Part shown: piece after piece, positions 1-64,000 of the stretch | Layout of the letters: each line of letters begins with the position of its first letter | Numbering within the stretch: the first letter of the stretch is position 1 | Origin: an uncultured delta proteobacterium | GTDB taxonomy: Bacteria > Desulfobacterota > Binatia > UTPRO1 | Assembly: GCA_963753325.1 (NCBI GenBank) | Contig: CAVWBS010000003.1 | Location: 963,979 to 1,027,978, forward strand | Length of the DNA: 64,000 nucleotides | Reading direction: 5' to 3' | Program-made: the position numbers and the translations under genes | The notes under the pieces: model-generated | Seen by the model: the letters and a program-made list of their open reading frames with translations, nothing else | Database searches by the model: none | What the model was told of the DNA's origin: nothing

Positions 1-1
1 C

Positions 2-454
2 CTTGCGGCGCGCGTCCGCGACGCCACCGAGCTGCTCGTCGAGACGGCGCCACGAAGCGCGTCGTGTCCCACCGCCGGCGCCCGGGCGACGCCCGTGCGG
101 CGCGTCGCATATCATGACCCGTGCCATCTGGCGCACGCGCAGGGCATCCGGGCGGCGCCGCGCGCGCTCCTCGCCGCGCTGCCGGACGTCGTCCTCGTGC
201 CGATGGCGGACGAGGACCTCTGCTGCGGCAGCGCGGGCCACTACAACCTCATGGAGCCCGAGGTGGCGCGTCGATTGGTCGCGCGCAAGGTGGAGGCGAT
301 CCGGGCGAGCGGCGCCGACGTGGTGGCAACCGCCAACGCCGGCTGCGCGCTGCAGCTGGAGGCCGGTCTTCGCGCCGCGGGTCTGTCCACGCCCGTCCGC
401 CACGTGCTCGACCTGCTGGCGGCGGAGCACGCCCCGACCGGCAAGCGCCCCTGA
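2..454 (+). CDS. glcF: Glycolate oxidase Fe-S subunit GlcF-like protein, C-terminal CCG domain (5' truncated by window)
   Basis: Frame is open from base 2 (ARVRDATELL...); YHDPCHLAH, CCGSAG and TANAGC motifs of the CCG domain. Confidence 0.85.
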   Translation, partial: LAARVRDATELLVETAPRSASCPTAGARATPVRRVAYHDPCHLAHAQGIRAAPRALLAALPDVVLVPMADEDLCCGSAGHYNLMEPEVARRLVARKVEAIRASGADVVATANAGCALQLEAGLRAAGLSTPVRHVLDLLAAEHAPTGKRP

Positions 455-581
455 CCGCGATGCGCGACATGGGGACGGCGTCCGGCGAAATTTTGCCATG
501 CCGGTGAGCGGCGCCGCGCGCTTCGTGCGCCGATCTCCGCGTCGCCGTTGCGCCCGCGGCCGCGGGCGTCACCCGCGGGCG

Positions 582-597
582 TGGCACGGCAGTTGCT
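582..597 (+). promoter_or_regulatory. Sigma-54 (-24/-12) promoter
   Basis: TGGCACGGCAGTTGCT matches TGGCAC-N5-TTGC with GG-N10-GC spacing; intergenic, just upstream of the NERD gene. Confidence 0.75.
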
Positions 598-612
598 TTG
601 TGGAACACTGCC

Positions 613-1410
613 GTGTCCGATCGCCAGTCCACGACCAGTCCGCTTTCGCAACAGATGTTCCGCGCGCTCGGCGCGCTCTACGTCGTCGGAGCGCCGCTCT
701 TCGCGATCGTGGTCCTGCTGACGGCGCGCACCGGCCAGTCGATCATGGTGGCCGCGCTCCTCCTGATGCCGATCGCGTTCTGCTACGCTCCCATCGCGTT
801 TCACCGTTTCGGCGAGGCGTTGACCCTCTGGCGCAAGACACGCGCACGCGCCAACGTCGGGCGCGTCCTGCTCGATCTCGGCCGCGACTACCGGGTCCTG
901 TCGCGCTGCTCGGTGACCTCCGGTCGCGAGGACCACATCGCCATCGGCCCGAACGGGATCTTCGTGATCCTCGCATGCGAGGACGGCGGACGCGTGACCG
1001 CGTCGCAGCGCCGGGTGTTCGTCAACGCGCGTCTGCCGTGGCGCGATCTCATCGACGATTGTCGGGTGGATTCGCTGCGTGTCCGCGAGCGCGTTCGCGA
1101 CGTCGCCGACCGTCCGGTCCCCGTCCATTCCGTGCTGTGCTTCGCGCGCGCGCTGGTGGCCGTCGGCCAGGAGATCCAGGGCGTCAAGGTCGTGCAGGCC
1201 GGACGCCTCGCGCGGCTGATCGAGAGCACCGCCGTCACGACACCGCTCACCGAGGCGCACATCGAACGGGTCGCCGCGGCCCTCACCGAAGCGCGCCGTC
1301 CGAAGCTCCCGCGCCGCCTGCCGCGGCGCACGCGGCGCGGAGGCAGCGCCGCTCCGGACCGACGGCTGGCGCTCGTGGCCCCCGTTTCCGCCCGCCACCG
1401 TGACCGCTGA
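613..1410 (+). CDS. Membrane-anchored NERD (nuclease-related domain) protein
   Basis: Two N-terminal hydrophobic segments then DHIAIGPNGIFVI, a NERD-like core; start uncertain (GTG 613 or ATG 655). Confidence 0.65.
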   Translation: MSDRQSTTSPLSQQMFRALGALYVVGAPLFAIVVLLTARTGQSIMVAALLLMPIAFCYAPIAFHRFGEALTLWRKTRARANVGRVLLDLGRDYRVLSRCSVTSGREDHIAIGPNGIFVILACEDGGRVTASQRRVFVNARLPWRDLIDDCRVDSLRVRERVRDVADRPVPVHSVLCFARALVAVGQEIQGVKVVQAGRLARLIESTAVTTPLTEAHIERVAAALTEARRPKLPRRLPRRTRRGGSAAPDRRLALVAPVSARHRDR

Positions 1411-1447
1411 TCCACCGCCCCGACGGCCGTAGGTCCGTATTTCTGCA

Positions 1448-1476
1448 TTGCATTTCCAAAAACCCGATGGTAGTAG
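1448..1476 (+). promoter_or_regulatory. Sigma-70 promoter of cspA
   Basis: TTGCAT (1448-1453), 17 bp spacer, TAGTAG (1471-1476) with TG immediately upstream. Confidence 0.55.
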
Positions 1477-1608
1477 CGCCCTAGTCGTGAGGAGCAGGTA
1501 GGTCGTCCGCAGAAAAAAGGCCGTGACGAAACCCGTCACGGCTTCGTTGTATGTGGCACAGAACCCCTCCCTCGATGACGACATCCACGGACGAAAGGAG
1601 GGAGTTCA

Positions 1609-1812
1609 ATGGCAACCGGTCATGTGAAGTGGTTCAATCCTGAAAAGGGCTTCGGCTTCATCCGCCAGGAGAACGGCGAGGACGTGTTCGTGCACTACTC
1701 GGCGATCAGTGGCGATGGGTTCCGGACGCTCGAAGAGGGCCAGAAGGTCGAATTCGAGATCACCAAGGGCCCGAAGGGCCTGCAGGCCTCTAACGTCACC
1801 AAGGCGGCCTGA
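1609..1812 (+). CDS. cspA: Cold-shock protein
   Basis: [15 protein letters not shown] and [12 protein letters not shown] motifs, 67 aa, strong RBS AAGGAGGGAG. Confidence 0.97.
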
Positions 1813-1853
1813 CGCGCTGCCGCCCTCGCGCGGCGCGTAGGCGTTACCCTGTC

Positions 1854-1893
1854 CGCCCCGGGAGATCTCCGATCTCCCGGGGCGTTTTCGTTT
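1854..1893 (+). terminator. Rho-independent terminator of cspA
   Basis: Perfect 14-bp stem CGCCCCGGGAGATC-tcc-GATCTCCCGGGGCG followed by TTTTCGTTT. Confidence 0.85.
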
Positions 1894-2110
1894 CCGCTCG
1901 GCCGAGAACGCCAAGCGGGACCGCCGACGACGCCCGGGGTCTCGGAGAGGTGTGCGGCGACGCCGTCGAACGTGACGGTCGCGGCAAGCGGGTCGAGGTC
2001 GAGAGCGACCGAGCGCCTGCTCGTCGCACAGGACCAGCGCGGGAGGGCAGCCCGCCGGCGGCACCACGGGCGCCCGCGCACCAATTGTCACTGCCGTGGG
2101 GCCGCGCTAA

Positions 2111-3277
2111 ATGGCGGCCATGGACGCCAAGGCCGGCGCGCGCGAGCGCGTCCGCGACACGACGCCGGAGCTGCTCGCCCTCAGCCACCGCATCCACGCA
2201 CATCCGGAGCTGGGGTTCGAGGAGGAGCGCGCCGCCAGCTGGCTCGGCAGCGCGCTCACCGATGCCGGTTTCGCCGTCGAAGGCGGCATCTGCGACCTGC
2301 CGACGGCGTTTCGCGCCCGTACGGGCAGCGGCCCGCTGCATCTCGCCATCTGCGCCGAGTACGATTGCCTTCCCGGCATCGGGCACGCGTGCGGCCACAA
2401 CATCATCGCGGCGAGCGCCGTGGGGGCCGCCCTGGCACTGGCGCGCGTCGCCGACGACGTCGGGCTCAGCGTGACGGTCGTCGGCACGCCGGCGGAAGAG
2501 GGCGGCGGGGGCAAGATCATCCTGCTCGAGCGCGGCGCCTTCGCCGGCACGCACGCCGCCATGATGGTCCATCCCGCGCCGATCGACATCGTCGAGCCGT
2601 CGATCCTCGCGTGCGCGCAGTTCGAGGTGCACTACGCCGGCAAGGAGGCGCACGCCTCCGCGTTTCCCGAATACGGCATCAATGCCGGCGACGCGCTCAC
2701 GGTCGCGCAGACGGCGATCGGCCTGCTGCGCCAGCACATCCGGAGCGGCGACCGCGTGCACGGGATCGTCACCAAGGGCGGCGACGCGCCGAACGTCGTC
2801 CCCGCGGACACGCGGGCGAAGTACATCGTCCGTGCGCGCACCCTCGGCGAGCTCGACGACATCCGCGGCAAGGTGATGCGCTGCTTCGAGGCCGGCGCCC
2901 ATGCCACGGGCTCGACGCTCAGCGTGCACGAGGATCACGCGCCGTACGCCGAGATGCTGCACGACGGGGATCTGGCGGCGCACTACCGCCACAACGCCGA
3001 GGCCCTCGGCCGGTTCTTCCCCGACCTCGGTGTGGCGATGCAGCGCGCCGCCGGCTCGACCGACATGGGAAACATCTCGCTCGCGATGCCCTCGATCCAC
3101 CCGATGATCGGTATCGCCTCGCTTCCGGCCGTGAACCACCAGCCGGAGTTCACCGCCCACTGCGTCACCGAGGCCGCGGATCGGGCCGTCGTCGACGGGG
3201 CCCTCGCGATGGCCTGGACGGCCATCGACGTCGCCGCCGACGCCGATCTGCGCAGCCGCCTCATGCAAAGGAGATGA
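2111..3277 (+). CDS. M20 family metallopeptidase/amidohydrolase (ACY1L2/PM20D2-like)
   Basis: HPELGFEE, AEYDCLPGIGHACGHN, GTPAEEGGGGK and GSTDMGN motifs. Confidence 0.9.
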   Translation: MAAMDAKAGARERVRDTTPELLALSHRIHAHPELGFEEERAASWLGSALTDAGFAVEGGICDLPTAFRARTGSGPLHLAICAEYDCLPGIGHACGHNIIAASAVGAALALARVADDVGLSVTVVGTPAEEGGGGKIILLERGAFAGTHAAMMVHPAPIDIVEPSILACAQFEVHYAGKEAHASAFPEYGINAGDALTVAQTAIGLLRQHIRSGDRVHGIVTKGGDAPNVVPADTRAKYIVRARTLGELDDIRGKVMRCFEAGAHATGSTLSVHEDHAPYAEMLHDGDLAAHYRHNAEALGRFFPDLGVAMQRAAGSTDMGNISLAMPSIHPMIGIASLPAVNHQPEFTAHCVTEAADRAVVDGALAMAWTAIDVAADADLRSRLMQRR

Positions 3278-3278
3278 C

Positions 3279-3923
3279 ATGCCGACTCTGTACGGAATCA
3301 GCGCCTCCCCCTTCGTGCGCAAGGTGCGCGTCGCCCTCGAGGAGAAGGGCATCGCCTACGAGCACGATCCCGTCGTCCCCCTGAACGTCAGCGCCGAGTA
3401 CAGGAAGATCAGCCCGCTCGGGAAGGTTCCCGCGTATCGCGACGGCGATCGGACGCTGGCCGACTCCTCCGTGATCTGCGCCTACCTCGAGCGGGTGAAG
3501 CCGCAGCCGGCGCTCTATCCATCCGACGCGTACGAGTTCGCGCGCGCGCTCTGGTTCGAGGAGTACGGCGACAGCGCGCTGGTCTCCGTCACCGGGCCGA
3601 AGATCTTCTTCCAGCGCGTCGTCGCCCCGAAGTTCATGAACCAGAAGTGCGACGAGGCGGTGGTGAAGAAAGCCGTCGACGAGGAGCTGCCGCCGCACTT
3701 CGACTATCTCGAGGGCGAGGTCGGCGAGGGCGGCGTCGTTGCCGGGACCCGGTTCTCGATCGGCGACATCGGCCTCGTCACGCATTTCGTGAACCTCAAG
3801 TTCGCCGGCTTCGGCGTCGACGCCAAGCGTTGGCCGAAGCTCGCCCGCTACGTCGACCACGTCATGGCACGACCATCGGTCAAGAAGTTCATCGACGAGG
3901 AAGCCCCCATGTTCAGCGCCTGA
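3279..3923 (+). CDS. Glutathione S-transferase family protein
   Basis: SPFVRKVR, SPLGKVP, DSSVICAYL and FSIGDI motifs; 214 aa. Confidence 0.92.
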   Translation: MPTLYGISASPFVRKVRVALEEKGIAYEHDPVVPLNVSAEYRKISPLGKVPAYRDGDRTLADSSVICAYLERVKPQPALYPSDAYEFARALWFEEYGDSALVSVTGPKIFFQRVVAPKFMNQKCDEAVVKKAVDEELPPHFDYLEGEVGEGGVVAGTRFSIGDIGLVTHFVNLKFAGFGVDAKRWPKLARYVDHVMARPSVKKFIDEEAPMFSA

Positions 3924-4007
3924 GAGGACCACCACCAACCAGGAGCGCCCGGGATGCACTCCCGGGCGCGAGGCCATCGCGAGCTAGCGAGCGGGGGCAA
4001 GATCACG

Positions 4008-5195
4008 ATGTTCGAGGTCCCAGAACGAGTCCGGCCGATCCGACGGCGCGTGCAGGCGTTCGTCGAGGAGCGCGTGTACCCGGTCGAGCAGGTGCTCGAC
4101 GACACCGACTCGGACGAGGCGGGCATCGTGATGCGCCGCCTCATGGGGGAGGCGAAGGACGCGGGCCTCTGGGCGCTCGGACATCCCAAGGAGATCGGCG
4201 GCGGCGGCCTGCCGTTCCTCGACTACGTCTACGTCAACGAGGTGGTCGGGCGCTCCGAGCACGCGATGATCGCGCTCGGGACGCACTCGTTGCAGGACTC
4301 CATCATGCTCGACCTCTACGCCTCGCCGTCGTGGCGGCAGCGCTATCTGCGGCCGCTGGTCGCGGGGGAGGTGTTCCCGAGCTTCGCCATGACGGAGCCG
4401 GCCGTAGCGAGCTCCGACCCGACGCAGCTGCAGACCTCGGCCGTGCTCGACGGCGACTACTGGGTGATCAACGGCCGCAAGTGGTTCACGACCGGAGCCA
4501 ACCGGGCCGCGTACACGACCGTCATGGTGCGGACCGAGCCCGAGGCGCCGGCGCATTCGGCGTTCAGCATGATCATCGTCCCGACCGACACGCCCGGCTA
4601 CGACATCGTACGCGAGACACCCGTCATGGGCATGCTCGGCGGCCACTGCGAGGTCGCCTATCGCGACGTGCGCGTGCCGCGGGAGAACCTCCTCGGTGAG
4701 CGCGGCCAGGGCTTCGTGATCGCGCAGCAGCGACTCGGGCCGGGCCGCATCTTCCACTGTATGCGCTGGCTCGGACAGGCGCAGCGTGCCTTCGACCTCA
4801 TGTGCGCGCGCGCCAATTCGCGCGTCGCCTTCGGCTCGCCGCTCTCCGAGAAGCAGTCGATCCAGAACATGATCTTCGAGACGGCCGCGGAGATTCAGTC
4901 GTGCCGCCTGCTGACCCTGCATGCCGCGCACAAGATCGATCAGGGTGATCCGGCGCGCGTCGAGATCGGCCTCATCAAGGTCGTCGGGGCGCGCATGCTG
5001 CACGATGCGATCGACCGCGCCATCCAGGTGCACGGCGCCATGGGCGTCACGTCCGATACGCCGCTCGAGCGCATGTACCGGAACGCGCGCTTCGCCCGCA
5101 TCTACGACGGTCCCGACGAGGTGCACCAGATGACCGTCGCCCGCCGGCTGCTGAAGACGTACCGGGACGGCGGGCGCTGGGACTTCGGAGCGTGA
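4008..5195 (+). CDS. Acyl-CoA dehydrogenase
   Basis: FAMTEP, INGRKWFTT, RLGPGRIFHCMR, DRAIQVHG and RIYDGPDEVH motifs; start taken at ATG 4008. Confidence 0.93.
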   Translation: MFEVPERVRPIRRRVQAFVEERVYPVEQVLDDTDSDEAGIVMRRLMGEAKDAGLWALGHPKEIGGGGLPFLDYVYVNEVVGRSEHAMIALGTHSLQDSIMLDLYASPSWRQRYLRPLVAGEVFPSFAMTEPAVASSDPTQLQTSAVLDGDYWVINGRKWFTTGANRAAYTTVMVRTEPEAPAHSAFSMIIVPTDTPGYDIVRETPVMGMLGGHCEVAYRDVRVPRENLLGERGQGFVIAQQRLGPGRIFHCMRWLGQAQRAFDLMCARANSRVAFGSPLSEKQSIQNMIFETAAEIQSCRLLTLHAAHKIDQGDPARVEIGLIKVVGARMLHDAIDRAIQVHGAMGVTSDTPLERMYRNARFARIYDGPDEVHQMTVARRLLKTYRDGGRWDFGA

Positions 5196-5202
5196 GGCGT
5201 TC

Positions 5203-6201
5203 GTGGAGGTGCTCACCGGCGGCTGTCTCTGCGGCGGCGTGCGCTTCGAGGTCGTCCCACCGCTCCTGCGCGCGAACCACTGCCACTGCTCGCGCTGCCG
5301 ACGGCATTCGGGGACGGCGGTTTGCACGCAGGCACGCGTGCGGCGCGAGCAGTTCCGGCTGCTGCGCGGCGCGGAGCTGATCCGCGCCTACCAGGGCGGC
5401 GACGGATTCGCGATCAAGGCGTTCTGCTCCGTCTGCGGCGCGAGCCTCTTCGGCGGCACCTGGCCGGAGGGGTCGCAGGTGTCGATACGCCTCGGCGCCT
5501 TCGATGACGATCCGGGCATCCGACCGCAATTCCATACCTTCGTCGACTCGCGGGCGCCCTGGGACGAGATCGCCGACGGGCTGCCGCAGTACCCGGCGGG
5601 CTTCGCGCGCGATGCGGCGCCCGACGACGGGTCGCCGACCCTCCTCACGCACGTCCGCCAGATGGCGGCGAACAACCGCTGGAGCAACGCCAGGCTGCAC
5701 GCCGCCTGCACGACGCTTCCCGCCGCCGAGCATCACCGCGAGCGCGGCGCCTTCTTCGGCTCGATCCATGCCACGTTGAGCCACATCCTCATGATCGACG
5801 AATGGTATCTCGCCGGTCTCGCGGGCGAGCGGCCCGGGGCCGTTCGCTACGGTACGGTCGTGCATGCGTCACTGGCGGCGCTCACGGCCGCGCAGGAGGA
5901 GGCGGATCGCCGGCTGCTCCAGTTCTGCGCCGGACTCGACGTGGGGCGCCTCGGTGCCACGGCAAGCTGGGAGGACGTCGACGGCGATCGGCACGCCGAA
6001 CGGGTCGATCTCGTGCTGACGCACCTCTTCGTGCACCAGATCCATCATCGCGGCCAGGCGCATACGCTGCTGCTGCAAGCCGGGGTTGCCCCGCCGCAGC
6101 TCGACGAGTTCTTCCTGCGCGCCGACGCGCCACGGCGCGCCGGCGAGCTCGAGCGGCTCGGGCTCGCCGATCCGGTGCCGCTCAGAATGCCGCGCCCCTG
6201 A
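5203..6201 (+). CDS. GFA/CENP-V (aldehyde-activating) domain fused to a DinB-family domain
   Basis: N-half GGCLCG...HCHCSRCRR...FCSVCG; C-half NRWSN...FFGSIHATLSHI...HQIHHRGQAH; one continuous frame. Confidence 0.85.
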   Translation: MEVLTGGCLCGGVRFEVVPPLLRANHCHCSRCRRHSGTAVCTQARVRREQFRLLRGAELIRAYQGGDGFAIKAFCSVCGASLFGGTWPEGSQVSIRLGAFDDDPGIRPQFHTFVDSRAPWDEIADGLPQYPAGFARDAAPDDGSPTLLTHVRQMAANNRWSNARLHAACTTLPAAEHHRERGAFFGSIHATLSHILMIDEWYLAGLAGERPGAVRYGTVVHASLAALTAAQEEADRRLLQFCAGLDVGRLGATASWEDVDGDRHAERVDLVLTHLFVHQIHHRGQAHTLLLQAGVAPPQLDEFFLRADAPRRAGELERLGLADPVPLRMPRP

Positions 6202-6207
6202 TGCGCC

Positions 6208-6708
6208 ATGAGCGCTCCCCCAAAGCCGTCGACGCCGCAGATCGTGCCCTACCGCCCGACGGAGCACGCCGCCGGGCTGCGCGCGTGCTTCGTCGAGCTG
6301 CAGGACTTCGAGCGTCGCCTCGAGCCGGAGATGCCGCCCGGCGAGCGCGTCGTCGATGTCTACCTCGAGCGTATGCTCGGCCGTTGTCGGACGTGGGACG
6401 GCGCCGTCTTCGTCGCGCTCGCGGACGGTGAGGTCGGGGGGTTCGTGTGCGTCTGGGCGCGGGTGCCGCCCGAGCCCGACGAGCCAACGCAGCCGTACGC
6501 GTTCGTCTCCGACCTCGTGGTCCTGGAGCGGATGCGCCGGCGCGGCATCGGTCGCGCGCTGCTGGACGCGGCCGAGCGGCACGCGCGCGCCCGCGGTGCC
6601 ACGGCCCTGCGGCTCGACGTCATGGCCGCCAATGGCGCCGCGCAGCGGCTCTACGAGGGCGCGGGGCTCGCGCCCCGCCGTATCGAGATGGCCAAGCGCT
6701 TGCGGTGA
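6208..6708 (+). CDS. GNAT family N-acetyltransferase
   Basis: LVVLERMRRRGIGRALL motif A and NGAAQRLYE. Confidence 0.9.
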   Translation: MSAPPKPSTPQIVPYRPTEHAAGLRACFVELQDFERRLEPEMPPGERVVDVYLERMLGRCRTWDGAVFVALADGEVGGFVCVWARVPPEPDEPTQPYAFVSDLVVLERMRRRGIGRALLDAAERHARARGATALRLDVMAANGAAQRLYEGAGLAPRRIEMAKRLR

Positions 6709-6778
6709 GCGCGGCGCGACGGCCGACGCCGCATCTGCTACGACGGGTCGAGTGAGTCTCGTACCGAGGAGGCATCGC

Positions 6779-7255
6779 ATGATGCGATCGACGCGAGTGG
6801 GGCTTCTGGCGCTCCTCCTTGTATGGGGAGCGGGCGCGGCCGTCCGCGCCGAGCAGACGGGTACCGAGCCCGCGCCGCCGCGCGGCCGCCCCGACGTGCG
6901 CTGTCCGCCGACGGTGGCGGTCGACGAGCGCGTGCCCGAGCCCCCCGACGGATGGAACGTGCAGCAGCACAGGACGGGACACCGCCTCGCCGGCGTCACC
7001 TTCTACGACGGGCAGCCGTCGGCCGACGCGTCGCTCGTCTACGACGAGACCGCGACCCAGGGTGACGACTGGATCGCGACGTGGCGTTTTCCCGCCAGCG
7101 CGGGCGGCTACTGGGTCGTCTGCCGGTACGAGGGCACGACGATGGAGCTCACGCGGGCGCTGCCCTCCGCCGTCACGGTCTGTCACGTCGCGTACGACAA
7201 GCGCATCGTCACCGATCCGCGCCACGACGAGGTGCGACGGATCGAGTGCGAGTGA
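6779..7255 (+). CDS. Secreted protein, STY0301-like family
   Basis: GGAGG RBS, signal peptide, CP...LAGVTFYDG.P...L..D...W...CRYEGT...C pattern recalled for this family. Confidence 0.6.
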   Translation: MMRSTRVGLLALLLVWGAGAAVRAEQTGTEPAPPRGRPDVRCPPTVAVDERVPEPPDGWNVQQHRTGHRLAGVTFYDGQPSADASLVYDETATQGDDWIATWRFPASAGGYWVVCRYEGTTMELTRALPSAVTVCHVAYDKRIVTDPRHDEVRRIECE

Positions 7256-7259
7256 GTCG

Positions 7260-7700
7260 ATGAAGGAGCTGCGCACCGAGATCGCGATCGCCGCGGACAA
7301 GCAGCGGGTGTGGAACGTGCTCGCGGACTTCCCGGCCTACTCCGACTGGAACCCGTTCCTGCGCAGCGTGGCGGCAGCGCCGCAGATCGGCGCGCCGGTG
7401 GCGCTGACCGTGGCGCTCGGCCGGCGCACGCTCGACCTCGACGCGTCGATGCTGCGGTTCATGCCCGGTCGCGAGCTCCGCTGGGCCGGCCCGATCTCGC
7501 AGCTCAAAGGACTCGTCTTCCGCGGCGAGCACTACTTCATCATCGAGGAGGTCGGAGCGGGGGTGCGCTTCCTGCACGGCGAGCGGTTCGATGGCCTCGT
7601 GGTGCCGCTCATGGGCGGCTGGATCGATCGCACGCTGGCGCCGGCGTACGAGGCGATGAACGTTGCGCTCAAGCGGCGGGCGGAGGCCGCCGGGCGCTGA
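7260..7700 (+). CDS. SRPBCC / polyketide cyclase-dehydrase family protein
   Basis: TEIAIAA...VWNVLADFPAYSDWNPF...GEHYF...FLHGERFDG...MNVALKRRAE. Confidence 0.88.
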   Translation: MKELRTEIAIAADKQRVWNVLADFPAYSDWNPFLRSVAAAPQIGAPVALTVALGRRTLDLDASMLRFMPGRELRWAGPISQLKGLVFRGEHYFIIEEVGAGVRFLHGERFDGLVVPLMGGWIDRTLAPAYEAMNVALKRRAEAAGR

Positions 7701-7706
7701 CCGGGG

Positions 7707-10700
7707 ATGCGCGTGACGTACACCTTCGGCGGCCTGACGCTCGACGAGGCGCTGTACGAGCTGCGCCGCGGACCGATGGCGGTCAAGCTCGAGCCCAAGG
7801 TCTTCGACGTCCTGGTGCATTTGTTGCGGCACCGTGAGCGGGTCGTCTCCAAGGACGAGCTCCTCGCCGAGCTGTGGCCGGGCGAGCACGTGAGCGAGTC
7901 GGTGCTGCCCCGCTGCATCACGGCGCTGCGCAAGGCCGTCGGCGACACGGCCGCGGGTCAGCGGGTGATCCAGACGGTACACGGCCGCGGATACCGGTTC
8001 ATCGCGCCGATCGAGATCGCGGCGCCGAGCGCCGAGGCGTCGCTCGCGCGCGAGGAGGGTCAGGCGGAGCCGGCGCGCGGGATCTTCGCCGGGCGCGAGG
8101 ACGCCATGGCGAAGCTGCGGCGGGCGCTCGCCGACGCGCTCGCCGGCTCCGGCCGCCTCGTGCTCCTGCTGGGCGAGCCCGGAATCGGCAAGACGCGCAC
8201 CGCCGAGGAGATCGCGGTCGACGGACGACGCGCCGGCGCGCTCGTCCTCACCGGCCGCTGCTACGAGGGGGACGGCGCGCCGGCGTTCTGGCCGTGGCTG
8301 CAGATCCTGCGTGCGGCGGGCGCGGCGCCCGAGGCGTCGGCCGTGCTGGCACGGCTCGGCGGCGGCGCCGCAGACGTGGCGCAGCTCGTGCCCGAGCTGT
8401 TCGAGACGCCCGTCGAGCGGCCGGCGTCCGCCCTCGCGCCCGAGCAGGCGCGCTTTCGGCTGTTCGATGCGGTGAGCTGCCTGTTGCGCGCGCTCGCCGC
8501 GACCCGGCCGCTCGTCCTCGTGCTCGACGACCTGCATTGGGCCGACAAGCCGTCCCTGCTGCTGCTCCAGTTTCTCGCGCGCGAGATGGGCGCGATGCGC
8601 GTCCTGCTGGTCGCGACGTATCGTGACGTCGAGCTGCGCCGCCAGCATCCGCTCGCGGCCACGCTCGGGGAGCTGGCGCGCGAGCCGCTCTGCTCGCGCC
8701 TCATCCTGCGAGGCCTCGCGCCGTCGGACGTCGGGACGTTCCTCGCCACCGTCACGGGCGCGCCGCCGACGGAGCGGACGATCGCCACGATCTACGACAT
8801 GACCGAGGGCAATCCCTTCTTCATCGGCGAGATCGTGCGCTTGCTGCTCGATCGCGGGCAAATCGACGCCGGCGACGACCCGGGCTGGGGGTTGACGTTG
8901 CCACAAGGGGTGCGCGAGGCGATCGGCCGGCGCCTCGGTGCGCTGTCCGAGGAGTGCAACCGGGTGCTCACTCTGGCGGCGGTGCTCGGCCGCGAGTTCC
9001 GGCTGGGCGAGTTGCGCGCCCTCGCGGAGCTCGACGCCGCGCGTTTGCTCGAGGTGCTGCACGAGGCGGTCGATGCGCGCATCGTCGCGCCCGTGCTGCG
9101 CGGCAGCGGCGAACGCGCCGTCACGCGCTACGCGTTCGTCCATGCGCTCATCCGCGAGACGCTGTACGAGGAGCTGACCGCCCCGATGCGCTTGCGCCAG
9201 CACCAGCGGGCGGGAGAGGTGCTCGAGGAGGCGCACGCCGCCGACCGCGTTCCCGTGCTCGCCGAGCTGGCGCATCACTTCTATCAGGCGGCGGCCGCGG
9301 GGCAGGCCGAGAAGGCCATTACCTACGCGATCGCGGCGGCCGAGCGCGCCTCGGCCGGCCTGGCGTACGAGGAGGCGGCGGGCCACTACGAGCGCGCGCT
9401 CGAGGCGCTCGACTGCGCGACGCGGCGCGACGACGAGCGCCGCGCGCTCCTGCTGCTCGGCCTCGGCGAGGCGCGCATGGGCGGGCGCGAGCGCGAGGCT
9501 GCGCGGGCGACGTTCCGCGGCGCCGCGGCGGTGGCACGCGTCCTCGGCCGTCCGGATCTGCTGGCTCGTGCGGCGCTCGGCTTCGGGGGCCGGGCCGAGT
9601 TCGGCATCGGACAGGACCCGGAGGTGCGAACCCTGCTCGACGACGCGCTCGAGCGGCTTCCGCCCGGCGACATCCCGCTCCGCTCCCAGCTGCTCAGCCG
9701 GATGGTCGGCACGGTGCCCTACGGCGACTCGATGGCGACGCGTGACGCGCTCAGCGCCGAGGCGGTGGCGCTGGCGCGCCGCGCCGGGGATCCCGCGACG
9801 CTCGCTCAAGCGCTGAACGCACGGCATTGGGCGTTCCTCGGTCCGGATCGCCTGGAGCAACGTCGCACGCTCGGCGACGAGCTGCTGGCGCTCGCCGCGG
9901 ATACCGGGGAGAAGGCCTGGGCGTTCGCCGCGCACGACATCCACTTCACGGCGCTCCTCGGCCTCGGCGACATCTCCGCGGCCGACCGTGAGCTCGACGT
10001 GCTGGGACGCCTCGCCGCCGAGCTGCGGCAGCCGTTGGAGCAATGGTTCGTTGCCTGGTACCGGGCCAGCCGCGCCATCGGCGACGGGCGATTCGACGAG
10101 GGCGAGCGCTGGCTGCGCGAGGGACTCGCGATCGGGGAGCGGGCGCAGCATCCGGCCGCGGTGCCGGCCTTCCGTGGGCAGATGCTGTGGCTGCGCGGCG
10201 AGCAGGGACGCAGCGAGGACATCGCCGAGGTCGAGGACGGACTGAGCTTCCTCCTGCCGCTGTCGCCGGGCACCCGGCCGATTTTGCAGAGCGCGCTCGT
10301 GAACCTCTACGTCGACCAGGGCCGCGTCGACGAAGCGCGCCGCGAGTTCGAGACGGTCGCGGCGCGCGCGTTCCAGGACGTCGAGCGCGACGAGCACTGG
10401 ATGGTGACGATGGCGATGGCGGCCGAGGCCGTCTCGGACCTCGACGACGCCGGCCGGGCGCCGCAGGTGTACGCGCTGCTGGAGCCGTTCGCCGAGCGCA
10501 ACGTCGTCCATGATCTGCTCCGCGCCTACCGCGGCTCGACCGCGCTGTACCTCGCGCTCGCCGCGGGGGCGATGCGCGAGTGGGAGCTCGCCGCCCGGCA
10601 CTTCGAGCAGGCGCTGGTGACGAACGCGCGCCTCGGCAGCCGCCCGTGCGGTGCGCGTGCCGAGTACGAGTACGCGCGCATGCTGCTCCTCCGCGGCCGG

Positions 10701-10814
10701 CGACAGGATCGAAGCCGGGCCCGCGGCCTGCTGGCGAGCGCACTCGCGACGGCCGGGGCCCTCGGCATGCGGCGGCTCGAGGCGAAGGTCGCCGCCACGA
10801 CCGTTCCCCGATGA
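7707..10814 (+). CDS. Large transcriptional regulator: OmpR-type winged helix + AAA/STAND ATPase + TPR-like C-terminus
   Basis: LEPKVFDVLVHL...QTVHGRGYRF, Walker A GEPGIGKT, Walker B LVLDDLHWAD, TEGNPFF. Confidence 0.9.
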   Translation: MRVTYTFGGLTLDEALYELRRGPMAVKLEPKVFDVLVHLLRHRERVVSKDELLAELWPGEHVSESVLPRCITALRKAVGDTAAGQRVIQTVHGRGYRFIAPIEIAAPSAEASLAREEGQAEPARGIFAGREDAMAKLRRALADALAGSGRLVLLLGEPGIGKTRTAEEIAVDGRRAGALVLTGRCYEGDGAPAFWPWLQILRAAGAAPEASAVLARLGGGAADVAQLVPELFETPVERPASALAPEQARFRLFDAVSCLLRALAATRPLVLVLDDLHWADKPSLLLLQFLAREMGAMRVLLVATYRDVELRRQHPLAATLGELAREPLCSRLILRGLAPSDVGTFLATVTGAPPTERTIATIYDMTEGNPFFIGEIVRLLLDRGQIDAGDDPGWGLTLPQGVREAIGRRLGALSEECNRVLTLAAVLGREFRLGELRALAELDAARLLEVLHEAVDARIVAPVLRGSGERAVTRYAFVHALIRETLYEELTAPMRLRQHQRAGEVLEEAHAADRVPVLAELAHHFYQAAAAGQAEKAITYAIAAAERASAGLAYEEAAGHYERALEALDCATRRDDERRALLLLGLGEARMGGREREAARATFRGAAAVARVLGRPDLLARAALGFGGRAEFGIGQDPEVRTLLDDALERLPPGDIPLRSQLLSRMVGTVPYGDSMATRDALSAEAVALARRAGDPATLAQALNARHWAFLGPDRLEQRRTLGDELLALAADTGEKAWAFAAHDIHFTALLGLGDISAADRELDVLGRLAAELRQPLEQWFVAWYRASRAIGDGRFDEGERWLREGLAIGERAQHPAAVPAFRGQMLWLRGEQGRSEDIAEVEDGLSFLLPLSPGTRPILQSALVNLYVDQGRVDEARREFETVAARAFQDVERDEHWMVTMAMAAEAVSDLDDAGRAPQVYALLEPFAERNVVHDLLRAYRGSTALYLALAAGAMREWELAARHFEQALVTNARLGSRPCGARAEYEYARMLLLRGRRQDRSRARGLLASALATAGALGMRRLEAKVAATTVPR

Positions 10815-10907
10815 ACGATCAGGCGATCCGAAGGAAATCGTCAACAACCCGTCGAGACACGGTGGTATCCGCCGGCCTATCGTCCGGGGCAGAGGAGGTA
10901 CCACTCG

Positions 10908-11681
10908 ATGGATGCGATTCCCGCCGTCGGTCCGCCGCCGCCCGTGCGCATCGAATGGCGTCGCGCGTTCCACGCGATCCGCGACCTGCTCGCCGACCCC
11001 GACCGCACGGAGCTCGCCTTCGAGGCGGTGTCGGCGGTGTCCGCGCGCGATTTCGAGCGCCTGTTCCGGCGCTTCCTCGCCGATCCCGAGGGACGGCGTC
11101 TCTTCGCCGAGCGTCCGTCGCTGCTCGCGGCGCTCAGCGATCGGGCCCGTCTCCGCGCCCTGCCTGAGGGCAGCTTCGGCCGCGCATACGCGGCGTTCAT
11201 GGACGCCGCCCAGCTCACGGCCGACGGCCTGGTCGAGGCCGATCTCGCCTCCGAGGAAGCGCTCGGCGTCGACGTTCGCGATCCGGATCGGCACTGGTTC
11301 TCGGAGCGCCTGCGCGACATGCACGACCTCTGGCACGTCCTGAGCGGCTACGGGCGTGACGAGGCCGGCGAGGCCGCGAACCTGGCCTTCTCGTACGCGC
11401 AGATGCCGTTTCGCGGCATCGTGCTGATCCTCATCGCCGTGGCGCTCCACGAGCCGCACGGCGGCCGGGTCGCCTGGCCGCGGTATCTCCTGCGCGCGTG
11501 GCGCCGCGGCCGACGCGCGCGGCCGCTCGTCCTGGCGCGCTACGAGGATCTGCTCGCCCGGCCGCTCGACGAGGTGCGCCGCGCGCTCGGCATCGAGCCG
11601 GCTTCGGTCGCGCATCCCGCCGGCATCGTCGTCGCCCACCGACACTCGCGCGCGGCGCTGGCGGCGGCCTCCGCCGGCTGA
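10908..11681 (+). CDS. COQ4-like protein
   Basis: LRALPEGSFGRAY and RLRDMHDLWHVLSGYGRDEAGE (HDxxH-x11-E Zn motif). Confidence 0.85.
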   Translation: MDAIPAVGPPPPVRIEWRRAFHAIRDLLADPDRTELAFEAVSAVSARDFERLFRRFLADPEGRRLFAERPSLLAALSDRARLRALPEGSFGRAYAAFMDAAQLTADGLVEADLASEEALGVDVRDPDRHWFSERLRDMHDLWHVLSGYGRDEAGEAANLAFSYAQMPFRGIVLILIAVALHEPHGGRVAWPRYLLRAWRRGRRARPLVLARYEDLLARPLDEVRRALGIEPASVAHPAGIVVAHRHSRAALAAASAG

Positions 11682-11814
11682 CCGCGCGCCCGGTGTAGAA
11701 CCTCCGGCGCACGAGGGCGGCCTCCGTACGCGGACGATTGCGTAGCATCGCTCGGCGCGCGAGGATGGCCATGGTGCCGAGCCTCGTTCGCGTCCCGCGC
11801 TTCCGCCCGCCGTC

Positions 11815-14016
11815 GTGAGCCGCCGCGCGCTACGACTCCTGGCGACGCGAGTCGGCATCCTGCCGTGCTACGTGGACCAGGGCGGCGTTGTGCGCCACGC
11901 GACCGACGCGACACGGGTGGCGCTCCTCACCGCGATGGGCATCGCCGCGGCCGACGAGGGGCACGCGCGCGCCTCGCTGCAGGCGCTCGCAGCGGCGGAC
12001 ACCGAGCGGATGCTGGAGCCGTCGCGGGTCGTCGCCCCGCAGGCCGCCCGCTCGACGACGTTTCGCGTGCCGTCCGGGCGCGCCGCGGACCGCCGGCGCT
12101 GGTCGCTCGAGGTGATCGACGAGGCGGGGGAGACGCGGCGCGCCGAAGGCGTGCTGCGTGCGGGAGGCGCGAGCGTGCGGCTCCGGCTGCCACGGACGCC
12201 GGCGCCGGGCTACTATCGGCTGCTGCTCCGCGTCGGCACCGGCGTCGGGGAGCGAACGGCCGAGCAGGCGCTGATCGTCACCCCGGCGCGCTGCACGACC
12301 GCGGCCGATGTCGGCGTGCGACGGGTCTTCGGCCTGCTCGCCAATCTCTATACGCTGCGCGGCGGGCGCAATTGGGGCGCAGGTGATTTCGGCGATCTGC
12401 GCGCGCTCGTCGATTTCACGGGTGCCCTCGGGGGCGCCTTCGTCGGCGTCAATCCACTCCACGCGCTCGCCAACCGCGCCGACGAGATCAGCCCCTACAG
12501 CCCGCTCAGCCGCCTCTACCGCAATCCGCTCTATGTCGACGTCGACGCCGTTCCGGAGCTGCGGGAGGCGCACGCGGCGCGCGCCCGCCTGGCGCAGCCA
12601 CGCACGCGTGCCGCGCTGGCGCGACTGCGTGCCGCGCCGCACGTCGACTACGCCGGGGTGATGCGGGAGAAGGACGCCGTGCTGCGTACGCTGCACCGCG
12701 TGTTCGCGGCGCGGCACCGCGGGCGCGGGACCGCGCGCGGCACGGCGTACGCGCGCTATCTCGCGCGCGAAGGCGCGGCGCTCGTCGACTTCGCGACGTT
12801 TCTCGCGCTGCGCGCGCAGCTCTCGGCCGATGGCCGCGTCCGCCGCGACTGGCACCGCTGGCGGCCGGCGTACCGCGATCCCCGCGGGCGTGCCGTCCGC
12901 GACTTCCGCGCCGCGCATGCGGAGGCGGTCGACTACCATTGCTGGGTGCAGTTCGAGCTCGATCGTCAGCTGGAGGCGGTCGCGACCCGCGCCGGCGCGG
13001 CGGGGCTCGCGATCGGCGTGTATCAGGACCTCGCCCTCGGATCGTCGCCGTTCGGCGCCGATCCGTGGGCCTTCCCGGGCCTGTTCCTGCAGGATGGGGT
13101 CGCGGTCGGCGCGCCAGCCGACACGCTCGGACCCGAGGGGCAGAACTGGGGGCTGCCGCCGATCGATCCGCTGGCGCTGGCGCGCGGCGGATACGCGTAC
13201 TGGATTCGCCTGCTGCGCGCCGCGTTCCGTCATGCCGGCGCGCTGCGTGTCGACCACGTCATGGGGCTCTTCCGCCAGTTCTGGATTCCCGCCGGCCGCC
13301 CCGGCTCCGAAGGCGCCTACGTGCGGATGCCGTCTGCGGATCTCCTCGGCATCCTCGCGCTGGAGAGCCGCCGCGCCGGTGCGCTCGTGATCGGAGAGGA
13401 CCTCGGGACCGTGCCGCGCGGGCTCGCGCGCGTGCTCGCGCGTTGGGGGATCCTCTCCACCCGCGTCCTGACGTTCGAGCGCGACCGCCGCGGAACGTAC
13501 CGCGCGGCGCGCGCCTATCTGCCGCGCGCCCTCGTCTGCGCCAATACCCACGACATGGCGCCGCTCGCCGGATTCTTGCGTGGCCGCGATCTCGCGCTGC
13601 GGCGGCGCGTCGGCTCGATCCCCTCCGACGAGGCCCTCGCGGCCGCGCAGCGGGCCCGCGAGCGCGATGGCGCGGCGCTCGTCCGCCGTCTGCGGGCGGA
13701 CGGTCTCCTGCGCGACGGCGCGCCGCCCTCCGACCCGATCCTCTGCGGTGCCGTGCACACGTTCCTCGCCCGGACGCCGGCGCGGCTTCTCGGCCTCGGA
13801 CTCGACGATCTCGCCGGCGAGCGGGATCCCGTGAACCTGCCCGGGGTCGGGCTCGAGGCCTTTCCGAGCTGGAGCCGCAAGATGACGCGCGCGCTCCCGG
13901 ATCTGGCCCGCGCCGCCGACGTCCGCGTGGCGCTCGGCGACGTGCCGCGCGTGCGCCCGCCGCCTACGGGGCGACGGTCTCGACCTCGGCGGCGAGGGCG
14001 AAGTCGCGCTCGGTGA
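11815..14016 (+). CDS. malQ: 4-alpha-glucanotransferase (amylomaltase, GH77)
   Basis: SPYSPLSR, YQDLALG, GQNWGLPP, LRVDHVMG, IGEDLGTVP, NTHDM, NLPG...W motifs. Confidence 0.93.
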   Translation: MSRRALRLLATRVGILPCYVDQGGVVRHATDATRVALLTAMGIAAADEGHARASLQALAAADTERMLEPSRVVAPQAARSTTFRVPSGRAADRRRWSLEVIDEAGETRRAEGVLRAGGASVRLRLPRTPAPGYYRLLLRVGTGVGERTAEQALIVTPARCTTAADVGVRRVFGLLANLYTLRGGRNWGAGDFGDLRALVDFTGALGGAFVGVNPLHALANRADEISPYSPLSRLYRNPLYVDVDAVPELREAHAARARLAQPRTRAALARLRAAPHVDYAGVMREKDAVLRTLHRVFAARHRGRGTARGTAYARYLAREGAALVDFATFLALRAQLSADGRVRRDWHRWRPAYRDPRGRAVRDFRAAHAEAVDYHCWVQFELDRQLEAVATRAGAAGLAIGVYQDLALGSSPFGADPWAFPGLFLQDGVAVGAPADTLGPEGQNWGLPPIDPLALARGGYAYWIRLLRAAFRHAGALRVDHVMGLFRQFWIPAGRPGSEGAYVRMPSADLLGILALESRRAGALVIGEDLGTVPRGLARVLARWGILSTRVLTFERDRRGTYRAARAYLPRALVCANTHDMAPLAGFLRGRDLALRRRVGSIPSDEALAAAQRARERDGAALVRRLRADGLLRDGAPPSDPILCGAVHTFLARTPARLLGLGLDDLAGERDPVNLPGVGLEAFPSWSRKMTRALPDLARAADVRVALGDVPRVRPPPTGRRSRPRRRGRSRAR

Positions 14017-14245
14017 GGCCGTGCGCCGCGTGCGTCGAGAGGGTGAGCGTGACGCGGTCGTAGCGGATCAGGATGTCCGGGTGGTGATCGGCGGCGTCGG
14101 CGATCGCGGCCACCTTGTCGACGAAGCCGATCGCGGCCGTGAAGGTCGGGAAGCGGAACGTCTTGTGGATCGCGCGCCCGTCGAGCGTCCAGCCGGGCAG
14201 GGCGCGCATGCGTGAGTCGATCTCGGCTGCCGTGAGCGGGGTCAT
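13964..14245 (-). CDS. phhB: Pterin-4-alpha-carbinolamine dehydratase
   Basis: LPGW...KTFRFPTF...AADHHPDI...LSTHAAHGLTERDF; 93 aa from ATG 14245; tail overlaps malQ by 53 bp. Confidence 0.92.
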   Translation of the reverse strand: MTPLTAAEIDSRMRALPGWTLDGRAIHKTFRFPTFTAAIGFVDKVAAIADAADHHPDILIRYDRVTLTLSTHAAHGLTERDFALAAEVETVAP

Positions 14246-14366
14246 CGGATGCGTCCGCGCGGTATTGGATTCACGACTCATGCCTACTCGGCCGTCGATG
14301 GTCAGGCAAGCCGACGCGGGGTTCGCGGCTAGTGGCCGCGCACACCCCTCCGCTATGATGGGCGTC

Positions 14367-15452
14367 ATGGCCAGAGTCCGGACTCCGCAGACCGACGATC
14401 TCCTCGGCCGCCTGCTCGAGCAGGCCGGCGAGCTCACGCACCCGCGTCAGGAGCAGTACCTGCGCGAGATCCTCACGACCGTGACGCGTCTCGTCCGCGA
14501 CCGCACGTCGCTCGGCGATCTGAAGCTCATCAACAGCGCCTTGAAGGAGATGCGCTACTCGTTCAAGGTGTTCGCGCCCTATCGGACGGTGCGCAAGGTC
14601 AGCACCTTCGGGTCCGCGCGTACGCTCGAGTCGGCGCCCGAGTACCGGCAGGCGCGCGAGTTCGCCGAGCGCATCTGCCGCGAGGGCTACATGCTGCTCA
14701 CCGGCGCGGGCGGCGGCATCATGCGTGCCTGCCAGGAGGGGTCCGGGCGCGACCGCAGCTTCGGCGTCAACATCCGTCTGCCGTTCGAGCAGGAGCCGAA
14801 CGAGTTCATCTCGCGCGACCCCAAGCTGGTCTCGTTCAAGTACTTCTTCACGCGCAAGCTCGTCTTCATCAAGGAGGCGGACGCGATCGTCCTCTTTCCC
14901 GGCGGGTTCGGCACCCACGACGAGGGCTTCGAGTCGCTCACCCTGGTGCAGACGGGCAAGTCGCGTCCCATGCCGATCGTCTTCCTCGATGCGCCGCGCG
15001 GCACCTACTGGAAGACGTGGAAGCGCTACGTCGAGGACCACCTCCTGCGCCGCGGCCTCATCTCGCCCGAGGACATGGGCCTCTTCACGGTGACGGACAA
15101 CATCGACGAGGCCGTCGCGGAGATCAAGACGTTCTACCGCGTCTACCACTCGTCGCGGTACGTCGGCGATCGCTTCGTCATCCGGCTGAACGCGCCGCTC
15201 GCGCCTTCGATCGTCGACGAGCTGAACCGCGACTTCGCCGACATCCTGAAGGACGGTGTCTTCGAGGTCGGCGCCGCGCTCGCCGAGGAGGAGAGCGAGC
15301 CGGAGATCGCGCACCTCCCGCGGCTCGTGTTCCGCTTCAATCGCCTGCGTTTCGGGCGGCTGCGCGCCATGATCGACCGCATCAACGTCGAAGGGCCGAC
15401 GCCCACCGCCGAGGCGCCCGCCAGCCACACCGCCGAGGGCGGCCTCGTCTAG
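14367..15452 (+). CDS. LOG family (TIGR00730-like) nucleotide phosphoribohydrolase with C-terminal extension
   Basis: FGSART, TGAGGGIM, FKYFFTRK and FPGGFGTHDE motifs. Confidence 0.88.
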   Translation: MARVRTPQTDDLLGRLLEQAGELTHPRQEQYLREILTTVTRLVRDRTSLGDLKLINSALKEMRYSFKVFAPYRTVRKVSTFGSARTLESAPEYRQAREFAERICREGYMLLTGAGGGIMRACQEGSGRDRSFGVNIRLPFEQEPNEFISRDPKLVSFKYFFTRKLVFIKEADAIVLFPGGFGTHDEGFESLTLVQTGKSRPMPIVFLDAPRGTYWKTWKRYVEDHLLRRGLISPEDMGLFTVTDNIDEAVAEIKTFYRVYHSSRYVGDRFVIRLNAPLAPSIVDELNRDFADILKDGVFEVGAALAEEESEPEIAHLPRLVFRFNRLRFGRLRAMIDRINVEGPTPTAEAPASHTAEGGLV

Positions 15453-15508
15453 TCCGCCGGCGCGTCGAGATCGACGATGAAGACGGCCGGCGGCCGCGCG
15501 GGGATGAT

Positions 15509-15772
15509 CTAGCTGAGCGCCGGTTTGGACTCGGACGGATGGTCGTTGGCCGCGAGGAGGGCGCGCAGCAGCTCGGCCAAGGTCAGGACTTCCTGGTTGA
15601 CGCGGACGAACGACTCGACTGCCTGCAGCCATTCGGTGCGCAGGCTCTGCTGGTTGTCCGAAGGCAGATCGGGGTTGAGCGCGACGACCTTGCGCATGCC
15701 GCTGAGCAGCCCCTCGGAGACGCCGTAGAGGTGACGCGCGATATCGTTGAACGTGCCGGTATCGATGACCAT
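15509..15772 (-). CDS. Small helical hypothetical protein (87 aa)
   Basis: MVIDTGTFNDIARHLYG... has protein-like composition unlike the Arg/Ala-rich shadow ORFs; GGAG upstream. Confidence 0.6.
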   Translation of the reverse strand: MVIDTGTFNDIARHLYGVSEGLLSGMRKVVALNPDLPSDNQQSLRTEWLQAVESFVRVNQEVLTLAELLRALLAANDHPSESKPALS

Positions 15773-15972
15773 CGTCGGCGGAGACTCCAAGAACGATGCC
15801 AGGGCGCCGCGACGACCGGCGCGGGATTCCGCGGCCGGCACGCCGCTGCGCCGGCCTGCGGCGCCGCAGAATCTGCGCGACGTGCGGCGCGACTTGCACG
15901 GCTGCGATTTCCCTGGTCCGCGCGCCGGGCCTCGACAGGCGCGGGCGATCGCTATAGCGCTTGGCCTCACCG

Positions 15973-17400
15973 ATGGACAGGAGTGCGAAGACGGCGTCGG
16001 GCGCACGAGCGGTGGCAGGTCTCGTTCTCGTGCTGGCGGTCGGCTGCAGCCGCTCCGCCCCGTTGGTCGAGCGGCGACCGGGGCCGCCCCCGCCGACGAT
16101 CATCCGCGCGGTCGCGATCTACGACGGCGTCGCGGATCGGCGCACCTCGGTGCGCGACGTCCTCCTCGAGAACGGCCGGATCGCACGGATCGCGCCGCCC
16201 GGGACGATTCCCCGCGGCGCCGGGATGCAGCAGATCGACGGTGCCGGACGCACGCTGCTGCCCGGCCTGATCGACGTCCACGGCCACGTCGGCACCGGGA
16301 CGGCGCCGCCCTGGATCAACGCCTGGCCCGATCCGGTCCGGACCATGCAGGCCTACCTCTACTGCGGCGTCACCACCGTGCTCGATCCGGCGGATCTCGC
16401 CCCGGACGCGTTCACGCGTCGCGACGCGGTCGCGCGCGGCGAGATCCTCGGGCCGCGGATCTTCGCCTCGGGGCCGATGTTCACGGCGCCGGGCGGGCAT
16501 CCCGTACCGGTGGTGCGCGAGCTCACGCCGTGGTGGCTGCGCTGGTACGTCGTCCCGCGGCTGTCGCGCCAGGTCGCCACTCCCGCCGAGGGGCGCGCGG
16601 CGGTCGCGGCGCTCGCGGCGCAGCGGCCGGACGTGATCAAGGTGGCGGTCGACGCCGTTCCCCTGGGGGAGCCGGTCCTCGACCGCGAGACCCTGCGCGC
16701 GATCGTCGACGAGGCGCGGGCGCGCGGAATCCGGACGGTGGCGCACATCGGCACGACGGCCGACGCGCTCGAGGCCGCCGACGCGGGGGTCGCGGCGTGG
16801 ATGCACGGTGTCTACAAGGAGCGCATTCCGGACGAGGCCATCCCGCGCTTCATCGCCGCCCACATTCCCGAGGTGGCGACGCTCACCGTATTCGACAGCT
16901 ACGCCGACCTGTACGAGCAGCACCGCGAGGCGACGCCGCTCGAGCGCGAGACGGTGCCGCCGCGCATCCTCGGCTCGCTGGTGCCGCGGCCCCCCGGATA
17001 CCGCCCGGCGCCGGCGTACGAGGCGTACTTCAAGCTGCTCGCCGCCACGCGCGAGGCCCGTCGCGACAACGTCCGGCGCCTCCACGCCGCCGGCGTGACC
17101 ATCCTCGCGGGATCGGACGCGCAGACGGGGGTCTTCCCCGGCGCCGCTCTGCATCGCGAGCTCGGGGCGCTGGTGGCGGCGGGGCTGACGCCTGCGGAGG
17201 CGTTGCGTGCGGCGACGAGCGACGCGGCGCGCTTCGTGACCAATAGCCCGGACCCGGACTTCGGCTCGATCGCGATCGGCAAGGTCGCCGACCTCCTCCT
17301 CGTCGAGGGCGATCCCACGGCGGACATCGCCAACGTCTCGCGTATCGCCCACGTCCTCCTCGGCGGGGCGGATCTCGTGCGCCACCCGGTGGCGCCCTAG
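15973..17400 (+). CDS. Exported (lipoprotein-like) amidohydrolase family protein
   Basis: LVLAVGC lipobox-like signal, LLPGLIDVHGH, VAH, HG and AGSDA motifs. Confidence 0.88.
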   Translation: MDRSAKTASGARAVAGLVLVLAVGCSRSAPLVERRPGPPPPTIIRAVAIYDGVADRRTSVRDVLLENGRIARIAPPGTIPRGAGMQQIDGAGRTLLPGLIDVHGHVGTGTAPPWINAWPDPVRTMQAYLYCGVTTVLDPADLAPDAFTRRDAVARGEILGPRIFASGPMFTAPGGHPVPVVRELTPWWLRWYVVPRLSRQVATPAEGRAAVAALAAQRPDVIKVAVDAVPLGEPVLDRETLRAIVDEARARGIRTVAHIGTTADALEAADAGVAAWMHGVYKERIPDEAIPRFIAAHIPEVATLTVFDSYADLYEQHREATPLERETVPPRILGSLVPRPPGYRPAPAYEAYFKLLAATREARRDNVRRLHAAGVTILAGSDAQTGVFPGAALHRELGALVAAGLTPAEALRAATSDAARFVTNSPDPDFGSIAIGKVADLLLVEGDPTADIANVSRIAHVLLGGADLVRHPVAP

Positions 17401-17424
17401 GTAGGCCTCGGCGAGGACCTCGCG

Positions 17425-18024
17425 ATGATCATCGGACTCACGGGCGGCATCGGGTCGGGCAAGAGCCTGGTCGGCGCCATGCTCGCCGAGCTCGGCGCGC
17501 ACGTGATCGATACCGACAAGGTCGGTCACCGCGTGTACGCGCCCGGCAGCGAGGGCTGGCGCCGGCTCGTCGACGCCTTCGGCCGCGATATCGTCGCCGC
17601 CGACGGGACGATCGATCGCAAGCGTCTCGCCGCGCTGGTTTTCGCCGACCCCGCGCGCCGCCGCCTGCTGAACGCGATCGTCCACCCGCTGATCTTCCAG
17701 GAGATCGGGCGCGAGATCGGCGAGCGGCGGGCGGCCGGCTTCACGGGGCACGTCGTCCTCGAGGCCCCCGTGCTGCTGGAGGCCAAGGGGACCGGGCTCG
17801 TCGACCGCGTCTGGGTCGTCGCCGCGCCGCGCGCCGCGGTGCGCGATCGCCTCGCCGGCTCGCGCGACCTGAGCCCCGAGGAGATCGAGGCACGCATGGG
17901 GGCGCAGCTCTCCGACGCCGAGCGCCGCGCCCACGCGGACCTCGTGATCGAGAACGACGCGGACGTCGCCGCGCTGCGCGCCCGGGTCGAGCAGGCGTGG
18001 CGCACGCTCGACGCACCGCGCTGA
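17425..18024 (+). CDS. coaE: Dephospho-CoA kinase
   Basis: IIGLTGGIGSGKS, IDRKRLAALVF, LNAIVHP, AQLSDAER, AD.VIEN. Confidence 0.95.
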   Translation: MIIGLTGGIGSGKSLVGAMLAELGAHVIDTDKVGHRVYAPGSEGWRRLVDAFGRDIVAADGTIDRKRLAALVFADPARRRLLNAIVHPLIFQEIGREIGERRAAGFTGHVVLEAPVLLEAKGTGLVDRVWVVAAPRAAVRDRLAGSRDLSPEEIEARMGAQLSDAERRAHADLVIENDADVAALRARVEQAWRTLDAPR

Positions 18025-18063
18025 TCCGGGCGTTCGGGCGACGACGCCCCGTTGCTTGAACTT

Positions 18064-18091
18064 TTGCACGTGTGCTAATTCTTGCACGCGT
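18064..18091 (+). promoter_or_regulatory. Candidate tandem operator/promoter upstream of the TetR-Rieske operon
   Basis: TTGCACGTGT (18064-18073) and TTGCACGCGT (18082-18091) repeated at 18-bp spacing in an AT-rich patch. Confidence 0.45.
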
Positions 18092-18109
18092 TAAAGTTTC
18101 TCCTGCGCC

Positions 18110-18787
18110 ATGAGCCTCATCGCCGAGCACAAGGCCGAACGCCGCGCCCGCATCCTCGCCGCGGCCCGGCAGCTGATCGCGGAGCACGGCTTCGCGGGGC
18201 TCACGATGCGGGAGCTGGCGCGAGCCGGCCGCGTCTCCGTGCCGACCGTCTACAATCTCTTCGGCGGCAAGCACGCGGTACTGATGGCGGAGCTCGAGGA
18301 GACGTTCGCGGCCGTGGTGCGGAGCCTCGCGAGCGCGGGCGGCCGGAGCGTCGTCGAGCGGGCGTTCGCGATGTGCGAGGCCGGCAACCGCGACCTGCTC
18401 GCGGTGCCGGCGTACTCGCGCGAGCTGATGCACGTCTTTCTCGCGTCCGAGGCGACGCGCTCGCTGCGCCTCACGATCAACGATCGCTACGTCGCTCTCA
18501 TGGCGGACGTGCTGCGGGACGGTCAGGAGGCGGGGGAGATCGCCGCCTGGGCCGATCCGACCGCCGTCGCCCGGCGCATGTTCGCGCACTACGTGCACGC
18601 GGTGCTCGAGTGGGCGGAGGGCGATCTCACCGACGACGAGTTCCGCGCCGCCACCGAGCTCGGGATGGCGCTGATGCTGCTCGGGCTGGCGCGAGGCCGC
18701 GCCCAGCCCCTGCTCGCGAAACGCGCCGAAGCCAGTCAGACGTTGCTCGTGCCGCGCAAGCGCCGGCGCGCGCGCAAAGGAGGATGA
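18110..18787 (+). CDS. TetR/AcrR family regulator
   Basis: RARILAAARQLIAEHGFAGLTMRELARAGRVSVPTVYNLFGGK helix-turn-helix. Confidence 0.93.
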   Translation: MSLIAEHKAERRARILAAARQLIAEHGFAGLTMRELARAGRVSVPTVYNLFGGKHAVLMAELEETFAAVVRSLASAGGRSVVERAFAMCEAGNRDLLAVPAYSRELMHVFLASEATRSLRLTINDRYVALMADVLRDGQEAGEIAAWADPTAVARRMFAHYVHAVLEWAEGDLTDDEFRAATELGMALMLLGLARGRAQPLLAKRAEASQTLLVPRKRRRARKGG

Positions 18788-19992
18788 CGATGGCCCACAC
18801 GGTCACGATCGACGGGATCGATCTCTCGACGCCCGCCGCCGGGCACCTGCTGCCGCCCGCGGCCTTCGTCGCGCCGGCGGTGTACGACGCCGAGATGCGG
18901 CGCATCTTCGCGCGCGGCTGGGTCCACGTCGCCGACCTGCCGGATCTGCGTGCGCCGGGCGACTTCGTCGCGGCCACCATCGGTACGACGCCGGTGGTCG
19001 TCGTGCGCGATCACGGCGGCGAGGTGCGCGCCTTCCTCAACGCCTGCCGCCATCGCGGGGCGACGCTCGCCGAGGGGCGGGGCAACTGCGGGCGGCAGCT
19101 GCGCTGCCCGTACCACGCCTGGAGCTACGGGCTCGACGGCCGGCTGATCGGCGTGCCGAGTCGCGAGGAGTTCCAGGGCTGCGATCTCGGCGACGTGCGC
19201 CTCGTTCCCGTCCGTACGGCGACCGCGGGGCCGATGATCTTCGCGTGCCTCGACGAGACGACCCCGCCGTTCGCGGTCTGGGGCGGCCAGCTGAGCGCCG
19301 CGCTGGCCCACGCGCGCGGCGACCGCATGGAGCTCGCATTCGAGTACGTCTACGACGTCGAGGTCAACTGGAAAGTGTACGTCGAGAACGGCCTCGAGGG
19401 ATACCACGTCGCGATCGTGCATGACGTGCTGAACGACTTCGTCGAGACGAAGACGGCGCGCCACTTCTTCGAGCCCTGGTCGAGCTACACGCACGCGTTC
19501 ATCAGGCCCGACTACCGCGAGATGGTGCCGGCGCTGCCGCACCTCTCCGACGAGGAGCACACCTACGTGCGCTTCGGGCACGTCTTCCCCAACCTGATCC
19601 CCGTCCTCGCCCCGGCGGAGTTCTCGTATCTCCGCATCGATCCACGCGGGCCGGAGCGCATCCGGCTGACCGCGCGCAGCTTCGACCTCGGCGGCGAGCT
19701 CGCCGGACTGCGCGACTTCCGTCGCGAGGCGCTCGATCGCACCAATCAGCAGGACATTGCCGTCGTCACCCGCGTGCAGCGGGGGCTGCGCGCGCACGGC
19801 CTGCCGCCCGGCGTCCATGCGGCCTTCCTCGAGACCCGCATCGGGCACTTCGAGCGCATGGTCAGCCGGGCGCTCGCGACCGACGGTCCATTGACGGCCG
19901 TCGGCGCGGCCGAGGGTCCCTTCGACCGCGCCGCGCTGGTGGCGGAGCGCACCGACGCGCCGCCGTCACCGCAGGTAGAAGCAATCGGTTGA
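18784..19992 (+). CDS. Rieske non-heme iron oxygenase alpha subunit (choline monooxygenase-like)
   Basis: CRHRG...CPYHAW Rieske motif; NWKVYVENGLEGYHVAIVH and QQD mononuclear iron motifs. Confidence 0.92.
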   Translation: MTMAHTVTIDGIDLSTPAAGHLLPPAAFVAPAVYDAEMRRIFARGWVHVADLPDLRAPGDFVAATIGTTPVVVVRDHGGEVRAFLNACRHRGATLAEGRGNCGRQLRCPYHAWSYGLDGRLIGVPSREEFQGCDLGDVRLVPVRTATAGPMIFACLDETTPPFAVWGGQLSAALAHARGDRMELAFEYVYDVEVNWKVYVENGLEGYHVAIVHDVLNDFVETKTARHFFEPWSSYTHAFIRPDYREMVPALPHLSDEEHTYVRFGHVFPNLIPVLAPAEFSYLRIDPRGPERIRLTARSFDLGGELAGLRDFRREALDRTNQQDIAVVTRVQRGLRAHGLPPGVHAAFLETRIGHFERMVSRALATDGPLTAVGAAEGPFDRAALVAERTDAPPSPQVEAIG

Positions 19993-20483
19993 AGTTCTAT
20001 CACTTCCATCTGATGCCGTGGCGGTATCTGCCCGCGGACTTCGCGGCGACGAACGACTCCGCGTGGGTGTGGTGCCCGAACAGCTACTACGATCCGCAGC
20101 GCGGTCACGCGCTCTACACCGAGTACATCGATGCGCTGGTGCAGGCCGAGGCGCTCGGCTTCGACGGCGTGTGCGTCGACGAGCACCATCAGAACGCCTA
20201 CGGCAACATGCCGAGCCCGAACCTGATCGCCGCGATGCTGATCGCGCGGACCCGGAACCGGCTGATCAGCGGCTTCGTCGTCCGTGGCTCGCCGGAATAC
20301 CACAGCTTCAACATCAACCCCACGACCACCCGGGCGCGCTTCCTCGAGGCGCACGATCTCTTCATCCAGGCGTGGACACGTCCGGGCCCCTTCGACGGCA
20401 AGTACTACCAGCACCGCTACGTGAACCCCTGGCCAGCGGAGGCCGCAGCGACGCGCATCGAGGGGTTTCTCGCCTCGACCTGA
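19989..20483 (+). pseudogene. Luciferase-like (LLM) flavin-dependent monooxygenase remnant with internal deletion and truncation
   Basis: LLM N-terminus (FHLMP, GFDGVCVDEHHQNAYG.MPSPNL) jumps from RTRN to RLISGF and ends soon after VNPWP; 164 aa against roughly 350-400 aa expected. Confidence 0.75.
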
Positions 20484-20495
20484 CGAGCGGGTGCG

Positions 20496-20918
20496 ATGCG
20501 GAGGGAACCGCTCGAGGTCGTGCCGCGCGGGCGGGATCGGCAGCGACGTCCCGGCCGGCGTGACACGCCGCCCGCCTTCTATCGCCTCGTCTATCGCGTC
20601 GTACGCAAGGTGCCGCGCGGCAAGGTCGTGACCTATGGCCAGGTGGCGGCGATCCTCGGGCAGCCGCGCGGGGCGCGCGCCGTCGGGATGGCCCTCGGGG
20701 CGCTCACCGGGCCGCTCGTCGAGACCGTCCCCTGGCATCGCGTGATCAGCGCCGCCGGGCGCTGCTCGCACCGCGACGGCTTCTGGGCGGAGATGCAGCG
20801 CGAGCGGCTCGAGGAGGAGGGCGTGCGCTTCGATCGCGCCGGCAAGGTCGACCTCCGGCAGGTCCGCTGGGGCGGGCCGCGGCGCGAGTGGACGACCGGC
20901 CTGCGCGGCGTGCTCTGA
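20496..20918 (+). CDS. Alkyltransferase-like (Atl1/YbaZ, MGMT family) base-flipping protein
   Basis: VPRGKVVTYGQVA...ARAVG...VPWHRV (Trp in place of the catalytic Cys). Confidence 0.9.
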   Translation: MRREPLEVVPRGRDRQRRPGRRDTPPAFYRLVYRVVRKVPRGKVVTYGQVAAILGQPRGARAVGMALGALTGPLVETVPWHRVISAAGRCSHRDGFWAEMQRERLEEEGVRFDRAGKVDLRQVRWGGPRREWTTGLRGVL

Positions 20919-21111
20919 TCGCCGTCGTCGTGCGTCGGCGGCTCGCCCGATCGTTGTGCCGCGTCGACCATCACGTATTTCCGCATGCGATCTCCCATGT
21001 TGTGGTCGAGGGTGGGGCGGCATGCCGGGAGGCCGAATCCCGGATGCCATTGTAGGCTCCGCCCCCGACGCCGTGCCGTGGTTCGTGGCGGCCTCACGCG
21101 AGGATAGCCCC

Positions 21112-22521
21112 ATGAGGAACCGATCCCTTCTCTCCACGAGCACGCTCGTCGTGCTGTGGCTGCTCGCGGCGGCCGCACCGGCCGAGGCCGACTACCGCGG
21201 TTGCGAGCGCGCCATCAGTCTCGGTTCGGCGAAGCTCATCCGCCTGCAATACAAGGCGCTGCGCAGGTGCAACGACGCCGTCGTCAAGGGCGCCCGGCCC
21301 GGTCCATGCCCGGACGCGCCCGCGACGGCGCGCATCGCGAGCGCGACCAGCAAGCTGCGGGCGGCGATCGACGCCGGCTGTGGCGGCGGCGACGGCCACT
21401 GCGGCAACGCGGACGACGAGTCGCTCGCCGCGATCGGCTGGGACATCGGCAGCTGTCCGGACCTCGCGAGCGCGGCGTGCGGCAACACGATCCTCGACTG
21501 TGGCGACGTGGCCGACTGCGTCATCTGCGTCGACGGGGCGGCGGTGGCGCAGCAGGTCGGCGCCACCTACGGCGCGCTGGACGTGCCCGCCGGCTCGCCG
21601 TCGGTGCTCGGCTGCCAGCGCATCATCGGTAGGGCGACCGAGAAGTTCGCAAGCCAGTCCGTGAAGGCGATGGCCAAGTGCCAGAGTCGCGTGATCCTCG
21701 GGTACGCGCACGGTCCCTGCCCGGATCCGATCGCGGTCGCGGTGATCGCCAAGGCCGAGGCCAAGAAGGTGAAGGCGATCTGCAAGTTCTGCGGCGGCGC
21801 CGATCGCCGCTGCGGGACGGCGGACGATCTCGCACCCGCGACGATCGGGTTCGCCGCCACCTGCCCCGACGTGACCGTCCCCGCCGGTGCGGCGTGCGCG
21901 GCCCCGATCGGCGATCTGCAGGGGGTCGTCGATTGCGTCGACTGCGTCGCCAGCTTCAACGTGGATTGCGCCGCCGCGGCCGCGGCGCCGGCGATCGCGC
22001 CCTATCCGGCCGTCTGCGGCGCGCCCGCAGCCACGGCCACCGCCACGCCTCCCGCGGGCGCGAGCGCGACACCCCCCGTCCCGACCTCGACGCCGTCACC
22101 GTCGCCCAGCGCCACGCCGATGGGTGCGACCCCGACGCTCACCCTGCCGCTCCCGAGCCTGACGTTGCCGCTCCCGACGCTCACGCTGCCGCTGCCGACA
22201 CTGACGCCGCCGCTCCCGAGCCTCACGCTGCCGCTGCCGACACTCACGTTGCCGCTGCCAAGCGTCACGTTGCCGCTTCCAAGCATCACGTTGCCGATGC
22301 CGAGCCTGACGCTGCCATTGCCGACGATCACGATACCGCTGCTGCCCACGGCGACGCCGGGCGGCACGACAACACCGACGCTCACGGGTACACGGACGCC
22401 GACACCGACCTCGACGCCGGTCTGCGGCAACGGGATCATCGAGCCGGGCGAGCAGTGCGAGCTGCTGGGCGGCGGGTGCAGCGGTCTACAGCTCTGCGTG
22501 TTCTGTCAGTGCGTCCTCTGA
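21112..22521 (+). CDS. Secreted Cys-rich protein with two internal domain repeats, a Pro/Thr/Leu repeat linker and a C-terminal CGNG..E.GEQC (DUF4215-like) repeat
   Basis: Signal peptide MRNRSLL...AEA; duplicated C...CP...CGG.D..CG.ADD...CPD...C..DC..C units. Confidence 0.8.
   Translation: MRNRSLLSTSTLVVLWLLAAAAPAEADYRGCERAISLGSAKLIRLQYKALRRCNDAVVKGARPGPCPDAPATARIASATSKLRAAIDAGCGGGDGHCGNADDESLAAIGWDIGSCPDLASAACGNTILDCGDVADCVICVDGAAVAQQVGATYGALDVPAGSPSVLGCQRIIGRATEKFASQSVKAMAKCQSRVILGYAHGPCPDPIAVAVIAKAEAKKVKAICKFCGGADRRCGTADDLAPATIGFAATCPDVTVPAGAACAAPIGDLQGVVDCVDCVASFNVDCAAAAAAPAIAPYPAVCGAPAATATATPPAGASATPPVPTSTPSPSPSATPMGATPTLTLPLPSLTLPLPTLTLPLPTLTPPLPSLTLPLPTLTLPLPSVTLPLPSITLPMPSLTLPLPTITIPLLPTATPGGTTTPTLTGTRTPTPTSTPVCGNGIIEPGEQCELLGGGCSGLQLCVFCQCVL
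22135..22344 (+). repeat. 10 x 21-bp tandem repeat encoding (S/T)LTLPLP
   Basis: Units such as ACGCTCACCCTGCCGCTCCCG and AGCCTGACGTTGCCGCTCCCG; synonymous variation between copies. Confidence 0.92.
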
Positions 22522-22554
22522 CGCGCGCCTAGCCGCACCGTCCTGCCGCGGGTC

Positions 22555-24012
22555 CTAGCGGGCGCGCCGGACGAGCACGGCGCCGTCCAGCACCACCTCG
22601 AGGATGCGCTGCAGGTCCTCGATGTGCGCCGTCGGATCGCCCGCCACCAACAGGAGATCAGCGCGTTTGCCGGCGGCGACCTCGCCGAAGTCGGCGGCGT
22701 CGCCGGCGAGAAAGCGGGCGTTCGTCCATGTCGCGGCGCGCAGCGCCTCACCCGGCGTGAGGCCGGCGGCGACGAGCTTGGTGAGCTCCAGGTGCAGTGT
22801 GCCGCCGGGAAGATCGCCGGTGTTGCAGGCGTCGCTACCCGCGAGGATCGTGACGCCGGCGGCATGCAGCTTGGCGACGTTCCGCTGCCGCGCCGCGTGC
22901 CCTGCCGCGGCGGCTCGACGAACGGCGCCGAGGGCGGCGTCCGCGGCCGGATCGGGCGTGAGGAGGGACGTCATGAGCGCGGCGCCCGCGACGGTGCGCT
23001 CGATCGGCAGGAAATCATCGGCCGAGACGCGGTCGGCGGCGACGAGGTCCCAGATCGCGAGCGTCGGCTCCACCGCGACCTGACGGGCGACGATCAGGTC
23101 GACGACCTCGTCGCTGAGCTCGTCCCGCCAGGGGGCATGCGCCAGCGCGTCGACCCCACCCCGCACGGCGGCCGCCGCCTCGGCGTTGCTGCCCACGTGG
23201 GCGATCGAGCGTACGCCCGCCGTGTGTCCGGTCTCGGCAATGGCGGCGATGGCGTCGGGCGGGAGACAGGGGACCTCACCGGTGCCGGCGTCGATCGCGA
23301 GCTTCAGGATGTCCGGCCGCTCGGACAGCAGCGCGCGCACGGCGGCGCGCCCGTCGTCGGGCGTCGCGATCTCGCGCGTCGCACGCGGGATGACGTACCA
23401 GCGCAGGTACCAGGGGAGGAACTGCCGGAACACCTCCACCGGGTGCCCGCCGGGCGCGGTGAAGATCGGTCCCGCGACGTACATGTGCGGTCCGAGCCGT
23501 TTCCCGGCGGCGACGTCGGCGCGCGTGCGGAAGACGTCGGGCGTGAGGCCGCCGAGATCGAGGACGGTCGTCACCCCGGCGTAGAGGAAGGCGGCCAGAT
23601 TGCCGTCGACGTCCGGCAGCGCGACGTGCTCCGGGCGATCGGAGCTGCCGCTCGTGTGCGTGTGCAGGTCCACCAGCCCCGGCAGCAGCGTGCCGCCCTT
23701 GCCGTCGAGCTCGGGAAGGCCGTCGGCGGCGGCGCCCTGCGGCGCGACCGCGGCGATGCGCCCGTCGCGCACCACGACGTCCCGCAGGCCCTGGGCGAGC
23801 GCGGCGCGCGGAGCGTCGAAGATGCGAACATTGCGGATCACGAGCGAACGTCCAGCATCTGCGGGACGTGTCACGAGCGGCGTCCGCTGCCGCCCGCAGG
23901 CGGAGAGGAGCGCGATCAGCAGCAGGAAAGCCGCGCCGGGAGGGGACGGCCGGCCCGGGTGCGTCCCCACGCGGTGCCAGGGGACGGCAAACCGCCTGAC
24001 GGTGTCGTACAT
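22555..24012 (-). CDS. Exported (lipoprotein-like) amidohydrolase, paralogue of 15973-17400
   Basis: LLSAC lipobox, LLPGLVDLHTH, IAH, AH and AGSDA motifs; start uncertain. Confidence 0.87.
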   Translation of the reverse strand: MYDTVRRFAVPWHRVGTHPGRPSPPGAAFLLLIALLSACGRQRTPLVTRPADAGRSLVIRNVRIFDAPRAALAQGLRDVVVRDGRIAAVAPQGAAADGLPELDGKGGTLLPGLVDLHTHTSGSSDRPEHVALPDVDGNLAAFLYAGVTTVLDLGGLTPDVFRTRADVAAGKRLGPHMYVAGPIFTAPGGHPVEVFRQFLPWYLRWYVIPRATREIATPDDGRAAVRALLSERPDILKLAIDAGTGEVPCLPPDAIAAIAETGHTAGVRSIAHVGSNAEAAAAVRGGVDALAHAPWRDELSDEVVDLIVARQVAVEPTLAIWDLVAADRVSADDFLPIERTVAGAALMTSLLTPDPAADAALGAVRRAAAAGHAARQRNVAKLHAAGVTILAGSDACNTGDLPGGTLHLELTKLVAAGLTPGEALRAATWTNARFLAGDAADFGEVAAGKRADLLLVAGDPTAHIEDLQRILEVVLDGAVLVRRAR

Positions 24013-24127
24013 CAGCGGCGCGTAGCGCGAACTCGCTCCCGGAGCAACGGCCGGGGGCCGGAGCGCGTCGGCCTGTGGCTCGGCAGTGTCGCGTATTTCG
24101 TGTACTTCAGCCCGGAGGGCATCGGAC

Positions 24128-25036
24128 ATGACGACGAAAGAGCTGATCAAGCGTGCGCCGCGGTTCACGAGCCCCTTTCGCATCGACCACGGGCGCAAGT
24201 TCCGTCTCCGCGACATCGATCCCGCCGAAACGCTCCGTCTCGACTCCGAGGACAAGCCCCGCGCGAAGGAAGCGCTCGCCATGGGCATCGAGGCGCTGGC
24301 CGAGCTGCAGGACATGCTCTACGCGCAGGATCGCTGGGCGGTGCTGCTCATATTCCAGGCGATGGATGCCGCCGGCAAGGACGGCACCATCAAGCACGTG
24401 ATGTCGGGTGTGAACCCGCAGGGCTGTGAGGTCGTCTCGTTCAAGGCGCCATCGGCGGAAGAGCTCGATCACGACTATCTGTGGCGGTGCATGCGGTCGG
24501 TGCCGGAGCGTGGCCGGATCGGCATCTTCAACCGCAGCTACTACGAGGAGGTCCTCGCCGTCCGGGTACACCCCGCGTTCCTCGAGGCGCAGAAGCTGCC
24601 GCCGGAGCTCGTCACGAAGCACATCTGGGACGAGCGCTTCGAGGACATCGGCAACTTCGAACGCTACCTCACGCGCAACGGCGTCGTCATCCGGAAGTTC
24701 TTCCTCCACGTATCGAAGGCGGAGCAGAAGCGGCGCTTCCTCGAGCGCCTCGAGAATCCGGAGAAGAACTGGAAGTTCTCGGCGAACGACGTGAAGGAGC
24801 GCGCGTCCTGGGGCGACTACATGCGCGCGTACGAGGACATGATCCGCCACACCGCGACGAAGGAGGCGCCCTGGTACGTGGTCCCGGCCGACAACAAGTG
24901 GTTCACGCGCCTGGTGGTCGCGACCGCCGTCGCGGAGACGTTGGGCTCGCTCGACCTCGCGTATCCACGTGTCGACAAGGGCAAGCGACGACAGCTCGAG
25001 GCGGCGAAGCGCGCGCTGCTCCGTCGAAAGGGCTGA
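24128..25036 (+). CDS. ppk2: Polyphosphate kinase 2 family (class III-like)
   Basis: FQAMDAAGKDGTIKHV Walker A, IFNRSYYE, APWYVVPADNKW. Confidence 0.95.
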   Translation: MTTKELIKRAPRFTSPFRIDHGRKFRLRDIDPAETLRLDSEDKPRAKEALAMGIEALAELQDMLYAQDRWAVLLIFQAMDAAGKDGTIKHVMSGVNPQGCEVVSFKAPSAEELDHDYLWRCMRSVPERGRIGIFNRSYYEEVLAVRVHPAFLEAQKLPPELVTKHIWDERFEDIGNFERYLTRNGVVIRKFFLHVSKAEQKRRFLERLENPEKNWKFSANDVKERASWGDYMRAYEDMIRHTATKEAPWYVVPADNKWFTRLVVATAVAETLGSLDLAYPRVDKGKRRQLEAAKRALLRRKG

Positions 25037-25063
25037 GCCGATCCGCGACCCGAGGACGGAGGC

Positions 25064-26500
25064 ATGACCCTACGGCCGCACCAGACGAAGATCACCGCGA
25101 CGATCGGTCCGGCGTCCGCGTCGCGTGCGGTGATGGAGCAGCTGATCCGCGCCGGCATGGACGTCGCCCGGCTCAACTTCTCGCACGGCACCTTGGACGA
25201 CCACCGCCGCAACATCGAGAGGCTCCGCGCGGCGGCGCGTGCCGCCGGCCGTGACGTGGCGATCCTCGCCGATCTTCCCGGCCCGAAGATCCGGCTCGGC
25301 ACGATCGAGGGCGAGCCCGTCACGCTCGTGACCGGGCAGGGCTTCACGCTCACGACGGACGAGGTGACGGGCGGTCCCACGCGCGCGACCGTGAGCTTCC
25401 CGCGGCTGCCGCAGGTCACGAAGCCGGGCGATCAGCTGTTCGTGAACGACGGGTTGGTCCAGCTCGACGTGGAGTCGGTCGCCGGCGCCGAGGTCCACTG
25501 CCGCGTCGTCGTCGGCGGGGAGATCCGCTCGCGCAAGGGCGTCAATCTTCCGGGCATCGACCTCGGCATCGGCGCGTTCACCGACCGCGACCGCGAATGC
25601 CTCGAGGTCGCGCTCCGCTGCGGCATCGACGTGGTGAGCCAGTCGTTCGTCGAGTCGGCCGCCGACGTGGAGTGCGTGCGCGCGGCGGCGCGCGACCTCG
25701 GACACGAGCCGCTCGTGATCGCCAAGATCGAGCGGGCGCGCGCCCTCGGCGCGGTGGACGAGATCCTGGCGGCCGCCGACGGGATCATGATCGCGCGTGG
25801 CGACCTCGGCGTGGAGGTGCCGATCGAGCGGATCGCGATCGTGCAGAAGATGTTGGTGCGCAAGGCGTTGCGTGCGGGCAAGCCGGTGATCACCGCCACC
25901 CAGATGCTGGAGTCGATGACGCACAACCGGCAGCCGACGCGCGCGGAGGCCACCGACGTCGCCAACGCGATCCTGGACGGCACCGACTGCGTGATGCTGT
26001 CCGCGGAATCCGCGAGCGGGACGTATCCCGTCGAGGCCGTGGCGACGCTGGCGCGGATCGCCGCCGCGACGGAGCCGCACCGTCCGCGTTTCGAGCTCCG
26101 GGAGCGCATGCGAACGCCGTCGACGGAGGTCGCGCCGGGCCTCTACGATCTCCTGTCCATCGCCGCGGAGGCGGTGATGGAGTTCGACACCGCGGCCGCG
26201 GTCGTCGTCCCGACGCGCGGGGGGCGAACGGCGAGGAGCATCGCCCGCTTCCGGCTGCCGGTCTGGATCGCGGCGGTCACGGAGAGCCAGCGGATCGCGC
26301 GCCAGCTGCACCTTTCCTGCGCGGTGCATCCGGTCCTGCGGCCGCAGCCGATCACGGACTGGCGCGCCTTCGCGCGCGATTGGGTCGCCACGCACGGTCT
26401 TCCGGGACGCACGGCCATCCTGCTCCGTGGCCCCTCGCCCGAGCGCCCTGGCGAGAGTCACACCCTGGAGCTGATCCCGCTCGACGGCAACGGGGCGTGA
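25064..26500 (+). CDS. pyk: Pyruvate kinase
   Basis: TKITATIGPAS, ARLNFSHG, DLPGPKIR, AKIER, ARGDLGVE, ATQMLESM, DCVMLSAES. Confidence 0.96.
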   Translation: MTLRPHQTKITATIGPASASRAVMEQLIRAGMDVARLNFSHGTLDDHRRNIERLRAAARAAGRDVAILADLPGPKIRLGTIEGEPVTLVTGQGFTLTTDEVTGGPTRATVSFPRLPQVTKPGDQLFVNDGLVQLDVESVAGAEVHCRVVVGGEIRSRKGVNLPGIDLGIGAFTDRDRECLEVALRCGIDVVSQSFVESAADVECVRAAARDLGHEPLVIAKIERARALGAVDEILAAADGIMIARGDLGVEVPIERIAIVQKMLVRKALRAGKPVITATQMLESMTHNRQPTRAEATDVANAILDGTDCVMLSAESASGTYPVEAVATLARIAAATEPHRPRFELRERMRTPSTEVAPGLYDLLSIAAEAVMEFDTAAAVVVPTRGGRTARSIARFRLPVWIAAVTESQRIARQLHLSCAVHPVLRPQPITDWRAFARDWVATHGLPGRTAILLRGPSPERPGESHTLELIPLDGNGA

Positions 26501-26502
26501 GG

Positions 26503-27663
26503 ATGGAGATCGCCGTGCCGGTGCCGGAGCGGTCGGTGTGGCTACGCGGTCCCGGCTGGGACGGGTTCTGGATGCTCAGCGGGCTCTGGCTCGCGCCGAT
26601 CGTCCTCTGGCTTTCCCGCGGATACGCCGACCCGGAGGAGAGCCCGCTCGAAGTGCTCTACTTCGGGCTGACGGCGCTCTTCTGGATCGGTCATCGGTTG
26701 TGCAGCGCGTACCTCGCGTACTGCACCGAAGCGTACCGACCTCTGCTGCGGACGCGGCCGATGCGATTCGTCGTGATCCCGCTGCTCGTCGCAGCTGGAT
26801 GCTTCGCCGTCTTCCTCCCGTCGGACGCCGCCTTGCCGTGGAGCCGCGAGGAACGCCTCGTGGCCTTGGCGATCGTCGACTACATTTTCGTGACGCAGCA
26901 CTTCGCGGCGCAGCATTTCGGCGCGCTCGCCCTGTATCGTGCGCGCGTCGGACGCACCGGCTGCGCGCGCACGCGAACGATGGACCGGCTGTTCGCGCTG
27001 GGTGTCGGCGGCGTCCTCGTCGTGGTGGCGGACGTCCTCGCCGGGGCGGTCGCCTACCAGAACCGGTGGGTCGACCCGTGGCTCTCTGCCGGCTGGCTCG
27101 TATCGACGGAGGAGGCGATCCGCGCCGGCGCCATGCTCGTGCTGCTCTCGGCGACCGCCGCGATGCTCCTCGCGGAGCTGCGTGCGCCGCGATGGTCGCC
27201 GCCGCGCGTGCTCTACGTGCTCGGGGTCGCGGTCATGGTCGCGCTCGCGCTACGCCCGCGGAGCCCGTTTCTCTTCCTCGTGATCTGGACGTCGCAGCAC
27301 TGGATCCTGGCGATCGGCCTCGCCTCTCGAGTGCCGCAGGCGGAGCCGGCCGCACTGCGCGGCGTCGTGCGCCGCGCGCTCCACGCGGTGAACGTACGGC
27401 CCTGGGCCCTCGTGCTTCTGCTCGCGCTCTCGTCGGTCGTTCTCCTGCCGCTGTTCGAGGTCGAGGCGAACCGGCAGGGAGGCGTGTACTACAGCGAATG
27501 GATCTTCGGTGCCTTCGCGACCGGCCTGCGGACCTCCTCCTGGGTTCCCGCGCTGGTCGCGCTCGGCTTCGCGACGGGGTTCATGCACTACCTGCTCGAT
27601 CGCAGCGTCTATCGGCTGTCCGACCCTCGCGTGCGGGCGGCGGCCCGTGGTCTCCTCATCTAG
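26503..27663 (+). CDS. Polytopic membrane protein with His motifs, unknown function
   Basis: About 9-10 hydrophobic segments; GHRL, QHFAAQHFG, SQHW and MHYLLD. Confidence 0.72.
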   Translation: MEIAVPVPERSVWLRGPGWDGFWMLSGLWLAPIVLWLSRGYADPEESPLEVLYFGLTALFWIGHRLCSAYLAYCTEAYRPLLRTRPMRFVVIPLLVAAGCFAVFLPSDAALPWSREERLVALAIVDYIFVTQHFAAQHFGALALYRARVGRTGCARTRTMDRLFALGVGGVLVVVADVLAGAVAYQNRWVDPWLSAGWLVSTEEAIRAGAMLVLLSATAAMLLAELRAPRWSPPRVLYVLGVAVMVALALRPRSPFLFLVIWTSQHWILAIGLASRVPQAEPAALRGVVRRALHAVNVRPWALVLLLALSSVVLLPLFEVEANRQGGVYYSEWIFGAFATGLRTSSWVPALVALGFATGFMHYLLDRSVYRLSDPRVRAAARGLLI

Positions 27664-28664
27664 GATTGCGCGGCCGTCCCCCCGTCGTCCGGCGGAGATT
27701 CCACCGGATGCCACGTCCGGTCGGGATTGAAGAGCTCCATGCTCTTGAACTGTTCCGCCGTGGTGGGACCGAGGTCCTTTTCGTAGACCACGCCGTCGTT
27801 GCTCACGATGAACGTCTTGACGCCGGTCACCCGATACTGCGCGGGCGCCGCGGCGAGCGCAAAACCGCCGATCATGATGCCCTTCACCACGTAGTCCAGG
27901 CGGCCCAGCGGCGCGGCGGGGCCCTGGCCCTTCAAGATCTTGAAGAAGTACCCATGGTAGGGGCTCCCCTTGCCGTAGCCCTGTTCGATCGCCTGCGCGA
28001 CGTTCTCGCCGATCGGCCCGCCCCATGTCCCGTCGGCATTCTTCCAGGCCAGGCCATCCTGCTTTCCCGGCGTGCTGATGATGCGCTGCGCGTACTCGGC
28101 CACGCCGTTGTCGCCGGCCTTCATGACGGCATAGTCGTCCTGGGCCTCCACGTAGCCGTGGCAGATCTGGATGGCGTCGAGCTCGTTTCCGCCGATACGG
28201 CGGTAGAGGATCTCCCGCAGGCCCGCCTTCGAGTCGAAGAGCCACTTGCCGTTGCGATTCACGATCGGCACCGGGAACGGCCAGTCTTCCGCGCCGATCA
28301 CCAGCGAGGCGCGGTCCGGCGTCTGCGGGTCCGTGACGATCGCCTTCTTCTCGCGCGCCTTCGCGACGAACTCCGCCGCCTTCTGCTTCTCGCGCGCGGG
28401 CTCGCCGATGTGGATGATGTCCTTGCCTTCAGGGCCGAGGATCGCGTCGAGGGCGCCGACGTCGTACCTGTCCGCGGCGTCGAGCAGCGCGTCCACCGCG
28501 GCCTGCGGCGAATCGAACGTCTTCTGCGTTGCGGCTCCGGCCGTATCCTGCCCGGGTGCTCCCGCGACCCGGGGCGGGAGCGCCAATAGACACGCGCATA
28601 CGGCTATGAGCGTCCAGGTGACGCTCGTGACGCGATTCGAGCTTGGCAGCGGATTCATGTCCAT
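27660..28664 (-). CDS. DUF2950 family exported protein
   Basis: FDSPQAA, DWPFPVPI, EILYRRIGGNEL, PYHGYFFKIL, YRVTGVKTFIVSNDGVVYEKDLG. Confidence 0.9.
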   Translation of the reverse strand: MDMNPLPSSNRVTSVTWTLIAVCACLLALPPRVAGAPGQDTAGAATQKTFDSPQAAVDALLDAADRYDVGALDAILGPEGKDIIHIGEPAREKQKAAEFVAKAREKKAIVTDPQTPDRASLVIGAEDWPFPVPIVNRNGKWLFDSKAGLREILYRRIGGNELDAIQICHGYVEAQDDYAVMKAGDNGVAEYAQRIISTPGKQDGLAWKNADGTWGGPIGENVAQAIEQGYGKGSPYHGYFFKILKGQGPAAPLGRLDYVVKGIMIGGFALAAAPAQYRVTGVKTFIVSNDGVVYEKDLGPTTAEQFKSMELFNPDRTWHPVESPPDDGGTAAQS

Positions 28665-28697
28665 TCTCCGTTTCCCAGCCATTGGTCCCGGCTCCCT

Positions 28698-30038
28698 CTA
28701 TCGGCGCCGGCCGCCACCGCCGCGGCCGCCACCACCACGGCCGCCGCCGCCACCACCACCACGGCCGCCGCCGCCACCGCCGCGGCTTCCGCCGCCGTAG
28801 CTCGACGCTCCCCGGCTGCTGCTCGCGCGAGCGCTGCTGCCGCTGTAGCCGCTCGAGCCGCCGCCGAAGCCGCCGCGGTCTCCGCCTCCGGACCCTCTCG
28901 ACATGTCCCGGCTGCCGACCCGGTCTGCTCCGCTGGCGCCGCGCCCGCCTCCCATGTCGCGGGTCGAGGCACCGCCGCGGTTGCCGGCGCTTCCGCCTCC
29001 GTAGGTGCTGGGACGATTCCCTCCCTGACCCTGCCGACCCATCTGCTGGCCCTGCTGACCTTGCCGCCCGGTCTGCTGGCGGGCGCTGGCCTGGCGGCTC
29101 GACAACGAGTCGCCGCGCGCGTTTCCGCCGTACTTGTTCGCGGTCGCTCGGTTACTGTACGGCGCGCCGCCGCGGTGCTGCGGATTGTGTTGCCACTTGC
29201 CGTTGTTCGCGTTCCCGCGATTGCCGCTGTTGTTGATGTTGTTGCGATTGAAATTGTTGTTGTTGTTGATCGTGACGTCGTTGTGGCCGCTCCCGCCCCA
29301 ACCGCAGCCGTAGCCCCATCCGCCGCCCCAGGCGGCGCCCATCGCGACCCCGACGCCGAACGACAGCGCCATTCCCGCCGCGTAGTAGCCGGCCGGCGGG
29401 TAGTAGATGGGCGGATACGGATAGACCGGAGCGCCGTAGACGACGACCGGATCGTACGACGGCACGTACACCACCTGCGGGCTCGCCTGCTCGATCACGA
29501 TCACCTGCCGGTTCTCGACGACCTTGGTCTCGACCTTCTGCTGCTGCGTCGTCTTCAGGTTGCCTTTGTCCTCGGCCTTCCTGCGCATGCGCTGCACCGC
29601 CTCCATTACGTCGCTCTGCTGGGCCAGGAAGGCGTTGCCCAGGTCCGTCGTCCATTGGATGTCTTCGGCCAGCCGTTTGACGACGTCGGGAAGCGCCGCC
29701 AGGCCCTGGATGCTCGGGTCCCAGGGTTGCTTCGACACCGCGTCCACCAGGGCTTTGTCCTTCAGGGTCTTGTTCCGCCCGAGCCATTGCTGGAGCTGGA
29801 TGATCTCCAGCGGGTAGGTCGACGCGACGAGCACCTGGCCGAGGAGCGGGTCGGGATAGAGCGCGATCGGCGCTACGAGCGAGTCCAGTTGGTCGGCCGG
29901 GATCTTCGCGGCCTCCTCGTCCGTGGACTCGGCGCGCGCGCTCCGGGGATGAGGCAGCAATCCTGCGGGAACGAGCAACGCCGCGCAAAGCAGCGCCAGC
30001 GAGCTGCGCACGAGATTCCTGAGGCGTCTTGGTTGCAT
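28698..30038 (-). CDS. DUF3300 family exported protein with Gly/Arg-rich disordered tail
   Basis: LDSLVAPIALYPDPLL, WDPSIQGL, LGNAFLAQQSDVM, YVPSYDP; C-terminal GGGRGG runs. Confidence 0.92.
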   Translation of the reverse strand: MQPRRLRNLVRSSLALLCAALLVPAGLLPHPRSARAESTDEEAAKIPADQLDSLVAPIALYPDPLLGQVLVASTYPLEIIQLQQWLGRNKTLKDKALVDAVSKQPWDPSIQGLAALPDVVKRLAEDIQWTTDLGNAFLAQQSDVMEAVQRMRRKAEDKGNLKTTQQQKVETKVVENRQVIVIEQASPQVVYVPSYDPVVVYGAPVYPYPPIYYPPAGYYAAGMALSFGVGVAMGAAWGGGWGYGCGWGGSGHNDVTINNNNNFNRNNINNSGNRGNANNGKWQHNPQHRGGAPYSNRATANKYGGNARGDSLSSRQASARQQTGRQGQQGQQMGRQGQGGNRPSTYGGGSAGNRGGASTRDMGGGRGASGADRVGSRDMSRGSGGGDRGGFGGGSSGYSGSSARASSSRGASSYGGGSRGGGGGGRGGGGGGGRGGGGRGGGGRRR

Positions 30039-30203
30039 GGGGGTCAGCTCCTCCCTCGGGACCGATTCGCCGCAAACATGCTCTTCCGGCGGAGTGCGGG
30101 TCAAGACCGACGGACACCGCAAACGCGGTCCCCGTCCGAGAATCGATCGGACGGGGGTGCAGGTGCCGGCCACCCGCTCCGGCAAGCCGGCACCGCGTCC
30201 CAC

Positions 30204-30641
30204 CTACTCCTTGATCTTCATCTCGATTCCGGACGTCCCCAGCGTGAACTTCACGCCTTTGGTGGTCGATACGAGATCGACGCGGACGCCATTCTGATTC
30301 TTGGCCACAACGGCACTGCCTCCCCCCGCGACGGTCATTCCGGTGCCGACGCTGGTGTAGTTGCCGTTGAAGTCCTCCAGCTTCTTCAAGCCGTACACTT
30401 TCCCCGACGCCGCCAATTTGGTGGCACCGACGTCACCGACGGACAAGCCGCTCACCGAGAGCGGATACTCCTTGCCTTCGTAGGTGAGCGTTCCCTTCGC
30501 CCAGGTGATCCCGACGCCCACCGCGATCGACCCGCCGCTCAGTGCGATCGTCGCATCCGGTTTCTTGTGCTCCTTGCCTTGAGCCACGCCGACGAACGCC
30601 AGCGCGGCGACCATCGTCACTGCCATCGTAATCTTTCGCAC
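30204..30641 (-). CDS. Exported beta-rich protein (DUF1134/EipA-like)
   Basis: AAGGAG RBS, GTG start, signal peptide, GSIAVGVG...GTLTYEGK...NQNGVRV pattern. Confidence 0.65.
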   Translation of the reverse strand: MRKITMAVTMVAALAFVGVAQGKEHKKPDATIALSGGSIAVGVGITWAKGTLTYEGKEYPLSVSGLSVGDVGATKLAASGKVYGLKKLEDFNGNYTSVGTGMTVAGGGSAVVAKNQNGVRVDLVSTTKGVKFTLGTSGIEMKIKE

Positions 30642-30738
30642 GATCCGCTCCTTTTGGCCGTACGGATTCGAGTTCGGCCTTGGTGTATGGTTACGTCTGC
30701 GAACGTTAGGCGACGCAGGGATTTTCGCAAGGTGTCCC

Positions 30739-30755
30739 CTTGCCATTTGGCGCCA
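30739..30755 (-). promoter_or_regulatory. TGGCGC-N4-TGGCAAG motif, copy 1
   Basis: Minus strand TGGCGCCAAATGGCAAG, about 100 bp upstream of the DUF1134-like/DUF3300/DUF2950 cluster. Confidence 0.55.
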
Positions 30756-30820
30756 TGAACCGACGCGCGCGCTTGCGTTCCGGGCCCGATCCGGGCTGGC
30801 TGGCGCTGGGAGAATACGTG

Positions 30821-31891
30821 ATGGAGCGAGCCCGATCCGTGGACGTGACGCGCGTGACGCTCCAGGTGCTCGCGATCGGCATCCTGATCGTCAGCACCTT
30901 CTGGATCCTCCGCCCCTTCCTCGTCGCCTTCACCTGGGCGGCGACGATCGTGATCTCCACGTGGCCGGTCCTGCTGCGCCTGCAACGCATGCTGGGTGGC
31001 CGGCGCTCGTTCGCGGTCGCGATCATGACGGCGGCGTTGACGTTTACCCTCGTGCTGCCGCTCTTCTTTGGCATCACGACGATCGTACAGAACGTGCCTC
31101 GTATCGAAGGCTGGACGAAGGCCGTGGCGGCGATGCCGGTTCCGCAGCCGCCCGCGTGGGTCGAAGCCCTACCGCTCGTCGGCGCGAAGCTCGCTGAGCG
31201 TTGGCGCCAGCTCGCGCTCGCCGGCCCGGCGGAGTGGTCGGCGCACCTCCTGCCGCTCGCGCGGCGGCTCGGCCTCTGGTTCGTCGGCCAGGTGGGAAGC
31301 GTGGCGGCAGTGCTCGCGCAGTTCCTGTTGACGGTGGTCTTCAGCGGCATTCTCTACGCGAACGGCGAGCGGGCCGCGGAGGGCGCCGAGCGGTTCGCCG
31401 CACGCCTCGCCGGTGCGCGCGGGAAAGACGTCGTCCACCTGGCCGGGTCCGCGACCCGGGCGGTCGCGCTCGGCGTCGTGGTTACCGCGGTGCTCCAGTC
31501 CGCGCTCGGCGGCGTCGGGCTGGTCGTCGCGGGTGTTCCGTTCGCCATCTTCCTGACCGCGGTGATGTTCGTCCTCGCCATCGCGCAGGTGGGCGCAGGC
31601 CCGGTGCTGATCGGGGCGACCATCTGGGTATACTGGAAGAGCGGCGCGGCCTGGGGCACGGGCTTCCTCGTGTGGGCCGTCTTCTGCGGGGCGCTCGACA
31701 ACCTGGTGCGCCCGATCCTGATCCGGCGCGGAGCCGACCTCCCGTTGCTGCTCATCTTCGCCGGCGTGATCGGCGGTCTCATCGCGTTCGGCATCCTCGG
31801 CCTCTTCGTCGGTCCGGTGCTGCTCGCAGTCGGCTACACGGTCCTCCTCGAGTGGATCTCGGAGCCGCAGCTCGACGAACCGATGCGCTGA
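30821..31891 (+). CDS. ydiK: AI-2E family transporter (YdiK-like)
   Basis: PFLVAFTWAATIVISTWP, ATRAVALGVVVTA, DNLVRPILIRRGADLP, GLFVGPVLLAV. Confidence 0.88.
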   Translation: MERARSVDVTRVTLQVLAIGILIVSTFWILRPFLVAFTWAATIVISTWPVLLRLQRMLGGRRSFAVAIMTAALTFTLVLPLFFGITTIVQNVPRIEGWTKAVAAMPVPQPPAWVEALPLVGAKLAERWRQLALAGPAEWSAHLLPLARRLGLWFVGQVGSVAAVLAQFLLTVVFSGILYANGERAAEGAERFAARLAGARGKDVVHLAGSATRAVALGVVVTAVLQSALGGVGLVVAGVPFAIFLTAVMFVLAIAQVGAGPVLIGATIWVYWKSGAAWGTGFLVWAVFCGALDNLVRPILIRRGADLPLLLIFAGVIGGLIAFGILGLFVGPVLLAVGYTVLLEWISEPQLDEPMR

Positions 31892-31912
31892 GGCCGCACG
31901 CACGTCATTCGT

Positions 31913-31929
31913 TGGCGCAAGTTGGCAAG
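31913..31929 (+). promoter_or_regulatory. TGGCGC-N4-TGGCAAG motif, copy 2
   Basis: TGGCGCAAGTTGGCAAG, intergenic, about 150 bp upstream of the lipoprotein hydrolase. Confidence 0.55.
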
Positions 31930-32087
31930 AAGTCCGTTGGCGGTCCTGACCGTGCTCGGTAGCGTCGGTGTCGTGGGGCAGCCGAGCAGCAGCACGCGTG
32001 GAACTCGACGATATCTTTTCCGCCGCGGAACGTCGTCGTGGGGCCGAGGATTCGTCTCCATTCCACCGCCGTGACATGGGATTGCCG

Positions 32088-33998
32088 ATGAGCCCGCGGC
32101 GGGTATCGTGGTGCGACGGCACCGTCGCGCTGGTCTGCGCGACGGCGCTGCTCGGGGCGTCCGCGTGCGGACCGCCGATTGGCGTAGTGCGGGTCGACGC
32201 GCGGTCGGTGCAGCGCTCGCTCACCTCGAATGTGCTCTCGACGGGGCACGCCAGCGAGTGGAGCCGCAACACGGTGAACGGCTGGGGGCTGCTCGATCTC
32301 TACGAGAAGGACCCGGCAGCGGCCCTCACGGAGCTGCGCGCCATCGTCACCAGCGGCCGGGGCGGCAGCTCCGAGCTCTTCGCGCTCGCCGAGCTGTCGT
32401 TCCTCCATGCGGAAACGGTGAAGGCGAAGCCGTATTACTTCGCGACCGCGGTGTACGCGTACGCATTCCTGACACCCGAGCACGCCGAGGACGCGCCGCG
32501 CGCGGTGGATCCGCGCGTCCGCCTCGCCGCGGATCTCTACAATCGCGCCATCACCCAGGCGTTCAAGGGACCGCACGGCACCGTCGACCTCGCCGCCGGC
32601 CGCTACGCGCTGCCATTCGGCGCCGTTGACGTCACGATCGATCCCACGTCGTTCGATTGGGGCGATCGCCGGCTGACCGACTTCCTTCCGATCGCGGAAT
32701 TCGCCGTGCACGGCATGCGCAACCGCTACCGGTTCCCCGGCGTCGGCGCGCCGCTCGCGGCGCGTGCCGTCCCGCGCCCGGGTGTCGACGTCGACACCAG
32801 CTTCATCGGTCCGTTCGCGCGCGTGGCGGCGACGGCGTTCCTTCGCCTGGAGAACGTGCACGAGGGCATCGTCTCCGGCGAGCTGCGTGCGAGGCTGGAA
32901 CTCTACAGGGCGAGCGACAGCGAGACGGTTGCCGTGAACGGACGCGACGTTCCCCTGGAAATCGAGGAGACCGCGACGATCGCGTCGCAGCTCGGGTCGG
33001 CGTCGCTGATGTGGGAGAACGAACTCTGGGGCTACCTCGGCCGCGGGCCGAGCGGTGTGAAGCTCCCGCTCCTCGTGAGCACGACGCCCTACGATCCGGG
33101 CCGGATCCCCGTCGTCTTCGTTCACGGGACGGCCTCGAGCCCCGGCCGTTGGGCCAACATGGTGAACGACCTGCTCGCCGATCCGTGGATTCGGCGCCGC
33201 TTCCAGTTCTGGTTCTTCATGTACGACACCGGAAACCCGATCGCGTACTCCGCGATGCTTCTGCGGGACAAGCTCACGGACATGGAGGCACGGCTCGATC
33301 CGGAGGGCCGTGATCCCTGTCTGCGACAGATGATCGTGATCGGTCACAGCCAGGGCGGCCTCCTCACGAAGCTCACCGCGGTCGACACCGGTGCGCGTCT
33401 CTGGAACGCCGTGAGCCGTGTGCCGATCGACGACGTGCCGATGTCGGCGGAGACCCGTGAGCTCCTGCGGCATGCGCTTTTCATTGAGCCGCTGCCCTTC
33501 GTCCACCGACTGGTCTTCGTCGCGACCCCGCATCGCGGCAGCTTCGTCGCGGGACAGTGGTTCAGCAGCATGATCAACCGCTGGGTGCGGCTCCCGCGCA
33601 ATCTCCTCGCAAGCTCACGTGACCTGCTGGTGCACGGCCGGGACGTGTTCTACACCGGCCGGACGCTCGGCCGGTTGCCGACGGCGGCGGAGAACATGAC
33701 CGCGGGGAACCCGTTCCTCGAAGGCCTCGCCGCGATTCCGGTGGTCACGTCGGTGCCGTACCACTCGATCATCGCGGTGAAGGGGCCGGGGCCATTTCTG
33801 GAGGGAAACGACGGCGTCGTTGCCTATCGCAGCGCGCACATCGAAGGGGCCGCATCCGAGCTCGTCGTGCGGTCGACGCACTCGACACAGGGCGAGCCGG
33901 CGACGATCCAGGAGGTGCGGCGGATCCTCCACGTGCACGGCGATGCGCTCAGCGCAACCGGTCTCGAGTGCGTGCCCATGAGCCACCGGGTACCCTAA
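32088..33998 (+). CDS. Lipoprotein alpha/beta hydrolase (esterase/lipase family)
   Basis: LLGASAC lipobox, VVFVHGTASS, GHSQGG nucleophile elbow, TPHRGS, DGVVAY, H-ST. Confidence 0.87.
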   Translation: MSPRRVSWCDGTVALVCATALLGASACGPPIGVVRVDARSVQRSLTSNVLSTGHASEWSRNTVNGWGLLDLYEKDPAAALTELRAIVTSGRGGSSELFALAELSFLHAETVKAKPYYFATAVYAYAFLTPEHAEDAPRAVDPRVRLAADLYNRAITQAFKGPHGTVDLAAGRYALPFGAVDVTIDPTSFDWGDRRLTDFLPIAEFAVHGMRNRYRFPGVGAPLAARAVPRPGVDVDTSFIGPFARVAATAFLRLENVHEGIVSGELRARLELYRASDSETVAVNGRDVPLEIEETATIASQLGSASLMWENELWGYLGRGPSGVKLPLLVSTTPYDPGRIPVVFVHGTASSPGRWANMVNDLLADPWIRRRFQFWFFMYDTGNPIAYSAMLLRDKLTDMEARLDPEGRDPCLRQMIVIGHSQGGLLTKLTAVDTGARLWNAVSRVPIDDVPMSAETRELLRHALFIEPLPFVHRLVFVATPHRGSFVAGQWFSSMINRWVRLPRNLLASSRDLLVHGRDVFYTGRTLGRLPTAAENMTAGNPFLEGLAAIPVVTSVPYHSIIAVKGPGPFLEGNDGVVAYRSAHIEGAASELVVRSTHSTQGEPATIQEVRRILHVHGDALSATGLECVPMSHRVP

Positions 33999-34037
33999 TC
34001 GCCAGGGACCATCCGCCGCGGTACAGCCTCGCCGCGA

Positions 34038-34541
34038 ATGATCCGGGCGCGCGCGGACGAGACTCCCGCGCCGGCGGCGACGCCCGGCATGCTGCGCCCA
34101 TTGGCAGCCGCCGCGATCGCGCTGGGCTGCCTCGGTGGCGCATCGATCAACTCGTTCATCGATCATCCGACCGGCGGGTTCCACCTCGCCCACGAGAACT
34201 GGTTCGGGGAACACACGTACGCGGGCGGCGCCGACAAGGTGTCGCATTTCGTTGCGTTCGATCTCATCGCCCGGGAGCTCGCCGGTGTGTATGGCGTGAA
34301 GGGCTACCCGCGCGGCGCGATTCCAGACCGCGAGCGTCAGGTCGGATTCGAACTCGGGTTGAATCTCGGCGAGATGCTGAGCGCCGTGGACGTCACCCGC
34401 GAGAAGTGGTGGGGCTTCCTCGCGCACGTCGTCGCCGACGATTTCCGCATCCCGTACACCGCCGGCGGGTTCCGCTACGACTTGAACCATGCCCGGTGGC
34501 GCGGGCCGAACACCGGTGAGGGTTGCGGCGCATGCCGCTGA
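34038..34541 (+). pseudogene. Probable internally deleted DUF2279/YfiM-like protein
   Basis: WFGEHTYAGGADKVSH start is joined almost directly to a KGYP...RERQVGFELGLN...GFRYDLNH end; the expected middle region appears absent (from recall of homologues). Confidence 0.5.
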
Positions 34542-34575
34542 GCCCCGCACCTCGATGCAACGATCGTCGGCGTCC

Positions 34576-35610
34576 TCAACCGCTCGCGACGAGCCGTGCC
34601 ATGGTCTCTTCCATGCGGACGCGACGGAACGCCCGTGGCGGGCATCCCGCCCAACGTCGGAACGCGCGCGAGAAATGCGCCGGATCGGAGTAGCCGACCC
34701 GCCGCGAGATGTCCCGCAGCGTAGCCGTCCCGTCGGCGAGGAGACGCGCCGCGGCGGCGAACCGCGCGTTCGCGACCAGCTCCGTGTAGCGCGTACCGGC
34801 GTCCTCCAGGCGGCGCTGGAGCGTCCGGGTGCTGGTACCGATCCATCTCGCGACGAAGCGGATGTCGGCGTCGCCGCCCATGAGCGCGGTGCGAACGACC
34901 TGTGTGATCGCCGTGGGAAGGTCGTGGGCGGCCGCGGACGCCATCCAGCGCTCCAGATCTGCGGGCTGCGGCGCCGCGGCCGTCGGCATCGGGAGCGGCC
35001 GACGCAGCAGCGATCGCGGAAACGTGATGGTCCACGTCGGCTGATCGAAGACGAGCCTGCTGCTGCGGAACATCGGGAGGTCGGCGATAGCCCGCGGCAT
35101 CCCTTTCTTGAGATGAATGACCGGCCGCCATTCCGGGGCGGCGATCGATTTCAGGAGCCGCAGCGTCGTGCAGAGCGAGAACTGCTCGGCTTGTTGATGC
35201 CGGTCGTCGAGGTGCGTCGGAAACCGATGCCAGAGCCGTACGGCATTCCCGGTCTCCGTCAGCCAGAAGCTCTCACCCGAGAAGTACGGCCGCGCTATCT
35301 TCGCTGCCGTCGCCAGCGCGTCGCCGAGCGTGGACGCGGCGGCGACGCGACGGCCGAAGAGCCCGAGGCTTTCGAGCGGCGTCGCGTGGCCGGCGCGCGC
35401 CCCGAGCGTCTCGTTGCCGTCGAGGCGGCCGGCGTGATCGAGGAACCGTGCCACCGCCGGATACGGCAGGAGCAGCTCCGGGTCGTCGAAGACGGCCGAC
35501 GGGAGCTGGGCGCTGCGCAGGATCTCGTCGACCCGGACGCCGGAATCCAGGAGGAAGTCGCGTATCGGGATGATCGAGGCGATCCTGATGAGCGGGATGC
35601 GCTGCTTCAT
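34576..35610 (-). CDS. AraC family regulator (Arabinose_bd_2-type ligand domain + HTH_18)
   Basis: STRTLQRRLEDAGTRY and VGYSDPAHFSRAFRRWAGCPP. Confidence 0.9.
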   Translation of the reverse strand: MKQRIPLIRIASIIPIRDFLLDSGVRVDEILRSAQLPSAVFDDPELLLPYPAVARFLDHAGRLDGNETLGARAGHATPLESLGLFGRRVAAASTLGDALATAAKIARPYFSGESFWLTETGNAVRLWHRFPTHLDDRHQQAEQFSLCTTLRLLKSIAAPEWRPVIHLKKGMPRAIADLPMFRSSRLVFDQPTWTITFPRSLLRRPLPMPTAAAPQPADLERWMASAAAHDLPTAITQVVRTALMGGDADIRFVARWIGTSTRTLQRRLEDAGTRYTELVANARFAAAARLLADGTATLRDISRRVGYSDPAHFSRAFRRWAGCPPRAFRRVRMEETMARLVASG

Positions 35611-35903
35611 GCGCGTACCCGCGCGGAAGAGCATTTCGTGTGTCTCGGGCGCATGCCTCCTGAGCAGAGCACGTTGTATGCCGTGTGATCTCGCGAGGGG
35701 GGATCGCGACTTCGTGCATAGATGGCCGGTGAGGGGCTTCCCGCGCCCCGGAAGGTCGCAGCGACCGTTCTCGGGCATGGGAATGGTGCGGGCCAGTCGA
35801 ATCCCTTGCCCGCGGAGAGGTCCCGTGCCCATGCACGTCCGCACGCGAGGAGGCGGCCGATGGGCCCTGAGCCTCTAGGCCATGCGTCGCGTCGTCTCGA
35901 CGC

Positions 35904-36300
35904 CTATCGATCCACGCCGGCGCGCGCGTCCACCAGTGCCTGATCGAAGGCCTCGAGCCGGGTCAGGCCGCGGCGCGGATACTCGAAGTCGAGGATGACG
36001 TAGGGCGTGAGCGCGGTCACGGCGGCGAACGCGATCATGTGCGGCCATTTGCGCCGGGTCCCGGATGCCATAGCCGCGTGGTGCCCACGTCGAACACGGC
36101 GTTCAGGGCCGGCAGAAGCAGGATGGTGCACGGCTGCGGCGCCGCCCTGGCGCACGCCGCGACCGCCTGCGACCAGAGCTCGGTCTGCAGCGCCGTCGAT
36201 TCGGCGAGCGTTTCGCGCGCAGCCTCTATGGTTTGCTGACGATAGCCGGCAATGCGCGCATCGACGTAGCGGCAGGCTCCGATCGCCGACGGCGGGCGCG
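35904..36300 (-). pseudogene. DUF4239 (bestrophin-like) membrane protein remnant
   Basis: YVDARI...LQTELWSQAV...LLPALNAVFDVGTTR in one frame; HMIAFAAVTALT.YVILDFEYPRRG..R..AFDQAL in another; middle helices and N-terminus missing. Confidence 0.7.
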
Positions 36301-36380
36301 TGCCGCCGCCGGTTTGCGCTCGGCGGCGGCACGGCATCGTGGCCGCGGACGTTGCCGGACTCAAGTCCGGCGTGGTGGTA

Positions 36381-37373
36381 TCACCGACCGGCGACGTGCA
36401 GCTCGACGCGCCGGTTCTGCGCGCGTCCGTCGGCGGTCGCATTGCTGGCGACCGGCTGCGACTCGCCCATGCCCCGGAGCGTCATGCGGCTCCGCGCGAT
36501 GCCGCCCCGGGCGAGGTAGTCCGCGACCGCGCGGGCGCGCCGCTCGGAGAGGCGCTGATTGTAGGCGTCGCTGCCGATCGCGTCGGTATGGCCTTCGACC
36601 TCGATGTCGACGTCACGCTCCTCCTCGAGCGTGCGGACGGCCTCGTCGAGGATCGGGCGCGCGTCGGCGCGGATCGCCGCCTTGTCGAAGTCGAAGTTCA
36701 CGCCGCGCAGCACGATCTTCCGCGCCGGCCGCGGCGCAGGCGGCGGGGGTGGCGGCGGGATCTCCGCAGGCGGCGGCGGAGGCGCCGGCTGGAAGACCCG
36801 CTGGAAGGTGAATCCTGCGAGCGCCAGCTGGCGTGCCACGTCCGAGTGCGGCGACGCGACCAGGTTCATGTAGTCGTACCGCCCGAAGAGGCCGACCGTC
36901 GTGTCGCGGACCACCGTGAAGCGCAGGCCGCCGCCGGCGTTGAACCCGGCGCCGTCGTCGCTCATCGGGCCGCTCATGTCACGGTAGTAGCCGCCTTTCG
37001 CCCCCACGTACGTCTCGACGATCCCCGTCGCCAGGGACAGCTCCGGTCCCCCGGTGATGCTGAAGAGGCTGGAGAGGTCGTCGCCGGTTCCGCCGTCGAA
37101 GCGCCCCTTCTGCGTCTCGAAGAACATGAACTGCGGATTCGCGACGATCGACAACGCGAGCTCATCGGTGAGGTCGAATTGATACCCACCCCAGAATCCG
37201 GCCGTGCCCCCAACGTCGTGTTGGACCGTGCGCCGATACTTGTCGAGGGGTATCGCCGCGCCGACGTTGGCGCCGATCACCGGGCCGTCGGCTCGCGCGG
37301 GCACGATCGACGTGAACGACAGCGCGCACGCGAACCCGAACAGGGCCGTCAACAACATCGCTCGTTTGCGCAT
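36381..37373 (-). CDS. OmpA family outer membrane protein (beta-barrel + Pro linker + OmpA_C)
   Basis: Signal peptide, alternating beta strands, PPPPP linker, VNFDFDK, EGHTDAIGSDAYNQRLSERRA, NRRVE. Confidence 0.93.
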   Translation of the reverse strand: MRKRAMLLTALFGFACALSFTSIVPARADGPVIGANVGAAIPLDKYRRTVQHDVGGTAGFWGGYQFDLTDELALSIVANPQFMFFETQKGRFDGGTGDDLSSLFSITGGPELSLATGIVETYVGAKGGYYRDMSGPMSDDGAGFNAGGGLRFTVVRDTTVGLFGRYDYMNLVASPHSDVARQLALAGFTFQRVFQPAPPPPPAEIPPPPPPPAPRPARKIVLRGVNFDFDKAAIRADARPILDEAVRTLEEERDVDIEVEGHTDAIGSDAYNQRLSERRARAVADYLARGGIARSRMTLRGMGESQPVASNATADGRAQNRRVELHVAGR

Positions 37374-37449
37374 AGCCTCCTCCTGTGCCTCTCTTCGTTG
37401 GTGTTCTGCCTAAGCTTTATAATCAAGCGTCCGAGACACAAGGCGCAGT

Positions 37450-37466
37450 CTTGCCATATCGCGCCA
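37450..37466 (-). promoter_or_regulatory. TGGCGC-N4-TGGCAAG motif, copy 3
   Basis: Minus strand TGGCGCGATATGGCAAG, about 77 bp upstream of the OmpA start. Confidence 0.55.
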
Positions 37467-37521
37467 CGACGTCGAGCTTGAGCGGTTGGATCACCCGCGC
37501 GCTTCTGGCAGAAGTTCGAGC

Positions 37522-38466
37522 ATGCGCAACCATCCCGTACGTTTCGGCGTCCAGACCGGCCAGCAGATGGTCGAGTGGTCCCGGATGCTCGCGCTCTGGC
37601 GGAGCGTCGATGCCTGGGGCTACGACTCGCTCTGGAACTTCGACCACTTCTACCCGATCTTCGTGCCGCCGGACGGACCGTGCCTCGAGGGGTGGACGAC
37701 GCTCGCGGCGTTGGCGCAAGCGACGTCGCGCGCACGCGTCGGCACCCTGGTGAGCGGCAACACGTATCGCCATCCGTGCGTCACGGCGAAGATGGCCGCG
37801 ACGCTCGATCACGTGAGCGGCGGCCGCTTCAACCTCGGCATCGGCGCCGGCTGGTTCGAACTCGAGCACCGCAACTTCGGCATCGACTTCAAGTCGGTGC
37901 GCGGCCGCCTCGACGCGCTCGACGAGTCGTGCCGCATCATCAAGGGCATGTTCACCGAGGAGCGGACGACGTTCCACGGCAAGCACTACACGGTGACGGA
38001 GGCGATCGGCCTGCCGAAGCCGCTGCAGCGGCCGCATCCGCCGATCATGATCGGCGGCACCGGCGAGAAGGTGCTGCTGCGGATCGTGGCCGAGCACGCC
38101 GACATGTGGAACTCCTACGGCACGGCGGAGCGCATGGGCGAGCTGATCGACATCATCCGCCGGCACGGAGACGCGGTCGGCCGCGACACCGACGCGATCG
38201 AGAAGACGGTGATGATGCCGCTCTGCTATCGCGCGTCGAAGGACCGCGAGCAGTTCGTCTGCTCGGTGGCCGCCGCCACCAGCCAGACGACCCCCGAGGC
38301 GGCGCGGGCGCGCGTCATGATCGGCGACGCGCAGGAATGTCTCGCGACGATCGAGCGCTACACGCGTGTCGGCGTGACGCACTTCATCTTCATGACGTTC
38401 GCCCCCTACGTCGAGGAGGAGATCCAGCGCTTCGCGGAGGAGGTGATCCCGCGGGTGCGGTCGTAG
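37522..38466 (+). CDS. LLM-class oxidoreductase (F420-dependent-like, TIGR03560-type)
   Basis: [57 protein letters not shown]. Confidence 0.9.
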
Positions 38467-38473
38467 CGGCGGC

Positions 38474-39182
38474 TCAGGCGAGGTCGAAGAGCAGGAGCTC
38501 GCTGCGGCCGGCGCCGCCGTCGGCGACGATCTCCAGCGCGTGCTGGTCCGCGACCGCCGCGCCGTCGCCGGCACCGAGCACGGCATCGTCGAGGCGCACG
38601 CGTCCGTCCGTGACCTGCACCCAGGCGTAGCGGCCCGGCGCGAGCGCGTGCGTGACGCGCTCGCCGGCGCCGAGGACCGCGGCGTGGATCCGGACGTCCT
38701 GGTGCACCCGCACCGAGCCCTCCGTGCCGTCGTGCGACACGATGAGCCGGAGGCGCCCGCGATGCTCCGCTTCGGGAAAGGCCTTCTGCTCGTACTCGGG
38801 CCGCAGGCCGCGGGTTTCGGGCAGAATCCAGAATCTGCAGCAGGTGCACCGGCTCGTGGCGCGACGCATTGTACTCGCTGTGGGTGATGCCGGTGCCGGC
38901 GCTCATCCGTTGCACGTCGCCCGGACGGATCGTCGATCCCGTGCCCATGCTGTCGGCGTGGGCGAGGGCGCCCGCGAGGACGAACGTGACGATCTCCATG
39001 TCCGCGTGCGGATGCGTCGGGAAGCCGCGGCCGGGCTGCACGCGGTCTTCGTTGATGACCCGCAGCGCGCGGAAGCCCATGTGCGCCGGATCGTGGTAGT
39101 CGCCGAAGGAGAAGGTGTGGAACGTATCGAGCCAGCCGTGATCGAAGTGGCCGCGCTCGGCGCTCGGGCGAAGGGTGATCAT
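38474..39182 (-). CDS. Pirin family protein (+1 frameshift as assembled at about 38832)
   Basis: [38 protein letters not shown]; removing one T from CAGATTCTGG gives LQIWILPE and a 235-aa ORF. Confidence 0.92.
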
Positions 39183-39301
39183 CGAGACGGCTCCTCTGAG
39201 ACAGTGCTGGGTCGCTGCAAGTGTGGCGAACGGCGCGTGTCTGCGCAACCGTGCCGGCGGCAATGGACCTCCCGGCGATCTTTCTGTACTTCCCCGGTGG
39301 T

Positions 39302-40186
39302 ATGTCGAAAGGACCGCTGCCGCCGCCGCGGAAGCTCGTCGATCCGCGGCTGCGCCGGACGATCGTCCGCGAGGGCGCGCCGCGCCGCGTCCTCGGCGAC
39401 ATCTACCATGCGCTGCTGAACGCGCACTGGTCGGTCCTGTTCGCGCTCTTTGCCGTCTACTATCTGGTGGCGAATACGTTGTTCGCGCTGGCGTATCTCG
39501 CGGGCGGCGACGACCTCGCGAACGCGCGCCCGGGCTCGTTCGCCGACGACTTCTTCTTCAGCGTCCAGACGCTGGCGACGATCGGCTACGGCTCGATCTG
39601 GCCGAAGACGCTGTATGCCAACGTGCTGGTGGCGCTCGAGGCCCTGATCGGCGTGACCGGCTTCGCCCTGGCCGCGGGCCTCTTCTTCGCCAAGTTCTCG
39701 CGGCCGACGGCACGGGTGCTGTTCAGCAAGGTCGCCGTGATCACGGCGCGCGACGGTGTCCCGTCGTTGATGGTGCGCATGGCCAACGAGCGGGCGAACC
39801 AGGTCGTCGAGGCGCAGGTGCAGGTGTCGCTCGCCCGCAGCGAGCGGACGATCGAGGGCGAGGAGGTGCGGCGGTTCTACGACCTGGCGCTCACCCGCAC
39901 GCGCACGCCGATCTTCCTGCTCTCGTGGACGGTCATCCATCCGATCACCCCGCAGAGCCCGCTCTACGGCATGACGCCCGAGTCGCTGCTCGAGACGGAG
40001 GGCGAGATCATCGTCTCGGTGACGGGCGTCGACGAGACGCTCTCGCAGGCGATCCGCGCGCGCTATTCCTATCTTCCCGACGAGGTGGTCTGGGGCGCGC
40101 GCTTCGCCGACATCATGTCGACCCTGCCCGACGGCCGCCGCCGCGTCGACTACACCCGATTCCACGAGGTCGTGAGCGCGAGCTGA
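39302..40186 (+). CDS. Inward-rectifier K+ channel (KirBac family)
   Basis: [14 protein letters not shown] selectivity filter, [27 protein letters not shown]. Confidence 0.93.
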
Positions 40187-40205
40187 CGCGCCGCGAGGGG
40201 CTAGG

Positions 40206-40556
40206 CTAGGCGAACCCCCACTTCTGCTTGTTGGCCTCGATCTCCTCGGCGGAGGGCGGCGTCTTCTTCTCGGTCGGCGAGACGATGAAGTCGTCCTTGT
40301 GCTCCATCATCAGGTAGTTGAGCGGGCTGTCGTCGCTGAACACGGCCGGGACCGCGGACTCCTCGAAGATCGCCTGCCAGGGACACTCCGGCTCGCACGC
40401 GCCGCAGTCGATGCACTCGTCGGGGTGGATGTAGAGCTGGTTCGGAAAGGTGGCGTGGTCCGATCCCTTGTAGGCGTAGATGCAGTCGACGGGGCAGACC
40501 GAGACGCACGCGGTGTCGACGCAGTCGCGGCACAGACGGGTGATGATGTAGGTCAT
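40206..40556 (-). CDS. Dicluster (7Fe-type) ferredoxin
   Basis: [14 protein letters not shown] (Cx2Cx4Cx3C) and [12 protein letters not shown] (Cx2Cx2Cx3C). Confidence 0.93.
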
Positions 40557-40614
40557 GGACGACGCTCCTTTCCTCGTACCGGGGTCGGAATTGTCGCGAT
40601 TCCGCTGGACTCTG

Positions 40615-43236
40615 TCAAAGCGCGCGGCCGATCCGTGGCCGCGCGCGGTGGCGGAGCGCAATGTCGGCGAGGAGAAGGACGAGCGCGAGCGGCACGAGCA
40701 CGGGCGCGAGCGCCATGTGCTCGCGCACGACGCCCGGTCGCGCCGCCAGTACGGCCGCGGGCTCGGGATCGAGCGTCCCCCCGGTGAGCTGCGCGAGCTG
40801 CTCCAGCAGCCGGCGATTCGGATGGTCGGCGGCCAGCTCGCGGCCCGCATCGCCGCTGGCCGGCACCATGAGATCGATCTGCTCGGGCAGGGACGGCCCG
40901 GGGCCGAGCAGCAGCACCGACTGCGGGCCGCTCCGGAGGTTCGGCACCATCGCGGTGAAGGTCCGCGGGCCGCTCCGGCGGAGCGGGAACTCGGCGCCCG
41001 CGGGCAGGCGGAGCGCGTACGGCCCCGGCGCCTCGGCGACCGTCTCGAGCCGTACCAGCGTGCCGGCGGCGAGGCGCTGCGCCTCGAGGCGATGATCGGA
41101 GGACAGGCCGGACGGCGCCGCCCAGCGGGCGAGCTGCGCCCACAGGGTCCCGAAGCCGTTCCAGGCCGCCCAGTCCGCGGCGCCCGCCTGGAAGTCGAGG
41201 GGGATCACCGCGACCCGGCCGAGCTCGTACTGCCAGGTCGCGAGCACGGGATCGTGGCGCTCGCCGTTCTCCACGTACAGTCGAACCTCGGCCTGCGGTC
41301 GCGCCTGGGTGAGCGCGTAGCGGCGGATCGCCGGCAGCTCGTCCTCGGCGAATCCGGCGAGCAGGCCGCCCGGCGTGCCGAGGCGCGGCGGGCGGTCCTG
41401 GCGCTCGGGGCTGTCGCTCATCAGGCGCTGCGTGTCGCGGATCATGAGCTGCGGCAGCGCCTGGACCCGCTCGACGTGGTGGAACTCGCCGCCGGTCGCG
41501 CGCGAGATGGCGTCGAGCAGCTCGAGGTTGGCGTCGTCGGAGCCGATGCGGATGGTGGTCACGGTGATCTCGGCGCGCGCCAGCGCGGCGATCAGCTCGA
41601 CGTGGTCCTCCGCGCCGCGATTCGTGTCGCCGTCGGTGAGGAGGATGATGTGGCGGACGCGCCGGCCGGATTCGATCAGATGGCGCCGCGCATCGTCGAG
41701 CGCGTCCTTGAAATCGGTGCCGCCGCCGTACTGCAGCTGCTGGATCTTCGTGGCGAGCGCGCTCCGGCTCTCGCCGACGGGGCGGAGGGGGCCGAGCTCC
41801 GTCGGAAGCGAGTCGAACGCGATGGCGCCGACGAGATCCTTGCTGCCGAGCTGATCGAGCACGGCGAGGGCGGCCCGCTTGGCGTACTCCATCTTCTCCC
41901 CGTTGTGCAGCATGGCCTGGGTGCTCGAGTAGCCCATGCTGTTCGAGCGGTCGATCACCAGGTAGAGCGCGATCGGCTCGCGTTCCTGCGGCTCCGGTGT
42001 CTGCGCCCGCAGATCGACCGGCAGGACGCGGTCGAGCGCGCTGCCGGTCCAGCGCGCGTCGCCGAAGAGATGCTCGCCGCCGGTCACGACGAGCCCGCCG
42101 CCACGTCCCACCCATGCCGCCAGCTCGGCGAGCGCCGCGTCGGCGAAGGCCGCGCGCGTGACGTCGTCGAGGACCACCAGATGATACGCGTCGAGTCGCG
42201 CGGCGCGGCTCGCGAACACCGGCGGTGCGATCAGCTCGACGTGCATGCCGCGCTCGGCGAGCGCCGTGGCGACGACCGGGCTCTCGTGCTCGCTCACCAC
42301 CAGCACCTGCAACGGACGCGTCACGGCGAGCGCCGCCCGCGCGCCGCCGAGCGGCGGCGGCGCGGCGCCGTTCACGGCGAGGCGCGCCTCCAGCAGATAC
42401 TGTCCCGCGCCGCGGGCGCGGTACGGAAGCTCGACGACGCTGACGCCCGGAGCCAGGTCGATCGACGTGCCGCTCAGGCGCTCGCCGTTGGCGGTCAGCT
42501 CGAGCACGGCGCGCGTCGTCTCGGGCGCCCGGCTCTCGACGACCGCCTCGAGCGGCACCGTGACGCGCTCCGGCGCGAGGCGCGGCGCGAGGAGACGCCG
42601 CACGGCCGCCGGCGGCAACGCGGCGCCGTCCGGCAGCAGCGGAAACGTGGGTACGACCGGCTCGGTCAGCGTGGCCTCCGCGAGCGCGCTCCCGGTCGTC
42701 TCGTTGCCGTCGGTGAAGAGCAGGAGGGCGGCCTGCGTCTCCTCGGGACACAAGGTTGCCGCCGTCGTGAGCGCGCCGGCGATGTCGGTCTCGCCGGCGT
42801 CGGCTCCGATCGCGTCCGTCGGCGGAAGGAGGTCGTCGATCGTGTGCCGCTGCGCCAGGGGGCGCGCGAGCACGCGGGTGCGGGTGGCGAACGCGAGCGA
42901 GCCGAGCAGATCGTGCGCGCCGAGCGCGGGCACGAGCCGCTCGAGGAAGGCACGGGCACGCGCCGCCCCTGCGCCCCCGACGCTCGCCGACGTGTCGATC
43001 GCCGCGATCACGCACGCGCCGGCCTGCGGGCGCGTGCGCTCGACGTAGGCGCCGGCGAGGACGAGCACGACCGCAAGGGCGGCGAGCGCGCGGCAGGCGA
43101 TCGCGAGCGCCATGCCCTTGCGCGCCGCGATCAGCAGCAGCGGTAGCGCCAGGAGGAGCAGCAGCGCCCGCGGAACCGCCAGCGACATTCCGGCGTGCGC
43201 GGCGAGCGCCGTCAGGTGGTCGACGATCGTGCTCAT
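40615..43236 (-). CDS. Membrane-anchored double-VWA protein with GATase-like middle domain
   Basis: IDTSASV and IDRSNSM MIDAS motifs, [32 protein letters not shown]. Confidence 0.87.
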
Positions 43237-45098
43237 GGCCGTACCCGATCGCGCCGGCGGAGCCACGTCAGCCACTCCAGCGCGAGGAGGGCGGCGCCGA
43301 GCGCGTACATCCACGCATCGACCTCCCGGCGCGCGCGTGTCGGTGGCGGCGGGGTCGTGACGGCCGGCGCCGCCGGCGTCTCGCCGGCCCCGCGGCGCCC
43401 GATGTCGGATTCGCGCTGGTCGAACAGGTTGGCGAGGATCAGCCGCTCGCCGCCGGTCGGCCCGAGGCGGTAGGTCCCGACGCGATCGGCGACCACGACC
43501 GCGGGATCGCCGACGACGCGCAGCCCCGCGCCGCCCGACGGCCCCGCGATCGGCGCGGTCGGACCCGGCCCGAGCGTTGCCGGCACGCCCGTCTCGACCG
43601 TGAGGGCGCCGCCGCCGAACGGCTCGGCCAGCCAACGGAGCGCGCCGAGGGTGAGCATCAGGAGGGGCAACGCGTCGGAGGAGGTGAGGGGCGCCGCCAG
43701 CTCCGTGCCGAGGCACGCGAGCCGCCGGCCGTCGCGCTCGCCGGCGACGAGCAGCGGGAACGCGAGCCGCCGCGAGGCCGCGAGCACCACCGGATCGCCC
43801 CAGGGGGCGGCGTCGAGCGCCGTCGCATGCGCCACCTCGATCGCGTCGAGGGACTCGAGGCCGCGCAGCAGCGGATGGTGCGATGCCCAGTCGATCACGG
43901 CGGCGCCCTCGAACGCGCGCGTCGTCGGGCAGATGGAGTTGCCCGCCGGCGGCGCGACGTACAGGGCGTTCACCGCCGGCGGCAGGGCGGGCGGCACGAT
44001 GCCGTCGAACAGCGCCGCCCGCCGGCCCGCGAGTCCGTCGGGGTGATAGCGGTCGCGCGCCACGACCTCGACGCGGCTGCCGGCGACGGCGGCGGCGATC
44101 TCGCCGAACGTGTCCGCCAGGTCGTGCGAGTCGGTGACGAGCAGGAGATCGAGCGGTGCTGCCGGACCGATCCACCCGGTCGCGCGGTCGTCGACGCCGA
44201 GCGCGTCCTCGCCGAGCAGACCGACGGACAGCACGCCGCCGTGGGGCGGTGCGGCGAGCAGCGCGTGCTCGGTCGAGCGCGGGGCCAGCGTCAGGTCCCG
44301 TTGCTCCCAGCGCTCGCCACCGATCCATGCCTGCACGGTCGCGCGGCGAGCGCTGCCGCTGAAGTTCCGGACGGCGACGTCGACGCTCGCCGCGCCCGCG
44401 GGCTGGAACGGCGCCTGGTCGACGGCGAGATCGATGATGCCGACGTTGTCGTCGGTCGCGCCGATCTGGATCCAATGGAATGCGCGGACATCCTCGGACG
44501 CGATGCCGGCGTCGTCGGGCGCCAGGTCGGTCAGGACCGCGAGACGGGTGTCCGGGCGTGCGCGGGCCTCGCCGAGCGCGAGCTCGAGCGCGGGCGCGAG
44601 GTTGGTCGACGTGTCGAGGGGCGCGAGGGCCTCGAGCCGGGCGCGCAGCGCGGCGCGGTCGGCCGTCCAGCGTTGGGCGACGTGCGGGCGCTCCGCCGCC
44701 GTCACCAGCATCGCCTCGTCGCCGCTCGCGAGCTCGTCGAGCAGGGCGCGCGCCCGGCGCTGCGCCAGCTCGAAGCGCGTCCCGTCCCTTTCCTGCGCCT
44801 GCATGCTGGCCGAGGCGTCGAGCACGACCACGAGGCGCCCGCCGCCGGCCGGGAGCGGCCGGCCTTGCACGTACGGCCGCAGGTATCCCGCGATCAGGGC
44901 GAGCAGCAGCGCGAGCTGGAGCAGGAAGAGCGCGTCGGGACGGAAGCGACGGCGCTCGAGGACCGCGGTCGGGACGCGTGACCAGAGAAGCAGCGCGCCG
45001 ACCCGCACGATCCGACGGCGGCGGTCGAGCAGATAGAGCGCGACGAGCGCGGCGATCGCCGCGAGCATGAGCGCGCCGGCGGGATTGAGGATGCCCAT
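43233..45098 (-). CDS. BatA-domain + VWA protein
   Basis: MGILNP...LVALYLL...VGALLLW BatA N-terminus, VLDASASM, C-terminal TM LLALEW. Confidence 0.88.
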   Translation of the reverse strand: MGILNPAGALMLAAIAALVALYLLDRRRRIVRVGALLLWSRVPTAVLERRRFRPDALFLLQLALLLALIAGYLRPYVQGRPLPAGGGRLVVVLDASASMQAQERDGTRFELAQRRARALLDELASGDEAMLVTAAERPHVAQRWTADRAALRARLEALAPLDTSTNLAPALELALGEARARPDTRLAVLTDLAPDDAGIASEDVRAFHWIQIGATDDNVGIIDLAVDQAPFQPAGAASVDVAVRNFSGSARRATVQAWIGGERWEQRDLTLAPRSTEHALLAAPPHGGVLSVGLLGEDALGVDDRATGWIGPAAPLDLLLVTDSHDLADTFGEIAAAVAGSRVEVVARDRYHPDGLAGRRAALFDGIVPPALPPAVNALYVAPPAGNSICPTTRAFEGAAVIDWASHHPLLRGLESLDAIEVAHATALDAAPWGDPVVLAASRRLAFPLLVAGERDGRRLACLGTELAAPLTSSDALPLLMLTLGALRWLAEPFGGGALTVETGVPATLGPGPTAPIAGPSGGAGLRVVGDPAVVVADRVGTYRLGPTGGERLILANLFDQRESDIGRRGAGETPAAPAVTTPPPPTRARREVDAWMYALGAALLALEWLTWLRRRDRVRP

Positions 45099-45102
45099 CG
45101 GC

Positions 45103-45996
45103 TCACCGCCGCCGGATGACTCCGGCGCGCGCGAGGTCCCCGGTGAGCAGCGTGATCACGTCGGTGCCGGCGACGAGGCGCACGTAGGTTGCGCGGTGGC
45201 GATCGGCGATGGCGCGGAGCGCGTCCAGATGCGCCGTCAGCGCCTCCCGGTAGAGCGCCAGATTCGCGTCCGTCAGCGCGATCGCGCGCCGCGCCCCGGA
45301 CTCGACGTCGGCGAGCACGGCGCGGCTGAACTCGCGTGTCGGGTCGAGCTCCCCGGGTCCGATCACCTGGAGGAGGTGTGTCTCGAAGCCGTGCGCGCGC
45401 AGTACGCGGACGCCGTGCTCGATGGCGTCGGGCTCGATGAGGAAGTCGGAGATGAGGAGCGCGACCCCCGGTGCCGCATGGCGCGCGACGTGCTCCGCGA
45501 GCGCCTCGGGGAGCGCGAGCGCGCCCTCGGCGCGGCGGGTGCCGAGCCACTCCGCGACCCGCCCGATGCTGCCGCGCTGGCGGAAGATCGGCGAGCGGCC
45601 GGTGGCATCGCCGAGCAACGCCAGACGGACGGCGTCGCCGCTCCGCAGGGCGACGTAGGCGAGCGCCATCGCCAGCTCGCACGCGGCGCCGAGCTTGTCG
45701 TCCGCGACGGGGGCGCCGAGTGAGGCGCTGGCGTCGAGCAGGACGTGCACCACCACCTCGCGCTCCGCGACGAAGCGGCGCACGAGGAGGCTGTCGAGGC
45801 GGCCGAGCGCATTCCAGTCGAGATGGCGGAGGTCGTCGCCCGGCGCATAGGTGGCGTGGGCCTCGAGCTCGATGCCGGAGGGCTGCGGCCGGCCCGGCAC
45901 GCGCCGCTCGCCGGGGCGGGCGCCCATGCCACGGCGCACCCCCAGGGCGAGGCCATCGTAGCGGGTCAGCCGGACGGGATCGAGGAGCGCCCTCAT
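45103..45996 (-). CDS. DUF58 family protein
   Basis: YAPGDDLRHLDWNALGR, LLDASAS, LISDFL. Confidence 0.92.
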   Translation of the reverse strand: MRALLDPVRLTRYDGLALGVRRGMGARPGERRVPGRPQPSGIELEAHATYAPGDDLRHLDWNALGRLDSLLVRRFVAEREVVVHVLLDASASLGAPVADDKLGAACELAMALAYVALRSGDAVRLALLGDATGRSPIFRQRGSIGRVAEWLGTRRAEGALALPEALAEHVARHAAPGVALLISDFLIEPDAIEHGVRVLRAHGFETHLLQVIGPGELDPTREFSRAVLADVESGARRAIALTDANLALYREALTAHLDALRAIADRHRATYVRLVAGTDVITLLTGDLARAGVIRRR

Positions 45997-47027
45997 GCCC
46001 GCATGCGGCGCGCCATGGCGAGGACGCTCTCGATCACGCGCGCGGGGGTGATGCCGGCCGCCTCCGCCGCGAAGTTGAGCACGACGCGATGTCGCAACGC
46101 CGGGAGGACGACGCGATCGACGTCCTCGGCGGTGACGTGCGGGCGTCCGTTGAGCAGCGCCCGCACCTTGGCACCGAGGAGCAGCGCCTGGCCGCCGCGC
46201 GGGCTCGAGCCGTAGGCGACGTAGCGCGCGACGTCGTCCTCGGCGCCGCTGCGGCCGACGCTCTCACCGCGCGCCGCCGCCGGCACCGTGAGCCGGACGA
46301 GGCCCGCGACGTAGCGCTCGATCGGCGGCGCCACGAGCACGTGGCGCACGACGCGCCTCAGCTCCTCCACCCGGCCCGCCGCGTGCTCGCGCTCGAGCAC
46401 CGGCAGGATGCTCGGGACGTCGGCGCCCGTCGTCGAGCTGACGATGCGCTCGAGCTCGGCCTGCGACGGGTACTCGAGCAGCACCTTGAAGAGGAAGCGG
46501 TCGAGCTGTGCCTCGGGCAGCTGGTACGTGCCTTCCATCTCGATCGGGTTCAGCGTCGCGAGCACGAAGAAGGGCGGCGCGAGCGGATAGCTGGCGCCGG
46601 CGACCGTCACCTGCTGCTCGGCCATGGCCTCGAGCAGCGCCGACTGCGTCTTCGGCGTGGCGCGGTTGATCTCGTCCGCGAGCAGCAGGTGCGCGAACAC
46701 CGGGCCGGGCACGAACGTGAACTCGCGCCGGCCGTCGGCGCCCTCGTTGATCACGCGCGTGCCGGTGATGTCGGCCGGCATCAGGTCGACGGTGAACTGG
46801 ATGCGGTTGAAGCTCAGGTTCAGCGCCTCGGCGAGCGAGCGCACGATCAACGTCTTGCCGATTCCCGGCACCCCCTCGATGAGGACGTGGCCACCGGCGA
46901 AGAACGCGGTGAGGATGCTCTCGATGACCTGCTCGTGCCCGACGATCACCTTGCCGATCTCGCGACGTACGGCGCCGAAGGTGTCGTTGAAACCGGCGAT
47001 CGCGGCGGCGCCGAGGCTCGGGGTCAC
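45993..47027 (-). CDS. moxR: MoxR family AAA+ ATPase
   Basis: EGVPGIGKT, IQFTVDLMPADITG, LADEINRATPKTQSALLEAMAE, GTYQLPEAQLDRF. Confidence 0.95.
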   Translation of the reverse strand: MTPSLGAAAIAGFNDTFGAVRREIGKVIVGHEQVIESILTAFFAGGHVLIEGVPGIGKTLIVRSLAEALNLSFNRIQFTVDLMPADITGTRVINEGADGRREFTFVPGPVFAHLLLADEINRATPKTQSALLEAMAEQQVTVAGASYPLAPPFFVLATLNPIEMEGTYQLPEAQLDRFLFKVLLEYPSQAELERIVSSTTGADVPSILPVLEREHAAGRVEELRRVVRHVLVAPPIERYVAGLVRLTVPAAARGESVGRSGAEDDVARYVAYGSSPRGGQALLLGAKVRALLNGRPHVTAEDVDRVVLPALRHRVVLNFAAEAAGITPARVIESVLAMARRMRA

Positions 47028-48367
47028 GGCGACTCCCGCGCGGCGTCGCGGTGGGCGAACATCTCGCGCACGATGTCCTCGTAGCCCGACGGCACCGGCA
47101 TCCTGCGGACCGCACGCTCCTGCCGCGCCGCGCGTGTCAACGCGGGATGCGCATCGTCGCTCGCCGGCGGAGGATCGCCGTCCGCTCGCCGCGGGGCGCC
47201 GCGCTGCGCGCGCACGGGGGCGTTGATCGCCAGCTCGAAGGAGGAGGCGTCGCCGCCCGGCCGAGCGTCCGTCGGGGCGCCGAAGAGATGCGGATCGGTC
47301 TCGTTGCCCGCCCCGGGGACGGCCACGCCGACCCCGCTCCCGACCCGTCCGTCCCGGTCGTCGTCGCCGAGGCCGCGGGCCTGCGCGTCGGCGTCGCTCG
47401 ATTCGGCCGCGTGCCCGCGTTGGGCGTCGCCCGGGGCCCCGTGGCGACGGGTCCCGCGGCGGCTCGCGGGCAGGCCCGCCGTCTCCCACGGCTCCTCGCC
47501 ACCCCCGGCATCGAGATCGGGCCCGTCGTCGGCGGCACCGTCGCCCGTGCTGCGGCGCGCCTGGCGTTCGCCGCCGCGTTGCGCCCGTGCCATCGCGTCC
47601 TGCGCGGCCTGCCACTCGCGTCCCCACAGATCGCGGCGGATGCGGTCCCGCAGCGCGTCGGAGAGTCGCGCGAGAGCCGAGTCGTCGGCGCCGCCGTGGT
47701 CGTCGTCAGGCTCCGCCGCTCCGCCGCCGGAGTCCTCGCGGTGGTGGTCGGGGCGCCCGCCGTCCCGGCCGGGCGCGACGACGATGCGGTCGGGGACGCC
47801 GTCCGGCGCGGTCCCTCCGGCGCCGTCGAGCGGCCGGTCGCTGTAGAGGATCTGCGGCAGCGGCGGGCGAAGGCGCGGCGCCAGCACGAGCGCGAGGAGC
47901 AGCACGGCGGTCGCGACGAGGGCCGAGAGCAGGGCCGGGAGCGGCGTGGATTTGCCGATCAGCCGCTCCGGACGCCAGCGCTCCAGGGTGCGGCGGTTCT
48001 CCTCGAGCAGCAGCGGCAGGAAGAACGGGGTGGCGGCACCGGCGCGCGCGCGGACCGCCGTGAGCGTCGACAGCCGCCCGCCGAGCGCGGCGTGGGCGTC
48101 GATCCAGTCGGCGGCGGCGTCGACGCCGAGCCACCGCCGCCGCAAGCCGCGCAGGAGGAGCCCGCCGGTGACGGCGACGGCGGCCGCCGCGCTCCACGTC
48201 GCGACCGCGAAGAGCCGCGGACGCGCGACCAGCGCCAGCAGCACGACGGCGGCGGCGCTGGCGGCGGCGATCGCGGCCAACGCAAACAGCGCGCGCTGCA
48301 GCTCGCGGAGATTCCGCCGGCGCCGGACCTGGAGGACCTGACGCTCGATAGGGTCGGCGTCGCGCAT
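47024..48367 (-). CDS. Membrane-anchored protein with acidic/Gly-rich tail, first gene of the MoxR operon
   Basis: Three TM segments, AADWIDAHAALGGRLST, C-terminal VPSGYEDIVREMF; overlaps the moxR start. Confidence 0.7.
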   Translation of the reverse strand: MRDADPIERQVLQVRRRRNLRELQRALFALAAIAAASAAAVVLLALVARPRLFAVATWSAAAAVAVTGGLLLRGLRRRWLGVDAAADWIDAHAALGGRLSTLTAVRARAGAATPFFLPLLLEENRRTLERWRPERLIGKSTPLPALLSALVATAVLLLALVLAPRLRPPLPQILYSDRPLDGAGGTAPDGVPDRIVVAPGRDGGRPDHHREDSGGGAAEPDDDHGGADDSALARLSDALRDRIRRDLWGREWQAAQDAMARAQRGGERQARRSTGDGAADDGPDLDAGGGEEPWETAGLPASRRGTRRHGAPGDAQRGHAAESSDADAQARGLGDDDRDGRVGSGVGVAVPGAGNETDPHLFGAPTDARPGGDASSFELAINAPVRAQRGAPRRADGDPPPASDDAHPALTRAARQERAVRRMPVPSGYEDIVREMFAHRDAARESP

Positions 48368-48423
48368 GACGGCGTCGGGTGTCGTTCGACGATAGTGAAG
48401 CGCGCCCGGACCGTCAACGTGCG

Positions 48424-49122
48424 TCATCGGTGGCCCGTGACGCCGCGGCGCGGGCAATAGGCCGTGATCGGACAACGGCTGCAGTGCGGCGAGATCGGCC
48501 GGCAGAGGTGCTGGCCGAACGCCACCAGCAGGTCGTTGATCTCGAGCCAATGCGCCGGCGGCAGCTTCCGGCGGAGCGCCCGCTCGGTGTCGTTCGGCGT
48601 CCGCGTCCGGACGTAGCCGAGGCGGTTGGTGATGCGATGCACGTGGGTGTCGACGCAGATGCCGGGCGCGCGGAAGCCGAGCGTGAGGACGAGGTTCGCG
48701 GTCTTCCGCCCGACGCCGCGCAGGGTGAGAAGGGCGTCGAGGTCGCGCGGCACCTCGCCGCCGAAGCGCGCCAGCAACGCCCGGCACGTGTCACGGATGG
48801 CGCGCGCCTTGGTGCGGTAGAAGCCGACCGGATAGATGAGGCGCGCGATCGTCGCCTCGCGCAGCCGCAGCATCGCCGCCGGCGTCGCGGCGCGGGCGAA
48901 GAGCCGCCGCGAGGCGGCGGCCGTGGTCTCGTCCTTGGTCCGCAGGCTGAGGATGGTCGAGATCAGCACCCGGAACGGATCCCCGGTCGTGTCGGCGATG
49001 AGCGTCACGGCCGGCGCGCCCCACGCCGGCGCCTCGCGCCGCAGGATCGCCATCACGGGTCCGATCTCGTCGCGTCCCAGCGCCCGACGACGCGGCGCGA
49101 TGGTCGTGCGCGGGAGGGCCAC
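48424..49122 (-). CDS. nth: Endonuclease III
   Basis: LISTILSLRTKDETT, LRGVGRKTAN HhH, VDTHVHRI, C-x6-C-x2-C-x5-C. Confidence 0.95.
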   Translation of the reverse strand: MALPRTTIAPRRRALGRDEIGPVMAILRREAPAWGAPAVTLIADTTGDPFRVLISTILSLRTKDETTAAASRRLFARAATPAAMLRLREATIARLIYPVGFYRTKARAIRDTCRALLARFGGEVPRDLDALLTLRGVGRKTANLVLTLGFRAPGICVDTHVHRITNRLGYVRTRTPNDTERALRRKLPPAHWLEINDLLVAFGQHLCRPISPHCSRCPITAYCPRRGVTGHR

Positions 49123-49225
49123 GCCCCCCTTATCGCCCGCCATCGACGGCGGCTCAACGCGCGCCGTGCGCGGCGCGTCCGCAGCGGGCGGGCGCGTTGC
49201 GTGGGCTCCGGGCATCGACTAAGCG

Positions 49226-50428
49226 ATGTCGGTGGCGCGCCGCCCTCTCCCTCGCGACTTCTACCTCGTCACCGCCGCCAACTTCGTCTTCTTCCTCAAT
49301 TTCGCGTCGTTCTTTCTCCTGCCGCTGCATCTGAAGGCGCTCGGGGTCACCGAGCGGACGATCGGCTACATCATGGGCACCGCGGGGTTCGCGGGGCTGT
49401 GCGTCCTGCCGTTCCTCGGGACGCTGCTCGACCGCGTCGGACGCCGCGGCTTCGTCACGGCCGGGGCGCTCACGATGGCCCTCGCGTCCTTCGCCTACAT
49501 CCTCGTGCCGGGCACCGGGCCGGTGGTGTACCTCCTGCGCATCGTGCAGGGGGTGAGCTTCACCTCCGCCTTCGTCACCGCGTCGACCCTGGCGGTCGAG
49601 CTGGCCCCGCTCGAGCGCCGCGGCGAGGCGCTCGGTATCTTCGGGATCTCGACGCTCACCACGCACGCGGTCGCGCCGGCGCTCGGCGAGATCGTCGCCC
49701 GCCGGTTCGGCTTCGAGGCGCTGTTCGCGGTCGCCGGAAGCCTCGGCCTCTGCGCCGCGGCGTTGACCCTGCGCATCCATGCGCCCCGGCGGCCGCGGCG
49801 CGCCGCGAGCGACGCTCCCGCGCCCGGTCTGCCGCACGCGGCGACCCTCTGGCTCGGCGCGGCGACGATGATCGCCTGCGGCATGGGGTTCGGCGCCGTG
49901 CTGACCTTCGTGCCGACCTTCGTGCATGCGATCGCGCTCGATCGCGTCGCGCCCTTCTTCGTCTCGTACACCGCGGCCGCGGTCGGCGTGCGCCTCGTCC
50001 TCGGCGGTCTCTCGGATCGGGTGGGGCGCCGGCGCGTGCTGCTGCCCTCGATCGTGCTCCTGGCGCTGTCGGTGCTCGCGCTCGGCCACGTACACTCGAT
50101 CGTCGGGCTCGTGTCGGTCGGCCTGCTGTTCGGCGCGGGCCAGGGGATGGTCTATCCCACCGCCAACGCGCTCATGGTCGATCTGAGCCGGCCCGAGAAC
50201 CTGGGGCGGGTGCAGACCCTCTTCAGCGGATCCTTCAGCGTCGGCGTTGCGGCGAGCGCGTTCATCTTCGGCGGCGTGATCGAGCGCTTCGGCTATCCGG
50301 CCATGTTCACGATGGCGGCGGGTTGCATCGCCGTCGGGGGCCTCCTGCTGTGGTCGGGTCGGGACGTCGGCGTGGCCGTGGCGACGCCGGCGCAAGACGC
50401 CTTGACGCTCGTCCAGGCGGAACCGTAG
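49226..50428 (+). CDS. MFS transporter
   Basis: About 12 TM segments; GTLLDRVGRR and GGLSDRVGRR motifs. Confidence 0.92.
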   Translation: MSVARRPLPRDFYLVTAANFVFFLNFASFFLLPLHLKALGVTERTIGYIMGTAGFAGLCVLPFLGTLLDRVGRRGFVTAGALTMALASFAYILVPGTGPVVYLLRIVQGVSFTSAFVTASTLAVELAPLERRGEALGIFGISTLTTHAVAPALGEIVARRFGFEALFAVAGSLGLCAAALTLRIHAPRRPRRAASDAPAPGLPHAATLWLGAATMIACGMGFGAVLTFVPTFVHAIALDRVAPFFVSYTAAAVGVRLVLGGLSDRVGRRRVLLPSIVLLALSVLALGHVHSIVGLVSVGLLFGAGQGMVYPTANALMVDLSRPENLGRVQTLFSGSFSVGVAASAFIFGGVIERFGYPAMFTMAAGCIAVGGLLLWSGRDVGVAVATPAQDALTLVQAEP

Positions 50429-50458
50429 TATTTCGATCGCGCGCTATGGCGCGCGTAC

Positions 50459-50941
50459 ATGGCCGTCACGTTTCCCTCCGAAGCCTTCTTCACGGCGCTC
50501 GCCGCGGCGATGGCGCGGGCGCACGACCGCTTCCGTGCGCTCGGGTTCTTCGACGTGACGATCGGCATCCGCGTGCTCCCCGACGCGCCGGGCGGCGGCG
50601 AACGGCTCTACGTGCTCGCCTTCGAGGTGTTCGAGTGCACGCGGGCGCAGGAGGTGGCGGCCTTCGCGCCCGCGCACGTCGATTTCGTGCTCGAGGGCAC
50701 GCTCGGCACCTGGCGCGAGATGATCGAGAACATCCGCGCCAACGGCGCCGCCGACGTCGCGCACTCGATCAACACGCTCACCCACTTCGGCGAGAAGCTG
50801 ACGCTGCGCTACGACGACCCCGACGGTCACGACAAGCTCTACCGCTTCGCCGAGAGCGTGCAGCAGTTCTTCGATCTCGCGGCCACGATCGACGGTGTCA
50901 CCTACGAGCCGGCCCCGCGCCGAGCGGCCCCGGCGGCCTGA
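50459..50941 (+). CDS. Small protein with probable SCP2 (sterol carrier)-like fold
   Basis: FPSEAFF..L N-terminus and DFVLEG..GTWREM pattern typical of SCP2-like proteins; fold is inferred. Confidence 0.6.
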   Translation: MAVTFPSEAFFTALAAAMARAHDRFRALGFFDVTIGIRVLPDAPGGGERLYVLAFEVFECTRAQEVAAFAPAHVDFVLEGTLGTWREMIENIRANGAADVAHSINTLTHFGEKLTLRYDDPDGHDKLYRFAESVQQFFDLAATIDGVTYEPAPRRAAPAA

Positions 50942-50956
50942 CCGCGGAGGATTCCC

Positions 50957-52101
50957 ATGAGCTATCTCAGCACCAAGGACTTCCTCGACGACGAGGACTT
51001 CGTCGATCGGTGGCAGTACACGATGCGCACCGGCGAGCTCGATCTCTCCTGGATGCACGCCGCCACCAAGGAGGCCGTGTGCACGGCGCAGAACGCGCGC
51101 CGCGGGCTCACGTTCCGCGATCTCGACGTGGCCGGCTACGGCTACAGCAGCATGCCCGAGCTGGCCAGACGGAACCGCAGCTTTGCGCCGCGCGGCGCCG
51201 AATCCCTCTCGGCTGCCCCGACCTCCAGGCGGAGGTCAACCGCAAGAGCGAGGTGTGGGCGTACAACGTCGAGGGCTACTACGAGGAGGCGATGTCGCGG
51301 CAGTGGAACGCCACCACGGACGTGCCCTGGGCCGACCTCGCCGCGACGGAGCTGCCGGACGACATCGCGCGCGCCTACTCGCAGCTCCTGACGTTCCTCA
51401 CCGAGGTCGAGATGATCGCGACCGACGTGCCGGCCAAGTGGCTGGGACGGCTGAACGCCGACTTCTTCGAGGTGAAGAACTTCATTGCGACGCAGGTGAT
51501 GGACGAGGCGCGCCACGCCGAGGTCTTCCGCAAGCGCGCCCTCACCACCGGCTACGGCCTGATGAAGGCGAGCCCGGCCAACGAGATCAACCTCAAGTTC
51601 CTGCGCGACGCCGACAGCTTCTCGGAGTCGTCGACCACCCTGCACCTGCAGGCCGAGGGCATGGTGCTCACGCTCTTCCGCTTCAGCGAGTACATCGCGC
51701 CGACCGAGGGCGACAAGAAGCTCTTCCGCCTCGTCATGCAGGACGAGGCGCGGCACGTCGGCTACGGCATGCAGCACCTGAAATGGGTGATCGATCACTT
51801 CCCCGAGAAGCGGGAGATCATCCACAAGCACCTCGACGAGGCCGAGAACTTCGTCTTCGGCGGCGCCTACGCCGTCGAGGTGATGGAGCCCTTCATCATC
51901 CTCAGCGGCAAGGGCATGAAGAAGGAGAACATCGAGCAGGGCTGCAAGATCACCGCGCAGTTCCAGGTGAAGCAGGTCGAGGAGTACTTCGAGCGGCTCG
52001 AGAAGTGCGGCCTGCCCGAGCGCAGGCAGCGCTCGCAGCTCTACAAGGCGCTCGAGCTCGGCCAGGCCAACCTCGCGGCGATGGGGCTGCGCACGCACTG
52101 A
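50957..52101 (+). CDS. Ferritin-like di-iron protein A, complete ligand set (-1 frameshift as assembled at about 51201)
   Basis: TEVE...DEARH...AEG...DEARH; adding one base at GAATC gives GAEIPLGCPDL, colinear with GSEIWGKLPDL in the paralogue, and a 381-aa ORF. Confidence 0.88.
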
Positions 52102-52157
52102 GCCGCGATCGGTTCATCGTGTAGCAACGCGATGCCCGGCGGCGGTAGAGTCCGGCC

Positions 52158-52636
52158 GTGATCGACTTCGAGAGCGACCGCGCCATTCGCGAAGTGATCG
52201 CCCGGTTTGCCAACAGCTTCGATGTGAAGGACTGGGGTGCCCTCGGCGATTGTCTGGCCGACCGGATCCAGACCGACTATTCCGATCTGCGCGGCACGCC
52301 TCCCGAGACGCTTCCGAGAGACCGTTTCGTCGAGGCGAGGCGATCGGCGTTGCAGGACCTGCGCACGCATCACCTCGCCGGCAACGTCGAGATCATGGGC
52401 GTCGACGGCGCCGCCGCCGCGAGGGTGTCGATGGCCATCTATCGACGGACGGCCGCCGGGCAGCGGTTCGACAGTCACTGTGTGTACACGCTCGGGATGG
52501 AGCGGATCTCGGGCCGCTGGCGCATATCGTCGATCATCCAGCGCATCCTCTGGAGCGACGGCGACCCCTCCATCACGCGGGTGTCGGCGACACCCCGACC
52601 ACACGCCACCCGGGGACGGAAAAGGGGAGCGCATAG
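52158..52636 (+). CDS. NTF2/SnoaL-like protein (probable -1 frameshift near 52574)
   Basis: IREVIARFANSFDVKDW...THHLAGN...WRISSI; adding one C gives ...GDPSIHAG and a stop at 52636, otherwise the frame reads through to 53372. Confidence 0.8.
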
Positions 52637-52712
52637 CCGGGGCGCTGATCGCGCGCCCGTCTCCGCTGCTGCGCGTACCCCGGCGCGATGCTCGTCGACG
52701 GTGTCGGGTACG

Positions 52713-53210
52713 TCAGCTGTCCTTCGCGAAGAAGCCGTGCACCATCACGTTCGGGACGGACTGCGCGCCGCTGCCGTCGAAATCCAGCACGACGACGCAG
52801 AGCAGGACCCCGCTCTTCACGACCGATCCGATCGGCAGATTCACGAGCACGCCCGCGTTCCCCTGCGACACGGCGTCCGTGAACGTTACGATCGAGGTGA
52901 CGTTGCTCTGGTCCGGAAGCTCTCGGAAAAGGCTGACCTCGTAGCGATGGCCGGTCGGGATCAGCTGCGCGCCGATCTCGGCAGCCGTCACGACGAACAC
53001 GTGCTTCGGCGCGATCGTGAACGAGGCCGTCGTGCCATCGGATTTCTGGATCCGGTTCAGCACGTACGCGTGCGCGTTGATCGGACACGTGGCCTGGTAG
53101 TCCGTGGTGAGGTCGGCGAGCTGACTGGCCTTGGTCGGCGTGAGCGTCGCGACCGCCGTCGACGCGAAGCCGAGGAGCGAAACGACCCCGATGACGAGCG
53201 AGCGATACAT
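52713..53210 (-). CDS. Secreted beta-rich hypothetical protein
   Basis: AAGGAGG RBS, signal peptide MYRSLVIGVVSLLGFASTAVA, ends VHGFFAKDS. Confidence 0.75.
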   Translation of the reverse strand: MYRSLVIGVVSLLGFASTAVATLTPTKASQLADLTTDYQATCPINAHAYVLNRIQKSDGTTASFTIAPKHVFVVTAAEIGAQLIPTGHRYEVSLFRELPDQSNVTSIVTFTDAVSQGNAGVLVNLPIGSVVKSGVLLCVVVLDFDGSGAQSVPNVMVHGFFAKDS

Positions 53211-53368
53211 GCGAAGACCCTCCTTTGTCCGTTGAGTTGCCGTTGGTTTCTTGCGAATCGCGCGCGATGTTCGCCACGGCGGATGTCGAGTGTCAAATCG
53301 GATCGTGCGTCCGCCCTGCCGCGCGGACCGATGGTGGGACGGGACCGTGCTTGCTACGCTCCGCGGCC

Positions 53369-54827
53369 ATGACGATCACCGGCGCGGCGTTCCCTGCCAG
53401 CTCCGCGGACCTCTGCTTCCTCCCGGCGCGTGATCTCGCCGGGCTGATCCGTGGCCGCGAGGTCTCGGCGCGCGAGGTGATGGCGGCCCATCTCGGACGG
53501 ATCAACGAGTGGAATCCGCGCCTCAATGCGATCGTCGCGAGGCTCGACGACGATGCGTGTCTCGCGCTGGCCGACGAGGCCGATCGCCGTCTCGGGCGCG
53601 GCGAGCCGGTCGGCCCCCTCCACGGGCTGCCGTTCGCGTTCAAGGATTCTGGAGGCCGCCGTCGGCTTTCCCATGACGCTCGGCTCGCCGATCCTGAAGA
53701 CTTTCATGCCGACGGAGGATACGGTCGTCGTCGAGCGCCTGCGTCGGGCCGGCGTTGTGCCGATCGGCAAGACGAACGTGCCCGAGTTCGGCATGGGCTC
53801 GCACACGTACAACCCGGTCTACGGTCCGACGCGGAATCCATACGACGCGACGAAGAGCGCCGGCGGCTCGAGCGGCGGCGCCGGGGCGGCGCTCGCCGCC
53901 GGTCTCCTGCCGCTCGCCGACGGCAGCGACTACGGCGGCTCGCTGCGCAATCCCGGGAACTTCAACAACGTGGTCGGCTTCCGGCCGACGGTTGGCCGCG
54001 TGCCGCTCGCGCCGCATCCGTTTCCGTTCGTCGGCTTCCTGGTGAAGGGTCCGATGGCGCGCTCCGTCGCCGACGCGGCATTCCTCCTGAGCGTGATGGC
54101 CGGCGCCGACGCGCGTGACCCGGGCTGCTTCCCATCCGACCCGACGGTCTTCACGCGGCCGCTGGCGCGCGACCTGAAGGGCGTGCGCATCGCGTGGTGT
54201 CCCGACCTCGGCGGACTTCCGCTCGACCGGCGGATACGGGCCGTCCTGGACGCGCAGCGCACGACGTTCGAGCAGCTCGGCTGCGAGGTCGAGGACGCCG
54301 CGCCCGACCTGACCGGTGCCGAGAAGGTCTTCCTCGACCTCCGCATGTGGATGACGCACAACCGCCTCGGTTTCCTGCTCGACACGTACCGCGACCAGAT
54401 GAAGCCCGAGGCGGTCTGGGAGGTGGAGACGGGAGCGCGATTGAGCGGCGCGGACGTGGCGCGGGCGACGGTGCAGCAGGGCGAGATCATGGAGCGGATG
54501 CGCCGCTTCCAGGAGCGCTACGAGTTCGTCGTCTGCGCGGTGAACCAGGTGCCGCCCTTCGACGTCGCCCTCGACTGGCCGAAGGCGATCGACGGCGAGC
54601 CGATGGAGCACTACCTCGCGTGGATGCGCTCCGCCTACTGGATCACGGTGACGTTCTGTCCCGCGATCTCGGTCCCCGCCGGATTCACCGCCGACGCCTT
54701 GCCCGTGGGGCTCCAGATCGTCGGCCGGTACCGTGACGACTTCGGCGTGTTGCGGATCGCGCACGCCTTCGAGCAGGCGACCGGCTTCGGCCGCCGCCGC
54801 CCGCCGGAGGCGCCCTCCCGTGCTTGA
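53369..54827 (+). CDS. Amidase signature family protein (+1 frameshift as assembled at about 53647)
   Basis: GPLHGLPFAFKD, GKTNVPEFG, AGGSSGG, DGSDYGGSLR; removing one T from AAGGATTCTGGAG gives KDLEAAVGFP and a 485-aa ORF. Confidence 0.92.
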
Positions 54828-54864
54828 CGAGCGCCGGATCCTTCTCGTATCGCCTCGATGAGCC

Positions 54865-55977
54865 GTGGCCTACTTCGCCGAAAGGAACTTCTTCGAGGAC
54901 CAGGAGCTGATGGAGCTCGTCCAACGCGTGATGTCGGGCGACCTCACGCTCACCTGGTGGGACGCGAAGACCGAGCGCGTGCGGGCCACCGTGCACGACG
55001 CGCGGCGCGGGCTCACGTACGCGGACTGCAATCTCGGCTCGTACGGTTGGGACGACATCCCCGAGTTCGTTCGCGACCGCTACAGCATGGCGGCGCGCGG
55101 CTCCGAGATCTGGGGCAAGCTCCCCGACCTCGGCTACACCGTGAACCGCAAGAGCGACGTCTGGGCGGACAACGTCGCCGAGCTCTACGAGGAGTCGAAG
55201 TCGCGCCGCTGGGCGCCGGCCGTCGACCTCGACTGGACGGCGCTTCCGAGCCGCGCCATGACGCCCGAGCTGGAGGCGGCGATGGCGCAGCTCTGCACCA
55301 CCCTCGAGGAGATCGCCCTCGTGGCGATGGAGATGCCGGCGCGCTGGATCTTCTCGATCAACCAGGAGTTCCTCGAGCTGAAGAGTCTGCTCTGCGCGCA
55401 GATGATCGACGAGGCGCGGCACGTCGAGGTCTTCCGCAAGCGGGCGCTCGCCGGCGGCCAGGGGCTGAAGCGTGCCAGTGCCAACATCGAGCAGGCGCTG
55501 AAGGAGCTGCTGTTCGCCGAGACGTTTCCCGAGGGTGCGTTCGCGATGAACGTCATGCTGGCGACGGTCGTCGCGCAGGTGCTGGCGCACGCCGCCGCGA
55601 CGGCGCGGCTGCCGCTCGACGCGCAACTCTTCCGCCTCTGTCTGCAAGACCTCGGGCGAACCCTCGCCTACGGCATGGGACAGGCGCGCTATTGCTTCGC
55701 GCAGCAGCCGCACCGGCGGGCGCAGCTCGACGACTACCTCGATCGCACCGAGCATTGCCTCTTCGGCGTGATCGGCGCAACCGAGCTGCTCGAGCCGCTC
55801 ATCGTGCTCTCGGGCGGCGGCACGACGCGCGAGCAGGTCAAGGTCGGCTGCCGGCACGTCGACGCGCTCATGCGAACGGCGATCGGCGAGTATCTCGGGC
55901 GCTGCGACGCGCTCGGGCTCGATGCGCGGCGGCATACGAGCCGTCTCGCCACGCGCCTCACTGCTACGAACGTTTAG
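54865..55977 (+). CDS. Ferritin-like protein B, full-length paralogue of protein A with degenerate di-iron site
   Basis: Colinear with A (ARRGLT, PDL..VNRKS.VW..NV...YEE...R.W); retains one DEARH but has EIA, MLA and QDLGRT where A has EVE, QAE and QDEARH. Confidence 0.88.
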   Translation: MAYFAERNFFEDQELMELVQRVMSGDLTLTWWDAKTERVRATVHDARRGLTYADCNLGSYGWDDIPEFVRDRYSMAARGSEIWGKLPDLGYTVNRKSDVWADNVAELYEESKSRRWAPAVDLDWTALPSRAMTPELEAAMAQLCTTLEEIALVAMEMPARWIFSINQEFLELKSLLCAQMIDEARHVEVFRKRALAGGQGLKRASANIEQALKELLFAETFPEGAFAMNVMLATVVAQVLAHAAATARLPLDAQLFRLCLQDLGRTLAYGMGQARYCFAQQPHRRAQLDDYLDRTEHCLFGVIGATELLEPLIVLSGGGTTREQVKVGCRHVDALMRTAIGEYLGRCDALGLDARRHTSRLATRLTATNV

Positions 55978-56166
55978 GCGCGGTCCTCGAACGAGCGGGT
56001 CCGATCGCGGGGGCATCCCCGTGATTTCGTGCATGTCCCGCGGCGATCCTCCGACCTGGCAATTGGTGTCTGCACCGCATGCGAGGTCTGGCCGTGCATT
56101 GCGGTTGGGGTTTCGCTACTGCTTTCGTTGCCATGATCCGCGCAGGACGAGTATACGGAGAGCGTC

Positions 56167-56197
56167 GGAGGTATGTGACCTGAGGAGGTATCTGACC
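56167..56197 (+). repeat. 14-bp direct repeat GGAGGTAT(G/C)TGACC in the leader of VWA-OmpA
   Basis: Copies at 56167-56180 and 56184-56197, 13 of 14 bases identical. Confidence 0.75.
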
Positions 56198-56214
56198 GGA
56201 GAAAGAGAGGCGCG

Positions 56215-57237
56215 ATGATGAGAAAGACGATCGTGTGGTGGGTGTTCGGTTTCGTGCTGGGCATGGTTTCCGGAATGGGCACCGCTCGGGCGGAGCTGAC
56301 GAACTGCTCCCCCAAAGTCGACAACTTCGTCCTGTTCGTCGACCAGTCGGGTTCCATGTACCAGCAGCATCAAGATGCGAAGGAACTCAAGGAGATCCTG
56401 GTCAAGAAGGTTCTCGGCGAGATGAACGATGAGATCCCACAGCTCGGCTACAAGGGAGGCCTGGACCTGTTCGCGCCCTTCGCGACGACGGTGCCGATGG
56501 CGCCGTATTCCCGGGCGGCGATGGGCGCGGGGATCGCGTCGATCCCCGACAGCCAGCCGGTGTTCTGGCGCAAGACGCCGATGGGCGCGGGCATCGGAGA
56601 TCTCAACGGCGTCGTGGGCGGCCTCAACGGAAAGACGGCGGTCATCATGTTCTCGGACGGCGAGCAGAACGAAGGCCCGGATCCGATCGAGACGGCGCAG
56701 CAGCTGGTCAGCGCGCACCCGGACCTCTGCATTCACGTGGTCTCGTTCGCCGACTCGGCCTACGGCACGTGGTACAACCTGCGCGTCAGCAGCGCCGGCA
56801 AGGGATGCCGGTATGCGGAGGGGACGGAGCTCCTCGCCAACGGGCCCAAGCTCGAGCAGTTCGTCCGTGACGTCTTCTGCGGGGAGCCGGTGAAGCGGAA
56901 GCTCGTCCTCCGCGGCGTGAACTTCGACTTCGACAAGGCCACCATCAAGCGCGAAGGGGAGCCGGTGCTCGACGAGGCCATCCAGGCGCTCAAGGAGCAG
57001 CCCGACGTGCGGATCTCGGTCGAGGGGCACACCGACTCGATCGGGACGGATGCGTACAACCAGCGTCTGTCGGAGCGTCGAGCCGAGGCCGTGGCCGACT
57101 ATCTGGCCGCGGGAGGCATCGCGCGCAGCCGCATGTCCGCCAGGGGGTATGGCGAGTCGAGGCCGGTCGCGAGCAACGCGACCGAGGACGGGCGGGCCCA
57201 GAACCGCCGCGTCGAGTTCGGGCTCCTCGCGAAGTAG
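56215..57237 (+). CDS. VWA-domain + OmpA_C exported protein
   Basis: Signal peptide, VDQSGS MIDAS, KTP, FSDGE; VNFDFDK...EGHTDSIG...NRRVE. Confidence 0.9.
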   Translation: MMRKTIVWWVFGFVLGMVSGMGTARAELTNCSPKVDNFVLFVDQSGSMYQQHQDAKELKEILVKKVLGEMNDEIPQLGYKGGLDLFAPFATTVPMAPYSRAAMGAGIASIPDSQPVFWRKTPMGAGIGDLNGVVGGLNGKTAVIMFSDGEQNEGPDPIETAQQLVSAHPDLCIHVVSFADSAYGTWYNLRVSSAGKGCRYAEGTELLANGPKLEQFVRDVFCGEPVKRKLVLRGVNFDFDKATIKREGEPVLDEAIQALKEQPDVRISVEGHTDSIGTDAYNQRLSERRAEAVADYLAAGGIARSRMSARGYGESRPVASNATEDGRAQNRRVEFGLLAK

Positions 57238-57247
57238 GCGTGCCGAG

Positions 57248-57286
57248 GACGGCGACATCCCCATCGCGGGATGCCGCCGTCTCTTC
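57248..57286 (+). terminator. Probable terminator hairpin between convergent genes
   Basis: GACGGCGACATCCC...GGGATGCCGCCGTC stem with one mismatch, then TCTTC. Confidence 0.5.
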
Positions 57287-57320
57287 GGGCTCCTTCGCGG
57301 CGGCGCGTCCCGCCCCGCGC

Positions 57321-57618
57321 TCAGTGCACGGTGTCGTTGACCGCCGGACGGCGGCGGTCGAACGGCGCGCCGCTCAACAGGCGATACTCCTCCACGAGTT
57401 CCAGGTACTCGGCGCGCGCGACGAGGCCGTCGACGCGGCGATACACCAGGCCCTCACTCACGCGCCCGTAGGAGTCACGGAAGCGGCGCGGGCGCGGCGG
57501 CTCGGCGACGATCCAGAATCTCGCGGCCGTGGTGCTCGACCGGCACCCGCCAGGTGCCATAGTCGCCGCTCACGATCCGGGCCTTGCGCAGAAGGGACGC
57601 CTTCGGCTGCGGAGTCAT
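57321..57618 (-). CDS. Small hypothetical protein, 98 aa once a +1 frameshift at about 57517 is removed
   Basis: MTPQPKASLLRKARIV...HHGRE; GAGATTCTGGATC corrected to EIWIVAEPPRP...DTVH*; 298 bp minus 1 equals 99 codons. Confidence 0.65.
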
Positions 57619-57631
57619 GGGATGGAGACAC

Positions 57632-57647
57632 TGCAGGAGCGGTGCCA
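57632..57647 (-). promoter_or_regulatory. Candidate sigma-54 promoter
   Basis: Minus strand TGGCACCGCTCCTGCA with GG-N10-GC spacing, immediately upstream of ATG 57618. Confidence 0.5.
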
Positions 57648-57753
57648 GCGGGGCGCCGTAGGCGGCGCCGGGATGTTGCGGTAGAAAACGCCGTTGCAGT
57701 GGCGGATTTGCGTCGTTCCGCCAACGCTTTGACCGGGAAGGAGCGGTACCCCG

Positions 57754-58722
57754 ATGGCGATCGGCGTCGGCGTGATCGGCGGCGGAAAGCATGGCGAGCG
57801 CTATCTTCGTCACGTGTCCGACGTTCCGGGACTGTGTCTGGTGGCGCTCTGTCGGCGCGATCGCGCACGCGGCGAGCGGCAGGCGCGAGATGCCGGGTGT
57901 CGTTTCCACGATCGCGCGGAAGCGTTGATCGCGGACGCCGACGTGGCGGCGGTCGTGCTCGTCGTGCCGCCGACCCTGACGGTGCGGTTCGCGAGCGCCG
58001 CCGCAGCGGCTGGCAAGGCGGTGCTGATCGAGAAGCCGCTCGCGCCGACGCTCGCCGACTGTCGAACGATCGCCGACGCCGTGGCGCGCGCCGGCGTTCC
58101 CGCGATGGTGGCACACACGCTGCGCTTCAACCCGACGGTGATGGCGCTGCGCGCCGCCGTCCCCACGGTCGGACCGCTGCACGCGGCCGTGCTGACGCAG
58201 CGCTTCGAGACGTCGTCGCTCGGCTGGCTCGACCGCCGCGCCGAGGCGGGCGGTGGGATCATCCTGCACACCGGCGTCCACAGCTTCGATCTGCTCCGCC
58301 ATCTGACCGGCGACGAGCCGCAGCGCGTGAGCGCCCGGGCGGCGCGCGTCGCGACCCGGGAGACCGAGGACAATTTCGTCGCGACGGTGGAGATGGCGAG
58401 CGGTCTCCTGGCGCTGGTCGGCGGCTCACGCGCGACCATCGGGCGCTCCGGCGCGATCGAGCTCGCCGGGCGCGACGCCCAGCTGGCCGGCGATCACGTC
58501 CACGCCCGCGCGGTGCGGCTCGTCGGCACCACCAGCGAGGCGCTGCCGCTCGGCCCTCCCGTGCAGACGGTCGAGGTGACGCTGCGCGAGTTCGCGGCCG
58601 CGATCGACGCCGGTCGCGCGCCGGCGATCGGCATCGACGACGGCGCCGCCGCGGTGGCGATCGCGGACGCCTGCTATCGCTCGATCGCCAGCGGGCGGGC
58701 GGAAGCGGTCGAGCGTCTCTAG
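57754..58722 (+). CDS. Gfo/Idh/MocA family oxidoreductase
   Basis: VGVIGGGKHG, VLIEKPLA, AHTLRFNP, GGIILHTGVHSFDL. Confidence 0.92.
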   Translation: MAIGVGVIGGGKHGERYLRHVSDVPGLCLVALCRRDRARGERQARDAGCRFHDRAEALIADADVAAVVLVVPPTLTVRFASAAAAAGKAVLIEKPLAPTLADCRTIADAVARAGVPAMVAHTLRFNPTVMALRAAVPTVGPLHAAVLTQRFETSSLGWLDRRAEAGGGIILHTGVHSFDLLRHLTGDEPQRVSARAARVATRETEDNFVATVEMASGLLALVGGSRATIGRSGAIELAGRDAQLAGDHVHARAVRLVGTTSEALPLGPPVQTVEVTLREFAAAIDAGRAPAIGIDDGAAAVAIADACYRSIASGRAEAVERL

Positions 58723-60404
58723 GCCTCGCGCGCGCGCACGACCCGCAGCAGGCCGGCCGTGGCGTCGAGCTCGAGGTCGTCGCCGTCGCGGATCATGCGC
58801 GTCGCGTCGGCGACGTTGACCAGCGCGGGGATGCCGAGCTCACGCGCGATGATCGCGCCGTGCGACAGCTGGCCGCCGGCGTCGAGCACGAGCCCCGAGG
58901 CGAGCTCCAGGATCGGCGTCCACCCGGGATCGGTGTAGCCCGCGACCATGATGTCGCCGCGCCCGAAGCACGGGAAGTCCTCGGCGTCGCGGACGACCCG
59001 TGCCCGCCCGCGACATGCGCCCGGGGCCGCGCACTCGCCGCGCAGCGTCAGCCTTCCGTCGGCCACGCCGTCGCCGGCGGCGACGCCCGGCTCGCCCTCC
59101 GGCCGCTCGTCCACGTCGAGCGTGGTGGGCGGCGGCGCTGCGCCGTCACGCACGAGCTCTCGGCGGCGCGCCGCGAGGCGCGCGGCAAGCGGCAGCGGCG
59201 CGGCGTCCGTGCTCGCCGCGCGTTCACCGAGCTCGTCGAGCGTGAGCAGGAACACGTCGGCCGGCGCGCCGAGGCCCTCCTCCCCGACCAGCCGTGTGCC
59301 GGCCGCGAGCGCGAGCTCGCGCATGCGCGCCAGGAAGAAGTCGGCGTAGTAGCGCATGTTCTCGCGCACCACGTAGTAGCGCTGGGCGGCCGCGAGCGCG
59401 GCGCGGAAGACGGGCACCCGGACGGTACCGCCGCGTCCCGCAGCGACGGCGGCTTCGATCCGCGCCGTGGCAGCGGCGCGGCGCCGGGCCGCATCGTCGA
59501 GGACGTGGCGCCCGACGCTCCGCGCCGCGAGGCCCACCACGACGTCGGGGCTCTCGCGCCAGCTCGCGCACGCGAGGTCGCGACCGACCAGCCGGTGCCC
59601 GTGGCGGGCGAGGATCGCACGCAACGCCGCCGCGGCCGGGCCGTCCCGCCGGACGACCATCTGCGCGGCGCCGCTCCCCCGCGCAGGCGCGGCCGCAAGC
59701 GTCTCCGCATCGCGCGCCAGGAGCGCGCCGAGCTCCGCGAGGTCGTGCGCGGCCTCGAGCGAGGCGACGTCCGGCAGGCCGATCGTGAGCGCCGCGTGAT
59801 CGGCGTCGTGCCCCGGCGCCCACCGGCGGCAGAGCTCCTGCAGGAGGTGGTAGAAGACGTAGGCGTACACGACGCCCCAGCTGACGCCTTCGAGATAGCG
59901 GCCGAGCTCGGCGCGCGTCCCGTGCAGCTCGCCGAGGAGCGTCGCCAGTGAGGCGTCCGACGCGGGCGCGGCGACCCCCGCGAAGCGCTCGCGCACGGCG
60001 GCACAGGCGGTCTTGAAGGCGGCGGCGCGCTGCCACGGCGACCACGCGGGCTCCTGGAGCGCGAAGCGCGCGATCATCCCGGCCGTGCGCGCCGCGGCCG
60101 CGAGGGCGGAGGTGGGGACGACCCGCTCGCGCACCTCGGGCGGCAGCAGGTGGAGCAGCCCCTCGCTCAGGAGCACCGGTGGCAGCAGGCTCACGACCTC
60201 GGCGAGGAGGGCGCCGTTCACGTAGACGTGGCTCCGGCTGCGCAGGAGCACGGGCTCCGCCGCCAGCAGGGGAAGGCTGGCCTGGCGGAGCGACCGCCGC
60301 ACCATGTGCTCCGCCATGGTCTCGGCGAGGAGCGAGTACGTGAGGGGCGTCACGGGCCCGCTCCAGAACTCGTCCGCGATCCGGCGGGTCCAGACGGTCT
60401 TCAC
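58719..60404 (-). CDS. PEP-utilizing (phosphohistidine swivel) domain protein without an ATP-grasp domain, rifampicin-phosphotransferase-like
   Basis: WTRRIADEFWSGPVTPLT start; GRARVV...GDIMV...TDPGWTP...GGQLSHGAIIARELGIPA end. Confidence 0.85.
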   Translation of the reverse strand: MKTVWTRRIADEFWSGPVTPLTYSLLAETMAEHMVRRSLRQASLPLLAAEPVLLRSRSHVYVNGALLAEVVSLLPPVLLSEGLLHLLPPEVRERVVPTSALAAAARTAGMIARFALQEPAWSPWQRAAAFKTACAAVRERFAGVAAPASDASLATLLGELHGTRAELGRYLEGVSWGVVYAYVFYHLLQELCRRWAPGHDADHAALTIGLPDVASLEAAHDLAELGALLARDAETLAAAPARGSGAAQMVVRRDGPAAAALRAILARHGHRLVGRDLACASWRESPDVVVGLAARSVGRHVLDDAARRRAAATARIEAAVAAGRGGTVRVPVFRAALAAAQRYYVVRENMRYYADFFLARMRELALAAGTRLVGEEGLGAPADVFLLTLDELGERAASTDAAPLPLAARLAARRRELVRDGAAPPPTTLDVDERPEGEPGVAAGDGVADGRLTLRGECAAPGACRGRARVVRDAEDFPCFGRGDIMVAGYTDPGWTPILELASGLVLDAGGQLSHGAIIARELGIPALVNVADATRMIRDGDDLELDATAGLLRVVRAREA

Positions 60405-60412
60405 GAATGCCC

Positions 60413-60473
60413 TTGACAGCCCACGCCGGCCCTTCTATTTGTGAACCATAGTTCAGTTATGAATATGGATTCA
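60413..60473 (+). promoter_or_regulatory. Sigma-70 promoter plus two palindromic TetR-type operators
   Basis: TTGACA 60413-60418, 17 bp, TATTTG; TGAAC-cata-GTTCA 60442-60455 and TGAAT-atgg-ATTCA 60460-60473. Confidence 0.75.
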
Positions 60474-60482
60474 GCATAGCGG

Positions 60483-61112
60483 ATGGCTTCCGCGTCCGCC
60501 CGGATCGAGAACGCCGTCGGCTCGCGACAGGACCGGCGCCGCGCGCGCACGCGCGCCGAGCTGCTGGCCGCCGCCAAACGGCTCCTGGCCTCGAAGGGGT
60601 TCCACGGCACCAAGATCGCGGACATCGCCGCGGCCGCCGACGTCGGTACCGGCACGTTCTACCTGCACTTCCCGACCAAGGACGCGCTCTTCTCCGATCT
60701 GGTGCGGGAGACGGCGCTGCGTGCGCGCGAGGAGATCGACCGCGCCAAGGAAGCCGTCAGCGATCCCCGCGACCAGGCGCGCGCCGCCACCGAGACCCTC
60801 TTCCGCTTCGCCGCCCGCAACCGCGACGTCTTCAAGATCCTCTTCGGACAGGGCGCACAATTCAACGAGCTGCTGCACGAGGTGCATCAGCTCTTCATCG
60901 TGGAGACGGAGGAGAACCAGGCCCGTGGCATCGCGGCGGGCGCATTCAAGCCCTTTCGGCCGGCGATCGTCGCCCAGGCGGTGGTCGGCATGGTGTCGCA
61001 GGTCGTGTCGTGGTGGCTCGAGCACGACGACATCGCCATCGAGGAAATCACGGACACGGTCACGCGCATGCTGCAGGAAGGCATCGCGATCAAGGAGAGC
61101 ATCCATGAATGA
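60483..61112 (+). CDS. TetR/AcrR family regulator
   Basis: KGFHGTKIADIAAAADVGTGTFYLHFPTKDAL. Confidence 0.94.
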   Translation: MASASARIENAVGSRQDRRRARTRAELLAAAKRLLASKGFHGTKIADIAAAADVGTGTFYLHFPTKDALFSDLVRETALRAREEIDRAKEAVSDPRDQARAATETLFRFAARNRDVFKILFGQGAQFNELLHEVHQLFIVETEENQARGIAAGAFKPFRPAIVAQAVVGMVSQVVSWWLEHDDIAIEEITDTVTRMLQEGIAIKESIHE

Positions 61113-62103
61113 GCCAGCCCAGGGCGTCGAGGCGCTTGTTACCGTCGAGGACTTCACCGAGCGACTCTCGACCACCTTCGACACCTGCTACACGTGGAGC
61201 TACGACAGCTTCAAGGTCGGCCTGCGCAACCTCTACGAGAAGGCCAAGCAGAACCAGTGGGACTCGGCGACCGCCATCGCCTGGAACACCGACGTCGATC
61301 CCGAGGCGGAGAACCTGCCCGACATGAACAACCCGCTCTTCGGGACCGCCATGTGGGCCAGGTTCACCGAGGCGGAGATCCGCAAGTTCCGCCGCGAGCA
61401 GCTGTCGTGGAGCCTCTCCCAGTTCCTGCACGGCGAGCAGGGGGCGCTGCTCGCCACCGCGCAGATCGTCGACGCGGTGCCGTGGATGGAGGCCAAGTAC
61501 TACGGCGCGACGCAGGTCATGGACGAGGCCCGTCACGTCGAGACCTACGACCACTACCTGCGCGACAAGATCCAGAAGGAGTATCCGATCAATCCGCATC
61601 TCAAGGTCCTGCTCGACCAGATCCTCACCGACTCCCGCTGGGACATGAAGTATCTCGGCATGCAGATCCTGGTCGAGGGCCTGGCGATGGCGGCATTCGG
61701 CTTGATGGAGAAGTTCTCCAACGAGCCGCTGCTGAAGCAGCTCACCCAGTACATCATGCGCGACGAGTCGCGGCACGTGGCCTTCGGCGTGCTCTCGCTC
61801 GAGACCTACTACCGGGATCTGAGCGAGCGGGAGCTGCGCGAGCGGCAGGAGTTCGCCTACGAGGGCTGCCGCCTGATGCGCGATCGGCTCTACGCCGTCG
61901 AGGTGTGGCAGGAAATGGGCCTGCCGATCGAGGAGACGCGCGAGATCGTCATGAGCTCGGAGATCATGCGCGAGTTCCAGAAGATGCTCTTCTCCAAGGT
62001 CGTGCCGAACGTGAAGCGCCTCGGCCTCCTCACGCCGTGGCTGCGCGAGCGGTTCCACGAGCTCGACATCCTCAAGTGGGAGCACGAGGAGCCGAGTGCA
62101 TAA
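61105..62103 (+). CDS. Ferritin-like di-iron protein (AurF N-oxygenase-like family)
   Basis: LYEKAKQNQW, SQFLHGEQGAL, DEARH, VEGLA, DESRH; start overlaps the TetR stop. Confidence 0.9.
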   Translation: MNEPAQGVEALVTVEDFTERLSTTFDTCYTWSYDSFKVGLRNLYEKAKQNQWDSATAIAWNTDVDPEAENLPDMNNPLFGTAMWARFTEAEIRKFRREQLSWSLSQFLHGEQGALLATAQIVDAVPWMEAKYYGATQVMDEARHVETYDHYLRDKIQKEYPINPHLKVLLDQILTDSRWDMKYLGMQILVEGLAMAAFGLMEKFSNEPLLKQLTQYIMRDESRHVAFGVLSLETYYRDLSERELRERQEFAYEGCRLMRDRLYAVEVWQEMGLPIEETREIVMSSEIMREFQKMLFSKVVPNVKRLGLLTPWLRERFHELDILKWEHEEPSA

Positions 62104-62131
62104 CGCGCCCGCCGCGCCCTAGATATTGAGG

Positions 62132-64000
62132 CTAGGGGCGAGTCGCAGAGCGCTCCGCCGTATCCGAGCAGCGCCGGTCGCCGACGAACGCGAGGAGCGG
62201 CGGACCACCCGACCGGACCCCGAGCTCCCAGCGAACGTCGCGCGGCGCGGAGCCCGAGGCACGCACGACGCCCTCGTGGATGCCGTGCAGATGGTGGGCG
62301 ACGCAGACCGCGACGCGATTGTCACGCGCATTGCCGCCGCCGCGTGAGCGGAATTGCAGGTGATGGTCATGCAGGTTCCGCCGCGAGCTGTACCCCGGCA
62401 CCGCGCACCGCCAACCGTCGCGTTCGAAGATCGGATCGCGATGACGCGGCGTCGATTCCCAGTGGACGATCACGTGTCGGAGCACGCATTCGAGCGCCGA
62501 CCAGCGCGGGGCGCCCGGCCGCGAAAACACGTCGAGCGCCTCGCGAAACAGCGCAACGACCGACGCCTGCGCGCTGAAGCAGATCTCCGCGTCGGCGACC
62601 TCGAGCCACGCCCGCATGTCGGTGTCAAAATTTGGCACCGCTGCCGCGACCCCGGAGCCGGGCGCCGCCGGGTCGCTTTGCGCACGGATTTGCACTCCGG
62701 CGTCGGGGGCGGCATCGGATCCCTCCGCGGCGGCGTCTGATCTCACCGCAGCAGCGTCTGATCTCTCCGCGCCGGCATCCGATCCCTCCGCGCCGGACCG
62801 TGACCCGGCGAGCGCGATGGGCATGGCGGGCGAGGCCAAGACGCTGTCGAGAGGCGGCGGAATCCAACGTGCCGCGCCCGGCGGCGAGCTCGTGTCGTTC
62901 GAGAACCCAGCTCACCTCGTCGACGAGACGACGCACCGTAACGGCTTCCGCGCGCGCGATCCATGCAGCGGCGTTCCGGCGGTCGACCACCGGCAGCAAG
63001 GCCAGCGCTTGTACCCACGAGAGGGTGCCGCTCTCGTAGGCGCGGGCGAACGCGTCGCCACGACGCGTGCCGCGCTCGATCTTGAGGAGGGCCCACGCTT
63101 TCCGCGCCGAGAGGCCGAGCCGCTCGCGAGCGTATGCCGCGAGCGAGTCGAAGCGGTGAGCGCGATGCACGCGCTGATCGACGATGATTCTGAGGAGACG
63201 GCCGATGCGCGGCTCGCACGTCCGGATCGTCTGCACGGCGGCGAGCGCGCGTTGGTCGAGCGCGAACGCATCGGTCGATGGGGCGGCCCTTCCAGGCGGC
63301 GGCTCTAAAGGCGGAGGGGCCGCCGGAGTGGCTGCCGCGCGGGTAATCGATGAAGAGGCCCCGTCGGCAACGCGCGGCTCAGTGGCCGCGGCAATATCCG
63401 CGCCCGCGATAGTCGCTGCGGGTGGCATCGCCGGCACTGCAGGCGCTGGTGCGACCGAGACGCGCTTCCGCCGCATCCGCCGCGCGAGACGCAAGCCCGC
63501 GAGGATCATCCGATCGATGAAGGGCGCGCCCTCGGGACGTCCAGAGAACGCTTCGGCGGCGATGCACTCGGCCGCGCGCCACAGCGGGAGCGGCTCGCCG
63601 GCGGCGCGCGACGCAAGCTCGAGGGCGCGGCGCCACAGCGCCCGCACACGCGAGGGGCACGCGATACGCACCCGGACGATCGGCTCGCCGTCGATCGTAC
63701 CGTCGTCCGTGTCCGGATCGGCATTGGCGCCTTCGTGCCGCGGCGCGGCCGCTTGCTCGAGAGCCTCGACCGTGGATTGGCGGGCGCGTGCCAGCCACGC
63801 GTCCTGATCCTCCGGAGAAGCGAGCGCACAGAGCGCGCGCACCTCGGCCCACGATAAGTCGGAGCGATCGAACGCGGCTGCGATGGCGGGAAGCTCGTCG
63901 AGGCGAGTGGCCACCCACGCGGCGGCCTGAAGGGTGCGGGCGGAGAGCCCGAGGCGCTCACGCGCGTAGTCGGCGAACCGAACGAAGCCGAGGCGGCGGT
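62132..64000 (-). CDS. DUF222-like / HNH endonuclease protein (5' truncated by window; +1 frameshift at about 62862; HNH Cys to Tyr)
   Basis: Two YARERLGLSAR repeats; RDGWRCAVPGYSSRRNLHDHH...RSRGG...N...C..HH..IH; removing one T from TTGGATTCCG joins the frames as TLDPPPLDS. Confidence 0.8.
62712..62795 (-). repeat. 4 x 21-bp degenerate tandem repeat in the HNH protein linker
   Basis: Encodes GAEGSDA-GAERSDA-AAVRSDA-AAEGSDA. Confidence 0.75.

Follow-up and report, generated by a model that had tools for sequence, protein, structure and literature searches.

A conserved 19-bp box upstream of envelope-protein genes in Binatia and its probable AraC/XylS-family regulator

The motif TGGCGC-N4-TGGCAAG, present three times in the window (the whole 64,000-nt stretch of DNA analysed here, from an uncultured member of the Binatia), is a real cis-regulatory element of a small regulon with a bias towards envelope and exported proteins. 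It is likely to be the operator of an AraC/XylS-family regulator encoded at 34576-35634 on the minus strand, a probable activator of envelope-protein promoters. As a type of control it is ordinary, a local regulon of the AraC/XylS kind with no new mechanism, but one newly described in a soil lineage that had not been studied.

All three copies noticed in an earlier sequence-only reading of this DNA were found again, at 30739-30755 (minus strand), 31913-31929 (plus) and 37450-37466 (minus), where none would be expected: the motif is absent from all 100 dinucleotide-preserving shuffles of the window, and base composition predicts approximately 0.005 copies per window, in agreement with the earlier estimate, and approximately 0.4 per genome. 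The 4.9-Mb genome contains four exact copies, the fourth being located on another contig (C1:135285-135301, minus strand). That reading had placed the three window copies in intergenic DNA, co-oriented with envelope genes; this holds true for them and extends to the fourth, as each of the four is followed, 77-159 nt downstream, by a co-oriented gene that codes for an exported protein. A random spread over coding and non-coding DNA, which had been named as grounds for abandoning the idea, is thus not seen with the exact copies. Copies with one mismatch (7, one of them intergenic) or two mismatches (267, with 50 intergenic) are divided between coding and non-coding DNA at the ratio expected by chance, which indicates a sharply delimited motif. 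The 31 training sites of a 19-bp weight matrix came mainly from relatives but included the four of this genome; the matrix assigns those four 24.5-30.6 bits, and the next match in the genome scores 19.0 bits and is in coding sequence. A search of positions 27000-39000 against Rfam at a permissive threshold produced no match, leaving the boxes free of known RNA elements, and a simple promoter and terminator scan of positions 30100-37600 returned nothing above the level of shuffled sequences. The boxes, given at the full 19 bp, and the features around them are as follows.

27660-30641, minus strand: target operon 1, with EipA-like (30204-30641), DUF3300 (28698-30011) and DUF2950 (27660-28658) genes
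30703-30730, minus strand: candidate sigma-70-type promoter below box 1, TTGCGA (30725-30730), 16-nt spacer, TAACGT (30703-30708)
30737-30755, minus strand: box 1 (TGGCGCCAAATGGCAAGGG), 24.5 bits, 96 nt upstream of the EipA-like gene
30821-31891, plus strand: AI-2E-family transporter gene (by Pfam), divergent from box 1
31913-31931, plus strand: box 2 (TGGCGCAAGTTGGCAAGAA), 25.6 bits, 157 nt upstream of the hydrolase-like lipoprotein gene
31937-31965, plus strand: candidate promoter below box 2, TTGGCG (31937-31942), 17-nt spacer, TAGCGT (31960-31965)
32088-34541, plus strand: target operon 2, with genes for a 636-aa alpha/beta-hydrolase-like lipoprotein (32088-33998) and a DUF2279 lipoprotein (34038-34541)
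34576-35634, minus strand: AraC/XylS-family regulator gene (PF12625 N-terminal domain plus HTH_18/HTH_AraC), the proposed box binder
36381-37373, minus strand: target gene 3, for an OmpA-family protein (by Pfam) with a signal peptide
37417-37425, minus strand: TGaTTATAA, A+T-rich, a possible extended -10 element in the leader of the OmpA-family gene
37448-37466, minus strand: box 3 (TGGCGCGATATGGCAAGAC), 30.6 bits, the top match to the 19-bp matrix in the genome, 75 nt upstream of the OmpA-family gene

Pfam bears out the identities proposed earlier for the neighbouring genes (DUF1134-like/DUF3300/DUF2950, lipoprotein hydrolase and OmpA). EipA is the family formerly known as DUF1134. An interpretation of positions 35635-36380 as the remnant of a bestrophin-like gene was considered and is unsupported. 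The C1 box lies within a 180-bp divergent gap between a paralog of the regulator gene and a target set coding for a lipoprotein, a Ysc84-like protein and a secreted protein. The regulon of this genome would therefore consist of four promoters, those of the EipA-like/DUF3300/DUF2950 operon, the hydrolase-like lipoprotein/DUF2279 operon, the OmpA-family gene and the C1 lipoprotein/Ysc84-like/secreted protein genes. The AI-2E-family transporter gene, which starts 65 nt from box 1 on the other strand, is a possible further member. In each of two related genomes (G075 and G043), a 362-aa gene follows directly behind a co-oriented box, and, judging by the N-terminal sequence, we take these genes to encode AI-2E homologs.

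The regulator gene is situated among the three window boxes, 1.8-3.9 kb away from them, and adjoins none. Its product ends in an AraC-type double helix-turn-helix (PF12833 HTH_18, E 6.8e-20, plus PF00165 HTH_AraC). This AraC subfamily has just two members in the genome, and all four boxes are within approximately 3.9 kb of one or the other: the second member, the sole close paralog (44% identity), is the protein whose gene adjoins the fourth site. Alignment to MarA locates both recognition helices, and the corresponding regions common to the homologs read RTLQRR and AHF(T/S)RAFRRW. Homologs with more than 30% identity are all unnamed metagenomic proteins.

The box and homologs of this regulator occur together across 16 Binatia genomes. 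The 340 kb of DNA around 24 of the homologs contain 10 exact and approximately 18 one-mismatch copies; the background is approximately 0.5 exact copies per 5-Mb genome, the same as with a reversed-pattern control. A box scoring 19 bits or more lies no further than 300 nt from 16 of the 28 homolog genes, in most cases in a divergent intergenic region. In one genome (G035), all five copies with an A-rich spacer adjoin AraC homologs. Because the regulator served as the query that gathered most of the related loci, the linkage evidence from them is circular. Among sites scoring at least 14 bits, 42 of 45 are intergenic and most are found 15-300 nt upstream of a co-oriented gene; in a further set, 36 of 38 are intergenic. 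Conservation in sister taxa, which had been proposed as a test, is observed for boxes 1 and 2 in two sister genomes: box 1 occupies the orthologous place in G004 and in the ENA contig L111, and box 2 does so in G004 and in contigs L111-L113, both being kept in intergenic DNA that is approximately 70% identical overall, with regulators that are 70-73% identical. Both hexamers of the candidate promoter below box 2 are also kept in G004 and L111, and the gene order of operon 2 is identical in L111. No box (no match of at least 8 bits) precedes the EipA-like genes of regulator-free genomes or unlinked paralogs, and in relatives without the regulator the genomes and loci examined likewise contain no box. 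Remoter homologs, in Pseudomonas and Polyangiales, have no box. The box is also missing from the stretches fetched around four homologs, although the recognition helices of these four are the same; with identical helices in homologs with and without a box, the comparison does not show protein-DNA covariation.

Alignment of 76 non-identical sites from the 16 genomes yields the consensus TGGCG(C/T)-rAAA-TGGCAAGAc, an asymmetric box of 19 bp in which the 3' end of the original motif is prolonged by 'Ac'. The earlier description as a TGGC direct repeat with a 10-bp period is correct as to the period, TGGC being found at position 0 in 67 and at position 10 in 63 of the 76 sites, but the element is better read as two unequal sub-boxes, TGGCGY (positions 0-5) and TGGCAAGA (positions 10-17). 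The 'N4' is not the free spacer that it was taken for, because its A-rich positions are kept in the related sites (A at box positions 7, 8 and 9 in 48, 58 and 70 of the 76). These three, together with the A at position 17, are conserved even though they are outside the pattern used for selection. A second box, sought at every offset from -45 to +80 on both strands, was found at none.

The distance from the box to downstream promoter-like elements is also constrained. A TA dinucleotide peaks at +37/38 (22 and 16 of the 76 sites, against an estimated 1.7 or so per position by chance), and in most Binatia lineages a -10-like TA follows TGGCAAG by 20-21 nt, which would put the centre of the box near -41. 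In the genus of the genome analysed here, all six sites instead have TTG at +24/25 and TA at about +47 (+45-49), a register shared by the candidate promoter below box 1. This pattern shows what appears to be an activator box in two registers, one helical turn apart, depending on the lineage.

These observations suggest the following model. Each promoter would carry one box, read by a single AraC-type DNA-binding domain whose two helix-turn-helix units are each inserted into one of two adjacent major grooves, as in the MarA/Rob/XylS paradigm; the sub-boxes start 10 bp apart and so face the same side of the helix. In most Binatia lineages the box, with its centre near -41, would overlap the -35 region, whereas in the genus considered here it would lie one helical turn further upstream, directly before a TTGnnn -35 element, with its centre near -51. 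Activators that recruit RNA polymerase typically bind at either position, which makes activation the most likely role of the regulator, and the promoters would be switched on when its N-terminal PF12625 domain senses a signal. Binding by this particular protein, activation rather than repression, the transcript starts and the existence of a signal are what we infer from sequence.

Among characterized regulators, XylS of the Pseudomonas putida TOL plasmid and MekR resemble the proposed system in combining an N-terminal sensing/dimerisation domain with a C-terminal double helix-turn-helix, in the layout of the site (a box of 4-6 bp, a spacer of approximately 6 bp and a box of 5-7 bp) and in a promoter-proximal site that abuts or overlaps the -35 element. 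However, their box sequences (TGCA-N6-GGNTA for XylS and CACC-N5-CTTCAA for MekR; PMC4514859) are unrelated to that of Binatia, they use two tandem copies of the site, bound by a dimer, where the Binatia promoters have one box only within -45 to +80, and the N-terminal domain of the Binatia regulator is PF12625 instead of the XylS type. The marbox of E. coli MarA, SoxS and Rob is, like the Binatia element, a single asymmetric box of approximately 19-20 bp with an A/T-rich centre that is read by one DNA-binding domain. The two registers recall the class II and class I* marbox promoters, in which, as Martin et al. reportedly described in 1999, the box overlaps the -35 element or lies about one turn upstream. 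Nevertheless, the marbox sequence (GCAC-N7-CAA/TAAA) is different, MarA and SoxS have no sensor domain, and the similarity of these proteins to the Binatia regulator is confined to the DNA-binding domain (E 7.5e-4 for SoxS and 2e-4 for RamA). The PF12625 plus HTH_18 layout is shared with QhpR, the regulator of quinohemoprotein amine dehydrogenase genes, and with VirS of Mycobacterium tuberculosis (PDB 8rcx), which aligns to the regulator over its full length (E 1.5e-9). The QhpR model (NF049968) is the top NCBIfam match of the regulator, but at 166.7 bits it falls below the model cut-off of 250, so the protein is not QhpR. The targets of QhpR and VirS are unrelated, as no qhp or mymA genes are present here, and we found no published operator for regulators of this type with which the box could be compared.

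The sequence-only reading had assigned the motif to an unidentified tandem-binding regulator. The assignment as a regulatory site stands and now has a candidate AraC/XylS-family gene, but binding by two protomers in tandem appears less likely because no response-regulator gene is linked to the boxes and a second box never occurs. It is improbable that the box is read by an unlinked regulator, such as a response regulator of the OmpR/PhoB type binding as tandem protomers, with the AraC gene merely a conserved regulon member or neighbour. Such a protein would fit the TGGC repeat with its 10-bp period, and envelope regulons are often under the control of two-component systems. A global regulator would also explain why genomes G118, G043 and G075 have many boxes far from any detected AraC homolog. 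A further observation that counts against the AraC reading is the orientation of two strong boxes in G118, away from the genes beside them. Against the unlinked regulator, the halves of the box differ after the first four bases (GC in one, AAGA in the other) and the A-rich spacer shows conservation of its own; the box is missing from genomes and loci without an AraC homolog, and in many lineages it occupies the divergent gap between regulator and target. Furthermore, Pfam detects no response-regulator, histidine-kinase or other DNA-binding gene among the window neighbours (27-40 kb), and none was recognised beside the C1 site, where the proteins were judged by reading, without Pfam.

Some boxes are reversed beside the regulator gene itself, which suggests autoregulation. 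Such boxes, together with the overlap between box and predicted -35 in most lineages, would also suit an AraC-family protein that acts mainly as a repressor or as a dual regulator, its boxes occluding promoters, and some members of the family do repress. We regard this as quite unlikely, given that the -35 region under the box (AAGACn) makes a poor -35 element, as is typical of activator-dependent promoters, that the box in the genus studied here is upstream of the predicted -35 element and not on top of it, and that a single orientation at a fixed distance to the -10 element is what activators require.

Even less probable is that an alternative sigma factor recognises the motif directly, whether as a sigma-54 promoter variant with one base less of spacing or as an ECF-type -35 element. 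The genome does encode rpoN, the distance to the downstream TA is fixed, and the box resembles the -24/-12 elements of sigma-54 promoters (TGGCAC-N5-TTGCW) in having an upstream TGGC and a downstream element that contains GC (TGGC...TGGCA). However, a candidate sigma-70-like -10 element follows the box, and the GG-to-GC spacing of 9, already recognised as non-canonical for sigma-54 and verified here, is one base short in all copies, which sigma-54 is not known to tolerate. Canonical sites occur separately in this genome, with 34 instances of TGGCAC-N5-TTGC as opposed to 0-7 at other spacings. A sigma-54 site is rejected on these two counts. In addition, none of the nine neighbouring proteins contains the Sigma54_activat domain of enhancer-binding proteins, and two distances to the -10-like element that differ by 10 bp are possible for an activator and impossible for a sigma factor. 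Finally, although the motif was picked after being seen, a chance pattern without function can be practically dismissed in view of the empty shuffles, the conservation in sister genomes, the recurrence in 16 genomes with unselected positions conserved, and the intergenic location of 4/4, 42/45 and 36/38 sites.

With the AraC/XylS-family protein as the preferred reader of the box, the proposed regulator-operator pair is defined by a consensus of 19 bp, and comparison of genomes gives it a regulon of 4 to approximately 15 promoters in each. Genes downstream of this box code for BON-domain, glycine-zipper, OmpA-like, PqiABC, Ysc84-like, EipA-like and DUF3300/DUF2950 proteins, as well as for an AI-2E-type transporter, a bestrophin-like channel and PPK2; an operon for a second ATP synthase is preceded by it too. 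In E. coli, several of these families belong to the RpoS-dependent genes for osmotic or envelope stress. Only tentatively can the regulator be considered the master switch of a class-wide envelope or osmotic stress programme in Binatia. If it were, a one-component AraC-type sensor would have, in this phylum, the role that alternative sigma factors or two-component systems have in other bacteria, and several families of 'domain of unknown function' would gain a functional context. We found no publications on gene regulation in the uncultured Binatia, and a literature search for DUF2950/DUF3300, QhpR, Binatia AraC proteins and the box sequence returned nothing relevant besides the appearance of E. 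coli YacH, which belongs to the DUF3300 family, in expression tables for Rob and CpxR. The regulon brings EipA-like/DUF1134, DUF3300, DUF2950, DUF2279, DUF2092, DUF3604 and DUF1254/DUF1214 proteins together in a single control circuit and connects them with the cell envelope, and this shared circuit is a usable lead to the function of these families.

The 17-base motif TGGCGC-N4-TGGCAAG (the box) occurs three times in the window, at the positions and on the strands that a sequence-only reading had assigned to it, versus no copy in 100 dinucleotide-preserving shuffles of the window. The whole genome (4.92 Mb, 70% G+C, three contigs, the window being C3:963979-1027978) contains four exact copies.

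Exact matches to the pattern, the genes behind them and the neighboring regulator (gene identities by Pfam)
30739-30755, minus: box 1, before genes for EipA-like (formerly DUF1134), DUF3300 and DUF2950 proteins
31913-31929, plus: box 2, before genes for a 636-aa alpha/beta-hydrolase-like lipoprotein and a DUF2279 lipoprotein
34576-35634, minus: AraC/XylS-family regulator (PF12625 N-terminal domain, HTH_18, HTH_AraC), between boxes 2 and 3
37450-37466, minus: box 3, before a gene for an OmpA-family protein
C1:135285-135301, minus: fourth box, on contig C1

Pfam agrees with the identities proposed earlier for the neighboring genes. We called genes by a simple codon-bias method (4233 genes, 83% coding); by these calls each of the four copies is intergenic, with a co-oriented gene 77-159 nt downstream; the placement noted in the window thus holds genome-wide, and exact copies are not spread between coding and non-coding DNA. 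Copies with one mismatch (7) or two (267) fall in intergenic DNA as often as chance predicts. A 19-bp weight matrix, derived mostly from sites in relatives (4 of 31 training sites came from this genome), scored the four sites at 24.5-30.6 bits, and the runner-up, in coding sequence, at 19.0 bits. Given this placement, the chance distribution of mismatched copies and the gap in scores, the motif is real, sharply defined and rare.

Alignment of 76 non-identical sites gave the consensus T G G C G (C/T) r A A A T G G C A A G A c. Adenine occupies positions 7, 8 and 9 in 48, 58 and 70 of these sites and position 17 in 59; none of these positions was used in site finding, so their conservation is independent evidence of selection on the box. 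It also shows that 'N4' belongs to the site and is not the free spacer it had been taken for. A search of both strands from -45 to +80 found no second box.

Two sister lineages possess the regulator: genome G004 (70% identical) and metagenome contigs L110-L113 (73% identical). Both retain boxes 1 and 2 at orthologous positions before the EipA-like and hydrolase genes; overall identity of the surrounding intergenic DNA is about 70%. The predicted -35 and -10 elements of box 2 are likewise conserved. No box-like sequence lies within 1.5 kb of the EipA-like genes of the regulator-less genomes G001 and G003, of the same genus, or of G020, nor of the unlinked EipA-like paralogs in G004 and the genome under study.

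The fourth box lies in a 180-bp divergent gap between a lipoprotein/Ysc84-like/secreted-protein operon and a second AraC-family gene, whose product is 44% identical over its full length to the window regulator; neither has another close paralog. With one of these genes between boxes 2 and 3 and the other beside the C1 box, all four boxes lie within about 3.9 kb of a member of this subfamily. The model nearest to the regulator is QhpR, whose cut-off its score does not reach; VirS is also among the nearest proteins, and all homologs more than 30% identical are unnamed.

Across 40 relatives the exact pattern shows no enrichment (about 19 matches versus about 21 for a reversed control). Of 121 genomes in the class, only 16 encode regulator homologs, and the pattern tracks these homologs: 340 kb around 24 of them contain 10 exact copies and about 18 with one mismatch; part of this linkage is circular, because the loci were fetched through the regulator. 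Among sites of at least 14 bits, 42 of 45 are intergenic, and most precede a gene in the same orientation by 15-300 nt. Boxes scoring 19 bits or more lie within 300 nt of 16 of 28 homolog genes, typically between divergent genes or immediately downstream of the regulator gene, and a homolog of 33% identity (L115) has three boxes of 22-23 bits; none was found with the Pseudomonas and Polyangiales MAG homologs at 28-29% identity. The regulon is larger in the Binatia family f10, where G043, G075 and G118 have 11-16 matches each, many unlinked to a regulator. A global regulator encoded elsewhere would also fit, and such dispersed boxes agree with it; in G035, where the search began from the motif, all five A-rich-spacer copies adjoin AraC homologs. 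We consider it probable that the AraC-family protein of 34576-35634 (minus) binds the box. A sigma-54 site was rejected, in line with the earlier reading: sigma-54 is encoded in the genome and its canonical spacing is in use (34 exact copies of TGGCAC-N5-TTGC versus 0-7 at spacings of 2-8), and the box is one base short of it. Those 34 sites point to a sizeable canonical sigma-54 regulon.

In G035, three nearly identical AraC homologs, on contigs C15, C16 and C17 (L058-L060), are each followed by boxes, a DUF3604 gene and a gene for a 477-aa secreted protein, representing either a recent multi-copy island or assembly redundancy.

Downstream of the box, TA dinucleotides peak at +37 and +38 (22 and 16 of 76 sites; chance is estimated at about 1.7 per position). 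A predicted -10-like element would thus follow TGGCAAG by 20-21 nt, and the box would overlap the -35 region. Within the genus of this genome the arrangement is shifted by one helical turn: TA is present at +45-49 and TTG at +24/25 in all six sites, and candidate promoters read from the sequence include TTGCGA-16-TAACGT below box 1 (minus) and TTGGCG-17-TAGCGT below box 2 (plus). Two such registers would be workable for an activator and could not be for a sigma factor. In the proposed mechanism, one AraC-type DNA-binding domain would touch both sub-boxes on the same DNA face, the regulator would assist RNA polymerase from beside or over the -35 element, and the PF12625 domain would sense the signal controlling activation. 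The box agrees in architecture with published AraC/XylS-family sites, namely those of XylS (TGCA-N6-GGNTA), MekR (CACC-N5-CTTCAA) and Rob (GCAC-N7-CAA) (PMC4514859), and the system is a new instance of a well-known kind.

Members of this genus have, 7-8 nt past the box, a -35-like hexamer that reads as the reverse complement of the downstream sub-box (GGCAAG-N6-CTTGCC, GCAAGG-N5-CCTTGC), as at window 30725-30755 (minus), C1:135283-135301 (minus) and L111 7081-7130. It could be merely a TTGnnn -35, a second inverted contact or a hairpin. The OmpA leader carries A+T-rich TTGATTATAAAGCTTAGG (37410-37430, minus) in this 70% G+C genome, which may act as an extended -10 (TGaTTATAA) and give box-independent expression. 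In locus L064 (G118:C191), boxes at 7933-7951 (minus) and 9080-9098 (minus), of 26.6 and 33.1 bits, flank an AraC homolog; both face away from the adjacent genes and have no downstream TA, and may serve in autoregulation or as activator sites in reverse orientation before a PqiA-like operon.

Of 68 first genes behind boxes, 37 encode exported proteins under a crude signal-peptide rule, versus 28% of all genes; many of the remaining first genes have signal peptides or lipoboxes clipped by our start calls. Recurrent targets, confirmed by Pfam, are EipA-like, DUF3300/DUF2950, OmpA-like, glycine-zipper, BON, Ysc84-like, PqiA, DUF2092, DUF3604, sulfatase, DUF1254/DUF1214, outer-membrane efflux, bestrophin-like and PPK2 proteins; the genes after PqiA (taken as PqiB and PqiC), AI-2E-type transporter homologs (G075, G043) and an ATP synthase operon were assigned by sequence or gene order. 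The exported share and these families make the label 'envelope regulon', proposed from the window, a fair one. From the roles of the target families in E. coli, the regulon may be tied to osmotic or envelope stress.

A 69-kb contig, G075:C246 (L057, L080-L082), carries an AraC homolog and at least 12 boxes. Box targets in G075 and G043 include sulfatase, DUF2092 and glycine-zipper proteins, a sigma-54-dependent activator and an AI-2E-like transporter, and one on G075:C259 resembles a complete second ATP synthase operon. In the window, the 750-nt stretch between the OmpA-family and regulator genes (35635-36380) contains solely a 142-aa open frame (35904-36332, minus) without any Pfam match; box 3 may also drive the regulator gene. 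A bacterial inward-rectifier-type potassium channel (39263-40186, plus; IRK, IRK_C, Ion_trans_2) adjoins a pirin-like cupin (38474-38869).

Follow-up and report, generated by a model that had tools for sequence, protein, structure and literature searches.

Motif-linked consensus errors have been described for nanopore sequencing, both at the Dcm motif CCWGG (Wick et al. 2019, PMC6591954) and, more generally, as modification-mediated errors (Chiou et al. 2023, PMC10687267). The published modification-driven errors are chiefly mismatches and not insertions (PMC10687267), and the same holds for the errors linked to Dcm (PMC6591954). Generic indel errors are known from low-coverage long-read metagenome bins, for example those built with nanopore-only Flye and one round of Medaka (PMC12313526).

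Here we examine a recurrent extra T, seen in a window of 64,000 nucleotides (the whole stretch of DNA that was analysed) and then across the genome to which it belongs. The assembly has 3 contigs, 4.92 Mb, 70% GC and an estimated completeness of 75.95%, and the closest named relatives of the genome are Candidatus Binatia. We consider it very probable that the extra T arose as a systematic error in the consensus of a metagenome assembled from long reads only, and that it is absent from the DNA of the organism. At roughly 2-5% of R-GATCT-S sites the consensus would read GATTCT, so that a gene that is in fact intact is split between two frames. The cause probably lies in the sequence context as handled by the basecaller or polisher, not in Dam-type methylation, on a platform that was presumably nanopore. 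The assembly also contains clumped indel errors, unrelated to this one and more numerous.

Within the window there are exactly three copies of GATTCTGGA: in a pirin gene (38827-38835, minus strand), in an amidase gene (53645-53653, plus strand) and in a short gene coding for about 98 aa (57512-57520, minus strand). An independent codon-score scan finds a frame switch at each (38834, 53648 and 57519, respectively), in agreement with the initial annotation, which had reported this 9-mer three times and always at a frame break. Its rarity is also borne out, as none of 100 shuffles reaches three copies, but the computed expectation is 0.33 per window, not about 0.15. The further statement that removal of one T restores each frame is backed by a continuous family match for pirin and amidase, and by the coding signal for the 98-aa gene.

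The pirin break is seen in the motif count, the six-frame reading and the codon scan. The coding strand reads CAG-ATT-CTG-GAT where the residues Q-I-W-I are expected, and in a Pfam search the read-through carries a single Pirin domain (residues 9-119) over the junction. Directly downstream of the break, six-frame reading and the read-through search place a second motif, GGATTCTG (38822..38829, minus strand), which in the restored frame is TGG-ATT-CTG (W-I-L); this copy is natural, and its 7-bp tandem arrangement with the erroneous one is due to chance. For the amidase (AAG-GAT-[T]-CTG-GAG, read through as F-K-D-L-E) the scan is joined by two other observations: the Amidase profile is divided at the site into positions 1-57 and 62-445 (at C3:1017628/1017642), and the relatives G003, G005 and G025 have GGATCTC or GGATCTG here, without the extra T. 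The 98-aa gene (GAG-AT[T]-CTG-GAT-C, expected E-I-W-I; scan score 188) gave no family match when its read-through was searched against Pfam, so that here it is the coding signal that supports the break.

Two further genes had been counted as breaking at GATC, and neither belongs with these three. In an HNH-like gene, six-frame reading suggests a possible extra T in GGATTCCG (62857..62864, minus strand). The coding signal is too weak for a call by the scan, a Pfam search returned zero matches, and the context GGATTCC lies at breaks in 2.8% of its copies genome-wide (against a baseline of 1.9%), at most a marginal enrichment; the site is thus a putative break outside the enriched 7-mer class. 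The ferritin-like (di-iron) gene has a break of the missing-base type (51200..51211, plus strand; shift-2 event at 51209, score 187), with weak ferritin-like matches downstream of the break only, and represents another error class than the extra T.

The effect is partial, as proposed earlier, because GATCTGGA is intact in five copies in the window (a purine precedes two of the five). Intact RGATCTS totals 44 copies there, and the motif listing includes unaffected copies of AGATCTGG at 28163..28170 (plus strand) and 34953..34960 (minus strand).

Across the genome the extra T is confined to the context R-GAT[T]CT-S, that is, to the 7-mer RGATCTS. AGATTCT and GGATTCT lie at frame breaks in 10.2% and 13.5% of their copies, against a baseline of 1.9%, and in the genome-wide tabulation none of the remaining 14 NGATTCN contexts stands above that baseline (GGATTCC, see above, being at most marginal). 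In total about 60 RGATTCTS frame-break sites were detected, maybe more (examples are C3:1017625, positions 765552 and 746867 on the minus strand of C3, and C1:1910880), corresponding to ~2-5% of motif copies; on the sense strand GATTCT is found at 33 breaks where 0.5 are expected from the local background. The claim that frameshifts cluster at GATC was consequently too broad: once RGATCTS is set aside, breaks show no enrichment of GATC, with 129 against 121 for extra-base and 52 against 65 for missing-base events. Motif events are spread evenly and are not tied to error-dense patches, so low coverage alone was rejected as their cause. Homopolymers show a weak enrichment at breaks and were therefore rejected as well. 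Replication strand has no effect on motif events.

The remaining breaks in this assembly are numerous. Candidate frame switches across the genome number about 600 with an extra base and 300 with a missing base, and they are clumped along the contigs; Pfam confirmed 7/10 and 5/10 random non-motif events, the DnaE finger domain among them, and dnaE itself carries one non-motif frame break. Five of the eight amidase paralogues are split, and a single Pfam domain bridges the junction in 7 of 10 motif events. Many breaks thus fall in conserved or essential genes and the read-through products are typical of their families, as expected of an indel artefact. Because hundreds of unrelated frame breaks are present, dnaE included, it is most likely that the genes are intact and the assembled sequence is wrong.

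Comparison with relatives points in the same direction. Of 21 orthologous sites in five assemblies from the same genus, 19 are shorter by exactly one base within GATTCT, and the extra T is present in none of ~50 same-genus sequences at the 21 sites. The initial reading of the genes as intact and the breaks as artefactual is therefore upheld by these sites, the continuous read-through matches and the hundreds of other breaks. In three other contiguous, low-completeness members of the family (G008, G010 and G018, whose platforms may differ) the class is seen at 0 of 84 RGATTCTS sites, and no alternative strong 6-mer class appears in 400 kb of each. Since it is missing from three error-rich relatives, it is not a universal platform error. 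The whole-genome count of RGATTCTS, made in 18 relatives (84 per Mb in this genome against 47-81 per Mb in its genus), is uninformative, because natural variation masks an excess of 60-125 sites.

It might be argued that RGATCTS, or some fraction of the GATC sites, is modified in this organism and that a T is inserted because the modified base disturbs basecalling. Such a footprint would fit the restriction to one 7-mer, its occurrence in this assembly only among four error-rich relatives, and the even spread regardless of local error density, as for a systematic site-dependent error. We nonetheless regard it as unlikely. A six-frame search of the 4.92 Mb gave no match to PF02086, PF01555 or PF00145 (Dam/D12, N6_N4 and C5), to PF02384 or PF07669 (N6_Mtase and Eco57I), or to DndC, whereas the positive control (PF01425) recovered 15 amidase pieces; phosphorothioation is rejected on the absence of DndC. 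The few per cent of motif copies affected also speak against modification and, together with the searches, against the GATC methyltransferase that the genome had been proposed to encode. Nor is the motif GATC itself: CGATC, GATCG, GATCA and contexts like them stay at the baseline, so that the pattern is not Dam-like, as a Dam/DpnII/Sau3AI-type footprint would be seen with any flanking bases whereas RGATTCT alone exceeds the baseline. Finally, what is seen is the insertion of one base and not the mismatch that predominates in the modification-mediated and Dcm-linked errors cited above.

Less probable again is a reading with two variants. In the first, RGATCTS would carry an organism-specific modification, visible via its basecalling footprint alone and made in a Binatia-related bacterium by an enzyme that belongs to none of the known methyltransferase or Dnd families. 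In the second, the sense-strand bias would reflect a real transcription-linked, motif-directed insertion of single Ts, or its RNA-level correction. The bias itself is clear: motif breaks are distributed 45:15 over sense and antisense, against 844:1126 for intact sites. It remains after adjustment for the mononucleotide context of ±8 nt (odds ratio ~2.8), by which that context is rejected as its source, and it is not predicted by a pure DNA-level artefact.

A mixture of strains, with a C/T polymorphism beside a T and both alleles written into the consensus, is very improbable. Dropping either T or C restores the same amino acids (CTG/TTG Leu, ATC/ATT Ile) and one relative has GAATTTG at site s21, but both the strict R...S specificity of the 7-mer and the absence of the class from other metagenome assemblies would be left unexplained. 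Real lineage-specific insertions, from a motif-directed mutational hotspot yielding recent pseudogenes, have still less in their favour. They would agree with the restriction to this genome (G000) among those of its genus, and the sense-strand bias would suggest a process that senses transcription. However, at least 60 conserved genes would be broken while their downstream frames are open and high-scoring with continuous domain matches, all events would need to be very recent, and the hundreds of other breaks (dnaE) would be impossible in a living cell. Recoding, in which the proteins would be restored at GAUUCUS by +1 ribosomal frameshifting or by correction of the RNA, can practically be dismissed despite the sense-strand bias and the family-typical products: two codon phases are in use (GAT|TCT in 28 events and G|ATT|CT in 16, proportional to the 576 and 265 intact sites) with different P-site codons, a further 15 motif events are antisense, the ~50 same-genus sequences show no conservation, and there is no slippery sequence, the next codon in the second phase being the common CTG and not a rare one. 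A biological indel or recoding had already been ranked below an artefact, and the codon phases and relatives agree.

The consensus-error explanation has practical consequences, as the genome may well serve as a species representative and its breaks are no ground for calling pseudogenes. RGATTCTS at a frame switch is a simple flag that marks about 60 or more of these breaks. The case also warns that a k-mer-specific indel does not prove the presence of a methylase, since the search for such genes is negative here; were modification at RGATCTS true after all, it would indicate that Binatia have a modification system not yet recognised.

Programmed +1 ribosomal frameshifting (prfB) resembles these sites in the single extra sense-strand base and in the full-length product obtained if it is skipped, but here the codon phase is not fixed, relatives do not conserve the site and there is no known stimulatory context. 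With generic indels in long-read bins the assembly shares high contiguity, low marker completeness and hundreds of clumped frame breaks, whereas the RGATCTS class is unclumped and unlinked to homopolymers, and three comparable assemblies from the family lack it. The motif-linked nanopore consensus errors are likewise similar in that they recur at one short motif, outlast consensus and polishing and vary by organism; unlike those at Dcm and other such sites, the error in this assembly, of presumed nanopore origin, is a one-base insertion in a few per cent of copies, and no cognate methyltransferase gene was found.

The frame breaks carrying an extra T are almost certainly an artefact of the assembly, tied to one sharply defined sequence context, and the genes broken at these sites are most likely intact. 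In the window GATTCTGGA occurs three times against 0.33 expected, a count reached in none of 100 shuffles, and the intact form GATCTGGA is present in five copies. As the initial annotation had claimed, each of the three copies coincides with a frame break: six-frame reading shows a switch in the pirin gene (38827-38835, minus strand), the amidase gene (53645-53653, plus strand) and a 98-aa gene (57512-57520, minus strand). That removal of one base restores the frame is confirmed for the first two genes. In pirin, omitting one base brings back H-L-L-Q-I / W-I-L-P-E-T-R, and a single Pirin domain extends across the junction of the read-through protein. At the amidase site the relatives G003, G005 and G025 have GGATCTC or GGATCTG against GGATTCTG in the window, and a six-frame family search finds the window amidase as two pieces joining at the break site (profile positions 1-57 and 62-445). 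For the 98-aa gene the coding signal is the sole support. A copy of AGATTCTG at 15867-15874 (minus strand) lies in a stretch where a codon scan traces no uninterrupted coding frame in either direction; the DNA there may be non-coding, or the copy may mark a further break that escaped detection.

Across the source assembly (G000; 3 contigs, 4.92 Mb, 70% GC), both strands were scanned using a codon log-odds model trained on long open frames, an event being a strong coding frame that gives way to another frame on the same strand. The genome-wide tabulation of k-mers at frame breaks, proposed in the initial annotation, yields GATTCT on the sense strand at extra-base events (33 against 0.5 in the local background); no other k-mer comes near this enrichment, and missing-base events show no comparable k-mer. 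Breaks are seen at 20 of the 197 AGATTCT copies (10.2%) and 42 of the 312 GGATTCT copies (13.5%), against a baseline of 1.9% at arbitrary motifs that no other NGATTCN context tested exceeds. Since, in addition, the following base at breaks is a C or, more often, a G, the affected word is R-GAT[T]CT-S. With 414 RGATTCTS and 3,319 intact RGATCTS copies in the assembly, the scan detected about 60 such motif breaks; allowing for scan-blind regions, we estimate a total of about 125 events (about 2-5% of motif copies). GATC outside the motif class is not enriched near extra-base breaks (129 vs 121) or missing-base breaks (52 vs 65). The reported clustering of frameshifts at GATC is therefore real at RGATCTS, yet narrower than claimed. 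Two sites leave the class: the HNH site, with a context (GGATTCC, 2.8%) that is at best marginal, and the di-iron break, which is of the missing-base type.

The claim of intact genes stands as the most likely reading. One Pfam domain crosses the junction in seven of ten motif events (AcrB, MMPL, metallo-beta-lactamase, H+-pyrophosphatase, sulfatase, OtsA-type glycosyltransferase, HlyD), and the remaining three have domains on both flanks in correct order. We compared the concatenated 200-nt flanks of 31 sites with five same-genus assemblies, made with short-read assemblers judging from contig names. At 19 of the 21 interpretable sites the relative shows exactly one gap, inside GATTCT; at the other two GATTCT is natural and in frame, and a different indel lies close by. 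The extra base is missing from all of the roughly 50 sequences from these relatives. At 60 or more motif events the downstream frames all stay open and high-scoring, which, together with a broken dnaE in the same assembly, indicates sequence error and not gene decay. AAAGATTCTGGCGGATCC lies at a called frame break in each of two identical repeat copies (200 nt or longer; contig positions C1:1730346 and C3:1664091) without orthologue in the five same-genus genomes, which may be a mobile element where AAAGATTCTGGCGGATCC is natural.

The assembly, with a marker completeness of 75.95% and an amidase whose closest named relatives are Candidatus Binatia metagenome bins, is error-rich throughout, given its hundreds of candidate breaks, split paralogues and clumping. 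Under a strict threshold the scan yields some 605 candidates of the extra-base and 305 of the missing-base type (about 2:1, with a 3:1 excess in the error-rich relatives G008 and G010); when read-through products of randomly chosen events were matched to Pfam, 7 of 10 non-motif extra-base and 5 of 10 missing-base breaks were confirmed. The finger domain of DNA polymerase III alpha (dnaE) spans a non-motif extra-base break (C1:1112986, plus strand), which cannot be real as the gene is essential; immediately upstream there is another break. Of the eight amidase paralogues, five are split over at least two frames (C3:76385, C1:382908, C3:1714100, C1:76909-77162 and window 53650); the break at C3:76385 falls at GGATTCC. 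Generic events clump strongly (variance-to-mean ratio about 7 in 50-kb bins), and a bin may hold up to 32 candidates where the mean is 8-10; error-dense bins include C1 200-350 kb and 700-850 kb, and C3 500-550 kb and 1100-1150 kb. There is also an enrichment of GCGCGC around extra-base breaks (80 vs 44.5 in the local background) and of CGGCGC around missing-base breaks (45 vs 22), which may represent a further context class, weaker than the first, in GC-alternating runs.

Some points favour a site-specific, assembly-specific cause of the motif breaks: they are spread evenly, independent of local error density, and the class is missing in three other contiguous, marker-poor family members (0 of 84 RGATTCTS copies at frame breaks in 400 kb each, against about 12 expected at the rate of G000). 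In two of these three, generic breaks per Mb are more frequent than in G000. A nanopore-only project that relied on Flye and a single Medaka round (PMC12313526) is the source of many long-contig bins among the amidase matches, and G000 may be another of them. The consensus would gain one T within R-GAT[T]CT-S, splitting the frame in the assembly only.

Motif breaks favour the sense orientation (45 vs 15, against 844 vs 1,126 for intact sites; Fisher p ~1e-6), a dependence on the coding strand that is not expected of an artefact at the DNA level, and the orientation term persists when ±8 nt of context is adjusted for (odds ratio about 2.8). Leading or lagging strand has no effect. Higher-order context or sequence priors in a neural consensus caller are our guesses for this bias, which leaves a small residual probability that something biological is involved. 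The codon phases GAT/CTS (28) and G/ATC/TS (16), in the same proportion as at intact sites (576 and 265), and a further 15 antisense events speak against a translational signal.

Modification of the DNA, as proposed with the GATC methylase of the initial annotation, fares poorly and the enzyme is not supported: HMM searches run on the entire assembly in six frames gave no match to MethyltransfD12 (Dam), N6_N4_Mtase, C5 DNA_methylase, N6_Mtase, Eco57I or DndC, though each search matched in control genomes; as many as 15 amidase fragments, some of only 20 residues, were recovered from G000 in the same way. Provided that the assembly is near complete, absence of five major DNA methyltransferase families in 4.9 Mb would be unusual for a bacterium of such size. 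Also against modification, the effect is limited to one 7-mer context and, within it, to a few per cent of the motif copies. Modification-mediated nanopore errors are described as mainly mismatches, indels going with homopolymers (PMC10687267; for Dcm errors PMC6591954), whereas the class described here is a one-base insertion.

Follow-up and report, generated by a model that had tools for sequence, protein, structure and literature searches.

A candidate R2-like di-metal module with an SCP2-fold partner and a ligand-less paralogue in Binatia

In yeast, the active R2 subunit Rnr2 forms a heterodimer with Rnr4, a paralogue which has lost its ligands and acts as an obligate structural and assembly partner. 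A lipid-binding accessory protein that presents a hydrophobic substrate to its enzyme is a feature of the ubiquinone hydroxylases, as seen for COQ7-COQ9 and for the SCP2 proteins UbiJ/UbiT. COQ7 is a di-iron carboxylate enzyme and COQ9 is TetR-like; UbiJ works with flavin or U32 enzymes. Within the R2-like proteins, R2c and R2lox are recognised by a Phe that stands in for the radical Tyr, four residues past the first His. In haloarchaea, the R2lox gene is hexadecane-induced and clustered with genes for a ferredoxin and a sterol carrier protein, and long-chain fatty acids bind to or co-purify with R2lox (PMC9314684). VlmB is a di-iron oxidase which converts a hydrazine to an azoxy group on aliphatic substrates (PMC11705231).

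Here we describe a locus in a 64-kb stretch of Binatia DNA (hereafter the window) encoding three proteins, S, A and B. With moderate confidence, it is interpreted as a conserved R2-like di-metal module, in which A would be catalytic, S its SCP2 partner, a ferredoxin the source of electrons and B a dimer partner.

Layout of the locus and the interruption in A

The features of the locus are as follows.

50402..50431, + strand: sigma-70-like promoter match (TTGACG-18-TAGTAT), a consensus match only, 28 nt 5′ of S
50459..50941, + strand: S, 160 aa, predicted SCP2 fold without a Pfam or NCBIfam family (ORF, AF2 model, Foldseek)
50957..51202, + strand: A, N-terminal part, 82 codons in frame 2, ending ...APRGAE (GC3 frame signal, translation)
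51200..51204, + strand: single-base gap that shifts the frame of A (DNA and protein alignments with relatives)
51202..52101, + strand: A, C-terminal part, 299 codons in frame 1, with the six metal ligands (alignment of relatives)
52158..52600 (end approximate), + strand: insert gene 1, NTF2-like, SnoaL_4 family (Pfam PF13577, E 1.3e-14)
52713..53210, - strand: insert gene 2, 165 aa, with an N-terminal hydrophobic, signal-peptide-like segment (ORF)
53369..54827, + strand: insert gene 3, amidase, frameshifted (Pfam Amidase, E 8e-79; NCBIfam PRK07486)
54865..55977, + strand: B, 370 aa, GTG start, paralogue of A (ORF and alignment)
57754..58722, + strand: GFO/IDH/MocA NAD(P)-oxidoreductase (Pfam), following B in eight related Binatia loci
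61111..62103, + strand: AurF-like di-iron protein (Pfam PF11583), which comes next after GFO at three related loci

A sequence-only reading had proposed S, A and B as a heteromeric di-iron oxygenase, and its placement of the three genes holds. A starts 15 nt past the stop codon of S and is preceded by a Shine-Dalgarno sequence (GGAGGA), whilst B begins 2763 nt downstream of the end of A on the same strand. The search for sigma-70-like promoters returned two sites, against 0.3 expected in shuffles. Insert gene 2 matched no family in Pfam searches, and neighbourhood comparison found neither insert gene 1 nor insert gene 2 at the A/B loci of relatives. Since the gap of 2.1-2.8 kb includes an opposite-strand gene, A and B are probably not co-transcribed in this genus.

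A had been treated as a single ORF by silently joining two frames. In the window it is split by a 1-nt deletion at ~51202, reading GCC GA-ATC where relatives have GCC GAG ATC. The site is GAGATC or GAAATT in relatives and the protein there reads RGAEIPxGCPDL. In all relatives, same-genus genomes among them, A is an unbroken protein (381 aa). The N-terminal part shares 70% identity with residues 1-90 of an intact relative (P0123) and the C-terminal part 77-95% with relatives of 375-381 aa. Taken at face value, this interruption and the 2.8-kb insert separating A from B could mean that the module is decaying here, with A a true frameshifted pseudogene, the operon broken by insertions and S and B left as remnants. 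We regard this as very unlikely. The neighbouring amidase carries a second frameshift 2.4 kb from the break in A, an extra T at ~53647 (GGATTCTGG), and together with the state of the assembly (3 contigs, 4.9 Mb, 76% completeness) this points to indel errors. Moreover, the GC3 signal is strong in both halves of A, with dN/dS of 0.12-0.28 across both and 0.12-0.17 in the C-terminal part. Four same-genus genomes also carry A, and in three of them the match runs unbroken along its full length (1-376). The only same-genus genome with A and B on one contig has a similar gap between them, so the insert appears to be old and tolerated. The frameshift is most likely an assembly error, and the module is therefore probably functional in this organism.

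Metal site, family placement and the SCP2-fold partner

The ligands of A, in spliced numbering, are E152, E184, H187, E234, E264 and H267. This EEHEEH pattern, in which the first ligand is Glu and not Asp, is common to all A-type relatives, and A is predicted on this basis to have a complete di-metal carboxylate site. D183, R186 and H187 are nearly invariant, and D263 and R266 are invariant even when degenerate members are included. The radical-Tyr position (H187+4) is occupied by Phe (F191), a nearly invariant residue shared by at least 90% of the 58 family members compared. A family-specific extension of ~95-100 aa precedes this core. AF2 modelled A poorly (pLDDT 48).

When the family profile was compared with the PDB, the best solved structure was a VlmB homologue (6d9f, 6.6e-11 over the four-helix core), and matches were also found to Geobacillus R2lox (4hr0 and others, 5e-8), Sulfolobus R2lox and Rv0233 (0.0066). 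Phenol hydroxylase was matched at just E 0.36. The C-terminal part of A gave weak, sub-threshold matches to R2, R2lox and DUF455. Against the NCBIfam R2lox model (NF006200), A scored 27.3 bits and B 22.2 bits, compared with a cut-off of 194. The residues of the R2lox ether cross-link are not kept in A, where the Val position (ligand Glu +3) holds Ala155 or Met153 and the Tyr position (third ligand Glu -5) holds Leu229; this result rests on counting from the ligands because the HMMER alignment is locally shifted there.

Three other families were considered and rejected. For PaaA/PaaC, neither A nor B matched PF05138 at E ≤ 0.1 and no Paa genes lie nearby. Neither matched the soluble di-iron monooxygenase family PF02332, and no effector or reductase gene accompanies them. 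For class I ribonucleotide reductase R2, there is the Phe at the radical-Tyr position, PF00268 gave 22.6 bits, below its cut-off of 33.6, and no large subunit (R1) was noticed in a general look at the neighbours examined. The impression that A and B stand apart from both PaaA/PaaC and the soluble di-iron monooxygenases was thus borne out by the lack of a Pfam family match. The description of the enzyme as undescribed was too strong, as its nearest relatives are R2lox and VlmB and R2lox has previously been reported in a cluster with ferredoxin and sterol carrier protein genes (PMC9314684). By sequence, the family appears related to, yet distinct from, R2lox and VlmB-like proteins, which are the nearest.

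S, for which 605 homologues were found, had no Pfam or NCBIfam match, the Pfam SCP2 families included. Its profile matched the PDB weakly (E 0.14), to a Thermus SCP2-like protein (1wfr, 2cx7). The AF2 model of S (pLDDT 79) recovered the same two structures by Foldseek (E 1.5e-6 to 1.4e-5, TM 0.61-0.75), followed by more SCP2 structures. The model thus predicts an SCP2 fold, as the sequence-only reading had suggested. S is also under constraint, with dN/dS of 0.33-0.38 in the two closest comparisons and 0.54 against the more distant L014. It has invariant polar motifs (H124, D125, K126 and N105-T108) and a conserved, disordered loop at residues 100-109. Such polar and His/Asp motifs are atypical of passive lipid carriers, so that S may have a different role.

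Gene order across lineages and the place of B

A was carried by ~37 of 151 sampled Binatia genomes. S, A and B were adjacent in all 29 of the Binatia loci examined, confirming in relatives that the three co-occur. In one locus (L001), the genes for S and A share 4 nt, and short gaps of a few nt between stop and start codons are frequent. The order is S-B-A in MAGs labelled Myxococcota and A2-B2-S2 in a second clade. The GFO gene follows B in L001, L003, L012, L013, L014, L016, L019 and L036, and the order S-A-B-GFO-AurF is found in L014, L016 and L019. In Acidimicrobiia, A-S was found in 34 loci, with a 4Fe-4S dicluster ferredoxin right after S in 30 of them.

A aligns with B from end to end, including the shared N-terminal extension of about 100 aa, with 36.7% identity over 362 residues (E 6.7e-88). 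The loss of four of six ligands from B was likewise confirmed by alignment, its pattern being A-E-H-A-L-T (A, A, L and T at the positions equivalent to 152, 234, 264 and 267). Among 777 homologues of B, the best 120 are all degenerate; the B clade is sister to the A clade in the ML tree (SH-aLRT 98), and dN/dS of B is 0.26-0.39. B therefore is not the recent pseudogene that had been named as an alternative; judged from its sequence, it is a conserved paralogue with a degenerate ligand set that is kept under purifying selection. In the ML tree, A1 groups with B1 and A2 with B2. Support for separate origins of the two degenerate clades fell short of significance (p-AU 0.053).

Wide occurrence of A without B had been put forward as evidence against a paired enzyme, and in the wider family this is what was found, B being absent from four whole Acidimicrobiia genomes. 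The A-S-ferredoxin operon of this lineage suggests that B is a lineage-specific add-on and not a defining subunit, the core being A and S with a ferredoxin donor. It also lends weight to the view that A and S are the whole enzyme, an A2 homodimer with its SCP2 partner, and that B, free of metal, has been neofunctionalised for a separate task (for example, binding a ligand, sensing or chaperoning), possibly also using S. Also consistent with this are the inserted genes, one on the opposite strand, which split A from B in the window's genus, the locus L111, where a degenerate member and S have no full-ligand partner adjacent, and the rate of evolution of B, ~2x that of A. We nevertheless consider it unlikely. 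B adjoins A in ~35 of the 37 Binatia genomes with A, active/degenerate pairs occur in two clades, and no B1-type protein was found without A in the sequences examined, a non-systematic screen of the B-clade homologues for an adjacent A. The second-sphere residues and N-terminal extension are kept in B, which fits a preserved R2-type dimer partner as in Rnr2/Rnr4.

Counted against the dimer-partner module itself were the A-B split in this genus, L111, the lack of a linked donor in Binatia, the polar and His/Asp motifs of S, the p-AU value for separate origins and the absence of conserved neighbours from which a pathway could be named.

Proposed function and comparison with known systems

In the favoured module, A would be the O2-activating catalytic subunit, with its complete E/ExxH/E/ExxH site. 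S most likely would bind the hydrophobic substrate and pass it to A, or gate a channel in A. Electrons would be supplied by a ferredoxin, in Acidimicrobiia the 2x[4Fe-4S] ferredoxin of the same operon; in Binatia, where no ferredoxin or reductase is linked to the module, the donor would presumably be encoded elsewhere. The ferredoxin at 40206 had been offered as a possible donor, which lacks specific support. This 214-aa protein with a 4Fe-4S domain lies 10 kb away on the opposite strand and is not orthologous to the ferredoxin tied to the module elsewhere. B would have arisen by duplication of A, losing the metal site whilst keeping the fold. It most likely takes the place of one protomer in the ancestral R2-type homodimer, and by analogy with Rnr4/Rnr2 we infer an A-B heterodimer. 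The substrate is probably a greasy, hydrophobic molecule. A compound resembling a lipid or alkane would probably be oxidised, whether by hydroxylation, by desaturation or in some other way. The earlier suggestion of an acyl-CoA substrate found no support.

None of the loci, in any lineage, has conserved neighbours that name a pathway. This would suit a module that is not a substrate oxygenase, in which A is a ferroxidase- or peroxidase-type protector or an R2-like subunit that generates a radical or metal cofactor for an unlinked partner, and S is an effector. The invariant polar motifs and disordered loop of S fit such a role, and the function of R2lox itself is not established (PMC9314684). 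However, the SCP2 fold is a fold for hydrophobic ligands, the nearest characterised relatives oxidise substrates (VlmB) or bind fatty acids (R2lox), and both the Phe at the radical-Tyr position and the lack of an R1 gene among the neighbours examined weigh against this reading. Moreover, a dedicated ferredoxin indicates repeated reductive turnover. We consider a non-oxygenase quite unlikely, and return to the ferredoxin-fed oxidase.

A bolder version is possible, although we lean against it. The module could represent a distinct and widespread class of oxidases that act on lipids or alkanes, driven by ferredoxin and with an Mn/Fe or Fe/Fe site. The SCP2-fold protein would be an obligate subunit for substrate delivery, and the R2-type homodimer would have become an active/dead heterodimer, possibly twice independently (S-A-B of the Binatia type and A2-B2-S2 of the second clade). 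If so, its characterisation would also supply the physiological role that has long been missing for the R2lox branch of the ferritin superfamily.

The predicted architecture resembles that of PaaA/PaaC/PaaB, in which a catalytic di-iron subunit is joined by a homologue without ligands and by a third, small protein. However, there is no family relationship, PaaB does not have the SCP2 fold, and a PaaE-type reductase and CoA-pathway context are missing here. The module would share with COQ7-COQ9 and UbiJ/UbiT the logic of a lipid-binding helper and a hydroxylase, but the folds and families differ and no quinone-biosynthesis genes lie nearby. Rnr2-Rnr4 belongs to the same R2 superfamily and combines an active subunit with a ligand-lost paralogue, as is proposed here for A and B; unlike Rnr2, A has no radical tyrosine. 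VlmB (PDB 6d9f, 8wvr; valanimycin) is a substrate-oxidising di-iron enzyme with remote similarity to A, but it works with the membrane protein VlmO in antibiotic gene clusters and without an SCP2 partner or degenerate paralogue. R2lox differs in that A has the ~95-aa N-terminal extension and the Tyr-Val cross-link residues are not conserved, and we know of no ligand-less paralogous partner for R2lox. They have in common the R2-type ferritin fold, the E/ExxH/E/ExxH site with Glu first and the Phe at the radical-Tyr position, and the ferredoxin and sterol-carrier partner set of haloarchaeal R2lox is that of the Acidimicrobiia A-S-ferredoxin operon.

Gene order and reading frames around the module

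The genes for S (a 160-aa SCP2-fold protein), A (a full-ligand R2lox-like di-metal protein) and B (a ligand-degenerate paralogue of A) lie in the window among the following features.

48424-49215, minus strand: endonuclease III
49226-50428, plus strand: MFS transporter
50459-50941, plus strand: S
50957-52101, plus strand: A
52158 to about 52600, plus strand: SnoaL_4 protein
52713-53210, minus strand: 165-aa protein with a signal-peptide-like N-terminus (putative secreted protein)
53369-54827, plus strand: amidase
54865-55977, plus strand: B
56215-57237, plus strand: OmpA-family protein
57754-58722, plus strand: GFO/IDH/MocA oxidoreductase
61111-62103, plus strand: AurF-like di-iron protein

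The window has a G+C content of 70%. The contig that holds it is 1.77 Mb long, and the genome comprises 4.92 Mb in three contigs, with an estimated completeness of just 76%. Nearly all named homologues come from 'Candidatus Binatia' MAGs. The sequence-only reading had the coordinates of S, A and B right, together with the 15-nt spacing between S and A and the 2.8-kb distance from A to B. Its treatment of A as a single ORF does not hold, as the gene lies in two frames that are joined only by re-reading one base. The GC3 signal switches frame at around position 51200, separating the first 82 codons (...APRGAE) from the last 299 (IPLGCPDL...). Relatives read RGAEIPxGCPDL without interruption, and a DNA alignment shows that one base is missing here (GA-ATC vs GAGATC in relatives). 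The amidase, 2.4 kb downstream, has a frameshift of its own, caused by an additional T (GGATTCTGG) at about 53647, which parts ...LHGLPFAFKD from LEAAVGFPMTLGS....

The second indel within ~2.5 kb, in a genome only 76% complete despite its three contigs, suggests that some indel errors remain in what would be a long-read assembly. Moreover, a full-length, uninterrupted match to A was found in three of the four same-genus genomes that carry it, and dN/dS is low on either side of the break (0.22-0.28 and 0.12-0.17). An indel error of long-read assembly is therefore the likeliest cause of the frameshift in A, with a very recent inactivating mutation as an alternative that may apply. Programmed -1 frameshifting was rejected: a slippery heptamer is absent, the site is read in frame in relatives, and the breaks in other long-read MAGs fall elsewhere. 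The intact sequence would read GATC at both frameshift sites; a GATC-associated nanopore error is a weak explanation, GATC occurring 630 times in the 64 kb. The SnoaL_4 ORF (52158-53372) extends ~260 codons beyond its domain into the opposite-strand gene, either because its stop was lost through another indel or as non-coding read-through.

The A-B gap measures 2.1-2.8 kb across the genus and family of the source genome; the insertion is thus not recent, and B was retained in spite of it. Within this Binatia family the interval repeatedly holds varying inserted genes (loci L003:9354-10568 and L036, genomes G163 and G270), namely an AAA_15/AAA_21 ATPase in L003 and the SnoaL, putative secreted protein and amidase genes in the window. 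It looks like an insertion hotspot. As in the window, a GFO/IDH/MocA oxidoreductase lies 3′ of B in eight loci from the taxonomic order of the source genome, with an AurF-like protein next in three; the order S-A-B-GFO-AurF is seen in the related Binatia loci L014, L016 and L019. At least six AurF-like paralogues are present in the source genome (L007-L011 and 61111-62103). Elsewhere in the window, the 4Fe-4S protein at 40206 has as its neighbour an inward-rectifier potassium channel of the KirBac type (Pfam IRK_C and Ion_trans_2; 39221-40186).

Placement of A, B and S

None of S, A and B scored above any family cut-off in Pfam or NCBIfam, where A gave weak matches to the R2 small chain, DUF455 and R2lox models. 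A single-sequence search of the PDB with A reached an E-value of 0.028 at best. A profile built from 58 diverse members of the family to which A and B belong matched the VlmB homologue 6d9f (6.6e-11), the R2lox proteins of Geobacillus (~5e-8) and Sulfolobus, and Rv0233 (E 0.0066). These matches to VlmB and R2lox structures bear out the earlier impression that A and B resemble neither PaaA/PaaC nor soluble di-iron monooxygenases, and they place the family among the R2-like di-metal carboxylate proteins. VlmB is the di-iron enzyme behind the azoxy group of valanimycin, which it forms by oxidising a hydrazine (PMC11705231). The AlphaFold2 model of A, based on an alignment just 16 sequences deep, had a pLDDT of 48, too low to be usable. 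In a sister clade (P0399 and 17 other representatives) the N-terminus bears a TusA-like domain, the metal site is complete and the motif ...HTPNFM is conserved at the C-terminus. One such member (L112:6001-7266) adjoins two phosphonate-binding-like proteins and an acyl-CoA-dehydrogenase-like protein.

That S is SCP2-like was confirmed by its AlphaFold2 model (pLDDT 79), which has the SCP2 fold. Its best structural matches were to the Thermus SCP2-like protein (1wfr, 2cx7; E 1.5e-6 to 1.4e-5, TM 0.61-0.75), with yeast and insect SCP2 next; a sequence profile of S matched the 1wfr/2cx7 chains weakly. Polar motifs at N105-T108 and Y118-K126 are invariant, which suggests a specific docking of S on A and leaves room for an effector-like role.

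The degenerate clade and its distribution

A and B align end to end with 36.7% identity over 362 residues (E 6.7e-88), and the loss of four of the six ligands in B had been described correctly. E1, E3, E4 and H2 are missing from every one of the best 120 homologues of B (57-93% identity), and in Binataceae B the first ExxH is lost as well, giving patterns such as QALAAQ. Beside the lost ligands, D183 and R186 are kept in at least 90% of active and degenerate members and D263 and R266 in all of them; the fold and second-sphere network have therefore been retained in B. With a dN/dS of 0.26-0.39 and a maximum-likelihood tree that makes the B clade sister to the A clade (SH-aLRT 98), B belongs to a conserved clade and is not a fresh pseudogene. 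In this tree the Binatia-type A1 pairs with B1, and the second-clade A2 with B2, which suggests that two duplications lie behind the active/degenerate pairs. That all degenerate members share one origin is disfavoured (delta lnL 47.8) without being rejected (p-AU 0.053).

Table. Gene order of the module in relatives.
Binatia, all 29 loci with sufficient flank: S-A-B as neighbours, the genes often overlapping or only a few nt apart
MAGs labelled Myxococcota or Spirochaetota: S-B-A
Acidimicrobiia, 34 loci: A-S; in 30/34 the gene immediately 3′ of S encodes a 2x[4Fe-4S] ferredoxin
Latescibacterota and Gemmatimonadota: A-like gene, then cupin; no S detected
Second clade: two loci with A2 (EEHEEH)-B2 (degenerate)-S2 and a third with just B2-S2

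The adjacency of S, A and B thus recurs in every Binatia locus examined (29). The sequence-only reading also tied A to B, and this fails in the wider family, where A occurs widely without B: Acidimicrobiia have A-S, and four whole genomes of this class contain full-ligand members only. B is therefore best regarded as a lineage-specific elaboration. An orthologue of A was present in 37 of 151 sampled class-Binatia genomes, about 35 of these 37 having B on the same contig, and in 0/117 genomes from the phylum's other classes. The module is therefore an accessory one with a patchy distribution.

The second trio runs active-degenerate-SCP2-like (L116:241-3361, L117:3896-6727), L111:6001-7714 having the degenerate member and S only. 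In its degenerate members E/E/H has often given way to D/K/H, and the L117 trio adjoins a P450, a Rieske ferredoxin and a luciferase-like monooxygenase. In the Latescibacterota and Gemmatimonadota loci (L083-L090) a divergent CLC chloride channel carrying CBS and TrkA_C domains comes before the full-ligand homologue and a 138-aa cupin_2 protein after it; no SCP2-like partner was detected.

Proposed chemistry and relation to known systems

S is found alongside the ferritin-like protein in most branches of the family, and A and S are therefore taken as the functional core. This core would activate O2 reductively and with turnover, a ferredoxin serving as the electron source. Acyl-ACP desaturases and the aldehyde-deformylating oxygenase activate O2 in this way, and by analogy the dedicated ferredoxin of Acidimicrobiia indicates the same. 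The ferredoxin at 40206, put forward earlier as the donor, has only cysteine motifs in common with the module-linked ferredoxin, a clear orthologue of which is absent from the source genome.

The SCP2 fold of S would point to a hydrophobic substrate, as would the fatty-acid ligands of R2lox (PMC9314684) and haloarchaeal R2lox genes, which Kumar et al. (2020), as cited in PMC9314684, are reported to have found beside ferredoxin and sterol-carrier-protein genes and responsive to hexadecane. Nothing points towards the acyl-CoA substrate that had also been suggested. Apart from the haloarchaeal R2lox remark (PMC9314684), the combination of SCP2 with a di-iron or ferritin-like enzyme was not found in the literature searched.

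Taken together, the system is a putative R2lox-like oxidase with SCP2 and ferredoxin partners, plus a dead paralogue here. Its partner set is informative: a dedicated SCP2-fold protein accompanies it in most branches, a dedicated ferredoxin joins in Acidimicrobiia, and Binatia add a metal-free twin. It amounts to a minimal reconstitutable system, making the chemistry directly testable, and points to hydrophobic-substrate oxidation in soil and sediment bacteria, including the Binatia, which are noted for alkane and methyl-compound metabolism.

The family shares with R2c/R2lox a Glu as first ligand and a Phe at the radical-tyrosine position, the two features that define the R2c/R2lox signature. 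Unlike R2lox, it falls below the R2lox model cut-offs, is without the Tyr/Val cross-link residues and has a family-specific N-terminal extension of ~95 aa, common to A and B. R2lox-type structures have been known since 2009 and, to our knowledge, these proteins are still without a function. R2-type proteins are dimers, and the simplest role for B would therefore be that of the metal-free half of an A-B heterodimer. If the active/degenerate pairs are true heterodimers, they would be a bacterial parallel to Rnr2/Rnr4: B would partner A as Rnr4 partners Rnr2.
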